From assembly GCA_937907525.1 (NCBI GenBank), contig CALCIB010000187.1, forward strand, positions 390 through 64,389: a stretch of 64,000 nt of DNA, given 5' to 3'. A program made the translations under genes and the position numbers. Below the pieces are notes generated by a model. The model did not search any database. It saw only the letters and a list, made by a program, of their open reading frames with translations, and was not told where the DNA came from. This stretch comes from an uncultured Planctomycetales bacterium. Lineage in GTDB: Bacteria; Planctomycetota; Planctomycetia; Isosphaerales; Isosphaeraceae. Below, one piece after another: positions 1 to 64,000 of this stretch (position 1 is the first letter of the stretch; each line of letters opens with the position of its first letter).

Positions 1-309
1 GTCCCCACCAGACGCAGGCCCCGCGGCGACGCCGCGACGACCGCGGCGCGAAAGGCCGCGGCCGGCGAGCCGCGCGTCGACGACTCGCCGGTCGCGCGGT
101 TCGCCGAGTCCCTGAGGCGGACGACCTTCCAGGCGCGCGACGCGATCAAGCGCGCCGACCGCGACCCGCGGGTCTGGCGCGACCTCCGGCGCGAGATCGA
201 GTCCCTGGAGCGCGAGATCGACCGCCTGGGTTTGCCAGGCCTTCATCCCTTCCTCCAGGCGCTTGGGCGACGGGTCGAGGCGGCTCTTGAAAACGATCGG
301 GAACCGTGA
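1..309 (+). CDS. 3' end of hypothetical protein (partial, runs in from window edge)
   Basis: Frame +1 open from base 1 to TGA 307-309; helical-looking C-terminus (WRDLRREIESLEREIDRLGLP); absent from ORF track because it has no start. Confidence 0.55.
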   Translation, partial: VPTRRRPRGDAATTAARKAAAGEPRVDDSPVARFAESLRRTTFQARDAIKRADRDPRVWRDLRREIESLEREIDRLGLPGLHPFLQALGRRVEAALENDREP

Positions 310-539
310 CGGTTCCCGGGACGTCCAAGGGGGACCGGCGCGACGAACACCGAGACGAGGGGACGGGCGGCGGCGTCCGCCGGGGCGTATTGGAACGAAG
401 GGGCCGGATCAGGAGATCCGACCCGCTTCCCACCGGACTCGACCGCGCCCGTCGCGGCGGGAAACCGACGCCCCGGACGGAGCCGCCCCCGCCCCCGACC
501 CGCATCCGCCTCGGCGCCGCGATCGGGAGGGACGGCGGA

Positions 540-743
540 TCACTTCCCTCGACCGCCTCCCGTCTTGAGGTGGCCCGTCGGCTGGACGCCGCGGCCGCTC
601 TCGGCCACATGGCCGCGGAGCGACGCCTCCTCGGCCGTGATCTTGGCCGCCCCCTTCTCCTTCTCCCGGCCCTTGCCGGCCTTCGAGGCGGCGGCGTCCT
701 TGCCGAGTGCGTCGCTGAGCTTGAACCGACCGATGCCTGACAT
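540..743 (-). CDS. Small Lys/Gly/Ala-rich hypothetical protein (67 aa)
   Basis: GGAGG SD 5 nt before ATG at 743; MSGIGRFKLSDALGKD...; follows the monooxygenase on the same strand. Confidence 0.55.
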   Translation of the reverse strand: MSGIGRFKLSDALGKDAAASKAGKGREKEKGAAKITAEEASLRGHVAESGRGVQPTGHLKTGGGRGK

Positions 744-782
744 GATCGCCTCCATGGACCCAGTGGATTCCTCCCCGATGTT

Positions 783-2519
783 TTAGAGGAAGATACGCTT
801 GGTATAATCGCGGAAGGTCAGAGGGTCCAGGGGTCGGGCGCGGAAGCCGATGAAACCGTCGGGGCGGATCAGAAACAGACACGCCCCCTCGGCGCCGAAC
901 CGGCGGTGCAGCGCGTTGGTCGGATCGGGCAGGCGCTCGCCGCTCCAGGCGGGAGATTCCTCGATCGGGGCCTGGGGTTCCACGAGGATCGGCCGGATCC
1001 GGCCGTCGAGGTGGGGAGGGATGAACTCCCGGGCTCGGAACTCCACCTCGAAGGCGCCCGACTCCGGTCGCATCCCCTGGAAGACCAGGAGGACGTGTCG
1101 CGATCCGGGGGCGTCGTCGACGTCGGATCGCGGGCGGAAGACGACGTCGGAGAGCCGCATGGGCAGGCCGGTCGCGGGATCGGGCTGGGTGAGCAGGACG
1201 TCGGGGAGGCGGTCGCCGGGCCTGGGGCCGCGGCGGAACGACTCGGCGGCGTTGAAGCCGGTCGCCCCCTCCACGGCCGTGGCGCGGAACCACCCCGGAC
1301 GGCTCTCGGCCGTGATCGGGCTTCGGCGGTAGGCGACCGACAGCTCGGCCATCTCCCGCGAGATCAGCCGGCGGACGACCTCGAGCCTTCCCAGCCCGGC
1401 CATGACCGCGTCGCGGACGCCCCGGACCAGGGAGTTGCGCGGGGCGATCAGGCGCATGATCGCGTCGGTGGACTTGAGCACCCGCAGGGCGACCGGCCGG
1501 CGCTCGGCGTCGTAGGAGTCCAGGATCGATTCGAGCGCCTCGCCCCGGAGGACCAGGGCCAGTTTCCACGCCAGGTTCACGGCGTCCTGGACGCCGACGT
1601 TCATCCCCTGGCCCCCGGCCGGGCTGTGCAGGTGGGCCGCGTCGCCGACGACGAAGGCGCGGCCGGCGCGATAGCGGTCGACCACGCGGCGGTGAATCAC
1701 GAACGACGAGATCCACGACGCCTCGCCGATGCGCCCCCCCATGCCGGAGGCCGGCCCGGCCAACCGTTGCAAGCGCGCCAGGACGGCCTCGGGGGTCGCG
1801 GCGTCGCAACGGCCGCTCGCGTCGATCAGCCGCCAGCGGTCGTCGTCGACCAGCGGGATCGCGACCAGCGCTCCCTCGGACGTCAGGACGATCGCCGCCT
1901 CGTCGACCGACGGCCCCCAGGCGACCTCGGCGTCGGCCAGCAGGAACCGCTCGGGGTATTCCCGGCCCCGAAACTCCAGCCCCAGGCCGTGGCGGACGAC
2001 GCTCCGGGCGCCGTCGCAACCGATCAGCCACTTCGTCCGGACGCAGGTCGTCCGCCCCTCGTCGTCTTTGAGCTCGACCGTGGCGCCGTCGAGGTCGGTC
2101 TTGAACGAGACCAGCCGTCTGCCCCATTCGACCTCGCCGCCCAGATCGTCGAGGCGTTCCAGGAGGATCCGTTCGGTGCGCCCCTGGGGGAGGACCAGGA
2201 TGAACGGGAAGCGGGTCTCGTCGGGGGCGAGGGTCAGCCGGACGTCGAGGATCCGCGACGTTCCGCGGTAGACGCCGAAGCCGTGGACGACGCGGCCCTC
2301 GTCACGCATCCGCGCGGCGATCCCCATCCGGTGGAAGGCCTCCAGGGTCCCCGCGTGGACCGCCAGGGCGCGCGACTCCCGCTCGGGGGTCGGTTCGTCC
2401 TTTTCGTCGATGACGACGCAGGACGCCCCCAGACGCCGCAACTCGACCGCCAGGCTCAGCCCCGAGGGCCCCGCCCCCACGACGAGCACGTCCACCTCGC
2501 GATCGATCCAGTCCGCCAT
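783..2519 (-). CDS. FAD-dependent monooxygenase (PheA/TfdB-like aromatic hydroxylase family), 578 aa
   Basis: VLVVGAGPSG dinucleotide motif, GCDGARS, GDAAHLHSPAGGQGMN, C-terminal RPGDRLPD...LIRPDGFIG domain. Confidence 0.92.
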   Translation of the reverse strand: MADWIDREVDVLVVGAGPSGLSLAVELRRLGASCVVIDEKDEPTPERESRALAVHAGTLEAFHRMGIAARMRDEGRVVHGFGVYRGTSRILDVRLTLAPDETRFPFILVLPQGRTERILLERLDDLGGEVEWGRRLVSFKTDLDGATVELKDDEGRTTCVRTKWLIGCDGARSVVRHGLGLEFRGREYPERFLLADAEVAWGPSVDEAAIVLTSEGALVAIPLVDDDRWRLIDASGRCDAATPEAVLARLQRLAGPASGMGGRIGEASWISSFVIHRRVVDRYRAGRAFVVGDAAHLHSPAGGQGMNVGVQDAVNLAWKLALVLRGEALESILDSYDAERRPVALRVLKSTDAIMRLIAPRNSLVRGVRDAVMAGLGRLEVVRRLISREMAELSVAYRRSPITAESRPGWFRATAVEGATGFNAAESFRRGPRPGDRLPDVLLTQPDPATGLPMRLSDVVFRPRSDVDDAPGSRHVLLVFQGMRPESGAFEVEFRAREFIPPHLDGRIRPILVEPQAPIEESPAWSGERLPDPTNALHRRFGAEGACLFLIRPDGFIGFRARPLDPLTFRDYTKRIFL

Positions 2520-2776
2520 CCCGCCAGCCTCCCCGTCCCCTGGGCCCCGTCGCCCCGCCCCCGACTCGCGCCCCCCAGAGCCTCCAACACTTTGCCATAC
2601 CGCGGGCTTCGATGCCACGTCCCACCCGCCGCGCCCGTCGACGTCGGAGGATTCGCCGCCGGCGTCCTCGCGACCTAGGCTCCTCGTGGGGGGACGGCGA
2701 CGACCGCGAACGGTCCGAGCCCGGCATGGACGCCCCGCGCGGTCTCCCCGCGCCACGGAGTCCGAGGTCGTCCGTC

Positions 2777-5700
2777 ATGCCGAAACCAGCCCGTCGCCGT
2801 CGTTTCGCCCCCGAAGTGGCGGCGCTGGAGCCGCGGCGCCTCCTCGCCCTCTCGGCCCTCTGGCTCGGCCAGGACGGTTCGGATTACGTCGGCACCGAGG
2901 GGACTTTGATTCAGCAGGCTCCCAACGACTACCAGGACGTCCATTTCCGACTGACCGGGCTGGCGACCGGCAAGGCCGTGGCGCGCGTCGACGTCGAGCG
3001 CTACGGCGGCGGCGGCTGGTCCTGGAGCCCGACGGGAGGCAAGAACGCGATGTTCCTGCCCGACCCGTCCGTCCCGTCCGTCGGCGACCTCTATTTCGAG
3101 CCCTACTTCGCCGACCCCGCCGGCACGCTCTACCAGGCGATCCGCGTCACCTACGCCGACGCCACCGTCGAGCAGACCAGCCTCCGCTCGCTCTCGGCCC
3201 TCGACCCCAACCTGAGAACGCCCGGGACCGAGGTCCAGGCGACGTTCCTGGGCCAGGACGGCCAGGACTGGACCGGCGCGACGATCGCCGTGGGGCCCGA
3301 CGGCTTCCAGGACGTCCACCTGGCGCTTTCCCACCTCTCCGCCGGCGCTTCGGCCCGCGTTCGGATCACGGCCGACACGACGCCGCCGATCTCGTGGGAG
3401 ACCGGGGTCAACCCGGACGGCCGCCTCAACGCCGAACTGCTCAACCGCCCCGGCGCCAACGCCACCCTGGGGACCGCGGCCGACGTCTTCTTCTCCTCCG
3501 ACGTGAACCTCGCGGGCGTCCCGCTGACGATCCAGGTCTTCTACGACCACTGGAACCCGGACTACCGCTCATACACCAACCGCAGCGGCAAGACCGACTC
3601 GACCGTCGTGGTCGCCTCCGCGACCGTCCCGACGCTCGCCATGCCGACGGTCGTCGAGCCCGACCTCGCCGGGTTCGCGGCCCGGAGTCTTCCGCAGGAC
3701 GCCGCGTTCCCCGGACTCTCCCACGTCGCGCTCGACGCCGCCAGCCTGGCCGCCCTGGCGACGCCGCAATCGTTCGCGACGATCCGGTCGGCCGTCCTCT
3801 CCAATCAAAGCGGCGCGGCCTGGCTCTATCTCAAACCCGGCGCGGCCGTTCCGTACACCGGGTTCGGCGGGCCGACGCGGATGGCGTTCTCCCCCTCCGC
3901 CGGCGTCCTCGACTTCCCGCCGGTTCGAAGCGAGGCCGACGCGACGCTCACCCTGTTGTTGACCTTCGACGACGGCTCGCAAGCCGTCGCCCGATTCGCC
4001 GGGGCTTACGCCGACCTCGGCCGGCTGGCCGTCGACCCCCGCGTCGGCGCGGCGACCGCGAACGTGAGCGACGCCGCCGGCCTGGTCGCCGCGTTGGCCG
4101 CCGGCGCGCCTTCGATCCGACTGGCGGCGGGGACGTACGCACTCGACCGCCCCCTGACGCTCGCCGCCCCCGTCCGGATCACGGCCGACCCCGGCGCCAC
4201 GCTGAACTTCGTGCTGTCGGCGGCGGCCGGCTCGCCGTGGAACGGGGCGACCGGCGCGATCCACGTCCGATCGAGCCACGTCGCGCTGGACGGCTTCGCG
4301 ATTCGGTTCACGGGGACCGCGGCGGACTGGAACTCCTCGTCCCGTTACGTCGCGCAGGCGGGGCTGGGGACGGTCGACGTCGATCTTTCGTTCACGAACC
4401 TGGACGTCGTCGCCCCCGCCGCGGCGACGCCCGGCGTCTGGGAGACGGCCGTGGCGCTCATGAACTTCGACGACGGCGACACCGGCGTCATCGCGAACAA
4501 CGCGCTGACCGGCGGCTGGATCCAACTCGGCGCGGCGCCCTGGCTGGTGGCGGGGAACGACTACCGCGGCGCGGTCGCCGACACGATCACGCCGAGCTTC
4601 CTCGCCGTCCGCCGAAGCTTCGACCTCTCGATCGTCGGCAATCACGCCCATCAGGTCGACCCCCGAGGGATCGCCCAGCGATTCATCGTCATGGGCAACG
4701 CCGACTCGGGGCAGGGGATCGGCAACACGATCGCGGGCAACGTGATCGACGGCGGCATCGGCACGCCGACCTCGGACGTCCCGGCCGGCTGGACCAACAA
4801 CCCCGAAATCATCCTGACGGAAACATATCAACCGAGATTCGAGGGGACGCCGTCGGCCGTCTCGCCCGACGGCTTCGTCGTCCAGGTCCCGTACCTGCGA
4901 GGACCGGCGGCGCGGACCGGAGACGTGGTCTCGATCCTGACCGGGCCCCACGCCGGCGAGTGGCGGATGATCGCCCAGGCGCTAAGCCCGACTCGCTACC
5001 TGCTGGACGAACCGTTGCCCGCGGGGAGCTTCGCGATCGCGATCGGACGCGGGTACGTCGACCAAGCGTACCTGGACAACGTGATCGACCTGCGGGGCAT
5101 GGTCGCGAACAACGTCGCGGTCGTCATCAGCGGCAACCACTGGGGCCAGCGGATCGAGGGGAACTCGTTCATCGGCGGCCAGGCCCTTCGGATCGTCGCC
5201 GGATCGAGCGAGGGGGCGTTCGAGGGCCGATACCCCGCGCCCTGGGGATGGTCGCGGCTGCCGGTCCTCGACATCGTGATCGACGGCAACAGGTTCGTAA
5301 ATGCGTCCGTCGGCCTGAGCGTGGCGCACGACCGCGTGGCGAACAAGTCGAGCGCGGGGAGGACGTACCTGACGGGGAGCTTCTCGAACAACGCGATCGA
5401 GTGGGGCGACCCGTCCCGGCCGGCGGTCGTCGTCGGCTCCCCCGGCGATCCGGCGTACACCGTCGCGAATCATCCCTGGCTCACGCCTGGGGAGATCCTG
5501 CTGGAAGCGGTCGGGAACGTCGCCGACGGCGCGACGCCGGAGGCCGCGACGATCCGGGTCTACTCGGCCGTCATCAACGGCCGGCCCGCGGACGACCTGG
5601 CGTGGGCGGTCCCCGTCGCGTCGCCGGGCGTGACGCCCTCGGCGCCCGAGGACGACGGATCGACGGTCGGGCAAGGCGTCTCCGGCGCGAGTTGGGTCCA

Positions 5701-6370
5701 GTTCCAGGCGTCCGGCGGGATTCCCGTGCTCGTGACGGTCTTCACCGGCGTCGACGCCGGGGGCTGGACCCTGGAAGGCTCCGACGGCGGGACGACCTGG
5801 ACCGCCCTGGACGTCCGGCCCGGCGACTTCCTCGCGCCGGTCGGTTCGATCGCGCTGGCGATCCCCCTCGCGCAAGCCGCGATCTTCCGCTTCCTCCGCC
5901 TGGCGCCGATCCCGAGCCTTGAGCCCCCCGCCGGCCGAACCGACGAGGTCGAGCCCCCCGCCCCCGCGGTCGACCTGGCCCTGGGAAGGCCCGCCTCGGC
6001 GTCCAGCGTCGAGGGGCCGGGGTACGCGCCCGCGGCGGCCTTCGACGGCGGCGCCGCGTCGCGGTGGTCCAGCGGGCAGTGGACGTTGGAGGATCAGTCG
6101 GCCTGGATCGCGGTCGACCTGGGCGCCGAGTACGACTTCGACCGCGTCCGGCTGTCGTGGGAGGCGGCGTTCGCCGTGGACTACGCGATCCAGACCAGCG
6201 ACGACGGCCTGAACTGGACGACGGTTCGATCGGTCGAAGGCGCGACGACGGGGGGCGTCGTGGAGTTGATCGGGCTGAAGGCCCGCGGCCGTTACGTCCG
6301 CGTCGCCATGACGAAGTACGGCGCCGCCAGGAACTATTCCCTGTTCGACATGAACGTTTATGCGACGTAA
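2777..6370 (+). CDS. Large secreted planctomycete protein with N-terminal LEPRRLL motif and C-terminal discoidin (F5/8 type C, CBM32-like) domain, 1197 aa
   Basis: AALEPRRLLAL N-terminus; central IxxNxI beta-helix-like repeats; C-terminal LALGRPASASS...AFDG...RWSS...WIAVDLG...WEAAFAVDYAIQTSDDG..W...RYVRV. Confidence 0.8.
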   Translation: MPKPARRRRFAPEVAALEPRRLLALSALWLGQDGSDYVGTEGTLIQQAPNDYQDVHFRLTGLATGKAVARVDVERYGGGGWSWSPTGGKNAMFLPDPSVPSVGDLYFEPYFADPAGTLYQAIRVTYADATVEQTSLRSLSALDPNLRTPGTEVQATFLGQDGQDWTGATIAVGPDGFQDVHLALSHLSAGASARVRITADTTPPISWETGVNPDGRLNAELLNRPGANATLGTAADVFFSSDVNLAGVPLTIQVFYDHWNPDYRSYTNRSGKTDSTVVVASATVPTLAMPTVVEPDLAGFAARSLPQDAAFPGLSHVALDAASLAALATPQSFATIRSAVLSNQSGAAWLYLKPGAAVPYTGFGGPTRMAFSPSAGVLDFPPVRSEADATLTLLLTFDDGSQAVARFAGAYADLGRLAVDPRVGAATANVSDAAGLVAALAAGAPSIRLAAGTYALDRPLTLAAPVRITADPGATLNFVLSAAAGSPWNGATGAIHVRSSHVALDGFAIRFTGTAADWNSSSRYVAQAGLGTVDVDLSFTNLDVVAPAAATPGVWETAVALMNFDDGDTGVIANNALTGGWIQLGAAPWLVAGNDYRGAVADTITPSFLAVRRSFDLSIVGNHAHQVDPRGIAQRFIVMGNADSGQGIGNTIAGNVIDGGIGTPTSDVPAGWTNNPEIILTETYQPRFEGTPSAVSPDGFVVQVPYLRGPAARTGDVVSILTGPHAGEWRMIAQALSPTRYLLDEPLPAGSFAIAIGRGYVDQAYLDNVIDLRGMVANNVAVVISGNHWGQRIEGNSFIGGQALRIVAGSSEGAFEGRYPAPWGWSRLPVLDIVIDGNRFVNASVGLSVAHDRVANKSSAGRTYLTGSFSNNAIEWGDPSRPAVVVGSPGDPAYTVANHPWLTPGEILLEAVGNVADGATPEAATIRVYSAVINGRPADDLAWAVPVASPGVTPSAPEDDGSTVGQGVSGASWVQFQASGGIPVLVTVFTGVDAGGWTLEGSDGGTTWTALDVRPGDFLAPVGSIALAIPLAQAAIFRFLRLAPIPSLEPPAGRTDEVEPPAPAVDLALGRPASASSVEGPGYAPAAAFDGGAASRWSSGQWTLEDQSAWIAVDLGAEYDFDRVRLSWEAAFAVDYAIQTSDDGLNWTTVRSVEGATTGGVVELIGLKARGRYVRVAMTKYGAARNYSLFDMNVYAT

Positions 6371-6424
6371 GGCCCGCGCGGTCGGCCTTGTCGGCCCGGT
6401 CGGCGGTCGCTAGCATCGACGGAT

Positions 6425-6605
6425 CGACGGGTGCCCCCCTCGGCCCGCCGCCGAGGAGGGGAGAATAGGGAAGCCGGTGCGAATCCGGCGCGGGGCCGCC
6501 GCTGTGATCGGCCAGGACCTCGGACGTAGCGACCACTGCCTCGCTTGCAGGCGGGAAGGTCGTCCGAGGGCCGCCAGGAGCCGAGAGCCAGAAGACCTGC
6601 CCGTC
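6425..6605 (+). promoter_or_regulatory. Cobalamin (B12) riboswitch
   Basis: Ordered conserved elements: AGGGAA-GCCGGTG-CGAATCCGGC (6467-6489), CCGCCGCTGT, CCACTG (6533-6538), GGGAAGG (6553-6559), B12 box AGCCAGAAGACCTGCC (6586-6601); CCTCGGACG (6518-6526) pairs with CGTCCGAGG (6561-6569). Confidence 0.9.
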
Positions 6606-6745
6606 GAAGCGACGTCGAGACGCCCCGGCCGCGAGCGTCCGCGCATGCTTCGAGGGGGCGTCGCGCCCTCGTCGAGCCTGCCGGCCTCCGCCGGGTCGCC
6701 GACTTATCAGCCCGACCCGGCTCGACCCGACCGAAAGGCCCGACC

Positions 6746-7726
6746 ATGCCCGCCCCCCTCGCCCCGCGAACCGCGCGGCCGGCGTTCACCCTGATCGAAC
6801 TGCTCGTGGTCATCGCGATCATCGCCGTGCTGATCGCGCTTTTGCTCCCCGCGGTGCAAGCCGCGCGCGAGGCCGCCCGTCGGATCCAGTGCGTCAACAA
6901 CCTGAAGCAACTGGGCCTGGCCTTGCACAATTACATCGGCATCCACGACATGCTCCCCAAGGGAGGCTTCGGTGGGAGCGTCACGCCCGCGACCATCGCC
7001 CAGCCGGCCTTGCAAAAGACGCGGATCCAAAGCTGGGGCGCGGCGATCGCGCCTTTGCTGGAGCAATCGCCGGTCTACAACGCCATCAACCAGACGAAGT
7101 GGTACGTCGAACCCGAGAACCAGACCGTAAGCCAGACGCGGCTGGCCGCGTTCCTCTGCCCCAGCAACCCCGCGGGAGACGTCGGCAAGCCCAACGGCGA
7201 CACGCCGACCTCCACGGTCCTCTACGCCCGCAGCGACTACGGCGGCAACTACGGCGAGCGTGCCCTGCGCTGTTATCCCGGCACGGGTTGTCCCAACGAC
7301 TACGGGACGGGCGGCGGAGGCCGGGGCACGTTCCTGTTCCCGACCGAGCCGAGCGTCACGCTCGCGGCGATCACCGACGGCACGACTTACACCGTCGCCT
7401 TGGGCGAGGGGCCCAACGCCCTCCACGGCATCTGGATGGGCCACAAGAACTTCTTCGACCAAAGCGCCCCGCTCAACGCCCGCTACGGCACATCTCCGGC
7501 CGGGACGTTCGGCTCCTGCCTGATCCTACCGGGCGACCCGACGCGGAAGCCTGGACAGCTCGGCTGCGACTTCGGCCAAGAGTTCCATTCGTACCACCCC
7601 GGCGGCGCCAACTTCCTGATGGTCGACGGCTCCGTCCGATTCCTCAAGGAGTCGATGGACCTGAAGGCCTTCTCGGCCTTCCTCTCGCGCCAGGGAGGGG
7701 AAGTCATCGGCGCCGACGCCGAGTGA
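6746..7726 (+). CDS. DUF1559 prepilin-type N-terminal cleavage/methylation protein with H-X9-DG motif, 326 aa
   Basis: AFTLIELLVVIAIIAVLIALLLPAVQAAREAARRIQCVNNLKQLGLALHNY; C-terminal HPGGANFLMVDGSVRF. Confidence 0.95.
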   Translation: MPAPLAPRTARPAFTLIELLVVIAIIAVLIALLLPAVQAAREAARRIQCVNNLKQLGLALHNYIGIHDMLPKGGFGGSVTPATIAQPALQKTRIQSWGAAIAPLLEQSPVYNAINQTKWYVEPENQTVSQTRLAAFLCPSNPAGDVGKPNGDTPTSTVLYARSDYGGNYGERALRCYPGTGCPNDYGTGGGGRGTFLFPTEPSVTLAAITDGTTYTVALGEGPNALHGIWMGHKNFFDQSAPLNARYGTSPAGTFGSCLILPGDPTRKPGQLGCDFGQEFHSYHPGGANFLMVDGSVRFLKESMDLKAFSAFLSRQGGEVIGADAE

Positions 7727-7825
7727 CCCGCGGCCGCCGCCCGCTGGCGAGGCGACGGCGGCGGGGGTAAGCTCGACAGCTTGGCGACGTCTCCCGCGCG
7801 GGGGGTCGCGAAAGGAGGCCGAGCG

Positions 7826-10800
7826 ATGGCGAGCGAGAAGGCGGGGCGGAGCGACGGCGGGTGTCGACCGGGTTCGGGATGTTGCGGCCCGGCGCCGAGC
7901 CGTCGCGAGTTTCTTCAGGTGGGGATCGCCGCCGGCGCCGTGCTCGCGGGCGTCCGACCCAGGGGCGCGATGGCCGGCCCGTTCGATTCCTCGGAATTCG
8001 ACCGCCTCGTCCCCGCCGACAAGAAGCTCGACCCCGAGTGGGTCAAGGCCCTCTTCGAACGCGGCCGGCCGAAGGTCCACGAAGGGGCCGACCTGGACCT
8101 GATCGGCATGCCGGTGGGCGGGATCTGCGCGGGGCAGTTGTACCTCGGCGGCGACGGCAGGCTCTGGCACTGGGACGTCTTCAACGCCCGGATCGGCACC
8201 AACGAGGCTCACTACGCCAACCCCATGCGGCCGGCGTCTCCGGTCGAGCAGGGAGCGGCGATCCGGGTCAAGAAGGGCGACGGGGGCGAGGTCCGGACCC
8301 TCGACCGCGACGGCTTCTCAAACGTCCGCTTCCGCGGCGAATACCCGATCGGCGTGGTGACGTATGAAGATCCGAGCGTCCCCGTGAAGGTGACGCTCGA
8401 AGCCTTCTCGCCGTTCGTCCCGCTCGACGTCGACTCCTCCAGCATCCCGGCCACGACGTTGACCTACACGGTCGAGAACGCGACGGCCGAGACCGTGGAG
8501 GTCGACCTGGGCGCCTGGCTCCAGAACGCCGTCTGCCACGCGACGGGGAGGCCGGAGGAGGGGACGCTGGTCAACGAGGTCGCGCGCGGGGCGAGGCTGC
8601 TGGCGGTCGTCTCGCGCGCCCAGACCGCGCCCGCGGCCGAGGGGGCCGAGCCGGAGCGTCCCGCGATCGTCGTCGCCGACTTCGAGGGGCCGGACTACGG
8701 CGGCTGGAAGACCGAGGGAGAGGCGTTCGGAGACAAACCCAGCACCGGGACCAGGCCCGGCCAGCAGCACGTCGGCGGCTTTCTGGGCAAGGGCCTGGTC
8801 AACTCCTGGGCCGGCTCCGACGATCCGACCGGCCGGCTGACCTCGCCTCCGTTCAAGATCGAGCGGCGTCATCTCAACTTCCTGATCGGCGGCGGCGACT
8901 TCAAGGGCCAGACCTGCGTCAACCTGAAGATCGACGGTCGCGTCGTCGACTCGGCCGTCGGCGAGAAGGCCGAGGCGCTGACGTGGCGGTCGTTCGACGT
9001 CCGCAGGCACGCGGGCAGGTCGGCGGTGATCGAGCTCGTCGACGCCAAAGCCGGCCCCTGGGGGCACGTCAACGCCGACCAGTTCGTCCAGGAGGACCGC
9101 CCCCGAGGCAGCCTCGGCCCGATCGCGGAGCGTCGCGACTTCGGCACGATGGCCCTGGGGCTGATCGACCCCGACGACCGCGACGAGGTCCGCCCCGCCG
9201 CGCCCTCGGGGTTCCCGATCGCCGGCCTCTTCGGCGGCGAGGCCGATCCCAGGGCCCCGTTCGGCTCCAGGCTGGTCGGGGCGGTCGTCCGGCCGATGAC
9301 GCTCAAGCCGGGCGAGAAGGGCTCGGCCACGTTCGTCATCGCCTGGCACTTCCCGAACATGTCGCTCCCCCCCAACGCCCGCATCTCCGGAACGCCGGGC
9401 CGGTTCTACGCGACCCGTTTCCCGGACGCCCTGGCCGCCGCGCGCCATCTGGCCGAGGAGTGGCCGCGGCTGGACCGCGAGACCCGGCTGTGGCGCGACG
9501 TCTGGTACGACTCCACGCTCCCCTACTGGTTCCTCGACCGGACCTTCGCCAGCGTGGCGACCCTGGCGACCTCGACGTGCCATCGCTTCAAAAACGGCCG
9601 GTTCTACGGCTGGGAGGGGGTCGGCTGCTGCGAGGGGACCTGCACCCACGTCTGGCACTACGCGCAGGCCGTCGGCCGACTGTTCCCGGAACTGGAGCGG
9701 AACCTCCGCGAGCGGGTCGACTACGCCGACGGAGTCGGCTTCCACCCCGACACCGGCGCGATCGGCTTCCGCGCCGAGGGAGACCGCAACCCGGCCGTCG
9801 ACGGCCAGGCCGGCGTCGTGCTGCGGACCTATCGCGAGCACCAAACCTCCACCGACGACGCGTTCCTCGAGCGGCTCTGGCCGAAGGTCAAGAAGTCGCT
9901 CGAATTCCTGGCGACCTACGACCACGACGGCGACGGCATCCTCGAGGGCGGCCAGCACAACACGCTCGACGCCAAGTGGTACGGCCGAATCCCCTGGCTC
10001 TCGTCGCTCTACCTGGCGGCGCTCAAGGCGGGCGAGGCCATGGCCCGCGCCGTCGGCGACGCGGCCTTCGCCGACCGCTGCCGCGACGTCGCCGAGAAAG
10101 GCGCCGACGCCCTGGTCGATCAGTTGTGGGACGAGGAGTACGGTTACTTCGTCCAGCGCCGCGACCCCGCCCACGCCAAGGCGGTGGGGACCTACGACGG
10201 CTGCGAGATCGACCAGGTCTTCGGCCAGCACTGGGCCTTCCAGGTGGGCCTGGGCCGCCTGCTCGACGAGGCGAAGGTGAAGCGCGCCCTGGCCGCGCTC
10301 TGGCGGTATAACTTCACGCCGGACGTCGGCCCCTACCGCGAGGCGTACAAGCCCGGCCGTTGGTACGCCATGCCGGGCGAGGCGGGACTCTTGATGGCCA
10401 CGTTCCCCAAGTCGCCCCGGCCGGAGATCGACGATCCGGGGAACGTCTGGTCGACGATGTACTTCAACGAGTGCATGAACGGCTTCGAGTATCAGGTCGC
10501 CGGCCACATGGTCTGGGAGGGGATGCTCAAGGAGGGGTTGGCGATCACTCGGTCGCTCGAGGACCGCTACGACGCCTCGCGGCGCAACCCGTGGAACGAG
10601 GTCGAGTGCGGCGACCACTACGCGCGGTCGATGGCCGCTTACGGCGTCTTCCTGGCGGCCTGCGGCTACGAGTATCACGGGCCCGAGCGTCGGATCGCCT
10701 TCGCCCCGCGGTTGCGGCCGGAGGACTTCCGCGCCCCGTTCACCGCCGCCGAGGGTTGGGGGACGTTCAGCCAGCGTGGCGAGCGAGGCAAGCTGACCGC

Positions 10801-11017
10801 GGCCCTCGACGTGAAAAAGGGGAGGCTCGCGCTGCGGACCCTCGGACTGGCCGACGCCCGCGACGCTGGGGCCGTCCGGGTCAAGGCGAGCCTCGGCGGC
10901 GAGTCGATCGCGGGGGCGGTCGCCAAACCGGCCGCCACGCCGGGGATGATCGACGTCGTCCTGCCGGCCGAGGTCGTCGTCGAGCCGGGCCGCCCCTTGT
11001 CCGTTACTCTGTCCTGA
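7826..11017 (+). CDS. Tat-exported GH116 (non-lysosomal glucosylceramidase-like) glycoside hydrolase, 1063 aa
   Basis: AAAGGAGG SD; SRREFLQ Tat motif; IGMPVGGICAGQLYLGGDG N-terminus; YGWEGVGCCEGTCTHVWHY, DGQAG, NPWNEVECGDHYARSM. Confidence 0.85.
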   Translation: MASEKAGRSDGGCRPGSGCCGPAPSRREFLQVGIAAGAVLAGVRPRGAMAGPFDSSEFDRLVPADKKLDPEWVKALFERGRPKVHEGADLDLIGMPVGGICAGQLYLGGDGRLWHWDVFNARIGTNEAHYANPMRPASPVEQGAAIRVKKGDGGEVRTLDRDGFSNVRFRGEYPIGVVTYEDPSVPVKVTLEAFSPFVPLDVDSSSIPATTLTYTVENATAETVEVDLGAWLQNAVCHATGRPEEGTLVNEVARGARLLAVVSRAQTAPAAEGAEPERPAIVVADFEGPDYGGWKTEGEAFGDKPSTGTRPGQQHVGGFLGKGLVNSWAGSDDPTGRLTSPPFKIERRHLNFLIGGGDFKGQTCVNLKIDGRVVDSAVGEKAEALTWRSFDVRRHAGRSAVIELVDAKAGPWGHVNADQFVQEDRPRGSLGPIAERRDFGTMALGLIDPDDRDEVRPAAPSGFPIAGLFGGEADPRAPFGSRLVGAVVRPMTLKPGEKGSATFVIAWHFPNMSLPPNARISGTPGRFYATRFPDALAAARHLAEEWPRLDRETRLWRDVWYDSTLPYWFLDRTFASVATLATSTCHRFKNGRFYGWEGVGCCEGTCTHVWHYAQAVGRLFPELERNLRERVDYADGVGFHPDTGAIGFRAEGDRNPAVDGQAGVVLRTYREHQTSTDDAFLERLWPKVKKSLEFLATYDHDGDGILEGGQHNTLDAKWYGRIPWLSSLYLAALKAGEAMARAVGDAAFADRCRDVAEKGADALVDQLWDEEYGYFVQRRDPAHAKAVGTYDGCEIDQVFGQHWAFQVGLGRLLDEAKVKRALAALWRYNFTPDVGPYREAYKPGRWYAMPGEAGLLMATFPKSPRPEIDDPGNVWSTMYFNECMNGFEYQVAGHMVWEGMLKEGLAITRSLEDRYDASRRNPWNEVECGDHYARSMAAYGVFLAACGYEYHGPERRIAFAPRLRPEDFRAPFTAAEGWGTFSQRGERGKLTAALDVKKGRLALRTLGLADARDAGAVRVKASLGGESIAGAVAKPAATPGMIDVVLPAEVVVEPGRPLSVTLS

Positions 11018-11142
11018 CGGGGCCCCAAGTCCGCGAACCGCTCGGCCGGATCGGGTCAAGTCGCATGGTCCGGCCGGTCGAAACTAGCGAGACGCGACCC
11101 CTCGCGGTTCGCGGCCCTCGACTTCGACCCTGGGAGGCGTGG

Positions 11143-11898
11143 ATGCCGCCGTTCAACTTGCGAGAGCCCGTCAGCGCCTTGACGCACGCCCTGGGGCTGG
11201 CCGCGGCCTTGCCGACGACCTGGCTCCTGATCCGCGCCGCCATGAAGCGACCGACCACCGATCCGGCCGCCAGGGGCTTCCAGAACGCCAAGATCGCCAG
11301 TCTGGCCGCCTTCGGGATCGGCATGGCCGCCTGCTACGCTGGGAGCGTGGCGTACCATGCGATTCCGGGGGACGAGCGGACGGTCGACCTGCTGCGGCGG
11401 CTCGACATGTTGGGCATCTTCCTGCTGATCGCCGGCACGTTCACGCCCGTGGCCTGGGTACTGATGCGGCCGTGGCCGCGGCGAGGGGTGATGGTCGTCG
11501 CGTGGGGCGTCTCAAGCGTCTGCGGCGCGGCCATGGCCGTCGGCCTCCCGTTCCCGACCTGGCTGGCGACGAGCATCTACCTGGCGTTGGGCTGGGGAGG
11601 GGCGCTCTGTTACCTGGAGATGCGCCGCAACCACGACCGGCGGACGCTGCGGTTCCTACCGATCGGCGGCGCCCTGTACAGCCTGGGGGCCGTCGTCAAT
11701 CTGACCCACGCCGAGTTCGCGACGGGCCTGGCCGCCCACGAGGTCTTCCACCTGTTCGTGCTGGCCGGGACCGCGGCGCACGTCGCGTTCCTCTTCCAGG
11801 TCGCCGTTCCGGCCCCGGCCCCGGCGTCGCGGGTGAACGTCCTACGACCGGGGCTTCCGAGGGAGCGTCGGCGTCGCCAGGTCCGGATCGACGCTTGA
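11143..11898 (+). CDS. Hemolysin III / PAQR family membrane protein, 251 aa
   Basis: EPVSALTH, SVAYHA, LRRLDMLGIFLLIAGTFTP, HEVFHLFVLAGTAAH; about 7 hydrophobic segments; GGGAGG SD. Confidence 0.88.
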   Translation: MPPFNLREPVSALTHALGLAAALPTTWLLIRAAMKRPTTDPAARGFQNAKIASLAAFGIGMAACYAGSVAYHAIPGDERTVDLLRRLDMLGIFLLIAGTFTPVAWVLMRPWPRRGVMVVAWGVSSVCGAAMAVGLPFPTWLATSIYLALGWGGALCYLEMRRNHDRRTLRFLPIGGALYSLGAVVNLTHAEFATGLAAHEVFHLFVLAGTAAHVAFLFQVAVPAPAPASRVNVLRPGLPRERRRRQVRIDA

Positions 11899-12303
11899 GG
11901 ACGGGGAGAGCGGCGCGCCCAGGACCGCCTCCAGGTGTTTCAAGGTTTCCTCGCGACCGAACTGGGCCTTGCCGAAGCCGCGGACGGCGCCGATCTCGAC
12001 GGCCTCGTCCTGGGCTTCGGGATAGTTGCTCACGAGCATCATGGGGACGTCGGCGAAGGCGGCCTCGCCCTTCAGGGCGCGGATCACGTCGAGGCCGGAC
12101 GTCTGGTCGACGTCCAGAAGGCGATTGACGAGGACCAGGTCGTAGCGGGCCTTCTCCATCAGGCCGAGCGCGTCGTCGAGCTTGTGGGCGCGGTCGACGT
12201 GGGCGCCGAAGTGTTTGGAGAGGAAGCGGCTGATCCGGGGATGGTCGTAACCACACTGCCCCACGTTCAGGACCCTGGGGGAATCCCCGTTCGTCTCGGC
12301 CAC
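11842..12303 (-). CDS. Stand-alone receiver (CheY-like) domain protein, atypical
   Basis: RYDLVLVNRLLD...SGLDVIRALK...PMMLVSNY...AVEIGAVRGFGKA pattern; GAGGAGG SD before GTG. Confidence 0.8.
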   Translation of the reverse strand: MAETNGDSPRVLNVGQCGYDHPRISRFLSKHFGAHVDRAHKLDDALGLMEKARYDLVLVNRLLDVDQTSGLDVIRALKGEAAFADVPMMLVSNYPEAQDEAVEIGAVRGFGKAQFGREETLKHLEAVLGAPLSPSSSVDPDLATPTLPRKPRS

Positions 12304-12593
12304 CACCCACCTCCTCGCGCGACATCCGGAAAAATCGCCGGGCGAATCGAGCCCACGCCACGCGACCATTGTTCGGGTTCCGCGACGGTCCTTCAAGACT
12401 TGTCGCCGAGGTCGTCGGATTTCGGATTGCGGAACTTGAGGAAATCGTGATAGAAAGCCGCCCGCTTCAACGCGGGCGCCGGCGCTTCACGTCCCCGCTC
12501 CCATCGATCAGCCGCGGCCGTTCTCCAGGCCGTCGCCGGCGCGCCCCAGCCATGGAATCCCCACCCCGAGGATCGGGGGGAAGGACGCAACAC

Positions 12594-13361
12594 ATGATCG
12601 ACGCATGGAAGCGACGGATCGTCGTCGCGACGGGTCTGGGGGTCGTCGGGGCCTGCCTCTCGGCGACGACGGCCGCGGCCGCGCCGCTACGACCCCACAC
12701 AGTCGCGACCGCCGCCGGTCGGGCGTTGCTGCTCGATCAAACCGGTCGCCGGATCGCCCTTCCCCGCGCGGGCGCGTCGCCGCCGTCGGGGGCGACGCCG
12801 ACGTATCTCGCCCACCGCCTGCCGGGCCGATCCGGCGTCCCCGAGGGGACGCCGACCGTCGCCGCGGCGGCGGGAAGGGGAGCCGTCGGGCCGCTCCGCC
12901 TGGACGCGCTGGCGATTCAGACGCTCAACGCCGACCTGGCCAAATCGAGTCAGGCCGCCGTGATAGCGCCTCGTCAGGCGTTCCTCGTCGAGAAGGCGAC
13001 CGACTCGTCCCTGGCCGACGCGACGGCCGCGGCCCAGTACTGGCGCGCCGCCATCGCGAACCAGGATGGAGGCAACTCGGTCGGCGACACCATGAAAGGC
13101 TGGTTCGACTCCGGGACCGACGCGGTCAAGAAGCTCAACACCTCGATCCTCGACACCCTTAAGAAGACGTTCGCCGCGCCCGCCCCCAAGCCCGTGATCG
13201 CGGCCCAGGTGATCGACCTGGGAGGTCTGCGGATGCCGCCCGCCGACGAGTCGTCCGCCGCGGCGCCCCAGGCCGCCCCCGTCCCGGAGCCCTCGACCTG
13301 GCTGGTCTTCGCCGCGGCGTCGGTCCTGGGCCTTCGGCTCCGATCCCGCAAGGCCGCCTGA
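12594..13361 (+). CDS. PEP-CTERM sorting-domain secreted protein, 255 aa
   Basis: N-terminal signal peptide; C-terminal VPEPSTWLVFAAASVLGLRLRSRK. Confidence 0.85.
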   Translation: MIDAWKRRIVVATGLGVVGACLSATTAAAAPLRPHTVATAAGRALLLDQTGRRIALPRAGASPPSGATPTYLAHRLPGRSGVPEGTPTVAAAAGRGAVGPLRLDALAIQTLNADLAKSSQAAVIAPRQAFLVEKATDSSLADATAAAQYWRAAIANQDGGNSVGDTMKGWFDSGTDAVKKLNTSILDTLKKTFAAPAPKPVIAAQVIDLGGLRMPPADESSAAAPQAAPVPEPSTWLVFAAASVLGLRLRSRKAA

Positions 13362-13369
13362 CCGATCGA

Positions 13370-14680
13370 TCAATCCCCAGGCCGCCACCACTCGTCGATC
13401 AGCCGCGTCAACTCCGCGACCCTGCCGGGCTCCGAGACGGCTAGATCAAGGGTCTCGTCGGGGTCGGCGGCCACGTTGTAAAGCCTTGGGGGATCGCCCG
13501 GCATGTTGACGGGGTCGGGCAGGACCAGCTTCCAGTCCCCCGCGACCGCCCAGCGATAGCGAAGACCCGCCGCCGGTCGGTCGAGGTCGGCGACGTCGTG
13601 CTTGTAGATCTCCCCGAAGACCGCGGGACGATCCGCCACCGCTTTCTCATCCAGCAGGTTCACGCCGCTCATCTCGGCCGCCGGCGTCACCCCCGCGGCG
13701 GCCAGGATCGTCGGAGCCACGTCGATCGAACTGACGGGCCGACTCACCTCCCTCGGCTTCACGTGGCCCGGCCATCGCGCGATGATCGGCGTCCGCAGGC
13801 CGCCGTCCTGGGACGACAGCTTGGACCTCGGCGCGTACCGGGGCCGCTCCGGATCCTGGATCCAGCCGTTATCGGCCAGGAAGACGACCAGCGTGTCGTC
13901 CGCGACGTTCCGCGCGTCGAGGTGGTCGAGCAACTCGCCGCAGGTCTCGTCGAACCACTCGATCATCGCCCAGTACTTCGCGACGAGGGGGCTGGGGGCG
14001 ACGTCCAGGTACTTCGCCAGCAGACGCTCCGGCGGCGTATGGGGTTGATGAGGCATCATCGGCGCGTACCAGACGAAGAACGGCCGGTCGGCGTCCACCG
14101 AGCGGTCGATGAAGTCCAGCACCGGCCGCATCGTCTTGCGACCGATCTCAAGGCCGACGTCGCCGTGACGACCGCCGCGCGCCAGGTCGCCGTGGGTCAT
14201 GCCCTCGGCGAAGCCTCCCACGTCGAAGTTCCCGCCCCACCACTTGCCCGCCTGGAACGTGGCGTAGCCGTGTTCTCCCAGCAGCCTGGGGATGGTCGGA
14301 GCGGCCTTGAGGAAGCCCTCCATCCGTCGCCGCCCTTCAAGCAAGGCCGGGTCGTCGAGCAGCTTGCCGAAGCGGCTGGCCGTCCCCGGCGGGTCGTTGC
14401 CCGTCACCTTGTGTTGGTGGGCGTATTGCCCCGTGATGATCGACGCCAGGCTCGGCGAGCACAGGCTGGTCGGCACGTACCCGCGACGGAAGGTCAGCCC
14501 CTCGGCCGCGAGTCGGTCGATCCGCGGAGTCTTCACGTGCGGATGACCCATGAACGAAAAATCGGTCCAGGCGTGATCGTCCGAGATGATCAAGACCACG
14601 TTCGGCGGCCGGTCGGCGGCGGAGGCCGAAGCGGAAATCGCGACGAAGGACGCCAGGACCAGGGCGACGAAACCGCGCAT
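13370..14680 (-). CDS. Sulfatase (formylglycine-type fold), 436 aa
   Basis: Signal peptide; PPNVVLIISDDH, TPRIDRLAAEG, SLCSPSLASIITG, GKWWGG, DTLVVFLADNG, GDWKL, LYNVAADPDE. Confidence 0.9.
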   Translation of the reverse strand: MRGFVALVLASFVAISASASAADRPPNVVLIISDDHAWTDFSFMGHPHVKTPRIDRLAAEGLTFRRGYVPTSLCSPSLASIITGQYAHQHKVTGNDPPGTASRFGKLLDDPALLEGRRRMEGFLKAAPTIPRLLGEHGYATFQAGKWWGGNFDVGGFAEGMTHGDLARGGRHGDVGLEIGRKTMRPVLDFIDRSVDADRPFFVWYAPMMPHQPHTPPERLLAKYLDVAPSPLVAKYWAMIEWFDETCGELLDHLDARNVADDTLVVFLADNGWIQDPERPRYAPRSKLSSQDGGLRTPIIARWPGHVKPREVSRPVSSIDVAPTILAAAGVTPAAEMSGVNLLDEKAVADRPAVFGEIYKHDVADLDRPAAGLRYRWAVAGDWKLVLPDPVNMPGDPPRLYNVAADPDETLDLAVSEPGRVAELTRLIDEWWRPGD

Positions 14681-14852
14681 GTCGATTCTCCCCATATCGT
14701 TCGGATCGCCTGGAAGACGTCGCCACTGTATCCGTCCGACGCCCCTCGCGAAATCCCCCGGCGGCCCCTGGACAATTTCAGGCGGACGCGCGTATAGTAA
14801 CCGGCCTGGAGAAAGAGACGACGGTCGGGAGGGAAGGGGAGGCGTTTCAGGG

Positions 14853-21389
<6,537 letters not shown>

Positions 21390-21713
21390 TCATTTCGGCT
21401 TCTTCTCGTAGGCTCGGACGTCGAGCGAGGGCCGGGCGGGCTTGATTGACTCGTCTTCGTCGTCGCCTCCACGCCGCGGGACCAACGCCTCAGCGCTCCC
21501 CCGCCGCTTCCACTTAGACAGTGCGCCTCGCAATCGATCCGTGCGCGCCATGGCCCCCCTCCGCTTTTTTTCAAAAGTCGCTATCCCTTTTCCCGTCATT
21601 GTTTACAGCGACTCGCCGAGACAAAAAAACCGTCGCCGTTCTCAAACCATGTTTTGTATGGCACTTCTTGGTGTCGGCGTCGACCGGGGCCGGGCGGCTC
21701 AGGAGGCGATGCG

Positions 21714-22313
21714 ATGGGAACCACGAAGAGCAATCGAGTCGGCGACGTGATCCGGGCTTTCCGCGACGATGAATGGCTCCGACTCCACGAGGAGGAGGGT
21801 AAGTCGATCGTCGAACTCGCCGAGGAGGCGGGGATGAGCGTCCGGCACGTCAAAAGGTCGCTGTCCCAGGCACGCAAGGCACGAGAATCCCGGATCAGGG
21901 ACGGGGGCGACGCCTCATCGTCCTTGGCCCTGGGCGGCGACGCCTTGGAGTCGGAGTCCGGCGCGATCCGAGCGCCAGCGTGGCTGGAGTTGGTCCCTCT
22001 GTTCCCAGTCGGACCTTTCACCCCGGCGTCGGAATGTCCGCATCGCGGGCCAATCCCCGAGGGCTCGCTCCTCTGCTGCATGGTCTGCTCGGCCTCTGGG
22101 GTGGACGGTCATCCCGCCCTGGCTCGAAACCCGGCGACTGACCCGCGCCCCGAGCCGAAACCCCGACGTTCGCGACGATCGAGCGCGACGAGGCCCGAGG
22201 AAGCCGGCGAGGCCGAGTCGAAGCCCGAGACCCGCCGCAAGCGGCGTTCCCGAGTCTTCGGATCAGGATCGCCGGCCGCGGACGCAAACGTGACCGATCA
22301 AAATTCCCATTAA
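21714..22313 (+). CDS. Putative DNA-binding regulator (HTH-like N-terminus, Cys-rich C-terminal part), 199 aa
   Basis: AGGAGG SD; GKSIVELAEEAGMSVRHVKRSL resembles an HTH; CPHRGPIPEGSLLCCMVCSASG. Confidence 0.6.
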   Translation: MGTTKSNRVGDVIRAFRDDEWLRLHEEEGKSIVELAEEAGMSVRHVKRSLSQARKARESRIRDGGDASSSLALGGDALESESGAIRAPAWLELVPLFPVGPFTPASECPHRGPIPEGSLLCCMVCSASGVDGHPALARNPATDPRPEPKPRRSRRSSATRPEEAGEAESKPETRRKRRSRVFGSGSPAADANVTDQNSH

Positions 22314-22410
22314 TCCAGGAACGGCGATCAACCTTGCCGTATTCGGGATATCACACGCACCCCATCCCGCATGCGACGACCCCGGTCATGCCATCTCAGC
22401 GATGCGAATC

Positions 22411-22710
22411 ATGGCATTCAAGCCGTCGAGGCCGTTGGCGGAGGCGCGCCCGCGCGAATGGGGTCGCATGCGCCGACCGGGCCCCGGTTCGCGGCGAGAA
22501 CGCTCTCGGAGCATTGGAGCCGACATCTGGCAACACGACCCTCCATCGCGTCGGCCTCGCGTACGGATCGATCCGCCCCATCCCTCTCCGTTTCAAGCTC
22601 GCGTCGAAACGATCGGGGGGGAGGACCGGGCGCTCCTGATCGTCCTGATCGTGGCGGCCGTTCTGATGCTCGCATCGGAATCTCTATGGGCGCTCATGCC
22701 CGAGTTTTAA
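22411..22710 (+). CDS. Hypothetical protein with C-terminal transmembrane segment
   Basis: ALLIVLIVAAVLMLA hydrophobic stretch; weak start signal. Confidence 0.4.
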   Translation: MAFKPSRPLAEARPREWGRMRRPGPGSRRERSRSIGADIWQHDPPSRRPRVRIDPPHPSPFQARVETIGGEDRALLIVLIVAAVLMLASESLWALMPEF

Positions 22711-22872
22711 CGCCGTCGAAGTGGTCGCCGAGTCGGGGAGCCCGACACGGGGGCGTCCGTGACACCCGTCGCGACCCCAGGCCCGCGCGGCCGTCGTCGA
22801 CTCGACGCGCCGCCGCCGCCGGCTCCGCAAAGTCGCCCAAGACGCCGAATCGCTGGAAAACAGGTTCACGCC

Positions 22873-23232
22873 ATGAACTACGTCCCGGACGTCTCGCAAA
22901 ACCTCGCGTACCTGGGAGGGCTCGCGGCGACGACCACCGCGCTGATCGCCGAGGCCGTCTCCACGGACCCCGCGGTCGGCGCGGGGTCGTTCCTGCTGGG
23001 GGGCGCCGGCCTGATCGCGGCGATCTCGGCTTTCATGAAGGACTTCTGGATGGATCGTCAGAAGCAACGCGACCACGAGCTGGCGGCGCTTCGGATCCAG
23101 GCGAGGAGCGAGCGGATCGAGGAGATGGTGGAGGCCCTGTTGGCGTGGATGAAGGCCGCGCGATCCGTCGATGCGTCTCTTCCCCCGGTCCCCGACATCG
23201 TTCACCTCCGAGAGAAACCCGATGACGAATAA
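22873..23232 (+). CDS. Small membrane protein, holin-like (119 aa)
   Basis: Two hydrophobic segments (LAYLGGLAATTTALIA; AGSFLLGGAGLIAAISAFM) then a charged helical tail; lies just upstream of the terminase genes. Confidence 0.5.
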   Translation: MNYVPDVSQNLAYLGGLAATTTALIAEAVSTDPAVGAGSFLLGGAGLIAAISAFMKDFWMDRQKQRDHELAALRIQARSERIEEMVEALLAWMKAARSVDASLPPVPDIVHLREKPDDE

Positions 23233-23530
23233 AAGCATCCGCCTCGCGTTCGGGGCGTGGGCGAGGAAGCGTCCCGGCGGCCTTCCAGGGTTCGTCGCGG
23301 CCGTCTGTCTCACGGGGGCGGCCCTCCTGACCTTGTCGAAGACCTTGGGACGTCACGCTCACTCATTCCGTCGTTCGACCTCGATCGCCGACGTCGTTCG
23401 AGCCGAGGAAGGCGAGGTCGAACGGCGATCCGCCGAGGATCGCTGGAGAGTCGAGGTCTCGACGAAGCTGGAGGAACTCCTCGCCCGCGTCCCCGGGTGT
23501 CCCGAGGATTCCGCCTCCAGGTCCAACTAG
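23222..23530 (+). CDS. Single-pass membrane protein (102 aa), possibly lysis-related
   Basis: Overlaps previous stop; basic N-terminus, FVAAVCLTGAALLTL segment, helical C-terminus. Confidence 0.5.
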   Translation: MTNKSIRLAFGAWARKRPGGLPGFVAAVCLTGAALLTLSKTLGRHAHSFRRSTSIADVVRAEEGEVERRSAEDRWRVEVSTKLEELLARVPGCPEDSASRSN

Positions 23531-23547
23531 GTATCCGGAACAACGAC

Positions 23548-23871
23548 ATGATTGGCGACGGAGCCGCGACCAGGACGGTGACGACGACGGCCTCGACGGG
23601 GATCGACGTCGAACGGATCGGTCTCGACGACCGCCTCCGCGAACTCCTCGGCCTCCCGAGCGACGACCCGTCTCGGACTTGGGGAGACAGGGTCGCGGAG
23701 GCGATCGTCGCCGCCGCGGCCAGGGGCGACGCCCGCTCGTGGGGAGTCCTCTTCCGCCGCGCCGGCGCTGGCGCCGCGTCCGAGGCGGCCGGGACGGCCA
23801 TCGACGACGAGACCGCCCGCAGAATCCTGGAGGCCGCCCTTGGACGAGTCGACGATCAATCGCTTGATTAG
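23548..23871 (+). CDS. Putative terminase small subunit (107 aa)
   Basis: Size and position overlapping the large-terminase start; helical; no sequence motif recognised. Confidence 0.45.
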   Translation: MIGDGAATRTVTTTASTGIDVERIGLDDRLRELLGLPSDDPSRTWGDRVAEAIVAAAARGDARSWGVLFRRAGAGAASEAAGTAIDDETARRILEAALGRVDDQSLD

Positions 23872-25420
23872 GTCCGTGCGCGATCGGCGGCCCCGGACGT
23901 TGGACGAACTCCAGGCCTGGATCGAGGCCTTCGTCGGCGTCCGGATCCCGGCGCGGGCCGTCTGTCCCGGCCACTCCTCCCCGCTGGAGATGTTCGCCTC
24001 CCAGGTGCTGGATCGACCGTCTCTGGCGCTTTGGCACGGCCCGAGAGGGAGCGGCAAATCGTTTCTCTCGGCGCTCGACACCCACCTGGCGAGCCGCTTC
24101 AACCCGCGCCACGAAACCCACGTCCTGGGCGGGTCGCGGGCGCAGTCGGAGCAGATCTACCGCGCCCTCAAGGATCTGGTTCTCGAGGGAGCGGGGCCGC
24201 TCGGAAGCGACCGCGACTCGATCCGACGGCTTCTGAAGACGGAGGCGTCCTACGGCAACGGATCGCGGGTGGCGATCCTGTCGGCGAGCCCCACGAGCGT
24301 CCGCGGCCCCCACGTCGCCTCGCTGAAACTGGACGAGGTCGACGAGATCGACCCGGACATCCGCGAGTCGGCGATCGGCATGGCGATGGACCGCCGAGGA
24401 GTCCGGTCGAGCGTCCTGATGACCTCGACCTGGCATCGCCCGGCCGGCCCGATGGCGGATCTCGTCGACCAGGCGTGCGGGGGGGCCTTCCCGATCCACA
24501 CCTTTTGCGCCTTCGAGGTCCTGGAGCGCTGCCCGACCGAGCGGAGCGGCCCGAACCTGGAGAAGTGTCCGGACTGCCCGCTCATGGCCTGGTGCCACGA
24601 GGGCCGCGACGACGACCCTCTGGGCCGCCCCAAGGCCAAGCGAAGCAATGGACATTATTCGATCGACTCCCTGATTCAGAAGGTCCGGGGCGTCTCGCCG
24701 CGGGTCTTCGCCAGCGACTACCTGTGCCGCGGGCCGAAGGTCGACGGCGTCTGGTTCAAGGAGTTCGACGAGTCCCGGAACGTCTCCGAGGAGGCGGAGT
24801 TCGATCCGTCGCTGCCGGTCCACGTCGCGATCGACTCGGGAGTCTTCACGGGAGCCGTGGCGTTCCAGGTCCACCAAGGCTGGGAGTGGGCCGACCCACC
24901 GGAGCCGTCACGAGTCCACGTCTTCGCCGACTATCTGGCGGAGGGCCGCTCGGCCGAGACGTGCGCCCTCGAAATCCGGGAGTTTCTCGATCGGCTCTGC
25001 GGCTCCGCGAAGCGGTTCGTGTCCACCGACTCGGCCGGAGGGGCCAGGAATCCCGTCGGCCCGACGGTGATCTCGGAGTTTCAGAGATGCGGACTCGTCG
25101 GCGACACGGGTTTGCAAACCTGGCCCCGATATCCCGGATGCGTGATCGAGGGGCTGAACTTGATTGAAAGCCTGGTCCGGACGGCCGACGGCCGCCCCCG
25201 GCTGCTCATCCACCCCCGTTGCGCCCAACTCTCCGCGTCGCTCAAGAGCTACGCGAGGGCCCGCCGCGCGGGCCAGTGGATGGACTACCCCGCGGACCCG
25301 CAACACCCCTGGGAAGACCTCGTCGACGCGCTGCGGGGCGGGCTGGGCGTCGCGCTGCCCGAGGGGACGACCCCCGCGGCCCGCCCGCTCCGACGCGCCC
25401 GCGCCGACCGCGTGTTTTAA
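23840..25420 (+). CDS. Phage terminase large subunit
   Basis: Walker A HGPRGSGKS, Walker B LKLDEVDE, coupling motif MTST, RNase H-like nuclease residues (AIDSG, STDSAG, DLVDALR). TTG start uncertain. Confidence 0.88.
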   Translation: MDESTINRLIRSVRDRRPRTLDELQAWIEAFVGVRIPARAVCPGHSSPLEMFASQVLDRPSLALWHGPRGSGKSFLSALDTHLASRFNPRHETHVLGGSRAQSEQIYRALKDLVLEGAGPLGSDRDSIRRLLKTEASYGNGSRVAILSASPTSVRGPHVASLKLDEVDEIDPDIRESAIGMAMDRRGVRSSVLMTSTWHRPAGPMADLVDQACGGAFPIHTFCAFEVLERCPTERSGPNLEKCPDCPLMAWCHEGRDDDPLGRPKAKRSNGHYSIDSLIQKVRGVSPRVFASDYLCRGPKVDGVWFKEFDESRNVSEEAEFDPSLPVHVAIDSGVFTGAVAFQVHQGWEWADPPEPSRVHVFADYLAEGRSAETCALEIREFLDRLCGSAKRFVSTDSAGGARNPVGPTVISEFQRCGLVGDTGLQTWPRYPGCVIEGLNLIESLVRTADGRPRLLIHPRCAQLSASLKSYARARRAGQWMDYPADPQHPWEDLVDALRGGLGVALPEGTTPAARPLRRARADRVF

Positions 25421-25468
25421 ACGGCTTCGCCGCCGCGACATCCCACTTCAGCGGAATCCCACAACGTC

Positions 25469-27070
25469 ATGCTGAACTCGAATACGATCGGCGCGTCGGT
25501 CCATCCGACGTCAGGGGCGGCGATGCCTCGGATAGCCCTGCCGGACGGTCGGCGGTTGGACCGCCCTCATCCCGAATGGCTGGCGCACCATCTCCGCTGG
25601 CGATGGCTGCTCGACTCGTGGGAGGGCGGCGAGGCCTACCGCACCGCCGTCTACGGGTACGACATGCACGGGATGCCCGTGCGGAACCTGGTCCGTCATA
25701 AACGGGAGTACCCGTCGTCCACCGACGCCGGCGCTTATCCCTTGGGCGGGAGGCCGTTCGGCACCGATCCCGCCTATCAGGCGACGGACGACGACTACGA
25801 ACTGCGACGGGCCAGGACGCCGGTCCCGACCTTCGTCTCGGAAGCGGTCGAGGCCCATCTCGCCCGCATCTACAGCCGCGAGGTGCGCCGCGCCGGCCCC
25901 GAGTCGTTGACCTCGTGGTGGCGCGACGTCGACGGTCGGGGGGCTTCGATCGACGATTTCATGTCGAGTTCGGTCGCCCCGCTCCTCCTGGTGCTGGGCC
26001 AGCTCGATCTGATCGTCGATCGTCCGGCCGCCCCCGACGGCGAACCGGTGCGGACCCGCGCCGACGAGATCCGGCTGGGGCTCGACGCCTGCGCGGCCTC
26101 CTACGTTCTCCCGGAAAACATGGTCTGGTGGCGCCTGGACCGCGCCGGACGGTATCTCGAATGCCTCGTTCGAGAGGTCGACGACCGAGGCGGCGTCTCC
26201 TGGCGTCACTGGAACGAGAATATCTGGACGTTGTTCGATGACCGCGGCGAGAAGGTCCGCGGGCCCTTCGAACACGGATACGGCCGCGTCCCGATCATCC
26301 GAGTCTTCGATCGTCGACGGCCGCGCTGCCGGAACATCGGACTTCCCAGGTATGAAAGCATCGCTGAGATCCAGCGCGAGTTTTACAACCGCGACAGCGA
26401 GCTGATCCTCAGCGACACGACGCAGGCGCACCCGCTGCTGCAGGGTCCCGAGGACTACGTGAAGGCCGACGGGGCCGTGCCGATCGGGCCCAACTGGCTG
26501 CTCCCCAAGAAGAAGAACGCCCAAGGGGGGGCGACGACCTACGAGGGGTTCGACGTCATCCGGTTCCCCAAGGAAGGGGCGGACTCCCTGCGGATGAACA
26601 AGGCCGATCTGAGGGACGCCGCCGACCGCGCCGCGCTCTTGTTGAAGCCCGCCGGATCGGCGGGGACGAGCGGGTCGACCGTGGCCCAGAGCGGGATCTC
26701 GAAGCGGATCGACCAGGCGGCGGGCAACGACCTCTTGAGCAAGATCGCCGCGACGCTGGGCGGGATAGAGCGCCGTCTGGCCGATTTGGCGCTGGCCGTC
26801 ATGGGGGCCGATCCGACGGCCGAGGATCGCGAGGCGATCCGCGTGCAGTATCCGTCGTCCTTCGACCTATACACCGGGGAAGAGTTGGCTCGCGCGGTCG
26901 GTCAATTCCAGACCGTGCTGGGCGCCGCGGGCCACGCCCCCAAGACGGAGCGGGAGATGCTCGGCAAACTCGTCCGAGTGATGCTCCCGGGGCTGGACGA
27001 CTCGGACTACGGCGAATTCGACGTCGAGATCGAGACGTACCTCGGTCTCGACGCGGAGACTCGGGCTTGA
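25469..27070 (+). CDS. Phage portal protein, 533 aa
   Basis: Directly after TerL; portal size; HGYGRVPIIRV, YNRDSELILS, AQSGISKRID motifs resemble SPP1/DUF4055-type portals. Confidence 0.75.
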   Translation: MLNSNTIGASVHPTSGAAMPRIALPDGRRLDRPHPEWLAHHLRWRWLLDSWEGGEAYRTAVYGYDMHGMPVRNLVRHKREYPSSTDAGAYPLGGRPFGTDPAYQATDDDYELRRARTPVPTFVSEAVEAHLARIYSREVRRAGPESLTSWWRDVDGRGASIDDFMSSSVAPLLLVLGQLDLIVDRPAAPDGEPVRTRADEIRLGLDACAASYVLPENMVWWRLDRAGRYLECLVREVDDRGGVSWRHWNENIWTLFDDRGEKVRGPFEHGYGRVPIIRVFDRRRPRCRNIGLPRYESIAEIQREFYNRDSELILSDTTQAHPLLQGPEDYVKADGAVPIGPNWLLPKKKNAQGGATTYEGFDVIRFPKEGADSLRMNKADLRDAADRAALLLKPAGSAGTSGSTVAQSGISKRIDQAAGNDLLSKIAATLGGIERRLADLALAVMGADPTAEDREAIRVQYPSSFDLYTGEELARAVGQFQTVLGAAGHAPKTEREMLGKLVRVMLPGLDDSDYGEFDVEIETYLGLDAETRA

Positions 27071-27140
27071 ACGTGCCAAGGGGATTTCGGCGGTCGCGGT
27101 CGCGACGCGGCCGCTCTCTGATTTCGAGCGAGGTTCATAC

Positions 27141-27806
27141 GTGAACGATCAAGCGAGCGTCGACGTCGCTCCGGACGCGGCCGATCAGTCCGGCCCGTCG
27201 CGGGGCGAGGAGCGTCAGCGGTTGCGGGCCCTGGAGGCCCAACTGTCGGACGTCCGACGCCAGCAGGACGCGGCGTTGGAGATGAAGGATCAGGAGCGTC
27301 TGCGGGCCCTGGCCGAGAAGGGTCAGATCGAGGAGGCGCTTGAGCAGCAGCGCCGGACCTGGGAGCGGAAGCACGCCGAGGCGGTCTCCCGATACACGCT
27401 TTTGGAACAGCAGGTCTTCGGCGAGAGAAAATCGGCCGCGATCGCCGACGCCCTCCAGGGTCGGGCGTTCGTCGGCGAAACGTCGGAGCAGCGTTCGGCC
27501 GCCGCGGCGATGGTCCGTCGACTTCTCCAGGACGAGTTCGAGACGGTTCGAGAGGCGTCGGGCGCGCTCGTGGTCCGCGAGCGGTCCAGCGGTCGTCCGG
27601 CCGGAGAGGCCCTCCGCGAGCGCCTCGACTCGCCGCAGTTCGCGATCTTCTTCGCGGCGACGTCGCGTGGGGGGGCGGGCGGCGACGCCTCGCGACCGTA
27701 CGCCGCCCCGAGAGGGGCCCAGCCGGGATCGCTCGAGGCGATCGTCGACCAGTGGAGAGACCGGCAAAACCAGTACCAGTCGTTCGGGCTGCACCCGCTG
27801 GTGTGA
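27141..27806 (+). CDS. Capsid scaffolding protein, 221 aa
   Basis: Coiled-coil E/Q/R-rich sequence between portal and capsid; C-terminal FFAATSRGGAGG linker. Confidence 0.7.
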   Translation: MNDQASVDVAPDAADQSGPSRGEERQRLRALEAQLSDVRRQQDAALEMKDQERLRALAEKGQIEEALEQQRRTWERKHAEAVSRYTLLEQQVFGERKSAAIADALQGRAFVGETSEQRSAAAAMVRRLLQDEFETVREASGALVVRERSSGRPAGEALRERLDSPQFAIFFAATSRGGAGGDASRPYAAPRGAQPGSLEAIVDQWRDRQNQYQSFGLHPLV

Positions 27807-27874
27807 CCCCCCCGTCGTCGGCGGACGTCCTCGTGGCCGGCCGCCCAGTCGAAATCGATTCGGAGTCAATGTAG

Positions 27875-29011
27875 ATGCCCTCGTATGAGAACAGCCCGCT
27901 GACCCAGTTCAACGCCTTCAGCGCCGGCGTCCTGCCCAACGACGTCTTCGGCGTGGCGATCAACTGGTTCGTCAACCGGACCCCGCTGACGTCGCGGCTG
28001 CCGAAGCTGCCGGTCGGATCGCCCCACTTCCTGATCGTCAACGACAACTATCGACCTCGCTCGGTGGCGTTGAACGCAGCCCTGACGGCCGCCGCGACGT
28101 CGCTGACCGCCGCGGACGCCTCGGTGTTCGACTCGGGAGACGTCATCCAGGTCGAGCAGGAGTACCTGCTGGTGACGGCCGTGGATCCATCGACGAACAC
28201 CGTGACGGTGGCCCGAGGCTACGCGGGCACGACGGCGGCCGCGCACGCCAACGCCCAGCCCATCTTCCTGGTGAGCAACACGCGGACCGGCGCCGAGACG
28301 AACGTCTCCGGCCTCAGCCGGATCCCCCAGGCGACCACTCAGTATTGCCAGACGGTGCAGCACGCCTACCAGGTCGGCGGGGCGCTGCAGGCCGACGCCA
28401 ACTACGGCTCGGCCTACGCGACTCCGCTCGACCGCGACCGGATGCTGGCGATGCAGCACGTCATGGACGACTTCGAGTCGGCGGTGTATTACGGCAAGGG
28501 GGTCGGCCTGTCCAGCCCGTCGAGCCGGCCGCTGATGAAGGGGATTCAGTCGCTCCTGTCGACCAACAACGTCACTTCGCCGACGAACGCGGCGGCGTAC
28601 AAGCCGAGCGACCTGATCCGCGACACCATCCAGGCGTGCTTCAACGGCGGCGGCAACCCCAGCCTGCTTTTGGTCAGCACGGACTTCCTGTCGGCCTTCG
28701 CCGTCTGGGGTCACGCCGCGATGCGGGTCAACGCCGGGAGCAACGTCTTCGGCGTGCCGATCGATCTGTTCGAGGCCCCGTTCCTTTCCGGCATCTCCAT
28801 CGTGCCGGCGCCGCTGCTGCGCCCGGGCACGGCGGTCTGCCTCTCGGCCAGCGAGGCACGGGTGCGGTTGAAGCGGTCGATGATCGACAAGCCGCGCGGC
28901 AGCCGCGGCGACGCCTTCGAGGGCGACATCATCATGGAGGGCGCCGTCGAGATCGACAACGAGGCGCATCACGCCTGGGTCTCCGGGATCTCGGCCTTCA
29001 GCGCCGCCTGA
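27875..29011 (+). CDS. Major capsid protein (HK97 fold, DUF5309/SU10-like), 378 aa
   Basis: TQYCQTVQHAYQVGG, MDDFESAVYYG, RPLMKGIQSLL and RGDAFEGDIIMEGAVEIDNE resemble the DUF5309 pattern; follows the scaffold gene. Confidence 0.8.
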   Translation: MPSYENSPLTQFNAFSAGVLPNDVFGVAINWFVNRTPLTSRLPKLPVGSPHFLIVNDNYRPRSVALNAALTAAATSLTAADASVFDSGDVIQVEQEYLLVTAVDPSTNTVTVARGYAGTTAAAHANAQPIFLVSNTRTGAETNVSGLSRIPQATTQYCQTVQHAYQVGGALQADANYGSAYATPLDRDRMLAMQHVMDDFESAVYYGKGVGLSSPSSRPLMKGIQSLLSTNNVTSPTNAAAYKPSDLIRDTIQACFNGGGNPSLLLVSTDFLSAFAVWGHAAMRVNAGSNVFGVPIDLFEAPFLSGISIVPAPLLRPGTAVCLSASEARVRLKRSMIDKPRGSRGDAFEGDIIMEGAVEIDNEAHHAWVSGISAFSAA

Positions 29012-29035
29012 GCCTCGGTCAAGAACCCGCCGGAG

Positions 29036-29068
29036 CCGCCCCGCGCGCGACGCGGGGCGGTCATTTCC
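29036..29068 (+). terminator. Probable attenuating hairpin after capsid gene
   Basis: CCGCCCCGCG (29036-45) / CGCGGGGCGG (29051-60) 10-bp stem followed by TCATTTCC; the U-tract is short. Confidence 0.5.
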
Positions 29069-29083
29069 ACGACGCGAGTCGAC

Positions 29084-29452
29084 ATGAGCACAACTCGTTC
29101 CTTCACGTTCCCCGGCTTGTGGCCTTATATCGAACGCGCGGCCGAGGGGCGGCGCCTTCCGTTCCTGGGCCGCGGGCGTGAGCTGTGGCATTACAAGCAG
29201 GTCCAGGACGCGCTGGGCCAACTCCCCGGCCTCGCCGCGAGCGATCGGCGCGAGTCGTTGGCCCACGTCGCGGCGGTGCGGGACTCGCTCGCCGCGACGC
29301 TCGACGGGATCGACCTGGCCGTGCTGGAGACGGTCCAGGGCCTGGGCGGCGGCGAGTCTCGGGATCCCGCGTGCGGCGCCTCCGAGCCGGCGGAGTCGCA
29401 ACCGCGTCGCGGCCTCGCGGCGCGACGGCGGCGCGACTCCCAAAACGAATAA
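29084..29452 (+). CDS. Hypothetical protein (122 aa)
   Basis: In-operon ORF after capsid gene; no motif recognised. Confidence 0.6.
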   Translation: MSTTRSFTFPGLWPYIERAAEGRRLPFLGRGRELWHYKQVQDALGQLPGLAASDRRESLAHVAAVRDSLAATLDGIDLAVLETVQGLGGGESRDPACGASEPAESQPRRGLAARRRRDSQNE

Positions 29453-29478
29453 ACACCCTTCAGCCTGCGAGCCATTCC

Positions 29479-30156
29479 ATGAGTCAGTCAGACCGGCTCA
29501 CGATCCTCTACGCCGACGACGAGGACGTCGCGGTCCACGCCCCAGGCGACTTCGCGGTGCTGGCGCCGGCCTGGCAGAAGATCGCCCAGGGCTCCGACGG
29601 CGTTTTCGGGTCCGGCCCTAGCTGGACCCTTGCGTCGGCGACGTCGGACTTCGAGGCGGCCGGGGCCCGACCGGGCCATGTGATCCAATTGCGAAAACCC
29701 ACGTCGGTCTTCAAAGGCGCGGGCGAACTCTTCGCCGTCGAGGGGGCCGTCGGGGGCTCGCTGACGATCCGCCGCGTCGGCATGCCCGCGGGCGCCGGGG
29801 CTCCGCCCGCGCCGGCCTCGGGCCTCTCCGGCGTGGAGTTCGTCATCGCCACCCTGTCGCCGCAGATCGAGGAGGCGAGCTTCGATCTGAACCGTCTGTT
29901 CGCCATCGATCCACTCGCGCCTGGTCGAACGCCCTCGGATCTCCACGACGTTCGGGAACTCCGCCGCGCCTGCGTCCTCGGCGTGCTCGTCCGCCGCTAT
30001 GCGGCCGAGTCGCGCGGCTCCGACGGAGACTTCGCGCAAAAACTCCGACAGGCCGAAGCCGAGTTGGCCGAGGTCCTGGCGCGCCTGGAAGTGCGCTGGG
30101 GGTCGGCCGTCGACCGGTCGTCGTCCTCGATCTTCTCCACACGAATCGTGAGGTGA
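29479..30156 (+). CDS. Putative head-tail adaptor/head completion protein (225 aa)
   Basis: Position after capsid; helical C-terminus (ELRRACVLGVLVRRY...FAQKLRQAEAELAEVL). Confidence 0.45.
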   Translation: MSQSDRLTILYADDEDVAVHAPGDFAVLAPAWQKIAQGSDGVFGSGPSWTLASATSDFEAAGARPGHVIQLRKPTSVFKGAGELFAVEGAVGGSLTIRRVGMPAGAGAPPAPASGLSGVEFVIATLSPQIEEASFDLNRLFAIDPLAPGRTPSDLHDVRELRRACVLGVLVRRYAAESRGSDGDFAQKLRQAEAELAEVLARLEVRWGSAVDRSSSSIFSTRIVR

Positions 30157-30163
30157 TTTCACC

Positions 30164-30619
30164 ATGTCTTTCCTGGTTTCCCGCGAGGGCGACGCGCGCC
30201 TCTTGACCGAACTCCTCGGCGGCGCCGCGCCCGAGGACTGGCAGCTCGGCCTGTACAACTCGGCCGTCACGCCTTCCGAGACCGACACGGCCGCCACCTA
30301 CGCCGCGCACGAGGCTGCTTTCGCCGGCTACGCGCGCAAGACGCTGACTCGTTCGGTGTCGGACTCGACCTGGAACGCGCCGGTGTTGCAGGCCCCCTCC
30401 GGATCCCCGCCCTGGTCCTCCCGCGGACAGGTCGCCCACTCGCAATACGGTTCGGCCCCGACGAGCTGGACGGTCGGCGCGACCGGCGACACGGTTTACG
30501 GCTATTTCATCGTCGGCGCCGTGAGCGGCGCGCTCATCCTGGCCGAGCAGTTCGCGGATCCGCGGACGCTGCACTCGGGCGACACGCTGTCCATCACGCC
30601 GGTCTTCGAGGTCGCCTGA
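30164..30619 (+). CDS. Phage minor structural/tail-fibre-associated beta protein (151 aa)
   Basis: WQLGLYNS...GYARKTL...W...VYGYFIV...RTLHSGDTLSIT pattern typical of phage minor tail proteins (recalled, not searched). Confidence 0.55.
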   Translation: MSFLVSREGDARLLTELLGGAAPEDWQLGLYNSAVTPSETDTAATYAAHEAAFAGYARKTLTRSVSDSTWNAPVLQAPSGSPPWSSRGQVAHSQYGSAPTSWTVGATGDTVYGYFIVGAVSGALILAEQFADPRTLHSGDTLSITPVFEVA

Positions 30620-30732
30620 CGATTTCACGACCGTGAAGCGCCTCGGCGAGCCGTCGGCCGCCATGCGGGCCGGCGCGGCGGCCCCATCCATCGACCGCCT
30701 CCGCGTCTTCTCAACGGCCCGAGGGTATCAAC

Positions 30733-32244
30733 GTGAATAAATACTATGTTTCCGTCGACCGCGGGAGCGACTCCAACGACGGGCTCTCGCCCGCGACGCC
30801 GTGGAAGACGATCGGCAAGGCGATCGGACCGTCGCCGGGCGTCTCGCTCGGGACCGACGGCGCGACGGTTTATATAGAGCCCGGCGCCTACTACGAATCC
30901 GTGACGCTCGCCCTGAACCCGTCGGACGTCGCGCCGCTCGCGATCGTGGGCGACTGCGACGGCGCGGGTTTCCTGGCCGGCGGGCGGACGACGCCGACCG
31001 TCGGCGTCGTGGAGTGGTCCGCATGGGTCGACGACGCGACCCCGCGAACCGACCCCTGCCTCTCGGGCGGCTCCGGATCCCACGTCGCGCTTCGGCGACT
31101 CAAGATGTACGGCGGCATCGCCAATCCGGGGTGCGTGCAAGTCACGACCGGGAAGTCCTGGTCGATCGTCGACTCGGCGTTCATTTGCAGTCATTCCGTT
31201 CCCTCCGCGCTCGTCACGTTTGGGGCGTCGGCGTCGGGAGGCGCCACCGCCGGTCTCGGTTTGCTCGTCGAACGCTGTTCGTTTCTGGCGGACGCCGCCG
31301 TGGCGGGCGTACTCGTCGTCGCCGCCGAGGCGGCCGCCGAGTATTCGTTGGACTCCGTGATCCGCGACTGCCGCTTCGTGGGCGGCTACGGTTTTCGGAT
31401 GACTCACGTTTCGACCGGACTTGGCGCGCTCGGGACGGGGGTGACGGTCGAGCACTGCACGAGTTTCGCCGGGTATCGCGGAGCCATGATCTACGAAGGC
31501 GTCGCGACGCCGACGTTGACGACGCCCGTGTCGATTCGCGGTTGCTTTTTCCGTGCCGCCATCACCATGACCGCCGGGAACGCGACGCACGTCACCGAGG
31601 ATTGGAACGTGCTGGTGGGCGGAAATCCCGCCAACGTGCCCGCCGGTCCCAACTCCATCCGCGCCCGACGCGCGGTTTTCGATTTCGACGACGGGCTGCT
31701 GGTCGGGACGCCCCTGCGTCCGATGGGGACGCCCACCGCCGGGTCGCTCCTGGGGGGGTTCGTGGGGAGCGGCGCGTTCCCGCCGACCGACCTGACGGGG
31801 CGGGCCCGCCCGGAGGGATCGGGCGCGGCTCGTCCCGCCGCTGGCGCGTTGGAACGGCACGACACCGGCGAAGCGAACGCGCAATACGCCGACGCGGGCT
31901 CGAGCGCGTGTCTGGCTTTGACGGGTCCGAGTTCGTTGGAACGGCCGATCCTGGTCGACGCGACCGCGACGACGATCGGCGTCAAGGTCCGTTGGGACGG
32001 GAACCACGGCGACGCGAACAAGCCGAGGGCGGTCCTGCTGGCGAACCCGGAGATCGGGATCGCGAGCGACCAATCCGTCGAGCCGGCGACGTCCGGCGGT
32101 TCGGGATCGACGCCCAACGCCTACGAGGCGCTGACGTTCGCGCCGGTGACGCCGACGAAGGCCGGCGCCTTGATGCTCCGGCTGGAGTCGCGGTCGGCGG
32201 CTGGGAACGGCGTCGCGTATTTCGATTCGATCACCCTTTCTTGA
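30733..32244 (+). CDS. Beta-helix (pectin lyase-like) spike-type protein, 503 aa
   Basis: YYVSVDRGSDSNDGLSPATPWKTIGKA and TVYIEPGAYYE N-terminus, then I/V-xx-C-x-F coil repeats. Confidence 0.7.
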   Translation: MNKYYVSVDRGSDSNDGLSPATPWKTIGKAIGPSPGVSLGTDGATVYIEPGAYYESVTLALNPSDVAPLAIVGDCDGAGFLAGGRTTPTVGVVEWSAWVDDATPRTDPCLSGGSGSHVALRRLKMYGGIANPGCVQVTTGKSWSIVDSAFICSHSVPSALVTFGASASGGATAGLGLLVERCSFLADAAVAGVLVVAAEAAAEYSLDSVIRDCRFVGGYGFRMTHVSTGLGALGTGVTVEHCTSFAGYRGAMIYEGVATPTLTTPVSIRGCFFRAAITMTAGNATHVTEDWNVLVGGNPANVPAGPNSIRARRAVFDFDDGLLVGTPLRPMGTPTAGSLLGGFVGSGAFPPTDLTGRARPEGSGAARPAAGALERHDTGEANAQYADAGSSACLALTGPSSLERPILVDATATTIGVKVRWDGNHGDANKPRAVLLANPEIGIASDQSVEPATSGGSGSTPNAYEALTFAPVTPTKAGALMLRLESRSAAGNGVAYFDSITLS

Positions 32245-32253
32245 TGGACCGTC

Positions 32254-33894
32254 ATGCCCCCACGACCCTTTGAACACTGGTATCGCGGCGTATCGGTCGA
32301 AGCGGCCGCCCGTACCTCGACCTCGGCGCCGTGGGGGATTCGGGGCGCGCTTGTCGCGCCCGTGATCCGGGGGGGATTCGGCCAGGTCGCCGCGGCGGTC
32401 GGCGGCCTTCGGGCGGGCGGCGGAGGCGAGTTCGAGGCTTGCGTCTCCGCTGCCGCGCCCACGAGGGTGACGGTGGGCGGAACGGCCCACACGAGCGCGG
32501 ACGTCCGCGTCGACGGCCCCGCTTGCGCGGGGGGGGCCGGATTCGCGGCCGCAGCCGACGCACGGCTTGCTTCGGATCCGGCGCCGGGGGGCGGTTGGTC
32601 GACGGGGGGGCGATGGCGAGCCGCGGCGGAGGCCGCCGAAGGCTTCTCGGGGGGGGTCTCGGTCCACCCGGGAGCGATCGCCGCCCATGGTTTCGACTGT
32701 TCGGGATCGGGAGGATCGGCGATGGGCGGCGTCGGCCCGAACGCCGCGAGTCCGCCCGGTCGATCGTTCAAGTATTGGCGACGCGGCGAGGCTGTCGTCG
32801 ACGCCGGCCCTCGCGAGGGAGGCTTCGCGCACGGTTACCGAGGTTGGTTCGGAGCTCCCTCGTCGGGTCGGATAGGAAGAGTCGACGGTGTTGATTCGAC
32901 GGGCGCGGGCCTTCGCGTCGGCGCCGGCGCAGCGATTTGGATCGACCGCGGCGGCGCCGGCGTCGCGGTGGCCGAACTGGGAGGCGCGGGCGGAGCCGGG
33001 CGACAGGACCACGTCGCCGGTTCGGGTGGCGTGGCGCGGCCGGGCGGGGCGTCGAGGATCGAACGGGGCGCGGACTTTGACGCGATCTCAGTCGTCGGGA
33101 CGTATTCGGCCGCCTCCCCGCGCGTCGCCATCGAAGTCGAGCCCTCGTCGACGACTCGGTTCGGGGCGGCCGCCCGAGTGGACGTCGAGCACGGCCTCGG
33201 TTGGTTCGGGGGCGACGGCCGGGCCTTCGGCGGAGGCGCCGACGCGATCGCCACGTGCGAGCCCGCTGCGGGCGGGAGCCTCGCCGTCGGCGGCGGTCAT
33301 ATCGATCGTCTCGCCCTCGTCTACAGGATTTATTCCAACGGCGGACTGGGCGGCGCGATCGATTACGGGTCGCCTATCGCCGAAACGTCGGGACTGGAAT
33401 GGACGAGCGAGCCGCTGCCGCCCGGGTCGTCATTCCGTTTCGGGGTAAGAACGTATTCACCCGTCGATGATTGTCAAGACGAGAACCTCGACGCGTCGGT
33501 CGCGCTGGTCGTCGACGCGCGAGGACGAGACGCGACCGGCGTACCCCGCCCGCCCGTCGGCCTCCGCGCCCTCGATCAAGGCGGCGGTCGCGTCCGCCTC
33601 GAATGGACGACGGTCGGCCCGTCCAGATTCGAGGCGGCCGCGACCCACTTCAACGCATATCTCGGCCGAGACGTCGTCACGGACTTTTCCTCGCCGATCG
33701 TCGTCCCGGCGCCGGCGTCGCGCGGAGGCGTCGTCGCGACAGAACTTCGCGACCTGCCGACGGGCCGATCCTTCGCCGTGATCGTCCGCGCGGCGAACGA
33801 GTTCGGCGAGGACGACAACGTCGCCGCCGTTCGATTCACCGTCGATCTCTTCCCGCCGTCGCGGGTCGACGACCTCGCCGCGTCCGTCGCCTGA
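32254..33894 (+). CDS. Gly/Ala-rich protein with two C-terminal FN3-like domains, 546 aa
   Basis: Low-complexity N-terminal two-thirds; PPVGLRALDQGGGRVRLEW, FAVIVRAANEFGED, PPSRVDDL. Confidence 0.6.
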   Translation: MPPRPFEHWYRGVSVEAAARTSTSAPWGIRGALVAPVIRGGFGQVAAAVGGLRAGGGGEFEACVSAAAPTRVTVGGTAHTSADVRVDGPACAGGAGFAAAADARLASDPAPGGGWSTGGRWRAAAEAAEGFSGGVSVHPGAIAAHGFDCSGSGGSAMGGVGPNAASPPGRSFKYWRRGEAVVDAGPREGGFAHGYRGWFGAPSSGRIGRVDGVDSTGAGLRVGAGAAIWIDRGGAGVAVAELGGAGGAGRQDHVAGSGGVARPGGASRIERGADFDAISVVGTYSAASPRVAIEVEPSSTTRFGAAARVDVEHGLGWFGGDGRAFGGGADAIATCEPAAGGSLAVGGGHIDRLALVYRIYSNGGLGGAIDYGSPIAETSGLEWTSEPLPPGSSFRFGVRTYSPVDDCQDENLDASVALVVDARGRDATGVPRPPVGLRALDQGGGRVRLEWTTVGPSRFEAAATHFNAYLGRDVVTDFSSPIVVPAPASRGGVVATELRDLPTGRSFAVIVRAANEFGEDDNVAAVRFTVDLFPPSRVDDLAASVA

Positions 33895-33935
33895 CGCGAC
33901 CCAACCCATTCGCGCAAGGTTCTTCGGAGGGCCGT

Positions 33936-36900
33936 ATGGCCATCACGCTCACTGGTTATTGCGGGCTCAAGTCGGTCAACCGGGCAATGGCCGGCGGCGG
34001 CGAACGCGTCACGTTGGCGATTTGCGCGCGGACGAACGGCTGGCGCTTCTCGCGCTGGCAGAACTTGCTCGCGTTCGGTTCGTACGCGTCGATTCGCTCG
34101 TATCAGCCGTACGGAAGTCGCCCGTCGGTCACGTTGCAGGCGTCGGAACGGTTCGTCGGCGACGCGACCACCTACGAGACGTCGAAGGCGGGCGGCGCGA
34201 TCGGCGAGGCATACCAGATCACGTTGGTCTACGACAAGGACGACCCGAACCGGCAGTTCCTCGCCGTCAACGGAGTCAAGGTCGCGACGCCGGTCCACGC
34301 CGCGGCCCTGTCGTCGTGCGCGTTCATCGACGTCGGCGACCCCGTCGGCATCGGCAACGCCGACGGTCTCGGGGTCACGTTTCAGGACGCCGTGGTCGTC
34401 GACGGCCACGCCGCGAGCGACGAGGAGGTCAAGGCCCTCGCCGGCGGCTCGGCCGGGGCGGCCGACTTCGTGACGTCCCTCGCGTCCGTCCCAGGCGTGA
34501 CGGCGTCGTACTACTCGCTCGCCGGCGAAGCCGGGACCGTCCCCCAGGCCGGCGACCCCGGCCTGCTGCCGACGATCGGAGGCGGCCCCGGCTACGGCCT
34601 CGTCGTCGCCCGCTGGGGCGCCGACCACGCCGCCGACGTCGCCTACGCCGAGCCGATGGTCTATGACTGGCGCGACGAGATCGTTCGAGCGTACGTCGGA
34701 TCGTCCGGCAAGACCGTCACCGTCGCCGTCGCGAGCAAGGCCGGCGGAGCCCCGCGCTTCCCGTCGACCTCGCGGCTGAACGCGGCCCCGACGATCCGCA
34801 TCGACGGCGGGGCCCCGATCACGCTGGGAACGGCCCCGCAAGCCGGGTGCTTCACGGGCGGGACCATGGACGCCGTGTACCTGGCGCTGCCGACCGGGAC
34901 GTACGTGTCCCCCGGACAAACCGTCTCCATGGACGTTCCGGAGGGTTGGTTTCCCGACGACTTCGGCGTCGCGCAGGCGCAGTCCGGGGTCGTCGTCGCC
35001 AACTACGCGGGGAAAAGCGTCACCGACCAGCTCTGGCCCGACCCCAAGACGATGCGGCTCGGCGTCAACCACGAGAGCACCCAGGACTACTGGGCGGCGT
35101 TGTGCTCCGTCCGGAACCTGGCCATGTTACTCGGACGGAACGCGAGGGACCGTTGGGAGGACGGCACGGTCAAGGGCAACCAGACCGTGCTGCTCCTGAC
35201 AACGGGGGCGTCCAACAAGCTGGACTTGCCCGGCATCCCCGGCCGCGCGGGGCGTTGGGTCTTCCGCTGGGACGACTACGATCCCGCGAACCCCGTGTCC
35301 ATCACCCCCATGTCGTACTCGAAGTACGGGTGGCGGGAGATACCCGGGTACGCCAACCCCGGCGACGACCAGGGGCGGGGAAAGGTCAAGGTCTGGGAGC
35401 TGGACCTCGGCAGGAAGTGGCCGTTCACCCTGGCGGCGGCCGTGGACGCCACGGCGACCACGATCCCGTTCCTGGAGAAGGCCGACTGGCAGTTGGTAAG
35501 CGGGAACTCCTGCTACCTGACGATCGGCGACGAGCGGATCCTCATCGGGGCTTACGACGTCGCGGCGAAGGCGTTCACCGGCTGCACGCGCGGCTGGAAC
35601 GGCACGACGGCGGCGGCGCACGCCGCCGCCGCGTCCGGGATCGCGCAGTACCCGGCGAAGTATGGCGAGGTCCACGTGGCGTTCGGCAGCCCGAACGCCG
35701 CCAACATGCGGTATTCCAATCTGGCCATCTACCCGCCGGGGTTTTACGACATTCCGGAGACGCCGACGCCGCTCGTCGTGCCGCCGCCCGACCCCATGGA
35801 CGTCGCCCCGGACCTCCAGGCTTACTTCGCCAAGGGCGTGGGCGCGCTGCGGTACATGACGGATACGCCGCTCTACCCCTGGCCCGGCGATTTCGAGTAC
35901 CCGGAGCAAATCGCGGCGCCGGACCAGGTCCACTACGGCACGCCGCGGATCACCGAGCGGTACGTCATCAAGGGGGTCAAGCCGATCGCCTGGGAGGACA
36001 TGCCCTACTTCTATTCGGCGACGTCGTGGCTCACGACCGCGGAGACGTACCCGGCGACCCTGTCCGCGCCGATCACGACCGCCCCCGCCGCCGGGACCGT
36101 CGAGACGGTGACGATCGCGAGCGACCCGGCGGCGCCGATCCTGCTCGGGCAATCCCTGTTCGCGGGCGACGAGGTCATGCGGGTGGTCGGCTTGCCGGTC
36201 TCTGGCGACGACCACCAGGTCGAGCGGGGGTCGGTCGGCACGACGCCGGCGACGCACCCGGCGGGCGCGATCGCCGTCGGCTACCGGATTCCGACCGCGG
36301 ATCCCGCGACGTACGTGGCGGCCTCCTCCAAGCGGGCGCTCCACTGTTACGAGGTGGTCTTCGACGAGGAGCAGTCGGCGCCGATCTCGTTCGGCCGCAA
36401 CATGAACGGCGTCTGGTCGAAGGTGGTCCCCGAGAACCGCACGGCCCAGCGGACGTTCACGCTGGCCGCGGCCCTGGACGCGACGTCCCTGGACGTCTTC
36501 CTGACCGCCGCCGATCCGGAGGATTGGGACGTCGTCGCGCGGGGCCTGACCCTGACCGTCGAGGGCGAGACGCTGACGGTGCTCTCCGTCGACGTCGGCG
36601 CCGGCAAGGTCACGGTCAAATCGCGGCCGACGGGCGCCGCCGCCCACGCGTCCGGGACCGCCGTGACGTCGTCGTCGTCCCGGATCCTGCTGCAAAGCGC
36701 GGACGGCGCGAAGCGCGCGTACAACGCCCTGTCCTCGTTCAACGCGCGCCTGTTCCCGATCGGGGCCAAGCGGGCGATCATCATCGTCGACGACTCCGAA
36801 TCCAACTCGTACCTCGTCCAGTCGGCCTCGCCGCCGTTCGACCAGGACGTCGACGCCACGAGCAACACGGCGCAATATCCGGGCTTCGAGCGGCCGTTCG

Positions 36901-38060
36901 CGCACATGGCCAAGGAGACGAACGACAGCCCGGGGACCTGGCACTGGCTGAACATCCCGTTCCGGGCCTGCGACGCGGCCGTTTACGAGATCGCCAAGGC
37001 CGTGCGCGACAATCTCGAGCCCGGCCGCAAGGTCATTTTCGAGTTGAGCAACGAGCTCTGGAACAACGTCTCGCTTTTCACGTCGACGCAGACCAACGCG
37101 GGGATCGCCACGACGTGCGGGGCGGCGGACACGCGCGACCCGTTCGTGCTGCGGTCGAAGACGGCGTTCGACGTCGCCAAGCGCTGCTTCGCCGAGGTCG
37201 GCCGCGAGGGCGAACTCGAGTTGGCGATCTGCTGGCAGACGACGGACGACGTCCTGGCCCGTTGCCGGGACCTGGGCGTCGAGCCCGACGCCATCGGCTG
37301 CGCCCCGTACTTCTCCGGACCGAAAACGGGGACGGTCGCGGACGACTACGTGGCCACGTTCGCCGCCGTCGATGACGACGCCGTATGCGACCTGCTCGCG
37401 TTCATGTACATGCACCAGACGCAGTCCGGAAGTCTGCGCTACATAGGCGATGCGCTTCGGACGGCCCGGACGAAGCACCTGGCGGCGACGGGCGCGCGAC
37501 CCAAGACGTACCTCTACGAGGGCGGTCTGGAGGCGATCATCGCGGCCGGCACGCCGAACGACCCCGACCCCGAGCGCCGGCGGACGCGAGACATCATCTT
37601 CAACCCGAACTTCTACTTCACCGAGGCGGCCCACTACGCGATGGTCCAGCGCGCCATGGAGGCCGACCTGTTCATGGTGTTCGTGATGTCCCAGGTGCTG
37701 TCGGACTACGCGCCCAACTCCACTTTCTACTGGGCGATGCTGTGGGGTCCGACGATGAAGCCGGGCCGAGGCGACGGGCGGGACGGCGGCGTCGTCAACA
37801 AGTCCTACGCCTATGCCGGGCTCACGGACAGGGTTCGGGGCGGCGGAGACGCCTACCGCGAGTCGGTCCGCTTCCAAGCGTGGCAGGACTACCAGGCCGC
37901 CTGGCGGGGAGAGAGCGTCCTAGACCCCGATCCAACCGACCCTGGCGGTTCCGACCCGGAGCCGGATCCAGGTCCGGGTTCGGGCTCGAACGGCCCGCCG
38001 ATTCGCGCCAAGCCCCGCCCTTTCGTCCCGCTCCGCGGATCTCGACGCGGATTCAGGTGA
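33936..38060 (+). CDS. Large multidomain putative virion accessory protein, 1374 aa
   Basis: GGAGG SD; LamG-like N-terminus (tentative), three internal beta repeats, C-terminal WHWLNIP...VIFELSNELWN region resembling glycoside-hydrolase-like domains, acidic Pro-rich linker. Confidence 0.75.
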   Translation: MAITLTGYCGLKSVNRAMAGGGERVTLAICARTNGWRFSRWQNLLAFGSYASIRSYQPYGSRPSVTLQASERFVGDATTYETSKAGGAIGEAYQITLVYDKDDPNRQFLAVNGVKVATPVHAAALSSCAFIDVGDPVGIGNADGLGVTFQDAVVVDGHAASDEEVKALAGGSAGAADFVTSLASVPGVTASYYSLAGEAGTVPQAGDPGLLPTIGGGPGYGLVVARWGADHAADVAYAEPMVYDWRDEIVRAYVGSSGKTVTVAVASKAGGAPRFPSTSRLNAAPTIRIDGGAPITLGTAPQAGCFTGGTMDAVYLALPTGTYVSPGQTVSMDVPEGWFPDDFGVAQAQSGVVVANYAGKSVTDQLWPDPKTMRLGVNHESTQDYWAALCSVRNLAMLLGRNARDRWEDGTVKGNQTVLLLTTGASNKLDLPGIPGRAGRWVFRWDDYDPANPVSITPMSYSKYGWREIPGYANPGDDQGRGKVKVWELDLGRKWPFTLAAAVDATATTIPFLEKADWQLVSGNSCYLTIGDERILIGAYDVAAKAFTGCTRGWNGTTAAAHAAAASGIAQYPAKYGEVHVAFGSPNAANMRYSNLAIYPPGFYDIPETPTPLVVPPPDPMDVAPDLQAYFAKGVGALRYMTDTPLYPWPGDFEYPEQIAAPDQVHYGTPRITERYVIKGVKPIAWEDMPYFYSATSWLTTAETYPATLSAPITTAPAAGTVETVTIASDPAAPILLGQSLFAGDEVMRVVGLPVSGDDHQVERGSVGTTPATHPAGAIAVGYRIPTADPATYVAASSKRALHCYEVVFDEEQSAPISFGRNMNGVWSKVVPENRTAQRTFTLAAALDATSLDVFLTAADPEDWDVVARGLTLTVEGETLTVLSVDVGAGKVTVKSRPTGAAAHASGTAVTSSSSRILLQSADGAKRAYNALSSFNARLFPIGAKRAIIIVDDSESNSYLVQSASPPFDQDVDATSNTAQYPGFERPFAHMAKETNDSPGTWHWLNIPFRACDAAVYEIAKAVRDNLEPGRKVIFELSNELWNNVSLFTSTQTNAGIATTCGAADTRDPFVLRSKTAFDVAKRCFAEVGREGELELAICWQTTDDVLARCRDLGVEPDAIGCAPYFSGPKTGTVADDYVATFAAVDDDAVCDLLAFMYMHQTQSGSLRYIGDALRTARTKHLAATGARPKTYLYEGGLEAIIAAGTPNDPDPERRRTRDIIFNPNFYFTEAAHYAMVQRAMEADLFMVFVMSQVLSDYAPNSTFYWAMLWGPTMKPGRGDGRDGGVVNKSYAYAGLTDRVRGGGDAYRESVRFQAWQDYQAAWRGESVLDPDPTDPGGSDPEPDPGPGSGSNGPPIRAKPRPFVPLRGSRRGFR

Positions 38061-38126
38061 ATCCTTTCCGATATCGAGCTGGGGCGGACGTCCCTCGGCT
38101 CTCAAACCTGGCAGTGAGGACGAACG

Positions 38127-38585
38127 ATGACGCCCACCCACCGCGAGCGCGACGTCCGCGACGCGATCCAGGAACTCTTGGATTCGACCCGCGCGTTTGA
38201 TCGGATCCATTCCGGCGCCCCGCCCGACGCCGGCGGCGAATCGTCCGGAGCTCGGCGATCCGCCTCGATCGAACCGAATGGGACCGTCGTGGCGGGGCAA
38301 GGCGACGACGTCGGCGGCGCGTTGAAAGCGACCGCCACCGTCACGCTCGTCCTACTCGCCCGCGACGACGATCCCACCGTCCGCGACGCCGCGGCCGAGA
38401 CGCTCTTGAACACCGCGGCCGCGGCCTTGAACGGTCGTTCCCTGGGCGGAATCACGCTGCCGGGGTCGACGCGGCTCCGCTCGTGGACGTGGCGCAAAGC
38501 CACTCCGCCCGAGCGCCGCATCGAGGCGATCCTGGAGTTCCAGTACTTGCTGGAAGGCTGGAACGACTTCGACATCTCGGAATGA
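38127..38585 (+). CDS. Putative tail terminator/completion protein (152 aa)
   Basis: Size and position immediately before the tube gene; VRDAIQELL start, alpha/beta pattern. Confidence 0.5.
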   Translation: MTPTHRERDVRDAIQELLDSTRAFDRIHSGAPPDAGGESSGARRSASIEPNGTVVAGQGDDVGGALKATATVTLVLLARDDDPTVRDAAAETLLNTAAAALNGRSLGGITLPGSTRLRSWTWRKATPPERRIEAILEFQYLLEGWNDFDISE

Positions 38586-38634
38586 ATCGCGCGCAAAGCC
38601 CCGGACACACTCTACTCGAACCAGGAGGCCATTC

Positions 38635-39051
38635 ATGGCCGCGACCAAGCTCCAGTCGAACTGGACGGCTGTTTCTTTCAACTCGGCCCCGATCTCTCGG
38701 GTGACGCAAGTGAGCTTCACCCAGGGGGGGACCCTTACGACCTACGCGGCCGACGGCGACCATTTCCCCACGGTCATCGTCAATACGATGAGCAAGCCCA
38801 AGGCGACCGTCGCCAGCGGCGACGTCGCGGCCCTCATGGCGATCGCGCCCGGGGTCTCTGGGACCTTCAGCGCGACCCACAAGGACGCCAAGGGGGAGGC
38901 CGGCGGAGACATCCTCTACGTCCTGGCCAACGCGGTGGCCGAAAACTCCGAGACCTCGGGGGCCCACGGCGAGTTCGGGACCGCGACCCTCACCCTCATG
39001 GCCTACTCCTCCGACGGAACCACCAACCCGCTCAGCTTCACCAGGGCTTGA
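38635..39051 (+). CDS. Putative major tail tube protein (138 aa)
   Basis: AGGAGG SD; small T/S/G/A-rich beta protein upstream of a frameshifting chaperone gene. Confidence 0.6.
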   Translation: MAATKLQSNWTAVSFNSAPISRVTQVSFTQGGTLTTYAADGDHFPTVIVNTMSKPKATVASGDVAALMAIAPGVSGTFSATHKDAKGEAGGDILYVLANAVAENSETSGAHGEFGTATLTLMAYSSDGTTNPLSFTRA

Positions 39052-39108
39052 TCGCTCGCCGCCCTGGGACCCCGACCACCTGGCTACGCGACGAGTTCCC
39101 GCCCCCAT

Positions 39109-39414
39109 ATGGAAGCCATGCCAATCGACGCGTTGATCGTTCCCGAGTCGTGGAAGAGCGGCGGCACGCAACTGGACCGGATCGACTCGATCCTCCGCGT
39201 GGCGGAACCCCTGCTGGGGGTGGACCGCTCGCGCGGGCAAAGGGCCTACATCCGCCGCCAACCGGGAGGCCGCCTCTTCATCACGACGGACCCCCGCGAC
39301 ACGATCTCCTTTCCGATCGGACACCCGCGCGAGGGTCGTCCCCGCTACACCTGGACCGCGGCCCCCGACGGCTCGGAACGCGGATCCCTGGTCGAGGAGG
39401 CTCGCGATGCTTGA
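39109..39414 (+). CDS. Hypothetical protein (101 aa)
   Basis: In-operon ORF whose stop overlaps the next start. Confidence 0.55.
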   Translation: MEAMPIDALIVPESWKSGGTQLDRIDSILRVAEPLLGVDRSRGQRAYIRRQPGGRLFITTDPRDTISFPIGHPREGRPRYTWTAAPDGSERGSLVEEARDA

Positions 39415-39820
39415 CGAGCGGGCGCTCCGCCGAACGAAGTTCTCCCCGGGGCCGGAGGTGACCCTCGGGGACGGAGGGAAATGGTCGCTCCCGACGCCGA
39501 GCCTGCGCCTGTTCCCCCTCAGGGGCGAGGACGGCCGAATCACGGTCGGCGGCGGCCCCAGCTTCGGCGCCGAATATGAGGCGCTGATGGACGATCTGGC
39601 CGATTGCGACCCCGAGGACGCGACCGGTCGTTTGACCATTCAGTTCCGGATGGCGGCCATGCTGCTGACGCGCAACTACGACCTTGCCGATCGCGACCTC
39701 CGTGAACTACTCGTCATCGACGCCGAGGATCCCGAGTGCCGCGAGCGCTGGCGGGAAATCAACCGGGTCATGACGGGCCGCGCCCCAAAACGTTTAGCCG
39801 ATGGCTCCGCTGCACCCTGA
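39407..39820 (+). CDS. Tail assembly chaperone (gpG-like), 137 aa
   Basis: GAGGAGG SD; position after tube gene; slippery heptamer near the 3' end. Confidence 0.65.
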   Translation: MLDERALRRTKFSPGPEVTLGDGGKWSLPTPSLRLFPLRGEDGRITVGGGPSFGAEYEALMDDLADCDPEDATGRLTIQFRMAAMLLTRNYDLADRDLRELLVIDAEDPECRERWREINRVMTGRAPKRLADGSAAP

Positions 39821-39972
39821 TCGCGAACGGGGTCGCCCAGGACCTGCCCTGGGAGGACGCCATCGGCGTCTCGGAAATGCTGGTGGCCCTGGGTCGAGCC
39901 GTCCCTCCCTCGCGATGGGTGGACGGCCAGCAAGCCAGGGCCCGGGAAGCCGCCCTCGAAGCCCTCTTCTGA
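39784..39972 (+). other. -1 programmed frameshift site (C CCA AAA, 39784-39790) and gpGT-like extension frame
   Basis: Heptamer is in the correct X XXY YYZ phase in the 39407 frame (GCC CCA AAA); the -1 frame stays open to TGA 39970-39972. Confidence 0.7.
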
Positions 39973-39997
39973 CCTGACCGACAGCGAGATTCCAATC

Positions 39998-40792
39998 ATG
40001 GGCCTCGACGAGTTTCTCATCCCTCAAGAGTCCTCACCGGCGACGGACCCAGGGCCGCTCGGCGATCTTGACGAAGTCCTCCTGGCGCCGCCCATGGGAC
40101 TCGACGCCCCGGAAGAGCCGGCGGGGTCGGGGATCGCCGCTCCTTTGAAAACCGCTCTGATCGAGTCGCCGCCCACGAACGACGGACGCGAGGCCGCGAT
40201 GCCAAGCCGCGCCTCGGAGTCGGCCCCCTCGTTGGCGGACGTGATCGTCGCCGCGCCTTCCACGGACGAGGAGCGCGTGGGAACGGTCAAACCCGCCGGG
40301 CCGGAGTCGATCCGCCTTGGCGATCCGAAGCCCCGCGACGCGCGACCGTCCCCCCCGGCCCTCGAGACCTCGGGAAAGTCATGGGAGTTCCTCGCGACGG
40401 CCTGGGATTCCGCTCCTCCTCCCTCCAGCGGGGACGTCGGCCGGATCGATGACGAATTCGTCTCGACGTCGCCCTTGACTCGGGTCGACTGGGGCGCGAT
40501 CGCACCGGCGAACTCCATCTCGACCATTCCAGGGCGTCGGACGGAGGCCTCTCCCTCCCGTTCCATGGCTTCCATCGCTCGTTGGGACGACGGCTTCTCG
40601 GCGCCGACGGACTTCGGGAAGCCCCTGGACGGCCCGGTCGACGGCCCCGATTTCGAGAACGACCTCGACGGGCTCGGAGAGCGACTGTCACGGATCGTGG
40701 ATCGTCTGGAACGAACCGTGGAGCGATTCGCCCCCCCGTCGACCCCGCTCGGCGCGCGGCCCCGGCCGTTCCGCGGCCGGATCGACGGCTGA
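39998..40792 (+). CDS. Pro/Ser-rich protein in the tape-measure position (264 aa)
   Basis: Follows chaperone; acidic Pro-rich body with C-terminal amphipathic helix LGERLSRIVDRLERTVERF. Confidence 0.55.
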   Translation: MGLDEFLIPQESSPATDPGPLGDLDEVLLAPPMGLDAPEEPAGSGIAAPLKTALIESPPTNDGREAAMPSRASESAPSLADVIVAAPSTDEERVGTVKPAGPESIRLGDPKPRDARPSPPALETSGKSWEFLATAWDSAPPPSSGDVGRIDDEFVSTSPLTRVDWGAIAPANSISTIPGRRTEASPSRSMASIARWDDGFSAPTDFGKPLDGPVDGPDFENDLDGLGERLSRIVDRLERTVERFAPPSTPLGARPRPFRGRIDG

Positions 40793-40810
40793 CCCCGAAC
40801 GAGAGATGCG

Positions 40811-41182
40811 ATGGTCACATTCAACGGCGAGAACATATTCGGGTCGGCCGTGCGGCTCCAGCACGTCGCGCGTCCCAGGGCCCAACAGGTCGTCGCCTTC
40901 TTCGGCGTCAGCGGGACTCAAGTCCTGGACGGCGGCGGCCGGGGGCGGGCCTTCTTCATCCGCGGGGTGCTCACCGCCCCGACGCTCGAGGGCCTCAACG
41001 CGATGGAGGCCAGGTTCCACGACTACGCCGACGGAACCGCCCGCGTCCTCGTCGACAACCGCGGTCGCGCGTGGTCGAACGTCGTCTTCAGGGGCGAGTT
41101 CGTTCCGGACCCGCGAGGCGCGGTCCCCGCGGGATCCGGTTGGGCCCTCCCGTACCGCGCCGTGTTTCACGGCCTGACATGA
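40811..41182 (+). CDS. Putative distal tail protein (123 aa)
   Basis: Position after the tape-measure slot; beta-rich small protein. Confidence 0.45.
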   Translation: MVTFNGENIFGSAVRLQHVARPRAQQVVAFFGVSGTQVLDGGGRGRAFFIRGVLTAPTLEGLNAMEARFHDYADGTARVLVDNRGRAWSNVVFRGEFVPDPRGAVPAGSGWALPYRAVFHGLT

Positions 41183-41213
41183 ACCGCCTCGTCCCCCGCG
41201 CGAGTCCCATTCC

Positions 41214-41909
41214 ATGCCATTCGACCAAGCATCGATCGTCGAAATGAAACCACCTAGATGGGACGGCGCGGCGCTGCAATTGTCGTGGGTCTCGACCGCG
41301 CCCGCCGGAACGACCTTCCAGGTCTACGTCGGCCGCCGCCTGGCCTGGTACGGGACGAACCGTTGGGTCGCCCTGACGATGCCGGACTCCCGAGTCCGGA
41401 TCGACGTCGGCGCGGTCGGCCCCGGCGAGGCGACGGTCGACTTCTCGTCGACGCTTCCGCCGGCCCCCGGAGACCGCGTGACGCTTACTTGGCTCGGCGG
41501 TTCGTACCTGGACCCGGAGGGCGGCGACGACGTCCAGGGCTTTCACGTCTTCGGTTCCAGGCGCGCCGGCTGGGACGTCGACTACACCGAGCCTCTGGCC
41601 GAGATTCCAGCCTATCCCGGCGGGTCGCCGATCGACGGATTCGGAATCGGCGGCTTCGGTCAAGGGGGATTCGGCCGGGCCGCGTCGACTTACCGCTGGA
41701 CGAGCGCCGCGCTCGGATCCGGGACGTGGACCTTCGCGGTCGTCCCGTTCGACGCGGTTGGAAACCAGGGGCCGGGGACGACCATGACGACGACCGTCGT
41801 CGCTCCTCCCCGCCCCCCGGCGGCCGACTCGGACGGCACTCGACTTCGATGCACGTACAACCCGGAGACGCGCCAGGCGACGCTCTCCTGGAACCCCAGC
41901 CCCGCCTGA
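41214..41909 (+). CDS. FN3-like tail-associated protein (231 aa)
   Basis: LQLSW, TFQVY, VTLTW, WTFAVVPFDAVGN; GFGIGGFGQGGFG loop. Confidence 0.6.
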   Translation: MPFDQASIVEMKPPRWDGAALQLSWVSTAPAGTTFQVYVGRRLAWYGTNRWVALTMPDSRVRIDVGAVGPGEATVDFSSTLPPAPGDRVTLTWLGGSYLDPEGGDDVQGFHVFGSRRAGWDVDYTEPLAEIPAYPGGSPIDGFGIGGFGQGGFGRAASTYRWTSAALGSGTWTFAVVPFDAVGNQGPGTTMTTTVVAPPRPPAADSDGTRLRCTYNPETRQATLSWNPSPA

Positions 41910-41928
41910 TACAGGAAACCGTCCGTTC

Positions 41929-42720
41929 ATGGCGACCACATACACTCCGCGGGCGAAGCTAGCCAAGCCGGGCCCGGCCGATCGCGAGTGGAACGTCCCG
42001 CTCAACGCCAACTCAGACGCCCTCGACGCTCTGTCCCCGATCGGAGGCCTCTGCGTCTCGCCGGCCGAATCCCCCAGCGCGACCCTTCGGATCCAGATCG
42101 CCGCCGGGCGGTTTCAACGTCGAGACGGCACGGTCGGGACGTTCGACGGATCGACCTCGTTCGCGCTCCTGGCTGATTCGAATTCATACGTCTACTTGAC
42201 CGACTCCGGCGACCTGACCGCCTCGTCCGCCGGATTCCCGGCCACGTCCCACGTGCCGCTCGCCATCGCGACCACGGGCGCCTCGGCCGTCACGGGCGTC
42301 GCGGACGTCCGGGTCGTGTGCGGGACGGTCGGCAACGATTCCAGACCCTTCCTGACCGCCGCCGGCGGCGCGATGAGCGACGGAGCGGCCTTCGCCGCCG
42401 GGTCGTCCTCCGGCCTCAAGATCGGCACATCGGCCTCCCAGAAGCTTGGGTTCTGGAACGCCGCCCCCGTCGCCCGGCCGGGAACCTATTCCCAGGGGTA
42501 CGCCGCCTCCTCTCGAAGCCTGGCGGCCTATACCCCGGCGCCCGCGTCGGCTCCGTTCGCGGGCGTGGGCCCGGGCCAGACGGGATCCCCTTACGCCCAA
42601 GTCTCCGATCTCAACACTCTCAGGACGTCGTATGAAAACCTGAGGCTGTTTTCCGAGAACGCGACCCAACTCCTCAACGCCCTCGTCAACGACCTGAAGG
42701 CGATGGGGCTGATCGGCTGA
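41929..42720 (+). CDS. Phage fibre protein (263 aa)
   Basis: N-terminal TPRAKLAKPG...WNVPLNANSDALD resembles fibre-attachment motifs; C-terminal LLNALVNDLKAMGLI resembles fibre trimerisation ends. Confidence 0.6.
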   Translation: MATTYTPRAKLAKPGPADREWNVPLNANSDALDALSPIGGLCVSPAESPSATLRIQIAAGRFQRRDGTVGTFDGSTSFALLADSNSYVYLTDSGDLTASSAGFPATSHVPLAIATTGASAVTGVADVRVVCGTVGNDSRPFLTAAGGAMSDGAAFAAGSSSGLKIGTSASQKLGFWNAAPVARPGTYSQGYAASSRSLAAYTPAPASAPFAGVGPGQTGSPYAQVSDLNTLRTSYENLRLFSENATQLLNALVNDLKAMGLIG

Positions 42721-42742
42721 CCGCCGCGAGAGGACGCACGGC

Positions 42743-44863
42743 ATGCCCCCGAGCTTCGATTTCGATCCGTACGAAGTCCCATTGTCAAGTCCGGCCGCGA
42801 CGGTCCAAGTCTGCCGGTACGATCCGGAGGTCGAAGTCGGGGCCGCGTTCGCGGCGCTCCCGAACGTGATCTGCGAGCGGATCCGCCACGCGGAAGGCCC
42901 CGAGCCGCCGACGGCCTGGTTCCGCTACGTCCTCGACGACGCCGCCCCCTCCGATCCCGCTCCGTTCGACTTCGGTCGGTTATGGCCCCAGAGCGCCGCG
43001 GGCCCTTACGTCGTCAGAAACGACGACCGTCTCGTCGTCCTGGTCCGCGGCGCCCACGGCGAATCCCACGTCCTGTTCGACGGGTTCGCACAGACGTCCC
43101 AGATCGATCTGGAACCTCATTCCCAGCGAGTCTCCTTCCTCGCGGTGGGAGTCGCGATCCGGTGCTGGGACGAACCGATCGGCGGACGTCTCCAGCGCCA
43201 CGCCGACGCCACGGAGGACGGCGACGCGGTCCTAGTCCAACTCCCAGCCCGTTTCAACCCCGACGGAAGGCCGAACTGCACTCCGGACGGAGCCGACGTC
43301 GAACGATCCGACGCCTCGGCACGCCACCCCGCGTTCCTGGATCCGGACCTTGATCGCGACCCCGACCCCAGGACCTACTGGACCCTGGGGAAGTTCGTCC
43401 GCTACGTCCTCGCGGTACACAACGATCAGGCCGTCGTGAAGAACCCGGACTTCGATCTCCTGGACGCCCTCCTCCAGTCCAAGGGACCGGCGCCGGGCGC
43501 GAACCCTCTCGGGCGGGGCACGGCCGCCGACGTGGTCGTCCGCGACTACGACGCGACGAACAAGCCATGGCCCGAGGCCCTCGCCGAGCAACTGGAACTC
43601 ACGGGGTTCGGAATGCGGTTCGTCACGGCCGAGGACGACGACGGCTCGCCGCGCACCGACCTGGAGGTCTACCGAAAGGACGCGGACGCCGGCGGCCCGC
43701 TCCGCGACTTGCTCCTGTCAAAAGCCGGGTCCGGCCTCAATCCCGCGCGCTGCAACGTCGCGTCTCTGCATCTCCGTCGAGACTTCCGCTCGATCGTGAA
43801 CGCGGTGACGGTCGAAACGGCCCAGCGTCGCGTCGAGGCGTCGTTCGTGCTGGCCCCCGGCTTCACTCCTTCCGCGGGCGACGAGTCGGCCGGCCAACGG
43901 GTCCGATTCCTTCGATCCAACCTCGCCGCGGCCGCCGGGGAAGACGATCGGAAATATCGATACTACGTCGCCGACGAGGCGGGCGACGGCCATTGGGACG
44001 CAGAGACGGCCTCCTGGTCGGAGTCCGCCCTGGACCTTGGAGCCCTGTTCCCGGACGACGAGGAAGGCAACCCCACTTACGTCAGGAGACTGCGGCCCGG
44101 CTCGACCCTTCTGGCGACCCGGGACGCGGAGGGCCGCCCGCTGCGGGCTCAACTCGCTCTGTCCCGCGACTACGCGGGGCCGACGCCGGGCTTGTGGGAC
44201 GGGACGGGCCACTGGCAGCCGATCGATGGCGGCTGGCGACTCCTGGAAGATCGGCTCGGCATTCACGTCGTGGCCGAAGATCCCGAGGCATGGGCGATCG
44301 GCGACTACACCGGCGACCATCCGCAAGAGCCCAGCAAGACCCTCCGAGGAGTAACCAGCCAGGCGAATCCGTCAGAGCCGAACGCACGCTTCGTCCTGCG
44401 CCTGACGACCGTGATCGAGGACGATCTCATGATCCCGGCTTCGGTCGAGTCGAGACCGGCGTCGCCGACTTCGTTCACCCGCCGACGAAGAGTGGACGCC
44501 CGCGACCATTTCGCCCTGGAGACGGTCGCGGCGCGGTCGCTGCACAATCCCGGATCCGAGTCTCAGACCGCGAGGGACGACACCGACCGGGCCGTCGCCT
44601 GGGCGCGCCAACTCCGCGCGGCCCACGAAATGCCGCCGACGGTCGGTTCGGCGACGCTCCCCGGCCTCGTCACCGCGTACAGGGTCGGCGACCGAGTCGC
44701 CCGGATCGACGGTCGCGACGTGGCGCTCCAGACCAACGTCGGCGAGGGCCAGGGCGAAGCCCCGGTCTACCCCACGATCTCGGCCGTCTCATGGGACTTT
44801 TCCGAGGACCGCCAGTCGACCGTCATCGAACTCACCGACGCCGACGTCGAACGCGGCGCCTGA
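42743..44863 (+). CDS. Putative baseplate hub/tail tip protein (706 aa)
   Basis: Size and position; YRVGDRVARIDG...ISAVSWDF...STVIEL C-terminus resembles hub proteins. Confidence 0.55.
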   Translation: MPPSFDFDPYEVPLSSPAATVQVCRYDPEVEVGAAFAALPNVICERIRHAEGPEPPTAWFRYVLDDAAPSDPAPFDFGRLWPQSAAGPYVVRNDDRLVVLVRGAHGESHVLFDGFAQTSQIDLEPHSQRVSFLAVGVAIRCWDEPIGGRLQRHADATEDGDAVLVQLPARFNPDGRPNCTPDGADVERSDASARHPAFLDPDLDRDPDPRTYWTLGKFVRYVLAVHNDQAVVKNPDFDLLDALLQSKGPAPGANPLGRGTAADVVVRDYDATNKPWPEALAEQLELTGFGMRFVTAEDDDGSPRTDLEVYRKDADAGGPLRDLLLSKAGSGLNPARCNVASLHLRRDFRSIVNAVTVETAQRRVEASFVLAPGFTPSAGDESAGQRVRFLRSNLAAAAGEDDRKYRYYVADEAGDGHWDAETASWSESALDLGALFPDDEEGNPTYVRRLRPGSTLLATRDAEGRPLRAQLALSRDYAGPTPGLWDGTGHWQPIDGGWRLLEDRLGIHVVAEDPEAWAIGDYTGDHPQEPSKTLRGVTSQANPSEPNARFVLRLTTVIEDDLMIPASVESRPASPTSFTRRRRVDARDHFALETVAARSLHNPGSESQTARDDTDRAVAWARQLRAAHEMPPTVGSATLPGLVTAYRVGDRVARIDGRDVALQTNVGEGQGEAPVYPTISAVSWDFSEDRQSTVIELTDADVERGA

Positions 44864-44884
44864 CTCCTCGCCCGGGGACCCCTC

Positions 44885-45211
44885 ATGTCCGACGCACGAA
44901 TCATGCGCGAGCGGCAGGAAACCGCGGCCTCCGCGATCCAGCGACTGTCTCCCTCCAGCCAAAACGGCTCGGAGGCGATGGTGGCGCGGACCAAGGTCCG
45001 CGGGACCTACCCCGCGGTCGCCTCCGCCTTCTACGCCTGCGGCCCCTTGCGAATCGACGGTCCCGAGACCGAGGGCGCGGCGGTGACGTTCACCGAGGAC
45101 CTCTCACGCACGATCATGGCGTTGAACGTCGGCTCCAAGGTCCCGCCGGTCGGCACGAAGTTGATCATCCATTCCAGCGGCGGTCGTTGGACGTTCCGCT
45201 ACGACGGTTGA
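44885..45211 (+). CDS. Hypothetical tail-tip protein (108 aa)
   Basis: In operon; paralogous to the N-terminal half of the next gene. Confidence 0.6.
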   Translation: MSDARIMRERQETAASAIQRLSPSSQNGSEAMVARTKVRGTYPAVASAFYACGPLRIDGPETEGAAVTFTEDLSRTIMALNVGSKVPPVGTKLIIHSSGGRWTFRYDG

Positions 45212-45256
45212 GCCTCCCGCGCCAAGGAACTTCTCCTCCCTACCGTTGGGTGTCCG

Positions 45257-45985
45257 ATGCCGAAAGACCCTCTCCGCCTGCTGCGTCTGAGGTGGGACGA
45301 CCTTCTGGGGCCCAACCCTCGGCACGGCCGTATCCCTCGTCTCGACCCGGACGCGCCCCCGTCCCCCGGCGCTCCAGGCTTCATCGGCCGCGTTCGAGAC
45401 GAGGGGGCGATTCCTCCCGCCGGCGAGCGAGTATTCCTCGCGAGCCCGGTAAGATTCGACGGGATCGACGCCGAGGGATCCGGCGCGGACCTCTCGACCG
45501 ACGAGTCGCGGTCGATTCCCGTCGTCGTGGTGGGCTCCCGAGCCCCCAAGGCGGGCGATCTGATCATCGTCCACGCATCCGGCGGTCGATGGGTGTCGGA
45601 GATCGGCGGCCCGCCGAAGACCGTGGCGTGCGGCGGATGCGAGGCGCCTCGTCAGAACCTCACCCTGACCTGGACGAACGGCATCCAGGGGGTCCAATCG
45701 TCTCCGATGACGTTCAACGGCCTCGACGAATGGAAGACGGGGTGTATCAACCAGATCGTTTTCCGGCTGTCCTGCCGAGCGGACGCGACGACGTTCTCGG
45801 CCGACCAGTACGCCGACGGATCTTGCCCGACCGGCCAGCCGACGACCTGCTCCAGTTCGGGATCGCCCTCGCCCGGGATGACGTTGACGATTCAGTCGTG
45901 CGACCCCTTCCTGCTTCAGTTCGCCCCGACCTCCTGTCCAGCCATTTCATCGCTTGGATACACGCGGTTCACCATCACGCGGTAA
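45257..45985 (+). CDS. Hypothetical tail-tip protein with Cys-rich C-terminal domain (242 aa)
   Basis: N-terminal half similar to 44885-45211; C-terminus with several Cys. Confidence 0.6.
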   Translation: MPKDPLRLLRLRWDDLLGPNPRHGRIPRLDPDAPPSPGAPGFIGRVRDEGAIPPAGERVFLASPVRFDGIDAEGSGADLSTDESRSIPVVVVGSRAPKAGDLIIVHASGGRWVSEIGGPPKTVACGGCEAPRQNLTLTWTNGIQGVQSSPMTFNGLDEWKTGCINQIVFRLSCRADATTFSADQYADGSCPTGQPTTCSSSGSPSPGMTLTIQSCDPFLLQFAPTSCPAISSLGYTRFTITR

Positions 45986-46091
45986 GCGGCGATTGGGCTT
46001 GTCCGCGGCCGATCGGGCCTTGTAGTCTTGGCGTCGCTTCCTGGAGGCTCGCACCACAGGGGTTCGGCCGGCCCTTCCTCCCACGAGCCTC

Positions 46092-47087
46092 ATGAACGAC
46101 ACGCCGCCGACCCCTCGCCGCGACCTCATCGCCATGATCAGCGCGATCGTCCCACTCTACAACGAGGAAGAAAGCCTCGACGAATTGTACGGGCGACTCA
46201 CCGCGTCCCTCGCGGCAATGGGGCGAGCCTACGAGATCGTCTTCGTCGACGACGGCTCCGACGACGGGACCCCCTCGTTGATCGACGAGTTGGCGGATCG
46301 CGATCGTCAAGTCGTCGCGCTGCACCTCAGCCGCAACTTCGGCCATCAGCCGGCGGTGTCCGCGGGCCTCGACCACGCGCGGGGCGAAGTCGTCGTGGTC
46401 ATCGACGGCGACCTGCAAGACCCTCCGGAACTGATCCCGAGCATGGTCGACCAATGGCGGCGGGGCTTCGAGGTCGTCTACGCGGTGCGCCGCCGTCGCG
46501 AGGAGACCTGGCCGAAACGTCTCGGTTACTTCGCCTTCTATCGGCTCCTGAACGCGGTCAGCGACATCGAGATTCCGCTCGATAGCGGCGACTTCTGCTT
46601 GATGGACCGCAAGGTCGTCGACGTCCTCAACCACCTTCCGGAACGCATGCGGTTCGTCCGGGGGCTTAGGTCCTTCGTGGGGTTCCGACAGATCGGCCTT
46701 GAATACGATCGCCCCGCGCGCGAGGCGGGTTCGCCGAAATACACGTTCCGCCGCCTGTTCGCCCTGGCGGTCGACGGGCTGATCAGCTTCAGCGGCCGTC
46801 CCCTCCGCCTGGCGACCTACCTGGGCCTGGCCGCGGTCGGCGTCGCGACCGGGCTGTCAGCCTGGATCTTCCACGACGCCTTCGCTTATGGGAAGTCCCC
46901 CCCCGGATGGGCCAGCACCGCCGTCATCGTCCTCTTCATGGGGTCGGTCCAGTTGCTGAGCCTCGGGATCATCGGCGAGTACATCCGCCTGATATTCCTG
47001 GAGGTCAAGGGACGCCCCACCTACATCGTCCGCGACCGCGCGTCCAAACCGCGGGACTCCGCGCGCCGCGAGAGCGACCGGCCCTGA
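46092..47087 (+). CDS. GT2 polyprenol-phosphate glycosyltransferase (GtrB/ArnC-like), 331 aa
   Basis: ISAIVPLYNEE, FVDDGSDD, LSRNFGHQ, VIDGDLQDPPE, GDFCLMDR, two C-terminal TM segments, LGIIGEYI..I..EVKGRP.Y. Confidence 0.92.
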   Translation: MNDTPPTPRRDLIAMISAIVPLYNEEESLDELYGRLTASLAAMGRAYEIVFVDDGSDDGTPSLIDELADRDRQVVALHLSRNFGHQPAVSAGLDHARGEVVVVIDGDLQDPPELIPSMVDQWRRGFEVVYAVRRRREETWPKRLGYFAFYRLLNAVSDIEIPLDSGDFCLMDRKVVDVLNHLPERMRFVRGLRSFVGFRQIGLEYDRPAREAGSPKYTFRRLFALAVDGLISFSGRPLRLATYLGLAAVGVATGLSAWIFHDAFAYGKSPPGWASTAVIVLFMGSVQLLSLGIIGEYIRLIFLEVKGRPTYIVRDRASKPRDSARRESDRP

Positions 47088-47117
47088 AGCGACAGGACAT
47101 TCAATACAAACATCATC

Positions 47118-47522
47118 ATGATAGAACCTGGATTCGGATCCGGACGATGCTCCGGATGCCCGCTCCCAGCCGGTTCGCGCTGCGCCGGCGTCGACGTGCC
47201 CAGGCTTTGCCAACTCGTCGATCCGGGGCACGCCTCGTTCGATCCGTCTTACGTCGCGGCTTTGACGCTCGACGCGGGACTGGCGTCGCCCACTTCGCTC
47301 CGTTCTCTCGGCGAATCGCTCCGCCTGCTGAAGGCCGCGCGATCGTGCCCTCACCGTTCCGAACGACCGGCTTGCGGATGCGCGGGGGGGGCCGAATGCG
47401 GGCTCGGGCGAGGGAACGGCGGCCTCGTCAGTCTGCGGGACTGCTTCGCCTGCATGGCCCGGACGCTTGATCTTGAGCCCGATCAAAGCGAAACAGGAGA
47501 CCGTCGTCATGACTTCCGATGA
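47118..47522 (+). CDS. Small Cys-rich hypothetical protein (134 aa)
   Basis: CSGC, CQLVD, CPHR, CGC, CFAC clusters. Confidence 0.6.
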   Translation: MIEPGFGSGRCSGCPLPAGSRCAGVDVPRLCQLVDPGHASFDPSYVAALTLDAGLASPTSLRSLGESLRLLKAARSCPHRSERPACGCAGGAECGLGRGNGGLVSLRDCFACMARTLDLEPDQSETGDRRHDFR

Positions 47523-47763
47523 GCCCGCCTCGCCCCTGGACGATCAAGGCGACTCGGCCTTGGGCGCCGCGGACGACCCACTCGGCTCGGTCGGCCTCAA
47601 CGACCGCCTCTGGCTCCGAGCGCTCATCCCGATCCTCCAATGCCTCCCCGACGATCCCCACGTCAACCCTCGCGTCCAGTTCGCCATCGACCGGCTGCGG
47701 ATCGCCACGTGCGAGCGAGCCGTCCGCATCCTCTCCTCGGACCTCGCGCCGCCGTCTCTCTGA
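47509..47763 (+). CDS. Hypothetical protein (84 aa)
   Basis: AGGAG SD; overlaps the previous stop. Confidence 0.55.
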   Translation: MTSDEPASPLDDQGDSALGAADDPLGSVGLNDRLWLRALIPILQCLPDDPHVNPRVQFAIDRLRIATCERAVRILSSDLAPPSL

Positions 47764-47976
47764 AGACGCTCGACTTAGGACCGCATCCCCCAGCGTCGCG
47801 GATCCCCGACGTCGGGACCGACGAAACGTCCGGCTTTTTCGCCTGGAATCCTGAAACGTCGACCCGCGCCACATGGATCATCCCAGTGAGCATGCGAGGA
47901 CGGACGAGCCAGGCGGCCCGGACGAACCTCCCGATCCGACCCCTCCACCTCACTCGCCTTCACGGAACAAAGTCAA

Positions 47977-48246
47977 ATGAGCATCCGGAGATCTTTTGAA
48001 TTCTCGATCGCGAGCGGCCTCGAAGGTCTGGAGCAGAGGCTCAGCCTCAGCGGGCTGATCCGAACCGCGACCGTCGGCCCTCCGATCAAGAGCGAAGAGA
48101 AACCGCCCGTGGTCCCCGACCCCGAGCCGATTCAGCCCGAGTATCCCACTCCCGATCCCGAGCCGGATCCGGGCGACTTCCCGGGGTTCCCGCCTCCTCC
48201 CGTCTTCCCTCCTCCTCCGATCGGCGGCCCCATCGGCCCCGGCTGA
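47977..48246 (+). CDS. Small Pro-rich protein with planctomycete LExRxxLS motif (89 aa)
   Basis: LEGLEQRLSLS followed by PDPEP/PPPP tracts. Confidence 0.6.
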   Translation: MSIRRSFEFSIASGLEGLEQRLSLSGLIRTATVGPPIKSEEKPPVVPDPEPIQPEYPTPDPEPDPGDFPGFPPPPVFPPPPIGGPIGPG

Positions 48247-48371
48247 GTCCGGAGGGCCGCGCCTCGCCCCTTGGGCGCCTCGCTCGCCGCGGGGCGCCCT
48301 CGCCGTGTTTCTCGACCTCGTTCGAGAGAAACCCGTGACGTCTCCACTCCCCAACCACGGATTCACCTTCA

Positions 48372-49130
48372 ATGGGCGTGTATCTGCTACATCGTCGCTG
48401 GCGAACCGGAGAGTTGGCCGCGGTGGAGGCCGAAAGCCCCGCGCACGCGGTAGAACGGATCGCCGCGGCCGGCCTCTCGCTCGCCTACGCCGATCTGAAG
48501 GGGCTCGACGCTCCGCGCCGGCGCCTGCCGGACGCCGACCTGCGCGGGGCCGACCTTGAAGCGGCGAATCTTTCACGCGCGGCCCTGGATCGGGCCGACC
48601 TCCGCACGGCCCTGCTGACCGCCGCCGACCTCCGGGGCGCCTCGCTGCGACGCGCCGACCTCCGCCGCGCGAACGCTCGCGACGCCGACTTCCGCGGAAG
48701 CGATCTCCGCGGGGCGGATTTCGCGGGAGCCGATCTTCGCGGCGCCCGCGCGACCGGGGCCCGACTCGAAGGCGCCCGGCTCGACTGGCGCTGGAGCGCG
48801 TTCGTCCTCGAACTACTCCGACGCGACGCCGGAAACCGCGAGGGCGCCCACCGTCTCGTCACGGAACTCGCGTTCGCGCCTGACGAGCGGCCCTACGCGT
48901 GGTTGGAGACGGTGACCCGCCGCTCCGCCCTCATCGGCTGGGTCGCCTCAGTGATCGGCCGCGCCGTACAACCCGGAGACGGCGTTCCCGAGGTCCTGCG
49001 CAGGCTCTCGGCGGACTCGCTCCAGGCCGCCGGGTCCCAGGCCGACGACGCTCCCGACGAGCCGGCGTCCGGCTTCTACTGGACCAGGGCGGTCCACTCC
49101 CGGAAGACTCCCCGCCACTCGCGCTTTTAA
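48372..49130 (+). CDS. Pentapeptide repeat protein (252 aa)
   Basis: A(D/N)LxxA repeats (ADLRGADLEAANLSRAALDRADLRTA...). Confidence 0.9.
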   Translation: MGVYLLHRRWRTGELAAVEAESPAHAVERIAAAGLSLAYADLKGLDAPRRRLPDADLRGADLEAANLSRAALDRADLRTALLTAADLRGASLRRADLRRANARDADFRGSDLRGADFAGADLRGARATGARLEGARLDWRWSAFVLELLRRDAGNREGAHRLVTELAFAPDERPYAWLETVTRRSALIGWVASVIGRAVQPGDGVPEVLRRLSADSLQAAGSQADDAPDEPASGFYWTRAVHSRKTPRHSRF

Positions 49131-49207
49131 TGGACCAACGGATCGGCCGCCTCTCGATACGCTCGTATTCGCGCCCCGACCTCGGCCACCACCTCAGGAG
49201 CTTCCCG

Positions 49208-49645
49208 ATGCCGTCCGCCAATCCTCTCGCCACTCGACGACGATCGACGATCGCGTCCTCCTCGCGCGACCTGGCGATGCTGCGGATCGCCCCGATCGAC
49301 TCCGCTTCGCTCCCGCGGGCGCACGTCGGCCGTCGCCAGACGAGCGGGTCGTTCAGGCTTCACGACCGCCCCAGCGGCGAGGACGTGCTCGTCTACACGC
49401 CGACGTTTCGCACTCAGTTCGAGGCGGGCCACCGCGCGGGACGTTGGTACGTCCGACCGTTGACGAACGTGGGCGGAGCGCCCAGCAGCCTGGCCTTCTC
49501 GACCGCGAAGGAGGCCGTCGAGGCCGTCGAGCGCGGCGCGTGGCGGCTCCGCCTCGTCACTCGCGCCGAGGATCGGGCCGTCGTCGGGACTCGCCACGCC
49601 CCCCGTCTCCGCGTGATCTGGAACCCCCCGGACGCCGCGAACTGA
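49208..49645 (+). CDS. Hypothetical protein (145 aa)
   Basis: AGGAG SD; ORF between pentapeptide and sigma genes. Confidence 0.55.
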   Translation: MPSANPLATRRRSTIASSSRDLAMLRIAPIDSASLPRAHVGRRQTSGSFRLHDRPSGEDVLVYTPTFRTQFEAGHRAGRWYVRPLTNVGGAPSSLAFSTAKEAVEAVERGAWRLRLVTRAEDRAVVGTRHAPRLRVIWNPPDAAN

Positions 49646-49690
49646 AACCAGGACGACCCCACGCATCCCGCACGCATCGGAGCGCCGGCC

Positions 49691-50698
49691 ATGACGATCG
49701 AGCCTTCCCCGGAAATCGCGCCTCCCGACTCGGCCTCGCCGAAGCTCCAGGCGTCGGCCGACGCGACCCCTTCGCTCTCGGCCGAGCGAGAGCGTCAACT
49801 CGCCGCTCGAATCAAAGCGGGCGATCCCGCGGCGCGCGAGGAATTGATCCTCGCCAACCTGCCGCTGGTCCGAAGCATCGCCTCGGCGTTCCGAGGCCAC
49901 GACCGGATCGTCAGCCTCGACGACCTGATCCAGGAAGGAAACCTGGGCCTCCTAAGGGCCGCGAGCGACTTCGACCCCGAGACGCACGGCGCACGGTTCG
50001 CGAACTACGCCGCGTGCTGGATACGGTATAAAATCCGCAGGGTCCTCGCCGAGCAGACGACCACCATCCGATACCCCTACTACCTCGTCCTGCTGCGACG
50101 TCGGTTCGAGAAGGCGCGCGAGCGGATGATCGCGGATCGCGGAGCGACCGCCGCCGCGGGCGAGTCGATCGAGCCGGACTTCGACGACGTGGTCGAAAGC
50201 ATGGGCGCCGCGGGCGAACGACTCAAAGTCCTTCGCGGCGTCCGCCGCGAACTCCAATCCCGTCCCACGGTCTCCATCAGCGATCCGTCCCACGACGCCG
50301 CCCTTGCGCGGACGTCCCCTCCCCAAGAACCGCTCGAACTCGCGGAATCGATGGGCCGACTCCACGCCGCGATGCGCAAGCTTACGTTGATCGAATCCTG
50401 GGTGCTCAGGCGACGTCACCGGTTTGACGAGTCCTTCGCCGGAAAAAAGGGGACGGGCCGTGGAAAGCCCCCTCGCCGCGAAAACGCGCCCGCCTCGTCC
50501 CCCTCGGCGTCCAACCGTCGAAGGTCGTTCCGGCAACTCTCGGACGAGATCGGCATGCCAATCCACCAGATCCGAGCGATCGAGCGCTCCGCGCTCTCCA
50601 AACTCCACGAACTCCTCGATCCGAAAGAAGACGGCGAAGGACCCGAGCGGATCTTGCCGCTTGATCGCCGGCGGCCCGTCTCTCGAAAATCGGCCTGA
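49691..50698 (+). CDS. Alternative sigma-70 family RNA polymerase sigma factor (335 aa)
   Basis: Region 1.2 LSAERERQLA..IKAGD.AAREELILANL.LV; region 2 DDLIQEGNLGLLRAA..FDP...RFANYAACWIR; region 4 SFRQLSDEIG.....IRAIERSALSKL. Confidence 0.9.
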   Translation: MTIEPSPEIAPPDSASPKLQASADATPSLSAERERQLAARIKAGDPAAREELILANLPLVRSIASAFRGHDRIVSLDDLIQEGNLGLLRAASDFDPETHGARFANYAACWIRYKIRRVLAEQTTTIRYPYYLVLLRRRFEKARERMIADRGATAAAGESIEPDFDDVVESMGAAGERLKVLRGVRRELQSRPTVSISDPSHDAALARTSPPQEPLELAESMGRLHAAMRKLTLIESWVLRRRHRFDESFAGKKGTGRGKPPRRENAPASSPSASNRRRSFRQLSDEIGMPIHQIRAIERSALSKLHELLDPKEDGEGPERILPLDRRRPVSRKSA

Positions 50699-50810
50699 GC
50701 CGTCGATCCGACGAATCCCCGCGGAGCGTTCTGGCCACGAGCCGATCCATCCGGGATGATGGCTGGGATCGTGCGGCGGCCGGAACTTGCAAAAGCGGGG
50801 GATCGATCCC

Positions 50811-52355
50811 ATGACGGGACGGAGATGGATTCGGACGGTGGGCGCGGCGTTCGTCGTCCTCTCGACGGCGACGGCGGTCTCGGCTCAGCAGGCCCTTCCG
50901 GAAGCGCTCGCGGGTCTGGACGTCTACATAGAGGCGGCCATGCGCGAATGGCGGACGCCGGGCCTGGCGATCGCCGTGGTCAAGGACGACGCCGTGGTCT
51001 ACGCGCGCGGTTTCGGCGTTCGCGAATCAGGCAAGCCGGGACTCGTGACGCCCGAGACTCGATTCGCGATGGCCTCGAACTCCAAGGCCTTCACCGCCGC
51101 GGCCGTCGGACTCCTGGTCGAGGAGGGGAAGCTCGGATGGGACGAGGCCGTGTGCGAAAAGCTGCCGTCCTTCCAGCTCCACGACCCGGCGGCGACGCGG
51201 GCCCTCACCGTCCGCGACCTCCTGTGCCATCGGGTCGGACTCGGCACCTGGCAGGGCGACCTGATCTGGTACGGCTCGGACCGATCGACTCCCGAGGTCC
51301 TGGAGCGAGTGCGGACCCTGACTCCCTACTTCGGGTTCCGCGACCGATACGCCTATTGCAACCTGTCCTTCATCGCCGCCGGGGAATTGCTCGCGACGGT
51401 CTCCGGCGAGCCCTGGGGGGCCTTCGTCGAGCGAAGGTTCTTCCAGCCGCTGGCGATGACCCGCAGCAGCACCTCGATCCGGGCGCTCGAGGGCGTCGAG
51501 GACGTCGCGAGGCCCCACACGCTCATCGACGGAAAGATCGCCGCCGTCCCCTATCGCAACCTCGACAACTGCGGGCCGGCGGGAGGCATCAACTCGTGCG
51601 TCGTTGACTGGTGCCAGTGGATGAGAATCCAGTTGAACGACGGCATGCTCGGCGACGTCCGCGTCGTCCCCTCCGCGGTGATCCGTGAAGCCCAGTCGCC
51701 CCAGAACCTGGTCCGACCGACCTCCGCGCGTCTGAAGGCCCTCTTCCCGTCGTCGCACTTCTTCGCTTACGGCTTGGGCTGGTTCCTGCAGGATTATCGC
51801 GGCCGGATGATGGTCTCTCACAGCGGGGGCATGGACGGGATGCTCTCCCTGACCGTGCTCGTCCCCGAGGAGAAGTTGGGGGTCGTCGTGCTCACGAACT
51901 TCGACGAACAGGAACTCTATCAGGCGATCCCCTATCGGGTGATCGACGCCTTCCTGAAGGCGGAACCCCGCGACTGGAGCGCCGAGTTCCTCCAGGCGCG
52001 CCGGGAGAAGGAAGCCCGGTCGAAGGCGGCGCGTCCCGCCGCCGACGCCTCGCGGTCGCGGCCTCCACTCGATCTTGACCGATACGCCGGCGCGTACCGC
52101 AACGCCGCGCTGGGAGAGGCTCGCGTCGCGGTCGAGGACGGTAAGTTGCGATTGAAGGTCGAGCGCAACGCCGGGCTCCACGCCGATCTCGCCTCCAAGA
52201 CCGGCGACCTGTTCGAGGCGACCTGGGCGGACCCGTTCTTCAGAACCAGCCCGATCCCGTTCCGGATCGACGCGGTCGGACGGCCGGTCGAGTTCCGATT
52301 CTCGGTGCGGCCCGACTTCGTCGACCCGATGGAATACGTCTTCGTCCGCGAATGA
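50811..52355 (+). CDS. Beta-lactamase-family serine hydrolase with C-terminal DUF3471-like domain (514 aa)
   Basis: SxxK (ASNSKAF), YxN (YAYCN), HSGG motifs; signal peptide. Confidence 0.9.
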   Translation: MTGRRWIRTVGAAFVVLSTATAVSAQQALPEALAGLDVYIEAAMREWRTPGLAIAVVKDDAVVYARGFGVRESGKPGLVTPETRFAMASNSKAFTAAAVGLLVEEGKLGWDEAVCEKLPSFQLHDPAATRALTVRDLLCHRVGLGTWQGDLIWYGSDRSTPEVLERVRTLTPYFGFRDRYAYCNLSFIAAGELLATVSGEPWGAFVERRFFQPLAMTRSSTSIRALEGVEDVARPHTLIDGKIAAVPYRNLDNCGPAGGINSCVVDWCQWMRIQLNDGMLGDVRVVPSAVIREAQSPQNLVRPTSARLKALFPSSHFFAYGLGWFLQDYRGRMMVSHSGGMDGMLSLTVLVPEEKLGVVVLTNFDEQELYQAIPYRVIDAFLKAEPRDWSAEFLQARREKEARSKAARPAADASRSRPPLDLDRYAGAYRNAALGEARVAVEDGKLRLKVERNAGLHADLASKTGDLFEATWADPFFRTSPIPFRIDAVGRPVEFRFSVRPDFVDPMEYVFVRE

Positions 52356-52433
52356 TGAAGCGCCGCGGCGGCTTCTCCGAGACGAGTCCGCGCCGGAGCC
52401 GTCCGGCTCAACCATCCGATCCGATTCCTCCCC

Positions 52434-52478
52434 CCGGCCCCGCCGCCGCGTCTCGACGAGACGCGGCGGCGGGGCCGG
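52434..52478. terminator. Perfect GC-rich palindrome, probable bidirectional terminator
   Basis: 22-bp arms (CCGGCCCCGCCGCCGCGTCTCG / CGAGACGCGGCGGCGGGGCCGG) around a single A, between convergent genes, followed by TTTCGATTTC. Confidence 0.65.
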
Positions 52479-52547
52479 TTTCGATTTCGAACTCCGGAAG
52501 AGAATAGCGGCCCCTCGCGCGACCGGCCGAGGCGGAGTCGGCCGCGG

Positions 52548-53948
52548 TCAGGACTCCGCGGCCTCCGACTCGCCCCGCCCCCCGTCTCCGCGAAATTCGT
52601 CGAGGCGCCGCATCATCATCGCCAAATGCATGCGCAATTGATAGAACTCCTCCATATAGCTTAATGGAACGTCCACCCAGACGACCTTGTGTTCGATGGA
52701 CCTCAAGCGGGCCGTCGCGCGGTCGAGTTCGGGGCCGGACGGCCCCGCGGCCAGCTTTTGGTCGACGTCGCGCAAGGCGCCGTACCACCGATAGATCTTC
52801 CGGCGGGTCCGCCAGCGGATCAACGGCGGGGCGGCGCGGAACAGGGGCATCATCAACATCACGACGGGGATGAGCATCAACTTGGCGCGGTCGGCCAGGG
52901 AGGCGAGCCAGAACGGCAGGATCCGCTGCAACCACGGCCGACCCGAGCGGTGGAAGCGCCGCGCGTCCTCGCTCACCGGGATGTCGCAGTAGCGCTCCGA
53001 CGGGAACTCGCGAGGCTCGTTCAGGACGTCGCCGCCGCCGTGAATCCGATAGGCCGCGGCCAGCAGCGCCGATTGCAGCGCCGGGTGGAAGTCGCCGCGG
53101 ACCACCAGCATCGCCGCGGGGGCCAAGAGCGCGACGTCGCGTGGCGGAAGGTCCTCGCCCAGGTCGACGATCCCCCTGGGCAGCGTCACCGGGGCGAGGA
53201 ATCGGAAGCGACGGCGGTAGGCTTCCTGTTGCTTGAAGTCCAGGAGCTTCGTCCGAGGATCGTTCAACAGATCCTGGACGTATTCGGCCTCGAAGGCGGC
53301 CACGAAGAACGCGGCGTCCAACTCCCCGTGCCGCAGCGCCTCGGCCGCCGCGCCCGCCTCCCGGGCGACGAATCGCGTCGGCGAGTCCTTCGCCGAACCG
53401 CCCGCGTCCGCCAGTCCGTTGGCGGCGAGCATCCTCCGAGCCACCGGTCGCGTGCCGCTCCCTTCCGCTCCGATCCCGATCCGCATCCCGGCCAACCCGC
53501 GAAGGGTCGCGACCTCGCGGTCGGCGCGATGGAAGACCCACAACGGCTCGCGATACAAGCTCCCAAGGGCGCGGAGCTCGTCCGCGTCGTCGGGCCCGGC
53601 CGTGCCGCTCTGGACGATGGCGACCGACACCCCGGAGTCGTCGTCGCGCAACAGTCGGAGGTTTTCCAGAGATCCGGCGGTCTCCCGGACCTCGACCGCC
53701 AAGCCGTCCTTGCTCAACTCGCGGGCGTACTCGTTGGCGAAGGCGAAGTACGCCCCTTCGCGCCCGCCGCCGGCGATCACGATCCGGCGGGGCGGGGGGG
53801 GTTCGACGAACATGAAGTACGACGCCGTCCCCGTCGCCAGGCAGACCCCGACGACCCAGGCCCAAACCTCGACCGACTTCCCGCCGCGCCCGCGACGCCG
53901 CGGCGGCGGCGAGGGCGCGTCCCGGGCGATCCGATCCGTATCGACCAT
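52548..53948 (-). CDS. TAXI-family TRAP solute-binding protein with C-terminal membrane extension
   Basis: IVIAGG...GAY..FA, ETAGSLENL, SLYREPLW, IGIGAEGSGT, then a TM segment and helical tail. Confidence 0.85.
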   Translation of the reverse strand: MVDTDRIARDAPSPPPRRRGRGGKSVEVWAWVVGVCLATGTASYFMFVEPPPPRRIVIAGGGREGAYFAFANEYARELSKDGLAVEVRETAGSLENLRLLRDDDSGVSVAIVQSGTAGPDDADELRALGSLYREPLWVFHRADREVATLRGLAGMRIGIGAEGSGTRPVARRMLAANGLADAGGSAKDSPTRFVAREAGAAAEALRHGELDAAFFVAAFEAEYVQDLLNDPRTKLLDFKQQEAYRRRFRFLAPVTLPRGIVDLGEDLPPRDVALLAPAAMLVVRGDFHPALQSALLAAAYRIHGGGDVLNEPREFPSERYCDIPVSEDARRFHRSGRPWLQRILPFWLASLADRAKLMLIPVVMLMMPLFRAAPPLIRWRTRRKIYRWYGALRDVDQKLAAGPSGPELDRATARLRSIEHKVVWVDVPLSYMEEFYQLRMHLAMMMRRLDEFRGDGGRGESEAAES

Positions 53949-54029
53949 TCCAAGACCCGAGCCGGGGAGAGGAGCGAGTATCGACCGTCCATGCCAGGTA
54001 TGCGCGTCCCCCCGGCGGATTTCAAGGCC

Positions 54030-56954
54030 TCAGTAGCTGGCGGACATGCTGAAGTTGAAGTATCGGAAGGCGTCGCCCGTGGCGTGCGAGACGGGGAACG
54101 CGAGGTCGAAGCCCAAGGGCATGGGACCCATGGCCGGAATCATCACCCGGATGCCCGTTCCGATGGAGGCGCGGATCTTGGTGAAGTAGTAGTCGTTCTC
54201 GACGGTGCCGAAGTCGGTGAAGACGACCTGGTGGAGCGTGTCGGAGGCCGTCCAGGGGAACTGGTACTCCAACGAGCCCAGGGCCATCATCACGCCGCCG
54301 ACCGGGACGCCCAGGGCCTTCGGGCTGACCGTGCGATACTGGAAGCCGCGGAGGCTGCCGAAGTTGCCGGCGAAGAACCGCTCGTAGACCGGCAGCGAGT
54401 GGGTGGCGATGCCGAAGTGGCCGCGGAGGGTTACGAACCGCTTGCCGCTGCCGTCGGGACGGCTGCCGGTGGTGTAGTGCATCCGGCCCTCGGCGTCGAA
54501 CTTGGACCAGGTGTAGGTCCCCCAGCCTTGCTCGAAGGAGAACTCGGCGTACTGGCCCTTCGTCGGCATGAACGGGCTGTTGCGGTTGTCGAACCGGAGG
54601 CTGGGCCGGATCGAGGCCAGGAACGAGTGGCCGCTGGCAGCCAGGTATTGCGCCGGGGCCGGATCGCGGTAGCCGAAGAAGTTGACGTCCTCGGTTCGCA
54701 CGGCGACGTCGGCGTAGGTGGCGGTGCCGAACTGGCGGCCGAGCGAGAACCGGCCCCCCTTGCGGGCCTCGGTCCAGTTGGGATACATGCGGTTGAAGAG
54801 GTAGCCGGCCGCGGCCCCGCCGATCGGCAGGCCGAAAAGGTACGGATCGCGCAAGCTGACCTGGAAGCGGTTGATCACGGTGCCCGGCTGAAGGTCCAGG
54901 CGGAACTCCTGACCTCCGCCGCGAAACGCGGTGCCGTTGAAGATGTCGTTGAACGAGCGCGGGACGTTGAAGAGGTCGAAGTTCTTCTCGTAGATCGTGA
55001 CGTTGCCGAAGAGGCCCTGGAAGCTGCTGGCCGCCACGCCGACCATGAACCGGCCGGTGGGGGCCTCTTCAAGCGTGGTGACGATGTCGGCGTAGGAGCG
55101 GTTCGGAAACGGGTCGTTGCGGTCGGGGCCGACGTCGGTCATGTTCAGGCCGGGGATGCTCGGGAACGACCCGGCGGGCTCGCCCGAGCCGACCGGCGGC
55201 TGGTTGCGGCCGCGATCCAAAGGCGGGGACGAGGGGACCAGCGGCGAGCCCGCCGGCGCGGGCGCGACGGCCGGGGGGACCGTGTCCGCCGGCGAGCCGA
55301 AGAAGCTGCCGCCGGAACCGAACGGCCGCAGAAGCGAGGGACCGTCGTCGGCCCCCAGGTTCGACCCCTCCGGCGCGGGGACCAGGTCCGAATCGTCCTG
55401 CATCCGGATCGTCGGCGCCTCGGACGCGGGCGAGGCCGCCGTCGTCTTGACCGGGGCCGTCGTCCGAACGGGCGGATCGGTCGCGGGGGAGGGCGTCGCG
55501 CCGCCGGCGCGGGGCGCGTCGTCGTCCCCCTGCATCCGGGCCCCGGTCATCTCGCTGAGGAGGCTGGGCATCAGATCGCTGTAGGGCTTGTCGTGGGGGC
55601 GCTCATTGACGATCTTCACGTCGATCATCCGGCCCATCTCGGGGTTGGTGTTGAAGTACCCGAGGTTCCCCAGCCGTTGCTGCGCGTTGGCCAGGCGGTT
55701 CTGGTCGAGGATCTCGCCCGGCAGCAGGCCGGCCTGCCAGAACTCGCGGAGGATGACCTCGCTCTTGGTTCGGGAGTTGCCGCGGATCTTGATCTCGCCC
55801 AGGGTGAACGGCTGGCTCTCCTCGATCTTGTAGACCAGGTCGACGACGCCCGCCTCGTTGGTGAACCGAGGCTCGGCGAGCACCTGGGTCTTGATGCAGC
55901 CCAGCTCGTAGTAGCGGTTCAAGATGGCCTTGCGGTCGGCGTCGCGCACGGCGTCCAAGAACGGCTTGCCGGAGTGGAGTTCGAGCCCGGCGCGGAGTTG
56001 GTCCTCCTTGAGCCGCTCGTTCCCCTCGAAGACCAGGTCGCGGACGTGGTAGCGGACCCCCTCGGAGACGACGAACGTCAGGTTGATGTCGCCCAGGTTG
56101 TCCCCCGGCCGGGTGACGGGCGTGACCTTCACCTCGAAGAAGCCTTGCGACTGATAGTAGTCCATCAGCTTGCGGGCGTCTTCCTCAAGCATGTCGCGGT
56201 GGTACTTGCCGAAGAAGCCGGCGATGATCGGCTTTCGGCTGGTGATCTTGGTCCGCAGCTGGGCGTCGGTCGCGAAGACGTTCCCCTTGAAGTCGATGGA
56301 GGCCAGCTTGAAGCAGTCCCCCTCGAAGATCTGGATGACCACCTCGGTGTCGCCCGGTTCCCCTCCCTTGACGAGCGTGACCTGGGCCAGCTCGTAGCCC
56401 TTCTCGATGTAGAGCCGCTCGATCTGCTGGACGGCCAGGCGGTTGCGGGTGGGGTCGGCGCGGTTGCCGACCTTCAGCCCGGTGTTCTCCTCGATCTCCT
56501 TCTGGGAGATTTTCCGCCGGCCGCGGAACTCGACCTTCCGCAGGACGGGCATCTCCTTGACCCGGAAGATCAGGACGATCTTGCCGGATCCCAGGGGCTG
56601 CTCCTCGTAGAACGGCTGGACGTCGGAGAACCACTTGGTTCGGACCAGCGACCGCAGATCGGCGTCGACCTTCTGCTGGTCGTAGGGCGCGTCGGCCTTG
56701 CTGAGCAGCTTGCCGCGGATCTTCTCCGCGGAGATGCTCGAATTCCCCTCGATGCGGACCTCGACGACGGTCCCCTTGGGGACCGCCTGGGCCCGAACCG
56801 AGGCCGGGCCGAGGAAGGCCGCGAGAGCGACGACGACGGCGGCGGCGAGCGTCCGCCGGGGCCGCTTCGGATGTGTGACGTCGGCTTCGATGAGATTTCG
56901 CTCCACCGGATCCGTCCCTGGCGCCGGAAGGCGTCTGGCTACTTGATACGTCAT
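54030..56954 (-). CDS. bamA: Outer membrane protein assembly factor BamA/Omp85
   Basis: Five POTRA-like repeats (V.EV.IEGN, FRG, FKGN, FEGN, IRGN), EAPTG barrel start, LRGF lid motif, PLGFDLA, C-terminal FNFSMSASY. Start uncertain. Confidence 0.85.
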   Translation of the reverse strand: MTYQVARRLPAPGTDPVERNLIEADVTHPKRPRRTLAAAVVVALAAFLGPASVRAQAVPKGTVVEVRIEGNSSISAEKIRGKLLSKADAPYDQQKVDADLRSLVRTKWFSDVQPFYEEQPLGSGKIVLIFRVKEMPVLRKVEFRGRRKISQKEIEENTGLKVGNRADPTRNRLAVQQIERLYIEKGYELAQVTLVKGGEPGDTEVVIQIFEGDCFKLASIDFKGNVFATDAQLRTKITSRKPIIAGFFGKYHRDMLEEDARKLMDYYQSQGFFEVKVTPVTRPGDNLGDINLTFVVSEGVRYHVRDLVFEGNERLKEDQLRAGLELHSGKPFLDAVRDADRKAILNRYYELGCIKTQVLAEPRFTNEAGVVDLVYKIEESQPFTLGEIKIRGNSRTKSEVILREFWQAGLLPGEILDQNRLANAQQRLGNLGYFNTNPEMGRMIDVKIVNERPHDKPYSDLMPSLLSEMTGARMQGDDDAPRAGGATPSPATDPPVRTTAPVKTTAASPASEAPTIRMQDDSDLVPAPEGSNLGADDGPSLLRPFGSGGSFFGSPADTVPPAVAPAPAGSPLVPSSPPLDRGRNQPPVGSGEPAGSFPSIPGLNMTDVGPDRNDPFPNRSYADIVTTLEEAPTGRFMVGVAASSFQGLFGNVTIYEKNFDLFNVPRSFNDIFNGTAFRGGGQEFRLDLQPGTVINRFQVSLRDPYLFGLPIGGAAAGYLFNRMYPNWTEARKGGRFSLGRQFGTATYADVAVRTEDVNFFGYRDPAPAQYLAASGHSFLASIRPSLRFDNRNSPFMPTKGQYAEFSFEQGWGTYTWSKFDAEGRMHYTTGSRPDGSGKRFVTLRGHFGIATHSLPVYERFFAGNFGSLRGFQYRTVSPKALGVPVGGVMMALGSLEYQFPWTASDTLHQVVFTDFGTVENDYYFTKIRASIGTGIRVMIPAMGPMPLGFDLAFPVSHATGDAFRYFNFSMSASY

Positions 56955-57260
56955 GAGCGATCGCCCCGGCTCCCGCGCCGCGACGCCCGTGGGGCGGCGG
57001 CGGCGACCCGGTCGATCATCCCGGCCGAAGTCGAGGGCGCGACGACCACCCCCTCGTCCCATTCGAACATTTGCTCAAGCGATGCGGCGCGGCCCGGCCT
57101 CTTATCGAGGCCGCGCGAGTCGGCTCCGGCGTCCATCCTGGACGCGACCGACCCGGCGTTCGTGAAAGCCCGCGCGACGTGGACGTGACAGGCGAGGGCT
57201 TTTTACTCAAGTTCCCCCGGGGCCGCAATCCCGGATCGGACGAAACCGCGCGCCGGCCGC

Positions 57261-60212
57261 TTACGACATCGCGTGCCGGGGCTTGGGGGCCTTGAACTGA
57301 CGCCGAAGCGGCGGATTCAGGCCGTGCGCGAGGGCCAGCAGCTTGATCGGGTGGAGCGTCCGCTTGACCACTCCCTGTTCCATCTGGATGCGGCACGCCC
57401 CGCATTCGGTCGACCCGACCTCGATGTCGTCGTCCATCAACCGCCGGTGAAGGCCCCGGCCGGCGCGCAGGCTGGCGCGGAACTGGCCGCGACGCAGACC
57501 GAACGTCCCCCCCATCCCCGAGCATCCCCGGTCGATGAACTCCACCTCCAACTCGGGAATCTTCCGCAGCAGGTCGTAGCTCGGCAGGCCGACGTCCAGC
57601 GCCCGCAGATGGCAGGGCTGATGGTAGCCGACCCGGGCCCGGATCGGCTCGCTCGGCGCCGGGAACTGGCCGCGCGCGTCGAGCCCTTGAAGATACTGGC
57701 CCAGGTCCATCGTGCTTCGGGCGACCAGCTCGGCGTCCAAATCGTCGGTGAGCTTGACGTACTCCTGGCGCAGCATCAGGGCGGCGGTCGGCTCGGAGCA
57801 GACGACCGTGTAGCCGTCGCGGACGGCGTCGCCCAACACGCGGAGGTTCCGCAGGGCCAGTTCGCGGGCGTGGTCGACGTCGCCGACGACCAGCGACGCC
57901 ATCCCCGAGCCGCGCTGGGCGGTCGGGACGTAGACGTTCACGCCCGCCAGTTGAAGCACGCCCACCACCGATTCGGCCAGTTCCTGGTCGTAGTAGTTGG
58001 CGTAGACGTCCACGAAGTAGACGACCCGCGGACCCGACCGCGACGGCCTGGGCCGATGCAGCCCCAACCTCGCCGCGCGCCGGGTGAACGGGACGCGCCT
58101 CACCGGCGGCAGAACCCGCCGCCGCGAGACGCCGAGGGTCTTCTCCAGGCCCCAGCGCGCCCAACGACGGGACATCAGGAAGTTGGAGGCGAGCGGGAAC
58201 CGGCTGGCCATCCGGGCCCACATCTCCAGCCTTGAGAAGACCCAATCGCCCGGCGGCAGGCCGTGAAGATCCACGAACGCGGCCTTGGCCTCCATGACCA
58301 GGGTGGAGACGTCCACGCCCGCGGGGCATTCCGGCTGACACATCTTGCAGTGGATGCAGAACCCGACCTTGGCGCGGTACTCCGCCGCCCCCCACGACTT
58401 GGGATCGAGCAGCCCGGCGGCGAGCTGACGGACGAGATTCGCCTGGGCCCTGGGCGTGACCCCCTCCTCGCCGTAGGCGCGGAAGCTGGGGCACATCCGG
58501 GTGGTCGGCTCGCGGCTTCGACAGCTTCCGCAGCCGTTGCAGGCCGAGGCCACCGTCAGCATGTCGTCCCCCGGCCAGCGCAGGACCGGCATGATCGGCC
58601 GCGGCGGCGAGGCGGGAACGTCCGACGGCGCGGTCGCGGGCTCGGGAAACGCCTTGACGGCCGGCCGACCGACGTGGGAATCCTCCACGACGATCCCCGG
58701 GTTGAGCAGGCGGGCGGGATCGAAGGCGTCCTTGACGTCGCGGAACGCGCGGGCGGCCTCGCCGAGTTGACGGGACAAAAGAGGCGTCCGCGACCAGCCC
58801 GCGCCGCGGGAGGCGGCGACCGTCCCGCCGGCCCGCAGCACCACGTCGAAGAACTCCGCCGCCATGTCGTCGAGCCGGGCGAGAAGCCTCGGGTCGGTCT
58901 CGCCCGGGTCCAAAAACGGCCGCGTCCGGATCCGTCCCTCGGCCGCGAAGACGTCCAAGGTCCAGGACAGGTCGCGACGCCGCGCCACGTCCCGAAGCGC
59001 GCGGATCGTCACCGCCAGGCGGTCGACGGGGACCGCCACGTCGTCCACGATCGGCGACGGCGCCGACCGCCCCCGGCCGCGGAGGAACGACGGCTCGATC
59101 CGACGCCGAAGACCCGCCAGCCGCTCGCAATCGGCCCGTCGCGAAAACGTCGCGGGCTCGGCCGAGAGCAACCCGGAACGCCTGGCGCGCTCGACCGCCA
59201 GCCGCGCCCAGGCGTCGGCCTCCGCCGGCGAGTCCGCCTCGAACTCGACCACCATCAGCGATTCGACCGACTCGCCGACGCAACCGCGCACCAGCGGCTC
59301 GACGTCCCGCGCCAGGCTGACGGCCCGCCAATCGTACAGGTCGCAGGCCGAGGGGGCCGCCACGGCTCCGAGCAGCGTCGGCGTCCAGGCGGCGGCCTCG
59401 ACCAGCCTCGAAAACGGCAGGACGACCGCGACGACCGCCGCCGGCAGCGGGAGCGTCCGCAGCGTCGCCCCCACGATCATCGCCAACGTCCCCTCGGACC
59501 CGCAAACCAGGCGGGCCATGTCGACCCCCCGGTCGCTCAAAGCCGCCGTCGCGTAGCCGGCGCGCGCGTGCAGCGCGCCGACGGGCGGCTCGCGCCGGCG
59601 TTTGTGGATCCGCTGGAGCTTGCGGACGACCAGGCCCTTGTAGTCGGCCGGCTCGTCCTCGAAGGTCGGCCAGGGCTCGAAGCCGAGATCGGCCGTCTCC
59701 CCCCGAGCGAAGACCACGGCGAGACGCTCGACCCGGTCGGCGATCGAGCCGAACCGGCAGGATCGCGTCCCCAGGGCGTCGACGCCGATCGCGCCGCCGA
59801 TCGTGGCGGCCTCGGAGGTCGTCGGCGTCGGCTCCAGACGCCGGCCCCGAAGCGCCAGCCGGGCGTTGAGCGCGTCGACCACCACGCCGGGCTCGACCTC
59901 CACCCGGTCCTCGTCGATGGCGACGATCCGCCGCAGATGACGGCTGAAGTCCACCACCAGGCCCTCGCCCAGCGCGCCGCCCCCGTGGTCGGTCGCCGCG
60001 CCGCGACAGTGGAGCGTCAGATTGTTCTCCGAGGCGTAGCGGGCCAGGGCCGCGACGTCCTCGACCGTCCGGGGGGCCACCGCCCCCAGCGGGTCGATCT
60101 CATGGGGCCCGGCCCCCAGCGCGTAGACCGCCCGGTCCAGGGGCTCGAAGTAGAGATCCCCCGCCACGATCCCGCGAAGGTCGTCGTAGATGCGGGCTCG
60201 GCGTTCGTCCAC
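57261..60212 (-). CDS. FAD-linked oxidase / Fe-S oxidoreductase fusion (GlcD+GlcF/GlpC-like), 983 aa
   Basis: FAD-binding PCMH N-terminus (GSEGTL), CNGCGSC and CIHCKMCQPECP clusters, CCG-like YHQPCH / GCSGMGG / ECGACRIQ. Confidence 0.88.
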   Translation of the reverse strand: MDERRARIYDDLRGIVAGDLYFEPLDRAVYALGAGPHEIDPLGAVAPRTVEDVAALARYASENNLTLHCRGAATDHGGGALGEGLVVDFSRHLRRIVAIDEDRVEVEPGVVVDALNARLALRGRRLEPTPTTSEAATIGGAIGVDALGTRSCRFGSIADRVERLAVVFARGETADLGFEPWPTFEDEPADYKGLVVRKLQRIHKRRREPPVGALHARAGYATAALSDRGVDMARLVCGSEGTLAMIVGATLRTLPLPAAVVAVVLPFSRLVEAAAWTPTLLGAVAAPSACDLYDWRAVSLARDVEPLVRGCVGESVESLMVVEFEADSPAEADAWARLAVERARRSGLLSAEPATFSRRADCERLAGLRRRIEPSFLRGRGRSAPSPIVDDVAVPVDRLAVTIRALRDVARRRDLSWTLDVFAAEGRIRTRPFLDPGETDPRLLARLDDMAAEFFDVVLRAGGTVAASRGAGWSRTPLLSRQLGEAARAFRDVKDAFDPARLLNPGIVVEDSHVGRPAVKAFPEPATAPSDVPASPPRPIMPVLRWPGDDMLTVASACNGCGSCRSREPTTRMCPSFRAYGEEGVTPRAQANLVRQLAAGLLDPKSWGAAEYRAKVGFCIHCKMCQPECPAGVDVSTLVMEAKAAFVDLHGLPPGDWVFSRLEMWARMASRFPLASNFLMSRRWARWGLEKTLGVSRRRVLPPVRRVPFTRRAARLGLHRPRPSRSGPRVVYFVDVYANYYDQELAESVVGVLQLAGVNVYVPTAQRGSGMASLVVGDVDHARELALRNLRVLGDAVRDGYTVVCSEPTAALMLRQEYVKLTDDLDAELVARSTMDLGQYLQGLDARGQFPAPSEPIRARVGYHQPCHLRALDVGLPSYDLLRKIPELEVEFIDRGCSGMGGTFGLRRGQFRASLRAGRGLHRRLMDDDIEVGSTECGACRIQMEQGVVKRTLHPIKLLALAHGLNPPLRRQFKAPKPRHAMS

Positions 60213-60259
60213 GTCGGGGATCAGACCTCATGGGGGGACGGGGAGGGCGGGGCCAGGGC

Positions 60260-60790
60260 TCACGCCGCGCTCGCGTCGGCCGTCGCGTCGGGTTCGACGG
60301 CCGCGGGAGACGCCCCGAGGGCCGGGAACCCCGAGGCCCCGGATCGCTCCCGGCGGATACGCTCGCCCGTCCCAAGGTCGAACGCGCGGAACCGCCTCCC
60401 GGAGTTGACCCCGGGCCCCCTCAACTGGCCGGCGCAACGATAGCAGACCACGACGTCCGGAACCAGGCGATGAAGCGCCGCGTCCAACAGGACCGACGCG
60501 GCCAGCGCCGAGTACGCCCACGACGATCGCCCATAATACCAGAACGCCGCCGCGACGGCGAACCCCGTAATCACGATCGCCAGCCCCACCGCCGTCGAAA
60601 AGTCCTTGCGGACGTACAGGTCCCCCCCCACGCAGAGCGGACACGCGCGCGGGCTTCCCTCCGCGTCGAACGCCTCCGCCTTGAGTTCGCGCGCCGCCCC
60701 GCAATGCCGGCAGACCGCGCGCTCGGCCGACTCGACCTCGGCCGTGTGGTCGATCATCCGGCACCCAGGACATTCGAACGTCAATTCCAT
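60260..60790 (-). CDS. Zn-ribbon membrane protein (176 aa)
   Basis: CPGC, CRHC, CPLC, two TM segments, CYRC. Confidence 0.7.
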   Translation of the reverse strand: MELTFECPGCRMIDHTAEVESAERAVCRHCGAARELKAEAFDAEGSPRACPLCVGGDLYVRKDFSTAVGLAIVITGFAVAAAFWYYGRSSWAYSALAASVLLDAALHRLVPDVVVCYRCAGQLRGPGVNSGRRFRAFDLGTGERIRRERSGASGFPALGASPAAVEPDATADASAA

Positions 60791-61000
60791 CGCGCGCCAC
60801 CGCTTTCTTGGTCCGTGCGACCCCCGGCCTCGCCTCCGGGCCCGCCATCGGGGTCGATCCGTCTTCCCGCCCCGACGCGACGAGCAGGCTCGCCGCCGTC
60901 GATCGAGACGGTCGAACCCCGAACGCACGCGAACGCCGCGCCGTTTGATGGACTTACCCCGGCTTCGGTCGATCGTGACGAGGCCGCCTCGTGGAAAGGC

Positions 61001-61597
61001 TCAGTGCCGCGCCCCGAAGACCAGCGACATGAACTCGGCGCGGGTCGCCGGGTTGTCCTTGAAGCCGCCGCGCACGGCGCTTGTGACGAACGAACTGCCC
61101 GGCTTCTTGACCCCTCGGATGGTCATGCAGCTATGGCTGGCCTCGATCACGACTCCCACCCCGCGCGCCTTCAACTCGTCCATCAACAGATCGGCGATCT
61201 GCTGGGTCAGGCGCTCCTGAAGCTGGGGCCGCTTGGAGAGGACGTCGACGACCCGGGGAATCTTCGAGAGCCCCACCACCTTCCCGTTGGGAATGTACGC
61301 GACGTGGGCCTTGCCGATGACCGGCAACAGATGGTGCTCGCAAAAACTGACCAGCCGGATGTCGCGGATCAGGACCATCTCGTCGCAGCGCTGGGTGAAC
61401 GACTTCCTCAGATGGACGCGAGGCTCCTGGTGGAGCCCTCGAAAGATCTCGGCGTACATTCGGGCGACGCGGGCGGGGGTCTCCAGCAAGCCCTCGCGCT
61501 CGGGATCCTCGCCGACCGCCAGGAGGATCTCCCGGACGGCCCGCCGGATGCGGTCAAGGTCGATCGGATGGTCGGCGGGCGTTTCATGCTCGGACAT
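61001..61597 (-). CDS. folE: GTP cyclohydrolase I
   Basis: [50 protein letters not shown]. Confidence 0.97.
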
Positions 61598-61737
61598 GTG
61601 CGGCGGGCTTTCCTGGGGGGAGGAAGTCGAAGGGGCGGGACCGATGAATGCAAACCTCTAAAACCACATGACTTAAGTCGACTTCCAACTGGGATTCTAG
61701 GCGCGGGCCGGCTCGAAATCAAGACTGGTCGGCCAGC

Positions 61738-62403
61738 CTAGTTCAGGCTGAAGGGAGGCGGAAAGTCGCGGCCGGAAGCAGACGCGGGGGTCAGGTCGAC
61801 CAGCCAGGCGTCGAGCCGACGGAACCGCGCCCCAACGTCGGGCTCGGCCAGGAGGCGCTGCTTGACCTCGGCGTCCAGCGGCAGCGCGTGGGCCAGGACG
61901 TCGGCCAGCGCGCCCAGCGACCCGGCCCCCTCCAACAGCCGGAAGAACTCGTCCTCGAGATCGACCCTGGCGCCGATCGTCCGACGGAACCGCTCGATCA
62001 AGGCCGCTCGGGCCGCGTCCTCGTCGAGGCCGTCCGGAACCACGTCGTCGACCGCCACGGCCTCGGCGACCCGGTACGGAAGCTCGGGATCGGGGACCTC
62101 GCGAACCAGCCGGATCCGCTTGCAGCCCAGCAGCAGGAGGTTGAACCGACCGTCGTCGAGCCGCTGATGCCGGATGACGCGACCCAGACAACCGACGGTC
62201 TCGATCGGCGGCCGTGGCGAACCGTCGTCCAGCAATCGCACCATGGCGATCAGCCGGTCGCCCGCCAGGGCGTCCGCGGTCATCCGACGATAGCGGGGCT
62301 CGAAGACGTGCAACGGCGCGACCGCGCGCGGGAACAGCGTCACCCCCGGCAGCGGAAACAGCCGCGCCCGTCCCGAGAACTCTTTCAGGTCCATGTCGTC
62401 CAT
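61738..62403 (-). CDS. LON peptidase substrate-binding domain protein (221 aa)
   Basis: LFPLPGVTLFP...PLHVFEPRYRRM, VGCLGRV, DDGRFNLLL.G..R. Confidence 0.9.
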   Translation of the reverse strand: MDDMDLKEFSGRARLFPLPGVTLFPRAVAPLHVFEPRYRRMTADALAGDRLIAMVRLLDDGSPRPPIETVGCLGRVIRHQRLDDGRFNLLLLGCKRIRLVREVPDPELPYRVAEAVAVDDVVPDGLDEDAARAALIERFRRTIGARVDLEDEFFRLLEGAGSLGALADVLAHALPLDAEVKQRLLAEPDVGARFRRLDAWLVDLTPASASGRDFPPPFSLN

Positions 62404-62481
62404 GTCTCGATCTTGACAGGGTTCGCCGCTCGACGCCACATTCAACGGCCGCGGCGACGACGCGCCGCGCGGAGGAGCGGC

Positions 62482-63153
62482 ATGGCGAAGTCGAAAGTCC
62501 GGGGGGAGATCGATCCGAAGGCCCAGGCGCGCCGGGTCCTGAAGGCGCTCAAGGCGACCTACCCCGAGGCGACCTGCGCCCTGGTCCACGACGGCCCGTT
62601 CCAACTCCTCGTCGCCACGATCCTCTCGGCCCAATGCACCGACGCGCGGGTGAACATGGTCACCCCCGAACTGTTCCGCCGCTTCCCCGACGCCGCCGCC
62701 CTCGCCGCGGCCGACGCCGCCGAGGTGGAGGACGTCATCCGATCCACCGGCTTCTTCCGATCCAAGGCCAAAAACGTCCAGGCGATGGCCGCCGCGCTTC
62801 AAACCGACCACGGCGGCCGGGTCCCGCAAGACCTCGACGCGCTCACCGCGCTCGCCGGCGTGGGACGCAAAACCGCCAACGTCGTGCTGGGGACGGCCTT
62901 CGGCCTGGCGAGCGGCGTGGTCGTCGACACCCACGTCAAGCGCGTCTCCCATCGGCTCGGCCTGACGACCCGCCAGGATCCCGAACGGGTGGAGCGCGAC
63001 CTGGCCGCGATCTTCCCCCGCAAGGAATGGGTCGACCTGAGCCACCGCGTGATCCTCCACGGCCGCCGGATCTGCGTGGCGCGCAAGCCCCGCTGCTCCG
63101 TCTGCCCCATGGTCGACTTCTGCCCGCGGGTCGGCGTGACGTCCTCGGCCTGA
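62482..63153 (+). CDS. nth: Endonuclease III
   Basis: LLVATILSAQCTD, HhH LAGVGRKTANVVL, VDTHV, CVARKPRCSVCPMVDFC [4Fe-4S] motif. Confidence 0.97.
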   Translation: MAKSKVRGEIDPKAQARRVLKALKATYPEATCALVHDGPFQLLVATILSAQCTDARVNMVTPELFRRFPDAAALAAADAAEVEDVIRSTGFFRSKAKNVQAMAAALQTDHGGRVPQDLDALTALAGVGRKTANVVLGTAFGLASGVVVDTHVKRVSHRLGLTTRQDPERVERDLAAIFPRKEWVDLSHRVILHGRRICVARKPRCSVCPMVDFCPRVGVTSSA

Positions 63154-63259
63154 ACCGAACCGCCCGACATCCGCCTGTACGACTTCCGGAACAGCCGGTA
63201 AGCTCCCGCGCGAGTCGGTCTTGACCGCCGTTGCGACCATGACGCCGGGGGCTCCGCGG

Positions 63260-64000
63260 ATGATGATCACTTACGCGCAAAACCGTGAGGACGTCCTGCT
63301 CCAGCGCGTCTTCCCGAAAGACCACGAGGGATTCTACATCGACGTCGGGGCCAACGACCCGGTCCACGACTCGGTCACCAAGCACTTCTCGTTGCGCGGC
63401 TGGCGGGGAATCAACATCGAACCCCATCCCGAGCTCCACCGCGCGCTTCGCGACGACCGCCCCAACGACGTCAACCTGAACGTCGGGGCGTCGGATCGCC
63501 ACGCCACGCTCGAATTCCTGGAGTGCGTCTCCAACTCCGGCCTCTCGACGTTCTCCCCCTCCATGGCCGAAATCTGGCGGCGGGACGACGGGCTGGAGTT
63601 CGTCGCCCGATCCGTCCCCGTCCGACCGCTCGCCGCGATCCTCGACGAGCACGCGGAGGGGCGGACGATCGACTTCCTCAAGATCGACGCCGAGGCCCAC
63701 GAGTTCGAAGTCGTCTCCGGCAACGACTGGTCGCGCTGGCGGCCCCGCGTCGTCCTGGTCGAGGCGACCTTCCCCGAGCGTTGGGAGCCGCTGCTCTTGA
63801 AGGCCGGCTACCTCTCCGCCGCCTTCGACGGGATCAACCTCTACTACGTCCGCGGCGAGGAGCCGGAGTTGCTGGGGCCCTTCAAGACCCCGGCGAGCGG
63901 CGACGACTGCGTCCCCCACCGCGCCCGGCGATCCGCGGTCCAGCAACCGCCGAGCCGTCCCCCCCACGACCGGACGACGCGACGCCCTCGGCTTTCGCGG
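63260..64000 (+). CDS. FkbM family methyltransferase (partial, runs off the window end)
   Basis: ITYAQNREDVLL, GFYIDVGANDP..DSVT, GWRGINIEP, IDFLKIDAE; not in ORF track. Confidence 0.88.
   Translation, partial: MMITYAQNREDVLLQRVFPKDHEGFYIDVGANDPVHDSVTKHFSLRGWRGINIEPHPELHRALRDDRPNDVNLNVGASDRHATLEFLECVSNSGLSTFSPSMAEIWRRDDGLEFVARSVPVRPLAAILDEHAEGRTIDFLKIDAEAHEFEVVSGNDWSRWRPRVVLVEATFPERWEPLLLKAGYLSAAFDGINLYYVRGEEPELLGPFKTPASGDDCVPHRARRSAVQQPPSRPPHDRTTRRPRLSR

Follow-up and report, generated by a model that had tools for sequence, protein, structure and literature searches.

Analysis of a 64,000-nucleotide stretch of planctomycete DNA (hereafter the window) reveals a locus of ~29 kb, extending from ~21714 to 50698, in which a full particle set – TerL, portal, scaffold, capsid, tube, a tape-measure relic and hub – is encoded within the host genome. 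We interpret it as an ancient siphovirus-derived element that has become fixed in the Isosphaeraceae chromosome and is maintained by the host for the production of DNA-packaging tailed particles, GTA-like or PBSX-like rather than a mobile prophage, and we give this reading a probability of roughly 0.55. Vertical inheritance and the intact state in which selection has kept the locus make it a strong candidate for a particle owned by the host, for example a gene transfer agent (GTA).

The locus contains ~30 open reading frames, all on the plus strand, tightly spaced or overlapping and with coding-type GC3, in agreement with an earlier note on this DNA that described uninterrupted, often overlapping ORFs embedded among housekeeping genes. 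The flanks (1–21389 and 50787–64000) encode uvrA, sulfatase, GH116, DUF1559, BamA, FolE and EndoIII. The right end, previously set at 45985, has been moved to ~50698 because the pentapeptide-repeat gene, g28c and a sigma-70 factor belong to the element. Promoter and terminator scans returned signals only at shuffle level. The genes and their assignments are listed in Table 1.

Table 1. Features of the particle locus, in window coordinates, with the basis of each assignment.
Feature	Position	Strand	Assignment	Basis
g01	21714..22313	+	HTH protein related to sigma-70 region 4	Pfam Sigma70_r4_2, phrog_836
Remnant	22395..22532	+	C-terminal 47 codons of a 299-aa candidate Cys/His peptidase gene	tblastn E 8e-4
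g02	22873..23232	+	Small membrane protein, holin-like by topology only	Hydrophobic segments in translation
g03	23222..23530	+	Small protein, one transmembrane segment	Translation
g04	23548..23871	+	Candidate small terminase by position only	Overlaps TerL start by 32 nt
g05	23840..25420	+	Large terminase subunit (TerL)	phrog_2 1.7e-13
g06	25469..27070	+	Portal protein	phrog_145 2.1e-36
g07	27141..27806	+	Head scaffolding protein	phrog_206 3.7e-8
g08	27875..29011	+	Major capsid protein, SU10/DUF5309 family	PF17236 SU10_MCP 5e-42
g09 / g10 / g11	29084-29452 / 29479-30156 / 30164-30619	+	Head-completion or head-fibre-anchor candidates	Position
g12-g14	30733..38060	+	Large fibre or receptor-binding candidates	Weak tail-fibre phrogs (g12)
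g14	33936-38060	+	1374-aa member of the above	Shares capsid-insert domain
g15	38127..38585	+	Tail terminator or completion candidate by position	Directly 5′ of tube gene
g16	38635..39051	+	Tail tube (major tail) protein	AF2 model, Foldseek
g17 + g18	39109..39820	+	Tail assembly chaperone candidates by position	Coupled ORFs
g19	39998..40792	+	Degenerate tape-measure gene, 264 aa	C-terminal alignment to pPOT-2 tape measure
g20, g21, g22	40811..42720	+	Distal-tail or baseplate candidates	Conserved order
g23	42743..44863	+	Baseplate hub or tail-associated (Tal/gp27-like) protein	AF2 model, Foldseek
g24 + g25	44885..45985	+	Small tail-tip proteins	Position 3′ of hub gene
Glycosyltransferase	46092..47087	+	GtrB-like family 2 glycosyltransferase	PF00535 2.5e-32, phrog_841 2.4e-92
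g27a + g27	47118..47763	+	Small conserved proteins	tblastn synteny
Pentapeptide gene	48372-49130	+	Pentapeptide-repeat protein	PF00805 2e-23
g28c	49130-49645	+	171-aa gene coupled to pentapeptide gene	Conservation
Sigma factor	49691..50698	+	Sigma-70 family factor (RpoD/RpoS-like regions 1.2 and 2)	PF04542 1e-12

Related loci number ~45, and nearly all of them carry the label Isosphaeraceae or Planctomycetota; several features bear on how the element is inherited and maintained. First, four Paludisphaera-like genomes (the window, MAG 71-10, MAG_CPA_03 and P. soli) have the cluster adjoining one and the same uvrA gene, and a second common flank, with PEP-CTERM and peptidase M32 genes on the right, is present in Aquisphaera giovannonii, A. 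insulae, SH-PL62 and several MAGs. The earlier note had proposed a test of synteny near uvrA in both Isosphaeraceae and Gemmataceae; synteny is found in the former, nothing links the element to the latter, and every named match is to Isosphaeraceae. Second, pairwise dS is 0.49–0.56 for the head genes and 0.47–0.48 for uvrA. Third, dN/dS of the core particle genes, a comparison that the earlier note had called for, is 0.06–0.2 (head 0.11, tail 0.17), and on the branch leading to the window it is ~0.105 for the head, 0.18 for the tail and 0.21 for uvrA, so that relaxed selection after loss of the lysis pair described below is rejected; purifying selection on the particle genes is as strong as that on the neighbouring housekeeping genes. 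The shared flanks, the dS equal to that of uvrA and the low dN/dS together support long vertical inheritance, as had been proposed, under purifying selection. Fourth, the codon usage of the element is fully ameliorated to that of the host, with an RSCU correlation of 0.983 against host genes compared with 0.990 between two halves of the host genes, and its GC is host-like as well, as seen earlier. Finally, related clusters at ~82–94% identity occur among activated-sludge metatranscriptome contigs, for which DNA carry-over is possible.

It seems unlikely that the locus is simply a cryptic prophage remnant in slow decay and without current function, conserved only through low deletion rates in large planctomycete genomes. 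Two gene pairs have been lost from the window copy, the tape-measure gene g19 is degenerating, IS elements interrupt the P. mucosa copy at its right end and one MAG has a degraded extra copy (L017), all of which such a remnant would account for; the last two also indicate that retention is not universal. Neutral decay would nonetheless give stop codons and frameshifts, and all 24 of 24 particle ORFs are intact, some 24 kb of coding sequence unbroken at dS ~0.5 (and >1 against Aquisphaera). The dN/dS values, which do not exceed that of uvrA even on the window branch, and the presence in the capsid gene of the strongest codon bias in the region likewise argue against decay. The IS-cut P. mucosa copy and L017 also count against a host-maintained particle, as does the presence of primase/helicase genes in relatives (see below).

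The marks of an integrated temperate prophage are a terminal recombinase gene, an immunity repressor and att repeats, which often lie at a tRNA gene. Profile, tRNA and repeat searches of the window found neither integrase nor replication families, whether within the cluster or in the two flanks, and no tRNA, flanking direct repeats, att repeats or iterons, as the earlier note had stated for integrase, tRNA target and att repeats; no repressor is recognisable in the locus. The gene tables of A. giovannonii and SH-PL62 likewise show no integrase next to either end of the cluster, and for 86 flank ORFs from ~20 related loci, which match 40 Pfam families, the 25 most frequent families include none. 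Contig depth inside the element equals that of its flanks, and this check revealed no excision joint. An autonomous temperate phage with an unconventional mode of integration or maintenance, repeatedly targeting the same sites, is thus a very improbable explanation, the more so as the divergence of the element follows that of host genes gene by gene, its codon usage is ameliorated, and its portal is no more than 27% identical to those of cultured phages. What speaks for such a phage is that distant relatives are true prophages with an integrase, and that fuller relatives carry P4-family primase/helicase genes, lysis-like genes, a sigma factor and a GtrB-like moron.

The P4-family primase/helicase pair (TIGR01613, 5.5e-40) is kept in at least 13 related loci and is absent from the window, so that the reported lack of replication genes applies to the window and some other lineages and not to those 13 or more loci. 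The primase-like protein X, searched as a single sequence against PDB sequences, gave chance-level matches. The window copy is a reduced derivative without the primase/helicase pair and the candidate lysin, and the missing endolysin and replication genes are secondary losses in this genome. Fuller forms with the pair may still amplify their own DNA.

The second loss is visible near the left end. Relatives (L001–L004 and A. giovannonii) have an intact gene for the 299-aa protein paired with one for a 152-aa membrane-anchored partner, a candidate lysis pair; the window retains the remnant in Table 1 and has a deletion of ~1.3 kb, and an independent contig (run X1) reads across the deletion junction with no mismatches. 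The sole hint as to the family of the 299-aa protein is Peptidase_C39_2 (E 0.19); neither protein has a usable Pfam match at relaxed E-values, and the 299-aa protein as a single sequence matches PDB sequences only at chance level. The absence of an endolysin from the window, noted earlier, is secondary. Lack of the candidate lysin in the window copy counts against a host-maintained particle. The two small membrane proteins that follow are conserved in relatives, g02 with a dN/dS of 0.13–0.32 and g03 at 41–51% identity.

The first gene of the element, g01, keeps its place at the cluster's left end in relatives and has a conserved, Cys-rich C-terminal half. The earlier note tentatively took this ORF for a small terminase. 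Its matches are to Sigma70_r4_2 (4.6e-5, under the cut-off) and to phrog_836, a late transcriptional activator (1.6e-3), and it is more likely a candidate activator than a small terminase; the positional candidate for the latter is g04, whose C-terminal half is conserved in relatives and which has no Pfam match at relaxed E-values.

Profile matches confirm the terminase, portal, scaffold and capsid genes recognized earlier. TerL matches four TerL phrogs besides phrog_2, has recognizable Walker A (GPRGSGKS) and Walker B (LKLDEVDE) motifs in its translation, and has a dN/dS of 0.13; for the portal dN/dS is 0.09. The portal is 24–27% identical to entries in a cultured-phage database, which yielded portal matches only. 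The capsid protein g08 is a member of PF17236 (144.8 bits against a gathering threshold of 24.1) and carries an inserted domain of ~80 aa at residues 62–142. It has 597 homologues, of which the 120 listed are 306–393 aa long, mostly 376–386 aa. GC3 of g08 is 0.94 and its dS only 0.24. Downstream, g11 weakly matches PF23140 Gp80 (0.009) and the head protein phrog_240, and its type-B relatives match Gp80 at 1e-31; g10 yields nothing usable in Pfam at relaxed E-values. The adaptor and terminator labels formerly given to g09–g11 and g15 are positional, and our searches brought no confirmation of them.

The tail genes begin with g15, which immediately precedes the tube gene in 22 loci and has no family match and only chance-level hits in a PDB profile search. 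The AF2 model of g16 (pLDDT 70) has a tail-tube/Hcp fold, and its top Foldseek matches in PDB and BFVD are all of that fold, mostly siphovirus major tail proteins; this agrees with the tube assignment of the earlier note and points to a siphovirus-type tail tube. Among the 120 listed homologues of g16 nearly all are 137–138 aa long, with a few of 133–159 aa, and dN/dS is 0.06. As profiles against PDB sequences, g16, g20 and g21 gave chance-level matches only. A frameshifting chaperone had been expected at g17/g18. Here, though, g18 has its own ATG in the +1 frame, the two genes overlap by ATGCTTGA, an overlap found again in relatives, and no slippery heptamer is present; a programmed frameshift is rejected, and the two genes are predicted to be translationally coupled.

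The short gene in the tape-measure slot, g19, is indeed derived from a tape measure. Its C-terminus aligns with that of the 769-aa tape measure of a prophage on Singulisphaera sp. PoT plasmid pPOT-2 (CP186276), a true prophage relative with an integrase, and of that type of protein it retains only the C-terminal helix. The conserved ends of the tape measure are kept; 14% of residues are proline, and dN/dS is 0.67. The proline content and fast evolution of g19 raise doubt about normal tail assembly, and count against a host-maintained particle.

The order of g20–g22 is kept in ~40 loci; g21 has an fn3-like region and a weak match to phrog_31, and the g22 orthologue in pPOT-2 bears PF26209 Phage_phiTE_241_C. 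The AF2 model of g23 (pLDDT 84.7) has a gp27/Mu gp44/Tal hub fold, with Foldseek E-values down to 3e-10 and matches that include eCIS spikes, Mu gp44, MuSo2 and Bxb1/Douge tail tips, consistent with the hub proposed earlier. In most loci g24 and g25 follow the hub gene. No sheath family or sheath-sized gene is present beside the tube gene, as the earlier note observed. The hub and tube models also match eCIS and myovirus proteins, but with no sheath gene a contractile tail is rejected. The tube, tape-measure relic and hub, together with the absent sheath, thus predict a non-contractile tail of siphovirus type.

The large fibre candidates g12–g14, placed by the earlier note at the end of the cluster, are situated between the head and tail modules. 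They evolve rapidly (40–57% identity to the nearest relative). The N-terminus of g12 is beta-helix-like, the C-terminus of g13 is fn3-like, and g14 holds two copies of the capsid-insert domain (phrog_7578, phrog_1101). As a single sequence against PDB sequences g14 matched at chance level only, and its N- and C-terminal segments found nothing usable in Pfam at relaxed E-values. Fibres that differ this much between sister species are expected if they confer targeting specificity, which would suit a particle kept by the host for something other than transfer – a PBSX-like killer, kin discrimination or defence – with packaging a by-product or a requirement of head assembly alone. The case for domestication is no different under that explanation, and the locus has its own sigma factor, as PBSX has Xpf. 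We nevertheless regard it as doubtful. The tail is of the non-contractile type, and family profiles and Foldseek detect neither a lytic nor a toxin domain in the hub and tip proteins. In addition, TerL and portal are among the most constrained proteins (dN/dS 0.09–0.13), which suggests that packaging itself matters.

In ~20 related genomes the tail genes are followed by the pentapeptide-repeat gene, the 171-aa gene and the sigma-70 factor. The 171-aa gene, g28c, is kept on the plus strand by 22 loci, and in SH-PL62 it forms a fusion with the pentapeptide gene; a minus-strand ORF at 49127–49900 is its shadow and was rejected as a gene. In the window genome the element ends with the sigma factor, which also matches phrog_351 (3e-30) and TIGR02937 (74 bits, cut-off 43) and travels with the cluster where flanks differ. 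The GtrB-like glycosyltransferase is a variable passenger across loci, absent in Aquisphaera, and g27a has nothing usable in Pfam at relaxed E-values. Regulators had been supposed to lie elsewhere; g01 and the sigma factor are both in the conserved locus.

For a host-maintained, DNA-packaging particle we propose the following sequence of events. The operon, which runs on a single strand, would be activated by the HTH protein and sigma factor of the element, probably in only part of the cell population. Heads would then be filled with DNA by TerS and TerL in headful fashion, and since the element, as we propose, cannot excise, that DNA would be host chromosome, either random or starting from the locus. 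The small membrane proteins and the peptidase (lost in the window genome) would release the particles, and the fast-evolving fibre proteins g12–g14 would bind cells of the same lineage. A more specific scenario, which we offer tentatively, is a family-wide and independently arisen GTA-like system in Isosphaeraceae, which would be the first such system in Planctomycetota. Its basis would be a locked-in siphovirus under the control of a sigma factor of its own. In the fuller form the P4-type primase/helicase would amplify the chromosome in situ, and neighbouring host DNA would be exported by headful packaging, as in lateral transduction; the window would represent a more advanced stage, with replication and lysis functions lost or relocated.

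In Planctomycetota the envelope and the biology of the cell are unusual, genetic tools are few and hardly any phages have been described; to our knowledge only a handful of independently evolved GTAs are known, none from this phylum. A 2025 review of the phylum mentions phages once, and the literature searched holds no report of a GTA or a conserved phage-like cluster in Planctomycetota. A particle locus common to cultured genera is directly testable, the Paludisphaera, Aquisphaera and SH-PL62 genomes being complete, and could be of use in studying horizontal gene flow in planctomycetes and possibly as a DNA-delivery tool. The series from prophage with integrase, through fixed element with primase/helicase and lysis genes, to the reduced window copy affords a rare view of the steps of phage domestication.

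The pPOT-2 prophage is the closest recognizable true prophage, with homologues of g16–g24 in the same order at 37–49% identity. Unlike the locus, it encodes a tyrosine integrase, a Bro-N protein and a full-length helical tape measure, and lacks the pentapeptide/g28c/sigma trio and the conserved chromosomal position. The capsid protein g08 belongs to the SU10/Kuravirus-type capsid family (145 bits); SU10, however, is a podovirus, whereas the locus has a tube, a tape-measure relic and a hub. PBSX of Bacillus subtilis, whose particles package host DNA and whose late genes are driven by the locus-encoded sigma-like factor Xpf, is likewise a chromosomally fixed, clade-conserved particle locus; it differs in being a killer particle with a contractile tail and an Xre repressor, and has no sequence similarity to the locus. 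In BaGTA of Bartonella, domesticated particle genes are combined with phage-derived run-off replication that amplifies the chromosome in situ, a link comparable to the P4-type primase/helicase beside the cluster in relatives, although BaGTA is of other phage ancestry and the window is without the replication pair.

GTAs are defined by the packing of essentially random host DNA and its transfer to recipient cells, where it recombines; a hallmark is a head capacity smaller than the locus. Compared with RcGTA of Rhodobacter capsulatus, the planctomycete locus is about twice as long, has an SU10/DUF5309-type capsid with a separate scaffold in place of an HK97-type capsid and prohead protease, contains its regulators, has its large fibre genes between the head and tail modules, and keeps a primase/helicase in its relatives; profile searches found no sequence relationship, no RcGTA-type families and no protease in the locus. 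RcGTA and the alphaproteobacterial RcGTA-like clusters are likewise chromosomal siphovirus-type head-tail clusters without an integrase. RcGTA is similarly inherited vertically across a large clade under purifying selection, its short tape measure and fast-evolving attachment proteins parallel those described here, and its tube has a like fold of a generic kind, with 6tba among the structure matches of g16.

Because the GC content of the window is about 70%, spurious frames dominate raw ORF lists; its third-position GC frame plot shows about 30 plus-strand genes (g01, g02, and so forth) in a single run at 21714–50698. The earlier note had ended the cluster at 45985 and pointed to GTAs whose regulatory genes lie elsewhere; neither applies here. 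In relatives, the order after g25 (a variable GtrB-like glycosyltransferase gene, g27a, g27, a pentapeptide-repeat gene, g28c, and a sigma-70 factor gene) is constant even amid differing chromosomal surroundings, and the element thus extends to about 50698 and includes its own regulators. The flanking genes are cellular, encoding a long UvrA, FAD monooxygenase, DUF1559 protein, GH116, and sulfatase upstream, and a beta-lactamase-fold protein, BamA, GTP cyclohydrolase I, and endonuclease III downstream. No tRNA was found in the 64-kb window, and a search for direct repeats bracketing the 21714–50698 block found none. The UvrA has two sets each of UvrA interaction, DNA-binding, and ABC domains, its gene contains DNA repeats 1038 nt apart, and this long form of UvrA adjoins the cluster in three related genomes too.

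Features of the element, its flanks, and its relatives (L numbers denote related loci in other genomes)
Feature	Position	Strand	Evidence or remark
UvrA, duplicated, 2267 aa	14586–21389		upstream of element
Remnant, 47 codons	22395–22532		all that is retained of the two genes that relatives have between g01 and g02
Candidate TerS, 107 aa	23548–23871	plus	position only; overlaps TerL start
TerL	23840–25420	plus	phrog_2, 1.7e-13; translation shows Walker A and B motifs
Portal	25469–27070	plus	phrog_145, 2e-36
Scaffold	27141–27806	plus	phrog_206, 4e-8
Capsid protein, SU10/DUF5309 family	27875–29011	plus	PF17236, 5e-42
Inserted capsid domain	28058–28300		capsid residues 62–142
Same domain in g14	35430–35633, 36054–36287		phrog_7578, phrog_1101
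GtrB-like glycosyltransferase	46092–47087
Pentapeptide-repeat, g28c, sigma-70 trio	48372–50698
Hairpin, perfect, 20 bp, GC-rich, T-rich tail	52434–52478		after beta-lactamase-fold gene; only strong terminator-like structure of the region
152-aa membrane-anchored protein	between g01 and g02 in relatives
299-aa protein	between g01 and g02 in relatives		Cys and His motifs; very weak C39-like match
~265-aa protein	3′ of sigma factor, at least 13 loci		primase-like by motif only
P4-family primase/helicase, 620–700 aa	3′ of sigma factor, at least 13 loci		TIGR01613, 5.5e-40
Type-B loci	L046, L048–L050, L052, L053, L058, L060

Profile searches assigned four head genes, with TerL, portal, scaffold, and capsid present as the earlier note had proposed; none of these searches found a prohead protease in the head module. 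The ORF at 21714, previously a tentative TerS, encodes a sigma-70 region 4-related HTH protein, the C-terminal half of which is Cys-rich, and is more likely a regulator. The capsid protein contains an inserted domain of about 70–80 aa that is present twice in the 1374-aa fibre-like g14; it weakly matches the capsid of phage VP1 in the PDB, and its distribution suggests a binding module common to head and fibre.

Pfam and PHROGs recognised no tail gene, and g16 and g23 were therefore modelled from homologue alignments. The predicted folds agree with the proposed tube and hub: in the PDB the g16 model (138 aa, pLDDT 70) retrieves tube/Hcp-fold proteins exclusively, and in BFVD mostly siphovirus major tail proteins, and the g23 model (706 aa, pLDDT 85) matches gp27/Mu gp44/Tal/VgrG hubs with E values down to 3e-10. 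The short tape-measure slot is likewise upheld, since the C-terminal helix of g19 (14% proline, fast-evolving, dN/dS 0.67) aligns to the C-terminus of the canonical helical 769-aa tape measure of a related prophage (E 1e-4 with the SH-PL62 orthologue and 0.003 with the window's own g19). The tail module has no sheath gene, as anticipated. The adaptor and terminator labels follow from position only, and the frameshifting chaperone finds no support: g17 and g18 are coupled ORFs overlapping at ATGCTTGA, and because g18 has a start of its own in the +1 frame and no slippery site occurs, programmed frameshifting was rejected. Between head and tail modules lie three large, fast-diverging genes, g12–g14, which look like candidate fibre or receptor-binding proteins. 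In P. soli (L002, 14092–14289), a segment directly 3′ of g09, at the expected place of g10, has 65% identity to the C-terminal 66 residues of g22 (residues 198–263), suggesting that this module may be shuffled between head-proximal and tail proteins.

Paludisphaera-like genomes have the glycosyltransferase gene within the conserved element, whereas Aquisphaera does not. GtrB-like enzymes are used by prophages for O-antigen conversion, and this one could alter the carrier's cell surface, and hence the receptor. The conserved trio, in which g28c (171 aa) is coupled to the pentapeptide-repeat gene, could work as a control unit of the sigma/anti-sigma kind; in SH-PL62 the pentapeptide-repeat and 171-aa proteins are fused.

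Scanning species-representative genomes with portal, capsid protein, and g23 gave about 60 loci, nearly all in Isosphaeraceae or unclassified Planctomycetota, and protein searches added Paludisphaera borealis, P. mucosa, P. rhizosphaerae, strain SH-PL62, and Aquisphaera giovannonii. Synteny beside uvrA is confirmed, the cluster beginning right after the same uvrA gene in the window, MAG 71-10, MAG_CPA_03, and P. soli; on the right, Aquisphaera, SH-PL62, and several MAGs share a flanking PEP-CTERM gene, with peptidase M32 next in most. As expected, the gene tables for A. giovannonii and SH-PL62 show no integrase next to either end of the cluster. Nor does one occur among the 25 commonest of the 40 Pfam families hit in 86 flank ORFs of these loci; a lone integrase could be hidden in the rest. 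The second, more compact lineage (type B; g23 at 36–42% identity) has no pentapeptide/sigma trio, and seven of its loci have a PSP1-domain gene 0.4–3 kb beyond the tail genes, on the same strand; both lineages occur in MAGs clean336 (L038 and L051) and clean412 (L040 and L059). The Singulisphaera plasmid pPOT-2 carries a distant relative, a true prophage that has an integrase and a full tape measure. Planctomycetota MAG RYN_438 (L013) combines a related portal, scaffold, and capsid (38–57% identity) with a T4-type large terminase (Terminase_6N), so the head module circulates in mosaic phages too. A complete type-A tail-to-sigma block (sigma factor 57% identity) in a MAG labelled Alphaproteobacteria (MFD10064.bin.2.25, L065) is probably a mis-binned Isosphaeraceae contig, with horizontal transfer the alternative.

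Two absences noted earlier hold for the window but not for all its relatives. First, the candidate lysin gene survives here only as the remnant, and a public run supplies an independent contig that spans the deletion junction exactly, whereas relatives carry the 299-aa gene; with the 152-aa and adjacent small membrane proteins it may form a lysis cassette. Second, neither the window nor its two closest relatives nor either Aquisphaera species has the two primase-related genes, but at least 13 orthologous loci do, those of P. soli and SH-PL62 among them. IS elements interrupt the P. mucosa copy downstream of its glycosyltransferase gene. In MAG_CPA_03, a 9-kb contig (L017, 7679–8856) has capsid, g10, g12, and g11 fragments side by side, which come from a degraded second copy or else from another strain's contig in the bin.

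Nei-Gojobori dN/dS between the window and MAG 71-10 ranges from 0.064 (tube) to 0.13 (TerL and hub), with portal 0.09, capsid 0.105, and scaffold 0.12, compared to 0.165 for uvrA; on the window's own branch it is about 0.105 for head, 0.18 for tail, and 0.21 for uvrA. Among the three closest genomes, pairwise dS is 0.49–0.56 for concatenated head genes and 0.47–0.48 for uvrA, and codon usage is host-like (r = 0.983 against host genes, 0.990 when the host set is split in two and its halves compared). These values match long vertical inheritance under purifying selection. They fit neither a freely decaying prophage nor one that integrated recently; a functionless relic seems unlikely, and an active phage is highly improbable. 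The source of the window is a metagenome from wastewater or a bioreactor. Contig depth is equal for the element (12.6–13.6) and the flanks (11.5–14.9), and no excision joint was seen in the contigs checked. Activated-sludge metatranscriptome contigs are about 82–94% identical to TerL, portal, scaffold, capsid, g10, g11, g15–g18, and g21; related clusters thus seem to be transcribed in situ, DNA carry-over being the other possible source.

The locus is best read as a domesticated set of particle genes that derives from a siphovirus and arose independently. GTAs are defined by packaging random host DNA and then transferring it, and we put the probability of a host-maintained, DNA-packaging particle of this type, a predicted function, at roughly 0.55; a particle kept by the host for a non-transfer function is a good deal less probable, though likelier than a relic. 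These weights take into account the loss of the candidate lysin from the window copy. The literature searched yielded no description of a GTA, or of a conserved phage-like cluster, in Planctomycetota. Although homologous to none of RcGTA, PBSX, and BaGTA, the element is functionally comparable to RcGTA in its type of particle, its vertical inheritance, and its short tape measure; it has its own sigma factor, as does PBSX, and its relatives resemble BaGTA in their linked replication function.

Follow-up and report, generated by a model that had tools for sequence, protein, structure and literature searches.

The window, by which we mean the whole 64-kb stretch of DNA analysed here, carries a prophage-like structural gene block in the chromosome of a member of the Isosphaeraceae (Planctomycetota) with a genomic GC content of 70%. 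The genes that concern us are all encoded on the forward strand and are as follows:

23840..27806, + strand, large terminase, portal and scaffold genes (phrog_2; phrog_145, phrog_206), upstream of the major capsid protein gene
27875..29011, + strand, major capsid protein (MCP) of 378 aa, predicted HK97 fold of SU10/VP1 type
30733..33894, + strand, two more genes of a putative hypervariable cassette, assigned by PHROG matches and by divergence among related loci
33936..38060, + strand, virion protein of 1374 aa, a probable host-recognition protein judging by its modules and fast divergence

The order of the terminase, portal, scaffold and MCP genes is kept in 12 related loci. The two cassette genes at 30733..33894 match PHROG tail-protein and tail-fibre N-terminal families. 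The first encodes 503 aa with an N-terminus resembling tail-fibre and beta-helix proteins, and the second 546 aa, or 390 aa in gene calls. Across the related loci both are either missing or only 34-57% identical, compared with 58-92% for the flanking genes. Two downstream proteins of 138 and 706 aa, which were searched in order to decide the tail type, had no match in phage genomes or the PDB.

Four copies of a small module

The initial annotation had described one beta module of about 70 aa that occurs once in the MCP and three times in the 1374-aa protein. Scanning all six frames of the window with a hidden Markov model (HMM) recovered exactly four copies in these places and no fifth. E-values are given for a model of the module's own and for a foreign model, which was built from 729 module instances, all from unrelated proteins:

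28067..28276, + strand, capsid copy, MCP aa 65-134 (E 4e-29 own, 2.4e-24 foreign)
35424..35639, + strand, copy 1 of the 1374-aa protein, aa 497-568 (E 3e-22 own, 1.1e-14 foreign)
36072..36278, + strand, copy 2 of the 1374-aa protein, aa 713-781 (E 4e-19 own, 7.5e-10 foreign)
36456..36665, + strand, copy 3 of the 1374-aa protein, aa 841-910 (E 1e-12 own, 2.2e-5 foreign)

After these four, the next-best open reading frame in the window reached only E 0.09 with the foreign model. A start of copy 2 at 36057, as originally proposed, takes in a short N-terminal strand before 36072.

The four copies are homologous. In Smith-Waterman comparisons against 1000 composition-preserving shuffles, the capsid copy was clearly similar to copy 1 (z 9.5) and copy 3 (z 7.8), as were copies 1 and 3 to each other (z 11.7). 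Copy 2 is the most divergent of the four and aligned weakly with the other three (z 1.0-4.8), its comparison with copy 3 (z 1.0) not being significant alone. It matches phrog_1101 (E 8e-7) in the same stretch that is matched by the capsid copy and copy 1, the latter also matching phrog_7578 (E 1e-8). The signature G-D-x-[IVL]-x-[IVL]-x(1,2)-E...V...[TV]-x-R-G-x-x-G-T-x-A-x-x-H is present in the capsid copy and in copies 1 and 2; copy 3 has kept the Glu and His and is devoid of the 'RG..GT' turn.

AlphaFold2 prediction of the capsid copy alone yielded a pLDDT of 98 and a pTM of 0.85, and the module is on this model an autonomous small beta-barrel domain. The closest solved structures are the capsid insertion of Vibrio phage VP1 (9IN6; TM 0.89, rmsd 1.7 A, 29% identity) and domain VI of the JBD30 baseplate hub gp53 (8RK3; TM 0.83, rmsd 1.8 A, 30% identity). 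Sequence-profile searches led to the same two entries and to similar stretches in the central tail protein of phage Chi (8VJH). Structure comparison also returned comparable small barrels on the tailspike depolymerases AP22 gp54, P560 and K1 lyase. A match to the lectin BOA (E 0.15) was taken as chance.

With at least 15,607 protein clusters (50% identity), the family of the module is very large and promiscuous, and a single protein may hold as many as 34 copies. The module is found in PHROG tail-fibre, tail and virion families, and within BFVD in tail fibres, an MCP, and sheath and neck proteins, while its Pfam partners comprise Tad/TadE, RTX, Kelch, TIG, Invasin_D3, Peptidase_S74 and K1-lyase_Rider. 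It is an add-on in virion proteins (tail fibre, hub, sheath, neck, capsid) as well as in bacterial surface proteins. A Pfam-A search with the module gave only sub-threshold summed matches to other small barrels (MJ0548_C, PTSIIA_gutA, SH3_15, EFP_N), and an NCBIfam search gave nothing. A domain found in more than 15,000 clusters and seen in at least three solved phage structures is therefore without a Pfam or NCBIfam model, and as a consequence thousands of tail-fibre-like and giant surface proteins remain 'hypothetical'. The A4 alignment and the 729-instance HMM could seed a family model.

The module in the major capsid protein

The MCP matches the Pfam model SU10_MCP (PF17236, E 5e-42; 144.8 bits, cut-off 24.1) over profile positions 8-291 of 292, the 292-position model being stretched across 362 MCP residues. 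Among PDB entries, its AlphaFold2 model is matched best by the VP1 capsid (9in6_M, E 1e-17) and next by the HK97, SU10, Pa223 and D3 capsids (to E 1e-7), and a 23-residue helix at 184-206 of the model occupies the place expected for the spine helix. According to this model, the MCP is an SU10-type HK97-fold capsid protein. The AlphaFold check that the initial annotation had suggested for the capsid protein was successful for the module barrel (pLDDT 98), but only moderate for the whole MCP (pLDDT 66), in which the strands flanking the module are of low confidence. Between the MCP family profile and SU10 gp9, hhalign gave no significant match.

When aa 64-133 are deleted, the N-terminal ~85 residues of the MCP align collinearly and without gaps with the module-less MCPs MW202462 (313 aa) and SU10 gp9 (352 aa). 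The module thereby appears as a clean insertion of about 70 aa. That it lies outside the HK97 core, as had been suggested, is borne out by the span of the Pfam match, the collinearity after deletion, the fold of its own and the presence of the same domain in VP1. Residue boundaries of the capsid domains are not given in the text of the SU10 paper, and the insertion was placed by collinearity after module deletion in place of a published SU10 domain map. Judged from the order of elements in the fold and from the collinearity with module-less MCPs, it is located between the N-arm and the spine helix, a site that would correspond to the E-loop and agrees with the position originally expected. Within the MCP, the module is about twice as variable as the core (entropy 1.68 vs 0.80 bits), and its surface positions are hypervariable.

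To place the four copies within their family, 804 foreign module instances served as background in a nearest-neighbour test. Seen from the capsid copy, the three copies of the 1374-aa protein ranked 506th, 748th and 553rd among these instances, which were chosen by a profile weighted to capsid-type modules, so that the likeness of the capsid copy to foreign instances is inflated. Direct exchange between the capsid protein and the 1374-aa protein finds no support in these ranks. Copies 1 and 3 come close to being each other's best match (ranks 16 and 3 of 804), which does not hold for copy 2. On the DNA level, similarity between copies is limited to motif patches of 14-34 nt, which excludes recent duplication or gene conversion. 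The ranks and the DNA comparison indicate that the capsid copy and those of the 1374-aa protein are separate family members, resulting from no recent exchange and forming no matched set. The domain duplication postulated for the 1374-aa protein is thus plausible for copies 1 and 3, which we infer to stem from an old internal duplication, with no such sign for copy 2.

The 1374-aa protein

The reading frame of the 1374-aa protein is open from 33471, and the ATG at 33936 is the start used by gene callers. The gene has the head genes on one side and a series of small, unassigned genes on the other, and a gene of 1374 aa was called on 6 contigs. The three modules lie in the middle of the protein. 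Only two homologues were found in the database (49% and 41% identity), each with all three modules. Syntenic homologues in the related loci share 30-45% identity, against 75-94% for the MCP, and they carry one to three detectable modules. In all related loci with enough flanking sequence, the MCP module is accompanied by a module-bearing large protein. The 1374-aa protein lies in the hypervariable cassette. Since its divergence far outpaces that of the neighbouring genes, whose order is conserved, we posit that it is most likely a host-recognition (adhesion) protein.

The domains flanking the modules gave no match in Pfam (five sub-regions of the protein, and each homologue), in the PDB (single sequences and an 8-sequence profile) or by tblastn against 50,697 phage genomes. 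Outside the modules, the protein likewise showed no Pfam, PHROG or NCBIfam match to a tail hub of the lambda gpJ or T5 pb3 type, Phage-tail_3 / tip attachment protein J included, and the module alone accounts for its PDB likeness to 8rk3 and 8vjh, which are J-like. An alignment of 8 divergent homologues delimits a further domain:

36933..37805, + strand, C-terminal domain of the 1374-aa protein

Two glutamates of this domain, Glu1040 (ELSNELWN, nt 37053-37055) in the motif ELS[N/D/C]E[L/P]WN and Glu1195 (nt 37518-37520) in YEGG, are invariant in the 8 homologues down to 23% identity. Glycosidases of the TIM-barrel clan GH-A have an acid/base in an N-E-x pattern, with the nucleophile about 100-160 residues further on, and the resemblance to these catalytic glutamates is one of motifs only. 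Searches against glycoside hydrolase models and structures gave no Pfam match at E-values up to 5-10 and no PDB match, either with the single sequence or with the 8-sequence profile. A protein database search with the C-terminal alignment returned no matches, missing even the query's own protein, and is thus given little weight. Going by its motifs, the C-terminal domain is possibly enzymatic (glycosidase-like).

Interpretation and comparison with known systems

We consider it probable, with good confidence, that the module represents a mobile-type barrel family of which one copy was inserted in the MCP and three reside in the probable host-recognition protein, as separate members and not as a matched pair. 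An insertion at the E-loop would put one barrel per capsid subunit on the outer surface. There it would probably act as a built-in decoration or cement domain, providing extra contacts across capsomers, and possibly offer a weak glycan-adhesion surface as well. The copies in the 1374-aa protein, by which the host would be recognised, probably work as rigid spacers or adhesion units, which would have an N-terminal lectin-like region on one side and the C-terminal domain with the two invariant glutamates on the other, copies 1 and 3 presumably going back to the old internal duplication. The shared module opens no new mechanism. It provides a clean and checkable case of a mobile accessory domain in the head and in another virion protein of one phage.

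A, T, G and V abound in the segments, and one pair of copies is not significant alone, so that the similarity could be thought a compositional artefact of the Ala/Thr/Gly-rich translation of 70% GC DNA. This we rule out, with next to no doubt left. The pairwise and HMM alignments called for by the initial annotation are significant despite composition, with z 7.8-11.7 for three pairs against composition-keeping shuffles and E 2e-24 to 2e-5 with a foreign HMM that picks out exactly four places when all six frames of the 64 kb are scanned; the isolated module is moreover predicted at pLDDT 98 and matches solved structures at rmsd below 2 A. A different question is whether sharing a module implies a functional pairing, as the initial annotation supposed when it took the 1374-aa protein for a decoration protein or head fibre matching the capsid protrusion, for instance by barrel-to-barrel docking. 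The location of its gene, flanked by the head genes and by the other, still unassigned structural genes, would suit such a role, as would the co-occurrence of both module-bearing proteins in every related locus with enough flank and the weak matches of the neighbouring ORF at 30164-30619 to 'head protein' and GP4 fibre I. Such pairing nevertheless finds no support in the family size and in the nearest-neighbour ranks: with at least 15,607 clusters, mostly of tail-fibre type, sharing is expected by chance among virion proteins, and the capsid copy is not specially close to those of the 1374-aa protein. The latter furthermore has the evolutionary pattern of a receptor-binding protein, in contrast to the conserved core of the MCP, and its homologues vary between one and three detectable modules. 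We therefore regard a head fibre as very improbable.

Somewhat more credible, if still unlikely in our view, is that the module is chiefly carbohydrate-binding (lectin-like), making the capsid adhesive over its whole surface in the manner of Ig-like decoration proteins, while the 1374-aa protein grips host polysaccharide with the same units. Partners of adhesin or depolymerase type (Invasin_D3, TIG, Peptidase_S74, K1-lyase_Rider), the similar small barrels on the tailspike depolymerases and the hypervariable surface positions of the capsid module are consistent with such a function. On the other hand, the JBD30 domain is described as an internal baseplate brace, and the sole lectin match (BOA) is at chance level. 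The conserved Glu, Arg-Gly, Gly-Thr and His may also be purely structural, VP1 lacking the His. As a long shot, the module may be a very large domain family seen in structures and never catalogued, whose capsid and 1374-aa-protein barrels share one job in this lineage, be it binding of the same host surface glycan or docking of the 1374-aa protein as a head fibre. A mobile accessory barrel with separate members in the two proteins remains our preferred reading.

Promiscuous accessory domains are familiar from phages. Ig-like, FN3 and BIG2 domains of about 70-100 aa, likewise of beta structure, occur singly or in tandem in capsid, tail and fibre proteins and have been proposed to be spacers or weak adhesins. 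The module resembles them as a promiscuous small beta accessory domain, but is a closed barrel instead of an Ig sandwich and has a signature of its own. The P22 I-domain, which sits in the A domain, and the insertion domain of T4 gp23/gp24 are extra folded MCP domains exposed on the shell. Insertion domains in the MCPs of the cyanophages Mic1, Pam1 and Pam3 have been discussed as substitutes for cement proteins (PMC12002296). All of these are comparable to the capsid module as extra folded domains built into the MCP, and on the shell they would add stabilising contacts instead of separate cement proteins; they differ from it in fold and site, and no homology to the module was seen.

Domain VI of JBD30 gp53 (PDB 8RK3) is described as an internal brace of the baseplate (PMC11445458). 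It has the same six-stranded small beta-barrel (profile E 8e-6) and shares the motif G-D...E...V...RG..T..A.H, and it forms part of a large virion protein of many domains, as do the modules of the 1374-aa protein. Gp53 is, however, a lambda-J-like hub in which fibronectin-like domains brace the single copy from either side, whereas the 1374-aa protein has three copies and no hub or J homology.

The closest counterpart is gp7 of the Vibrio cholerae podophage VP1 (PDB 9IN6; Pang et al., Structure 2024, as cited in PMC11945409), an SU10-type HK97-fold MCP with the same barrel at the same place. One continuous alignment, module included, joins aa 38-259 of the MCP described here with VP1 40-271 (family-profile E 1e-12), with VP1 74-144 corresponding to aa 65-134, and gp7 is the best structural match both of the whole MCP model and of the module alone. 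The two proteins are only 22% identical overall, the VP1 module differs by a longer loop and by the absence of the His that is conserved elsewhere, and the host of VP1 is a gamma-proteobacterium, in contrast to the planctomycete of this study. The repeat is in this respect ordinary, as the solved VP1 capsid already has the same arrangement, and our analysis adds the almost unstudied prophages of Planctomycetota to the range of the VP1-type 'capsid with built-in barrel'.

Detection and fold of the shared module

The initial annotation had proposed that a module of about 70 residues occurs once in the major capsid protein (MCP) and three times in a protein of 1374 aa, and all the peptides it quoted were found in place. 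The four copies are listed here with their E-values from a second HMM, built on 729 module instances from unrelated proteins outside the window.

28067-28276: capsid copy, MCP aa 65-134, E 2e-24
35424-35639: copy 1, aa 497-568 of the 1374-aa protein, E 1e-14
36072-36278: copy 2, aa 713-781, E 8e-10
36456-36665: copy 3, aa 841-910, E 2e-5

The similarity is correct and statistically sound, both by this HMM and when local alignment scores are compared with 1000 composition-keeping shuffles. In the shuffle test the capsid copy reached z 9.5 against copy 1 and 7.8 against copy 3, copies 1 and 3 reached 11.7, and copy 2 was weakly similar to the other copies (z 1.0-4.8). Capsid copy, copy 1 and copy 2 all match positions 555-634 of phrog_1101; PHROG matches of copy 3 are weak only (best phrog_7578, E 0.02). 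The same HMM found no further copies across all six reading frames of the window (next best score 0.09).

Modeled alone by AlphaFold2 from an alignment of 24 modules, the capsid copy is an all-beta domain (pLDDT 98, pTM 0.85). A Foldseek search of the PDB matched this model to the capsid protein of Vibrio cholerae phage VP1 (9in6; TM 0.89, rmsd 1.7 Å, 29% identity) and to the baseplate hub gp53 of Pseudomonas phage JBD30 (8rk3; TM 0.83, rmsd 1.8 Å, 30% identity). Other small closed barrels matched more loosely, namely the F1-ATPase N-terminal domain, the pyruvate kinase B domain and small domains of tailspike depolymerases. Sequence profiles recovered 9in6 (E 2e-7), 8rk3 (E 8e-6) and the central tail protein of phage Chi (8vjh, E 5e-3). 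The module signature is roughly G-D-x-I-x-I-x-x-E-x-M-x-V-T...L-T-V-x-R-G-x-x-G-T-x-A-x-x-H-x-x-G.

The capsid insertion and its phage block

The capsid gene belongs to a plus-strand structural block, which continues for about 17 more genes past the MCP to roughly 45 kb.

23840-25420, plus strand: large terminase (phrog_2)
25469-27070, plus strand: portal
27141-27806, plus strand: scaffold
27875-29011, plus strand: MCP (Pfam SU10_MCP, E 5e-42)

The module is an insertion in the MCP, as had been suggested. The SU10_MCP model, of 292 positions, is stretched over 362 residues of the protein, and the module is absent from the nearest annotated phage MCP (MW202462, 313 aa) as well as from SU10 gp9 (352 aa). 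Upon removal of aa 64-133 the N-terminal alignment with both becomes gap-free, the junction NDNYRPRS/SNTRTGAE corresponding to WQTDALASVD/GNNAHVEG of SU10. A solved precedent is VP1 gp7 (9in6), which aligns with the MCP continuously through core and module and carries its barrel at residues 74-144. In the AlphaFold2 model of the MCP, an N-arm helix (29-35) and a short strand (51-55) precede the module, followed by strands and a 23-residue spine helix (184-206). In the HK97 fold the interval from N-arm to spine helix is the E-loop; the module would thus probably sit in this loop, exposed at the surface. Across 52 homologues its variability is double that of the remaining MCP (entropy 1.68 vs 0.80 bits; mean identity to the window MCP 50% vs 75%), in keeping with an exposed add-on.

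More than 590 close MCP homologues were found, and since the named ones sit in Isosphaeraceae chromosomes (Aquisphaera, Paludisphaera), the element belongs to a planctomycete, as a prophage or as something derived from a phage. Upstream, the block borders on a UvrA-like gene; downstream come a GtrB-like glycosyltransferase and a sigma factor. The UvrA-like gene is a single 2267-aa ORF (14586-21389) made of two UvrA-like units, with the UvrA interaction and DNA-binding domains in duplicate as well as ABC ATPase domains; a 58% identical stretch also precedes the block in L002, a related locus. The family-2 glycosyltransferase (46092-47087; phrog_841, E 2e-92) lies immediately past the structural genes. 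GtrB-type genes of temperate phages often serve surface-polysaccharide (serotype) conversion. The window contains no tRNA genes, and spurious long ORFs are frequent in all frames because GC is high (~70% throughout).

A 151-aa protein (30164-30619), 67-87% conserved in related loci, has sub-threshold matches only: to PF23140 (GP4 fibre I protein gp80 of a podophage; E 0.009), phrog_8123 and phrog_240 ("head protein"). The MCP and this weakly GP4-gp80-like neighbor point to a podophage resembling VP1, GP4 and SU10. A run of 138-, 101-, 137- and 264-aa genes (38635-40792) was recognized by no library; by contrast with the podophage-type MCP, their sizes and an 8-nt overlap could also suggest a tail tube, a chaperone pair and a short tape measure.

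The 1374-aa protein and the module family

The 1374-aa protein is the last of three consecutive genes (503, 546 and 1374 aa) forming a hypervariable cassette at 30733-38060. In related Isosphaeraceae loci the cassette genes are 30-57% identical or absent, whereas genes on either side are 58-94% identical (in L002, the two that follow the cassette reach 78% and 92%). Six related loci carry a homologous large gene in the same slot, with one to three detectable modules and 30-45% identity, compared with 75-94% for the MCP. Only two database homologues of the 1374-aa protein were found (49% and 41% identical), and both keep all three copies. Hypervariable islands within a conserved virion module usually mark host-recognition genes, and because the cassette is such an island, the 1374-aa protein appears to behave like a host-recognition protein.

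Outside the modules it matched no family, structure or phage genome. In its C-terminal ~300 residues two glutamates, one in ELSNELWN and one in YEGG, are invariant among homologues down to 23% identity, a pattern reminiscent of the motifs for acid/base and nucleophile in clan GH-A glycosidases; no model or structure backs this reading. A word-indexed protein search with the C-terminal alignment gave 0 matches and also missed the protein itself in the same database, so it is uninformative. The N-terminal ~170 residues have a possibly lectin/LamG-like pattern, with no database support.

Of the other cassette genes, the 503-aa protein (30733-32244) begins NKYYVS.DRGSD.NDGLS...PWKTI, the kind of N-terminus typical of right-handed beta-helix (pectate-lyase-like) proteins; its PHROG tail-protein and tail-fibre matches are limited to the first ~60 residues. 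The 546-aa frame (32254-33894) is a mechanical ORF that gene callers start at about 32722 (390 aa), and its first ~155 residues, rich in Gly, Ala and Arg, may be untranslated.

The initial annotation had further read the large protein as a matching decoration or adhesion protein built by duplication. In a comparison of every window copy with 804 modules of 148 foreign proteins, a background picked by means of a profile that favors capsid-type modules, the big-protein copies scored 73, 50 and 70 with the capsid copy (ranks 506, 748 and 553) and hundreds of foreign instances were closer to it (median 81, maximum 163). Copies 1 and 3 rank 16th and 3rd for each other and have the lead-in FTLAAA-DAT in common, with copy 2 apart; the pair probably arose by an old internal duplication, before the homologues diverged. 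At the DNA level, likeness is confined to 14-34 nt patches over conserved motifs, therefore nothing among the copies is recent.

The family is large: searched with a profile, a set of 1.84 billion representative proteins yielded 15,607 at E<=1e-3, of which 2,073 reach E<=1e-10, and some of them hold as many as 34 copies, in chains that can be about 8,000 residues long. The Pfam-A and NCBIfam copies searched hold no model for it. Among 62 of the best hits, the majority match PHROG tail-fibre, tail-protein and virion structural families, and BFVD contains the same fold in tail fibres, one metagenomic MCP, and cyanophage sheath and neck proteins. Partner domains in the 62 hits include Tad/TadE, RTX repeats, Kelch, TIG, Invasin_D3, Peptidase_S74 and Rcc01698_C. 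Some module-rich proteins are cellular, not viral: 4 of the 62 have a Tad/TadE-like pilus-assembly domain at the start and many modules behind it, and others have RTX, Kelch, dockerin or VWA domains.

As an accessory barrel the module is ubiquitous, and the capsid protein and the 1374-aa protein contain separate members of its family. The sequence comparisons argue against a matched set, and with a large protein that resembles host-recognition proteins, the matching decoration protein is mostly unsupported.

Proposed roles of the barrels

We posit that the capsid barrel may act as a built-in surface and cement domain and that the barrels of the 1374-aa protein may be spacer or adhesion units, because of the analogy to domain VI of JBD30 and to MCP insertion domains, which have been discussed as cement substitutes (PMC12002296).

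What the first reader, a model, noticed from the sequence alone, without database searches (positions are those of the whole stretch)
39407..39972. Conserved-style -1 ribosomal frameshift in the tail chaperone gene
The 137-aa ORF reads ...GCC CCA AAA CGT... with heptamer C CCA AAA at 39784-39790 in X XXY YYZ phase. A -1 slip continues as TFSRWLRCTLIANG...EAALEALF to the stop at 39972, giving a fusion of about 188 aa. The extension frame fills the gap to the next gene and has no SD-led start of its own. G/GT frameshifting between tube and tape-measure genes is an established hallmark of long-tailed phages. It identifies the neighbouring genes and suggests the tail module is still under selection.
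Basis: partly seen in the sequence, partly recalled or inferred. Interest (0 to 1): 0.7.

Follow-up and report, generated by a model that had tools for sequence, protein, structure and literature searches.

The report
Tail-chaperone ribosomal frameshift, confirmed
A phage-derived tail-assembly gene in a planctomycete genome very likely makes a second, longer protein when the ribosome slips back one base at a conserved CCCAAAA site followed by an RNA hairpin; this is a well-known phage trick, seen here in a protein family that no database yet names.

Summary
The 137-codon ORF 39407-39820 carries C_CCA_AAA at 39784-39790 in X_XXY_YYZ phase. A -1 slip adds 60 codons, ending at the stop 39970-39972, and gives a 188-aa fusion.

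Comparative evidence for a programmed frameshift is strong:
- The heptamer is identical and in phase in all 35 related loci examined, down to about 35% protein identity. CCA and AAA are rare codons in this genome (2.9% of Pro, 15.6% of Lys).
- The extension is 58-78 codons long (exactly 60 in the close clade) and evolves under purifying selection in the -1 frame.
- Five of 21 relatives have no start codon available for the extension.
- A hairpin of 10 bp or more always begins 3-6 nt after the heptamer. Its 3' arm lies in four different places in different lineages.

The chaperone identity rests on context and fold, not on sequence families. The gene at 38635-39051 has a tail-tube fold. The G domain model matches one predicted viral 'tail assembly chaperone'. 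In distant relatives the next gene looks like a classic 650-800 aa tape measure. No Pfam, PHROG or NCBIfam model hits the protein.

Two caveats apply in this lineage. The tape-measure position holds a short, proline-rich, fast-evolving 264-aa protein. A GTG with an SD-like GAGGA does exist in the -1 frame of the window, but it is not conserved.

Verdict: a real, ordinary mechanism and a new member of a known kind. No experiment was done.

The parts
38635..39051 (+). Tail tube protein candidate (138 aa), the most conserved gene of the module
   Evidence: The AF2 model has pLDDT 73. All of the best Foldseek PDB hits are tail-tube/Hcp-fold proteins: AFP and PVC tubes, siphophage R4C TTP 8gtb, GTA 6tba and phage 812 tube, at probability about 1.0 and E 1e-3 to 1e-2. 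There are 178 homologues, nearly all of 138 aa, all labelled 'hypothetical'.
39109..39414 (+). Conserved 101-aa ORF of unknown role between the tube gene and G; its end overlaps the G start by 8 nt
   Evidence: It is syntenic at 62-90% identity in L001-L008. An ORF of 93-181 aa holds the same position in distant relatives. It has no family hit.
39407..39820 (+). G ORF (zero frame, 137 aa), the product of standard translation; GAGGAGG lies a few nt upstream of the ATG
   Evidence: There are 29 homologues, 28 of them of 137 aa, with P127 and K128 invariant. The AF2 G domain has pLDDT above 90. The top BFVD hit is 'Tail assembly chaperone' A0A6J5LCU1, E 1.2e-8, TM 0.73.
39784..39790 (+). Slippery heptamer C_CCA_AAA in X_XXY_YYZ phase
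   Evidence: It is identical and in phase in 26/26 close loci, in 7 distant loci and in 2 complete genomes. The wobble C of the preceding codon is kept although that residue varies (A/S/V/P/N/G).
39797..39867 (+). Predicted stimulatory RNA structure: a 12-bp stem (39797-39808 with 39855-39867, one bulge) starting 6 nt after the heptamer and closing two small hairpins (e.g. 39836-39841 with 39848-39853)
   Evidence: MFE and consensus folds agree. The 96-nt fold has z = -3.3, with 0/200 shuffles as stable. Third-position entropy falls from about 1.2 to about 0.2 bits from the heptamer exactly to 39867, well past the 0-frame overlap. Hairpins of 10 bp or more occupy the same place in all lineages, with different 3' arms. 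Within the close clade there is no useful covariation.
39790..39972 (+). T extension: 60 codons in the -1 frame plus the stop, reached only by the frameshift
   Evidence: The length is exactly 60 codons in 25/26 close loci. The synonymous share of codon differences is 0.48 in the -1 frame against 0.08-0.15 in the other frames. L005, L010, L016, L020 and L021 have no start codon in the open -1 frame upstream, and L020 has a stop 2 codons before CCC.
39998..40792 (+). Gene in the tape-measure position (264 aa): proline-rich, poorly conserved except the C-terminal ~50 residues (...RLSRxxxRLExxxERF...RPRPFRGRIDG)
   Evidence: In distant relatives the same position holds 653-802 aa Ala/Glu/Lys/Gln-rich proteins with repeats and a hydrophobic segment, which look like classic tape measures. 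No family hit.
40811..45985 (+). Downstream conserved tail-tip/baseplate-like genes (123, 231, 263, 706, 108 and 242 aa)
   Evidence: Synteny holds in all relatives. The only family signal is a weak PHROG 'central tail fiber J' hit for the 231-aa protein.

Best explanation
Gene 39407-39820 encodes the 'G' form of a phage tail assembly chaperone. Most ribosomes stop at 39820 and make the 137-aa protein.

A minority pause with tRNA-Pro on CCA and tRNA-Lys on AAA, held up by a stem-loop that begins 6 nt downstream. Both tRNAs slip back one base and re-pair with CCC and AAA. Translation then continues in the -1 frame to 39972. The result is a 188-aa G-T fusion with the junction ...GRAPK|TFSRW....

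By analogy with lambda gpG/gpGT, the G part would coat the protein in the tape-measure position and the T part would recruit the tube protein (38635-39051). A fixed G:GT ratio would thus be set by translation.

What is shown here is the sequence anatomy, its conservation, selection on the -1 frame, the lack of an alternative start in relatives, the tube fold upstream and the positional hairpin. What is inferred is the slip itself, its efficiency, and the binding partners and role of G and T.
For: 1. The heptamer is in phase. It is invariant in 26/26 close loci, in 7 distant family members at about 35% identity and in the complete genomes of Paludisphaera borealis and Aquisphaera giovannonii. 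It uses disfavoured codons.
2. In a set of 126 family representatives at 50% identity or less, P is kept in 114 and K in 103 at this position, followed by a short tail.
3. The extension has a fixed length and ends 0-25 nt before the next gene.
4. Synonymous changes concentrate in frame 0 before the site (share 0.46) and in frame -1 after it (0.48).
5. An independent start is impossible in 5 of 21 loci.
6. Synonymous variation is suppressed from the heptamer to the 3' end of the stem.
7. A helix of 10 bp or more starts 3-6 nt after the heptamer in all 12 loci tested, against 9.3% of random coding positions in this window. At least four non-homologous 3' arms occur, and there are G-C/C-G swaps between lineages.
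8. Context: a tube-fold gene lies upstream, there is a BFVD 'tail assembly chaperone' fold hit, and tape-measure-like genes lie downstream in relatives.
9. C_CCA_AAG is reported as highly shift-prone in E. coli, and G/GT frameshifting as widely conserved (PMC5009743, read).
Against: - There is no direct evidence of the fusion protein. No RNA or proteomic data exist; only DNA metagenome runs hold the sequence.
- No Pfam, PHROG or NCBIfam chaperone model matches G, the fusion or 126 relatives.
- Foldseek against the PDB found nothing, and a PDB sequence profile search found nothing.
- The chaperone fold match is a single predicted structure whose name is itself an annotation.
- The T domain model is of low confidence.
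- Within the close clade the stem is invariant, so covariation statistics are uninformative there. The 117-nt fold has z = -0.9.
- The gene in the tape-measure position of this lineage is short, proline-rich and not obviously helical.
- The window itself has a GTG with GAGGA in the -1 frame.
Confidence: 0.85

Rival explanations
1. The frameshift is real, but the protein is not a tail assembly chaperone. On this reading it is some other virion or assembly protein that needs a C-terminally extended minor form.
For: There is no sequence-family membership and no PDB fold match. An extra ORF separates it from the tube gene. The downstream gene in this lineage is not a typical tape measure.
Against: The position directly upstream of 650-800 aa tape-measure-like genes in six distant relatives argues for a chaperone. 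So do the tube fold upstream, the BFVD hit named tail assembly chaperone, and a size and overlap geometry typical of G/GT pairs.
Confidence: 0.1
2. The downstream frame is a separate small gene, started at GTG 39736 (78 aa) behind the GAGGA motif. It overlaps the end of G and no frameshift occurs.
For: GTG 39736 with GAGGA 6 nt upstream exists in the window. A start codon at that place occurs in about half of the relatives.
Against: That start codon is a by-product of the invariant Cys111 codon (NNG TGC). It is CTG or absent in many loci. L005 and L020 have -1 frame stops 7 and 1 codons upstream, and L010, L016 and L021 have no start at all, yet all keep the extension. The SD-like motif is not conserved. 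Protein conservation in the -1 frame begins at the heptamer.
Confidence: 0.03
3. The split is damage. On this reading a once-continuous gene was broken by an indel or an assembly error in the A-run, in a decaying prophage.
For: The cluster lacks recognisable lysogeny, replication and lysis genes. Two database proteins (P0021, P0030) read through as single ORFs.
Against: The same arrangement occurs in 35 independent assemblies, including two finished genomes. P0021 and P0030 switch frame far upstream of the heptamer and look like indel-ridden contigs. Both frames are under purifying selection.
Confidence: 0.01

Closest known systems
Phage lambda gpG / gpGT tail assembly chaperones (-1 frameshift at G_GGA_AAG); the conserved G/GT pairs of long-tailed phages (Xu, Hendrix & Duda 2004, cited in PMC5009743)
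   Same: Two overlapping ORFs lie downstream of the tube gene and upstream of the tape-measure position. There is an X_XXY_YYZ heptamer ending in a Lys codon near the end of the first ORF. The -1 extension has no start of its own and ends just before the next gene. The sizes are similar (137 aa and 188 aa here).
   Different: There is no detectable sequence similarity. The heptamer is C_CCA_AAA. A strong, conserved hairpin follows it; from memory, lambda's site was reported to work without such a stimulator, but this was not checked here. An extra ORF lies between the tube gene and G. The tape-measure-position gene in this lineage is short and proline-rich.
Actinobacteriophage (SEA-PHAGES) tail assembly chaperone frameshifts, about 2,400 annotated (PMC10885494)
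   Same: These are high-GC hosts with the same gene order and routine -1 slips on XXXYYYZ-type motifs.
   Different: Those belong to recognised chaperone families and are annotated as joined genes. This family has no model, and the public records seen here name its members only as hypothetical proteins and do not call G and T as one gene.
E. coli dnaX and IS3-family -1 frameshift cassettes (mechanistic analogue only)
   Same: A Lys-codon heptamer plus a downstream stem-loop a few nucleotides after it. C_CCA_AAG is reported as highly shift-prone in E. coli (PMC5009743).
   Different: No conserved upstream SD-like stimulator was seen here. The biological role differs. The details of dnaX spacing are from memory, not tested.
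Tail module of the Rhodobacter gene transfer agent (tube g9, chaperone genes, short tape measure g11)
   Same: A small tube protein of about 138 aa, with the GTA tube 6tba among the fold hits; a short protein in the tape-measure position; a structural-genes-only cluster at a fixed chromosomal site.
   Different: There is no sequence relationship. Whether GTA chaperone genes use a frameshift was not checked. Particle production and DNA transfer are unknown here.

Membership tests
G/GT-type tail assembly chaperone pair of long-tailed phages | Two overlapping ORFs located between the major tail (tube) gene and the tape measure gene | tested here: met
   A tube-fold gene lies at 38635-39051, with one extra 101-aa ORF in between. 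Tape-measure-like 653-802 aa genes follow directly in six distant relatives. In the window itself the downstream gene is atypical.
G/GT-type tail assembly chaperone pair of long-tailed phages | Slippery X_XXY_YYZ heptamer in phase within the overlap, leading into the -1 ORF | tested here: met
   C_CCA_AAA lies at 39784-39790. The permitted shift window is bounded by a -1 frame stop 2 codons upstream in L020 and by the 0-frame stop 10 codons downstream.
G/GT-type tail assembly chaperone pair of long-tailed phages | Frameshift site and extension conserved in relatives although the protein sequence diverges | tested here: met
   35/35 loci keep the heptamer, down to about 35% identity, and the extension is 58-78 codons. 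Selection is frame-specific.
G/GT-type tail assembly chaperone pair of long-tailed phages | Second ORF has no translation start of its own | tested here: met
   There is no start codon in 5 of 21 loci, and the start and SD in the window are not conserved.
G/GT-type tail assembly chaperone pair of long-tailed phages | Fusion protein made at a low, fixed ratio to G; both needed for tail assembly and absent from virions | not testable with these tools
   This needs expression, mass spectrometry or Western blot, and genetics.
G/GT-type tail assembly chaperone pair of long-tailed phages | G binds the tape measure and T binds the tube protein | not testable with these tools
   No complex prediction or experiment was possible. 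The T domain model is of low confidence.
Known chaperone sequence/structure families (Pfam Phage_TAC_*, PHROG tail assembly chaperones, solved TAC structures) | Significant match to a family model or a solved structure | tested here: not met
   Pfam, PHROGs and NCBIfam gave 0 hits for G, for the fusion and for 126 relatives. A PDB profile search and Foldseek against the PDB gave nothing. tblastn against 50,697 phage genomes gave nothing meaningful. The only positive is one BFVD predicted structure named 'tail assembly chaperone' (E 1.2e-8).
Canonical bacterial -1 PRF cassette (heptamer + spacer + 3' structure) | Stable stem-loop or pseudoknot starting about 5-9 nt after the heptamer, maintained by selection | tested here: met
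   The spacer is 6 nt in the window and the stem has 12 bp. Synonymous-site suppression extends to the 3' arm. Helices of 10-16 bp occupy the same place (3-6 nt after the heptamer) in all 12 loci tested, against a 9.3% background, with four different 3' arms and compensatory swaps between lineages. Covariation within the close clade is uninformative.

The most novel reading that the evidence does not exclude
The frameshift cassette may belong to a domesticated, vertically inherited head-tail gene cluster of Isosphaeraceae (window about 21.6-46.0 kb), not to an ordinary prophage.

The cluster holds only structural or unknown genes. It sits at the same chromosomal site in Paludisphaera species and shares downstream neighbours with Aquisphaera. 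It diverges at the pace of the flanking host gene. Its tape measure has been replaced by a short, disordered protein.

If so, this would be a gene-transfer-agent-like particle system in Planctomycetota, whose tail assembly still depends on the conserved C_CCA_AAA frameshift.
Probability: 0.2. Interest if true: 0.7.

Novelty: new member of a known kind. Interest (0 to 1): 0.35.

Why it matters
It lets annotators join two ORFs into one frameshifted gene in a large, unnamed family: 759 clusters at 50% identity, none of the members seen named other than 'hypothetical'.

It also anchors the tail module (tube, chaperone, tape-measure position) in planctomycete phage-like clusters, where almost no gene has a family assignment.

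The cassette is a clean natural example of a slippery site frozen in place in a 70% GC genome while its stimulatory hairpin is repeatedly rebuilt from different downstream sequence.

Continued selection on the frameshift shows that the cluster is functional and not decaying. This bears on whether these conserved clusters are prophages or domesticated particles.

Tried and rejected
- Family searches found nothing. Pfam, PHROGs and NCBIfam gave no hit for G, the fusion, the neighbours or 126 family members.
- PDB searches found nothing for G. This covers the sequence profile and Foldseek. A PDB profile search for the tube protein returned only noise.
- tblastn of the fusion and of the tube protein against 50,697 phage genomes gave nothing meaningful.
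- A scan of IMG/VR viral contigs found no relatives.
- Covariation statistics within the close clade are uninformative because the stem is invariant there. The z-score of the 117-nt fold is not significant; shorter windows and the positional test were more telling.
- The second CCCAAAA at 29439 was rejected as a frameshift site. It is at a gene's 3' end and not conserved, and the next gene starts at ATG 29479.
- P0021 (188 aa) was rejected as a natural in-frame fusion. It changes frame about 35 codons upstream of the PK site and looks like an indel artefact.
- Transcriptional slippage was rejected because the A-run is only four bases. This rests on established knowledge that slippage needs longer runs.
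- No sheath gene was found, so a contractile tail is unlikely, although most genes have no assignment.
- A literature search found no description of this cluster or of Isosphaeraceae GTAs.

Full report
**Observation.** The window is 70% G+C. The ORF from ATG 39407 to TGA 39820 encodes 137 aa. Near its end the codons read GCC CCA AAA CGT, so C_CCA_AAA lies at 39784-39790 in X_XXY_YYZ phase. After a -1 slip the reading frame gives TFSRWLRCTLIANG...EAALEALF, 60 codons, with its stop at 39970-39972. The fusion is 188 aa. The next gene starts at 39998. GC3 moves from the G frame to the -1 frame just after the site. In-phase XXXYYYZ motifs (Y = A or T) are rare here, 4 in 30.5 kb of coding sequence. 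CCA makes up 2.9% of Pro codons and AAA 15.6% of Lys codons.

**Context.** The gene lies in a phage-like structural cluster on the + strand.
- The head genes are a large terminase (23840-25420), a portal (25469-27070), a scaffold protein (27141-27806) and a major capsid protein of the SU10 family (27875-29011, Pfam E 5e-42).
- A run of genes with no family assignment follows.
- The 138-aa protein at 38635-39051 was modelled from 47 homologues. All of its best PDB matches are tail-tube/Hcp-fold proteins.
- A conserved 101-aa ORF (39109-39414) lies between this gene and G.
- The flanks of the cluster are host genes.

**Conservation of the site.** A protein search returned 31 hits, 28 of them 137-aa homologues; across those 28 P127 and K128 are invariant.
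- DNA of 8 genome loci and 18 metagenome loci was fetched. These come from Paludisphaera, Aquisphaera and other Isosphaeraceae.
- All 26 loci covering the site, the window included, have CCCAAAA in phase. In 25 of them the extension is exactly 60 codons.
- The residue before Pro varies (A, S, V, P, N), but its wobble base is always C.
- A profile search found 759 family clusters at E of 1e-3 or better. Among 126 representatives, P is kept in 114 and K in 103 at this position, followed by a short tail.
- Seven distant members at about 35% identity have the same in-phase CCCAAAA. They are L071, L073, L074 (Singulisphaera), L075, L076, L077 (a second cluster in Paludisphaera soli) and L078. Their extensions are 58-78 codons and end at the start of the next gene.
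- The finished genomes of P. borealis and A. giovannonii show the same arrangement.

**Is the extension translated, and only by frameshifting?** Among 20 loci, synonymous changes make up 0.46 of codon differences in frame 0 for the G body, against 0.10-0.13 in the other frames. For the non-overlapping part of T the share is 0.48 in the -1 frame, against 0.08-0.15. Both parts are therefore protein-coding, each in its own frame.

The window has a GTG at 39736 with GAGGA upstream. That codon is a by-product of the invariant Cys111 codon. L010, L016 and L021 have no start codon in the open -1 frame. L005 and L020 have stops 7 and 1 codons upstream of the heptamer. Conservation of the T peptide starts right at the heptamer. 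The two database proteins that read through (P0021, P0030) change frame far upstream and look like indel artefacts.

**RNA stimulator.** Six nucleotides after the heptamer a 12-bp stem forms, 39797-39808 with 39855-39867. It encloses two small hairpins.
- Third-position entropy drops from about 1.2 to about 0.2 bits from codon 126 to codon 154 of the fusion. This runs exactly to the 3' end of the stem and well beyond the end of the zero-frame overlap. It then returns to 1.2-1.5 bits.
- Inside the close clade the stem is almost invariant, so covariation tests say nothing.
- Across the family the picture is clearer. All 12 loci tested have a helix of 10-16 bp starting 3-6 nt after the heptamer. 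Only 9.3% of random coding positions in this window do.
- The 3' arm is built from four different downstream segments. These encode DAIG, AANG, YA(T/S)G and (R/Q)MAG.
- G-C/C-G swaps occur at the stem base (window versus L074) and between L071 and L073.
- This is inference from sequence; no structure probing was done.

**Chaperone identity.** The AF2 model of the fusion has a confident G domain, a beta-hairpin followed by four helices with pLDDT above 90. The T domain is of low confidence.
- Foldseek found nothing in the PDB.
- In BFVD the only significant hit is a protein named 'Tail assembly chaperone' from an uncultured Caudovirales phage (E 1.2e-8, TM 0.73 on the target, 23% identity).
- In distant relatives the gene after G-T is 653-802 aa, rich in Ala, Glu, Lys and Gln, poor in Pro, with repeats and a hydrophobic segment. 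This is the usual look of a tape measure.
- Together with the tube fold upstream, this places G-T where lambda G/GT sits. The lambda mechanism and its wide conservation are summarised in PMC5009743. PMC10885494 reports about 2,400 annotated cases in actinobacteriophages.
- No sequence family confirms membership.

**Oddities of this lineage.** The gene in the tape-measure position (39998-40792) is only 264 aa and 14% proline. It is poorly conserved apart from its last ~50 residues. In close relatives it is 264-352 aa.

The whole 24-kb cluster shows no recognisable integrase, repressor, replication or lysis gene and has no tRNA.
- It lies next to the same UvrA-like gene in three Paludisphaera-like genomes.
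- It shares downstream neighbours with P. borealis and A. giovannonii.
- Its genes diverge about as much as the flanking host gene.
- P. soli carries this cluster and also a second one with a full-length tape measure.

This suggests vertical inheritance and possibly domestication, but it was only partly followed up.

**Verdict.** This is a programmed -1 frameshift of the G/GT kind in a previously unnamed chaperone family. The mechanism is ordinary and no product was observed. The points of modest interest are the invariance of the slippery site, the repeatedly re-formed hairpin, and the possibly domesticated cluster it serves.

Noticed in passing
window 21600-46000; L027, L028, L031, L079, L080: The 24-kb head-tail cluster has only structural or unknown genes, with no integrase, repressor, replication or lysis gene and no tRNA recognised. 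It sits beside the same UvrA-like gene in three Paludisphaera-like genomes. It shares downstream neighbours (g47118, pentapeptide protein) with P. borealis and Aquisphaera giovannonii. Its genes diverge like the flanking host gene. It may be a domesticated, GTA-like element.
   Followed up: partly
window 39998-40792: The gene in the tape-measure position is short (264 aa), 14% proline and fast-evolving, and keeps only a conserved C-terminal ~50 aa ending in RPRPFRGRIDG. Distant relatives have 653-802 aa tape-measure-like proteins there. Paludisphaera soli carries both kinds of cluster (L028, L077).
   Followed up: partly
window 39797-39867; L071 8405, L073 8381, L075 3875, L076 3881, L077 3896: The hairpin after CCCAAAA keeps its position, but its 3' arm is recruited from four different downstream segments in different lineages. 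This is an example of structure turnover inside a coding region.
   Followed up: partly
window 39109-39414: A conserved 101-aa ORF of unknown function sits between the tube gene and G, overlapping the G start by 8 nt. An ORF of 93-181 aa holds this position throughout the family.
   Followed up: no
window 29439-29445: The only other CCCAAAA in the window lies at the 3' end of the 122-aa gene 29084-29452 and is not conserved in relatives. The listed ORF 29185-30156 is over-extended; its real start is probably ATG 29479.
   Followed up: yes
window 44885-45211 and 45257-45985: The 108-aa and 242-aa proteins at the end of the tail module are paralogues (29-44% identity in cross-matches). They are kept as a pair in all relatives that extend that far.
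   Followed up: no
window 14586-21389: A 2,267-aa protein with duplicated UvrA-type domains (UvrA interaction and DNA-binding domains, several ABC ATPase regions) lies directly upstream of the cluster. It is 82-86% identical in Paludisphaera relatives.
   Followed up: no
L006 5994-8623: In one Isosphaeraceae MAG the tape-measure position is expanded to 2.6 kb by an inserted 500-codon ORF with GC3 of 0.95. That locus also has a second, degraded copy of the tube gene at 4270-4673.
   Followed up: no
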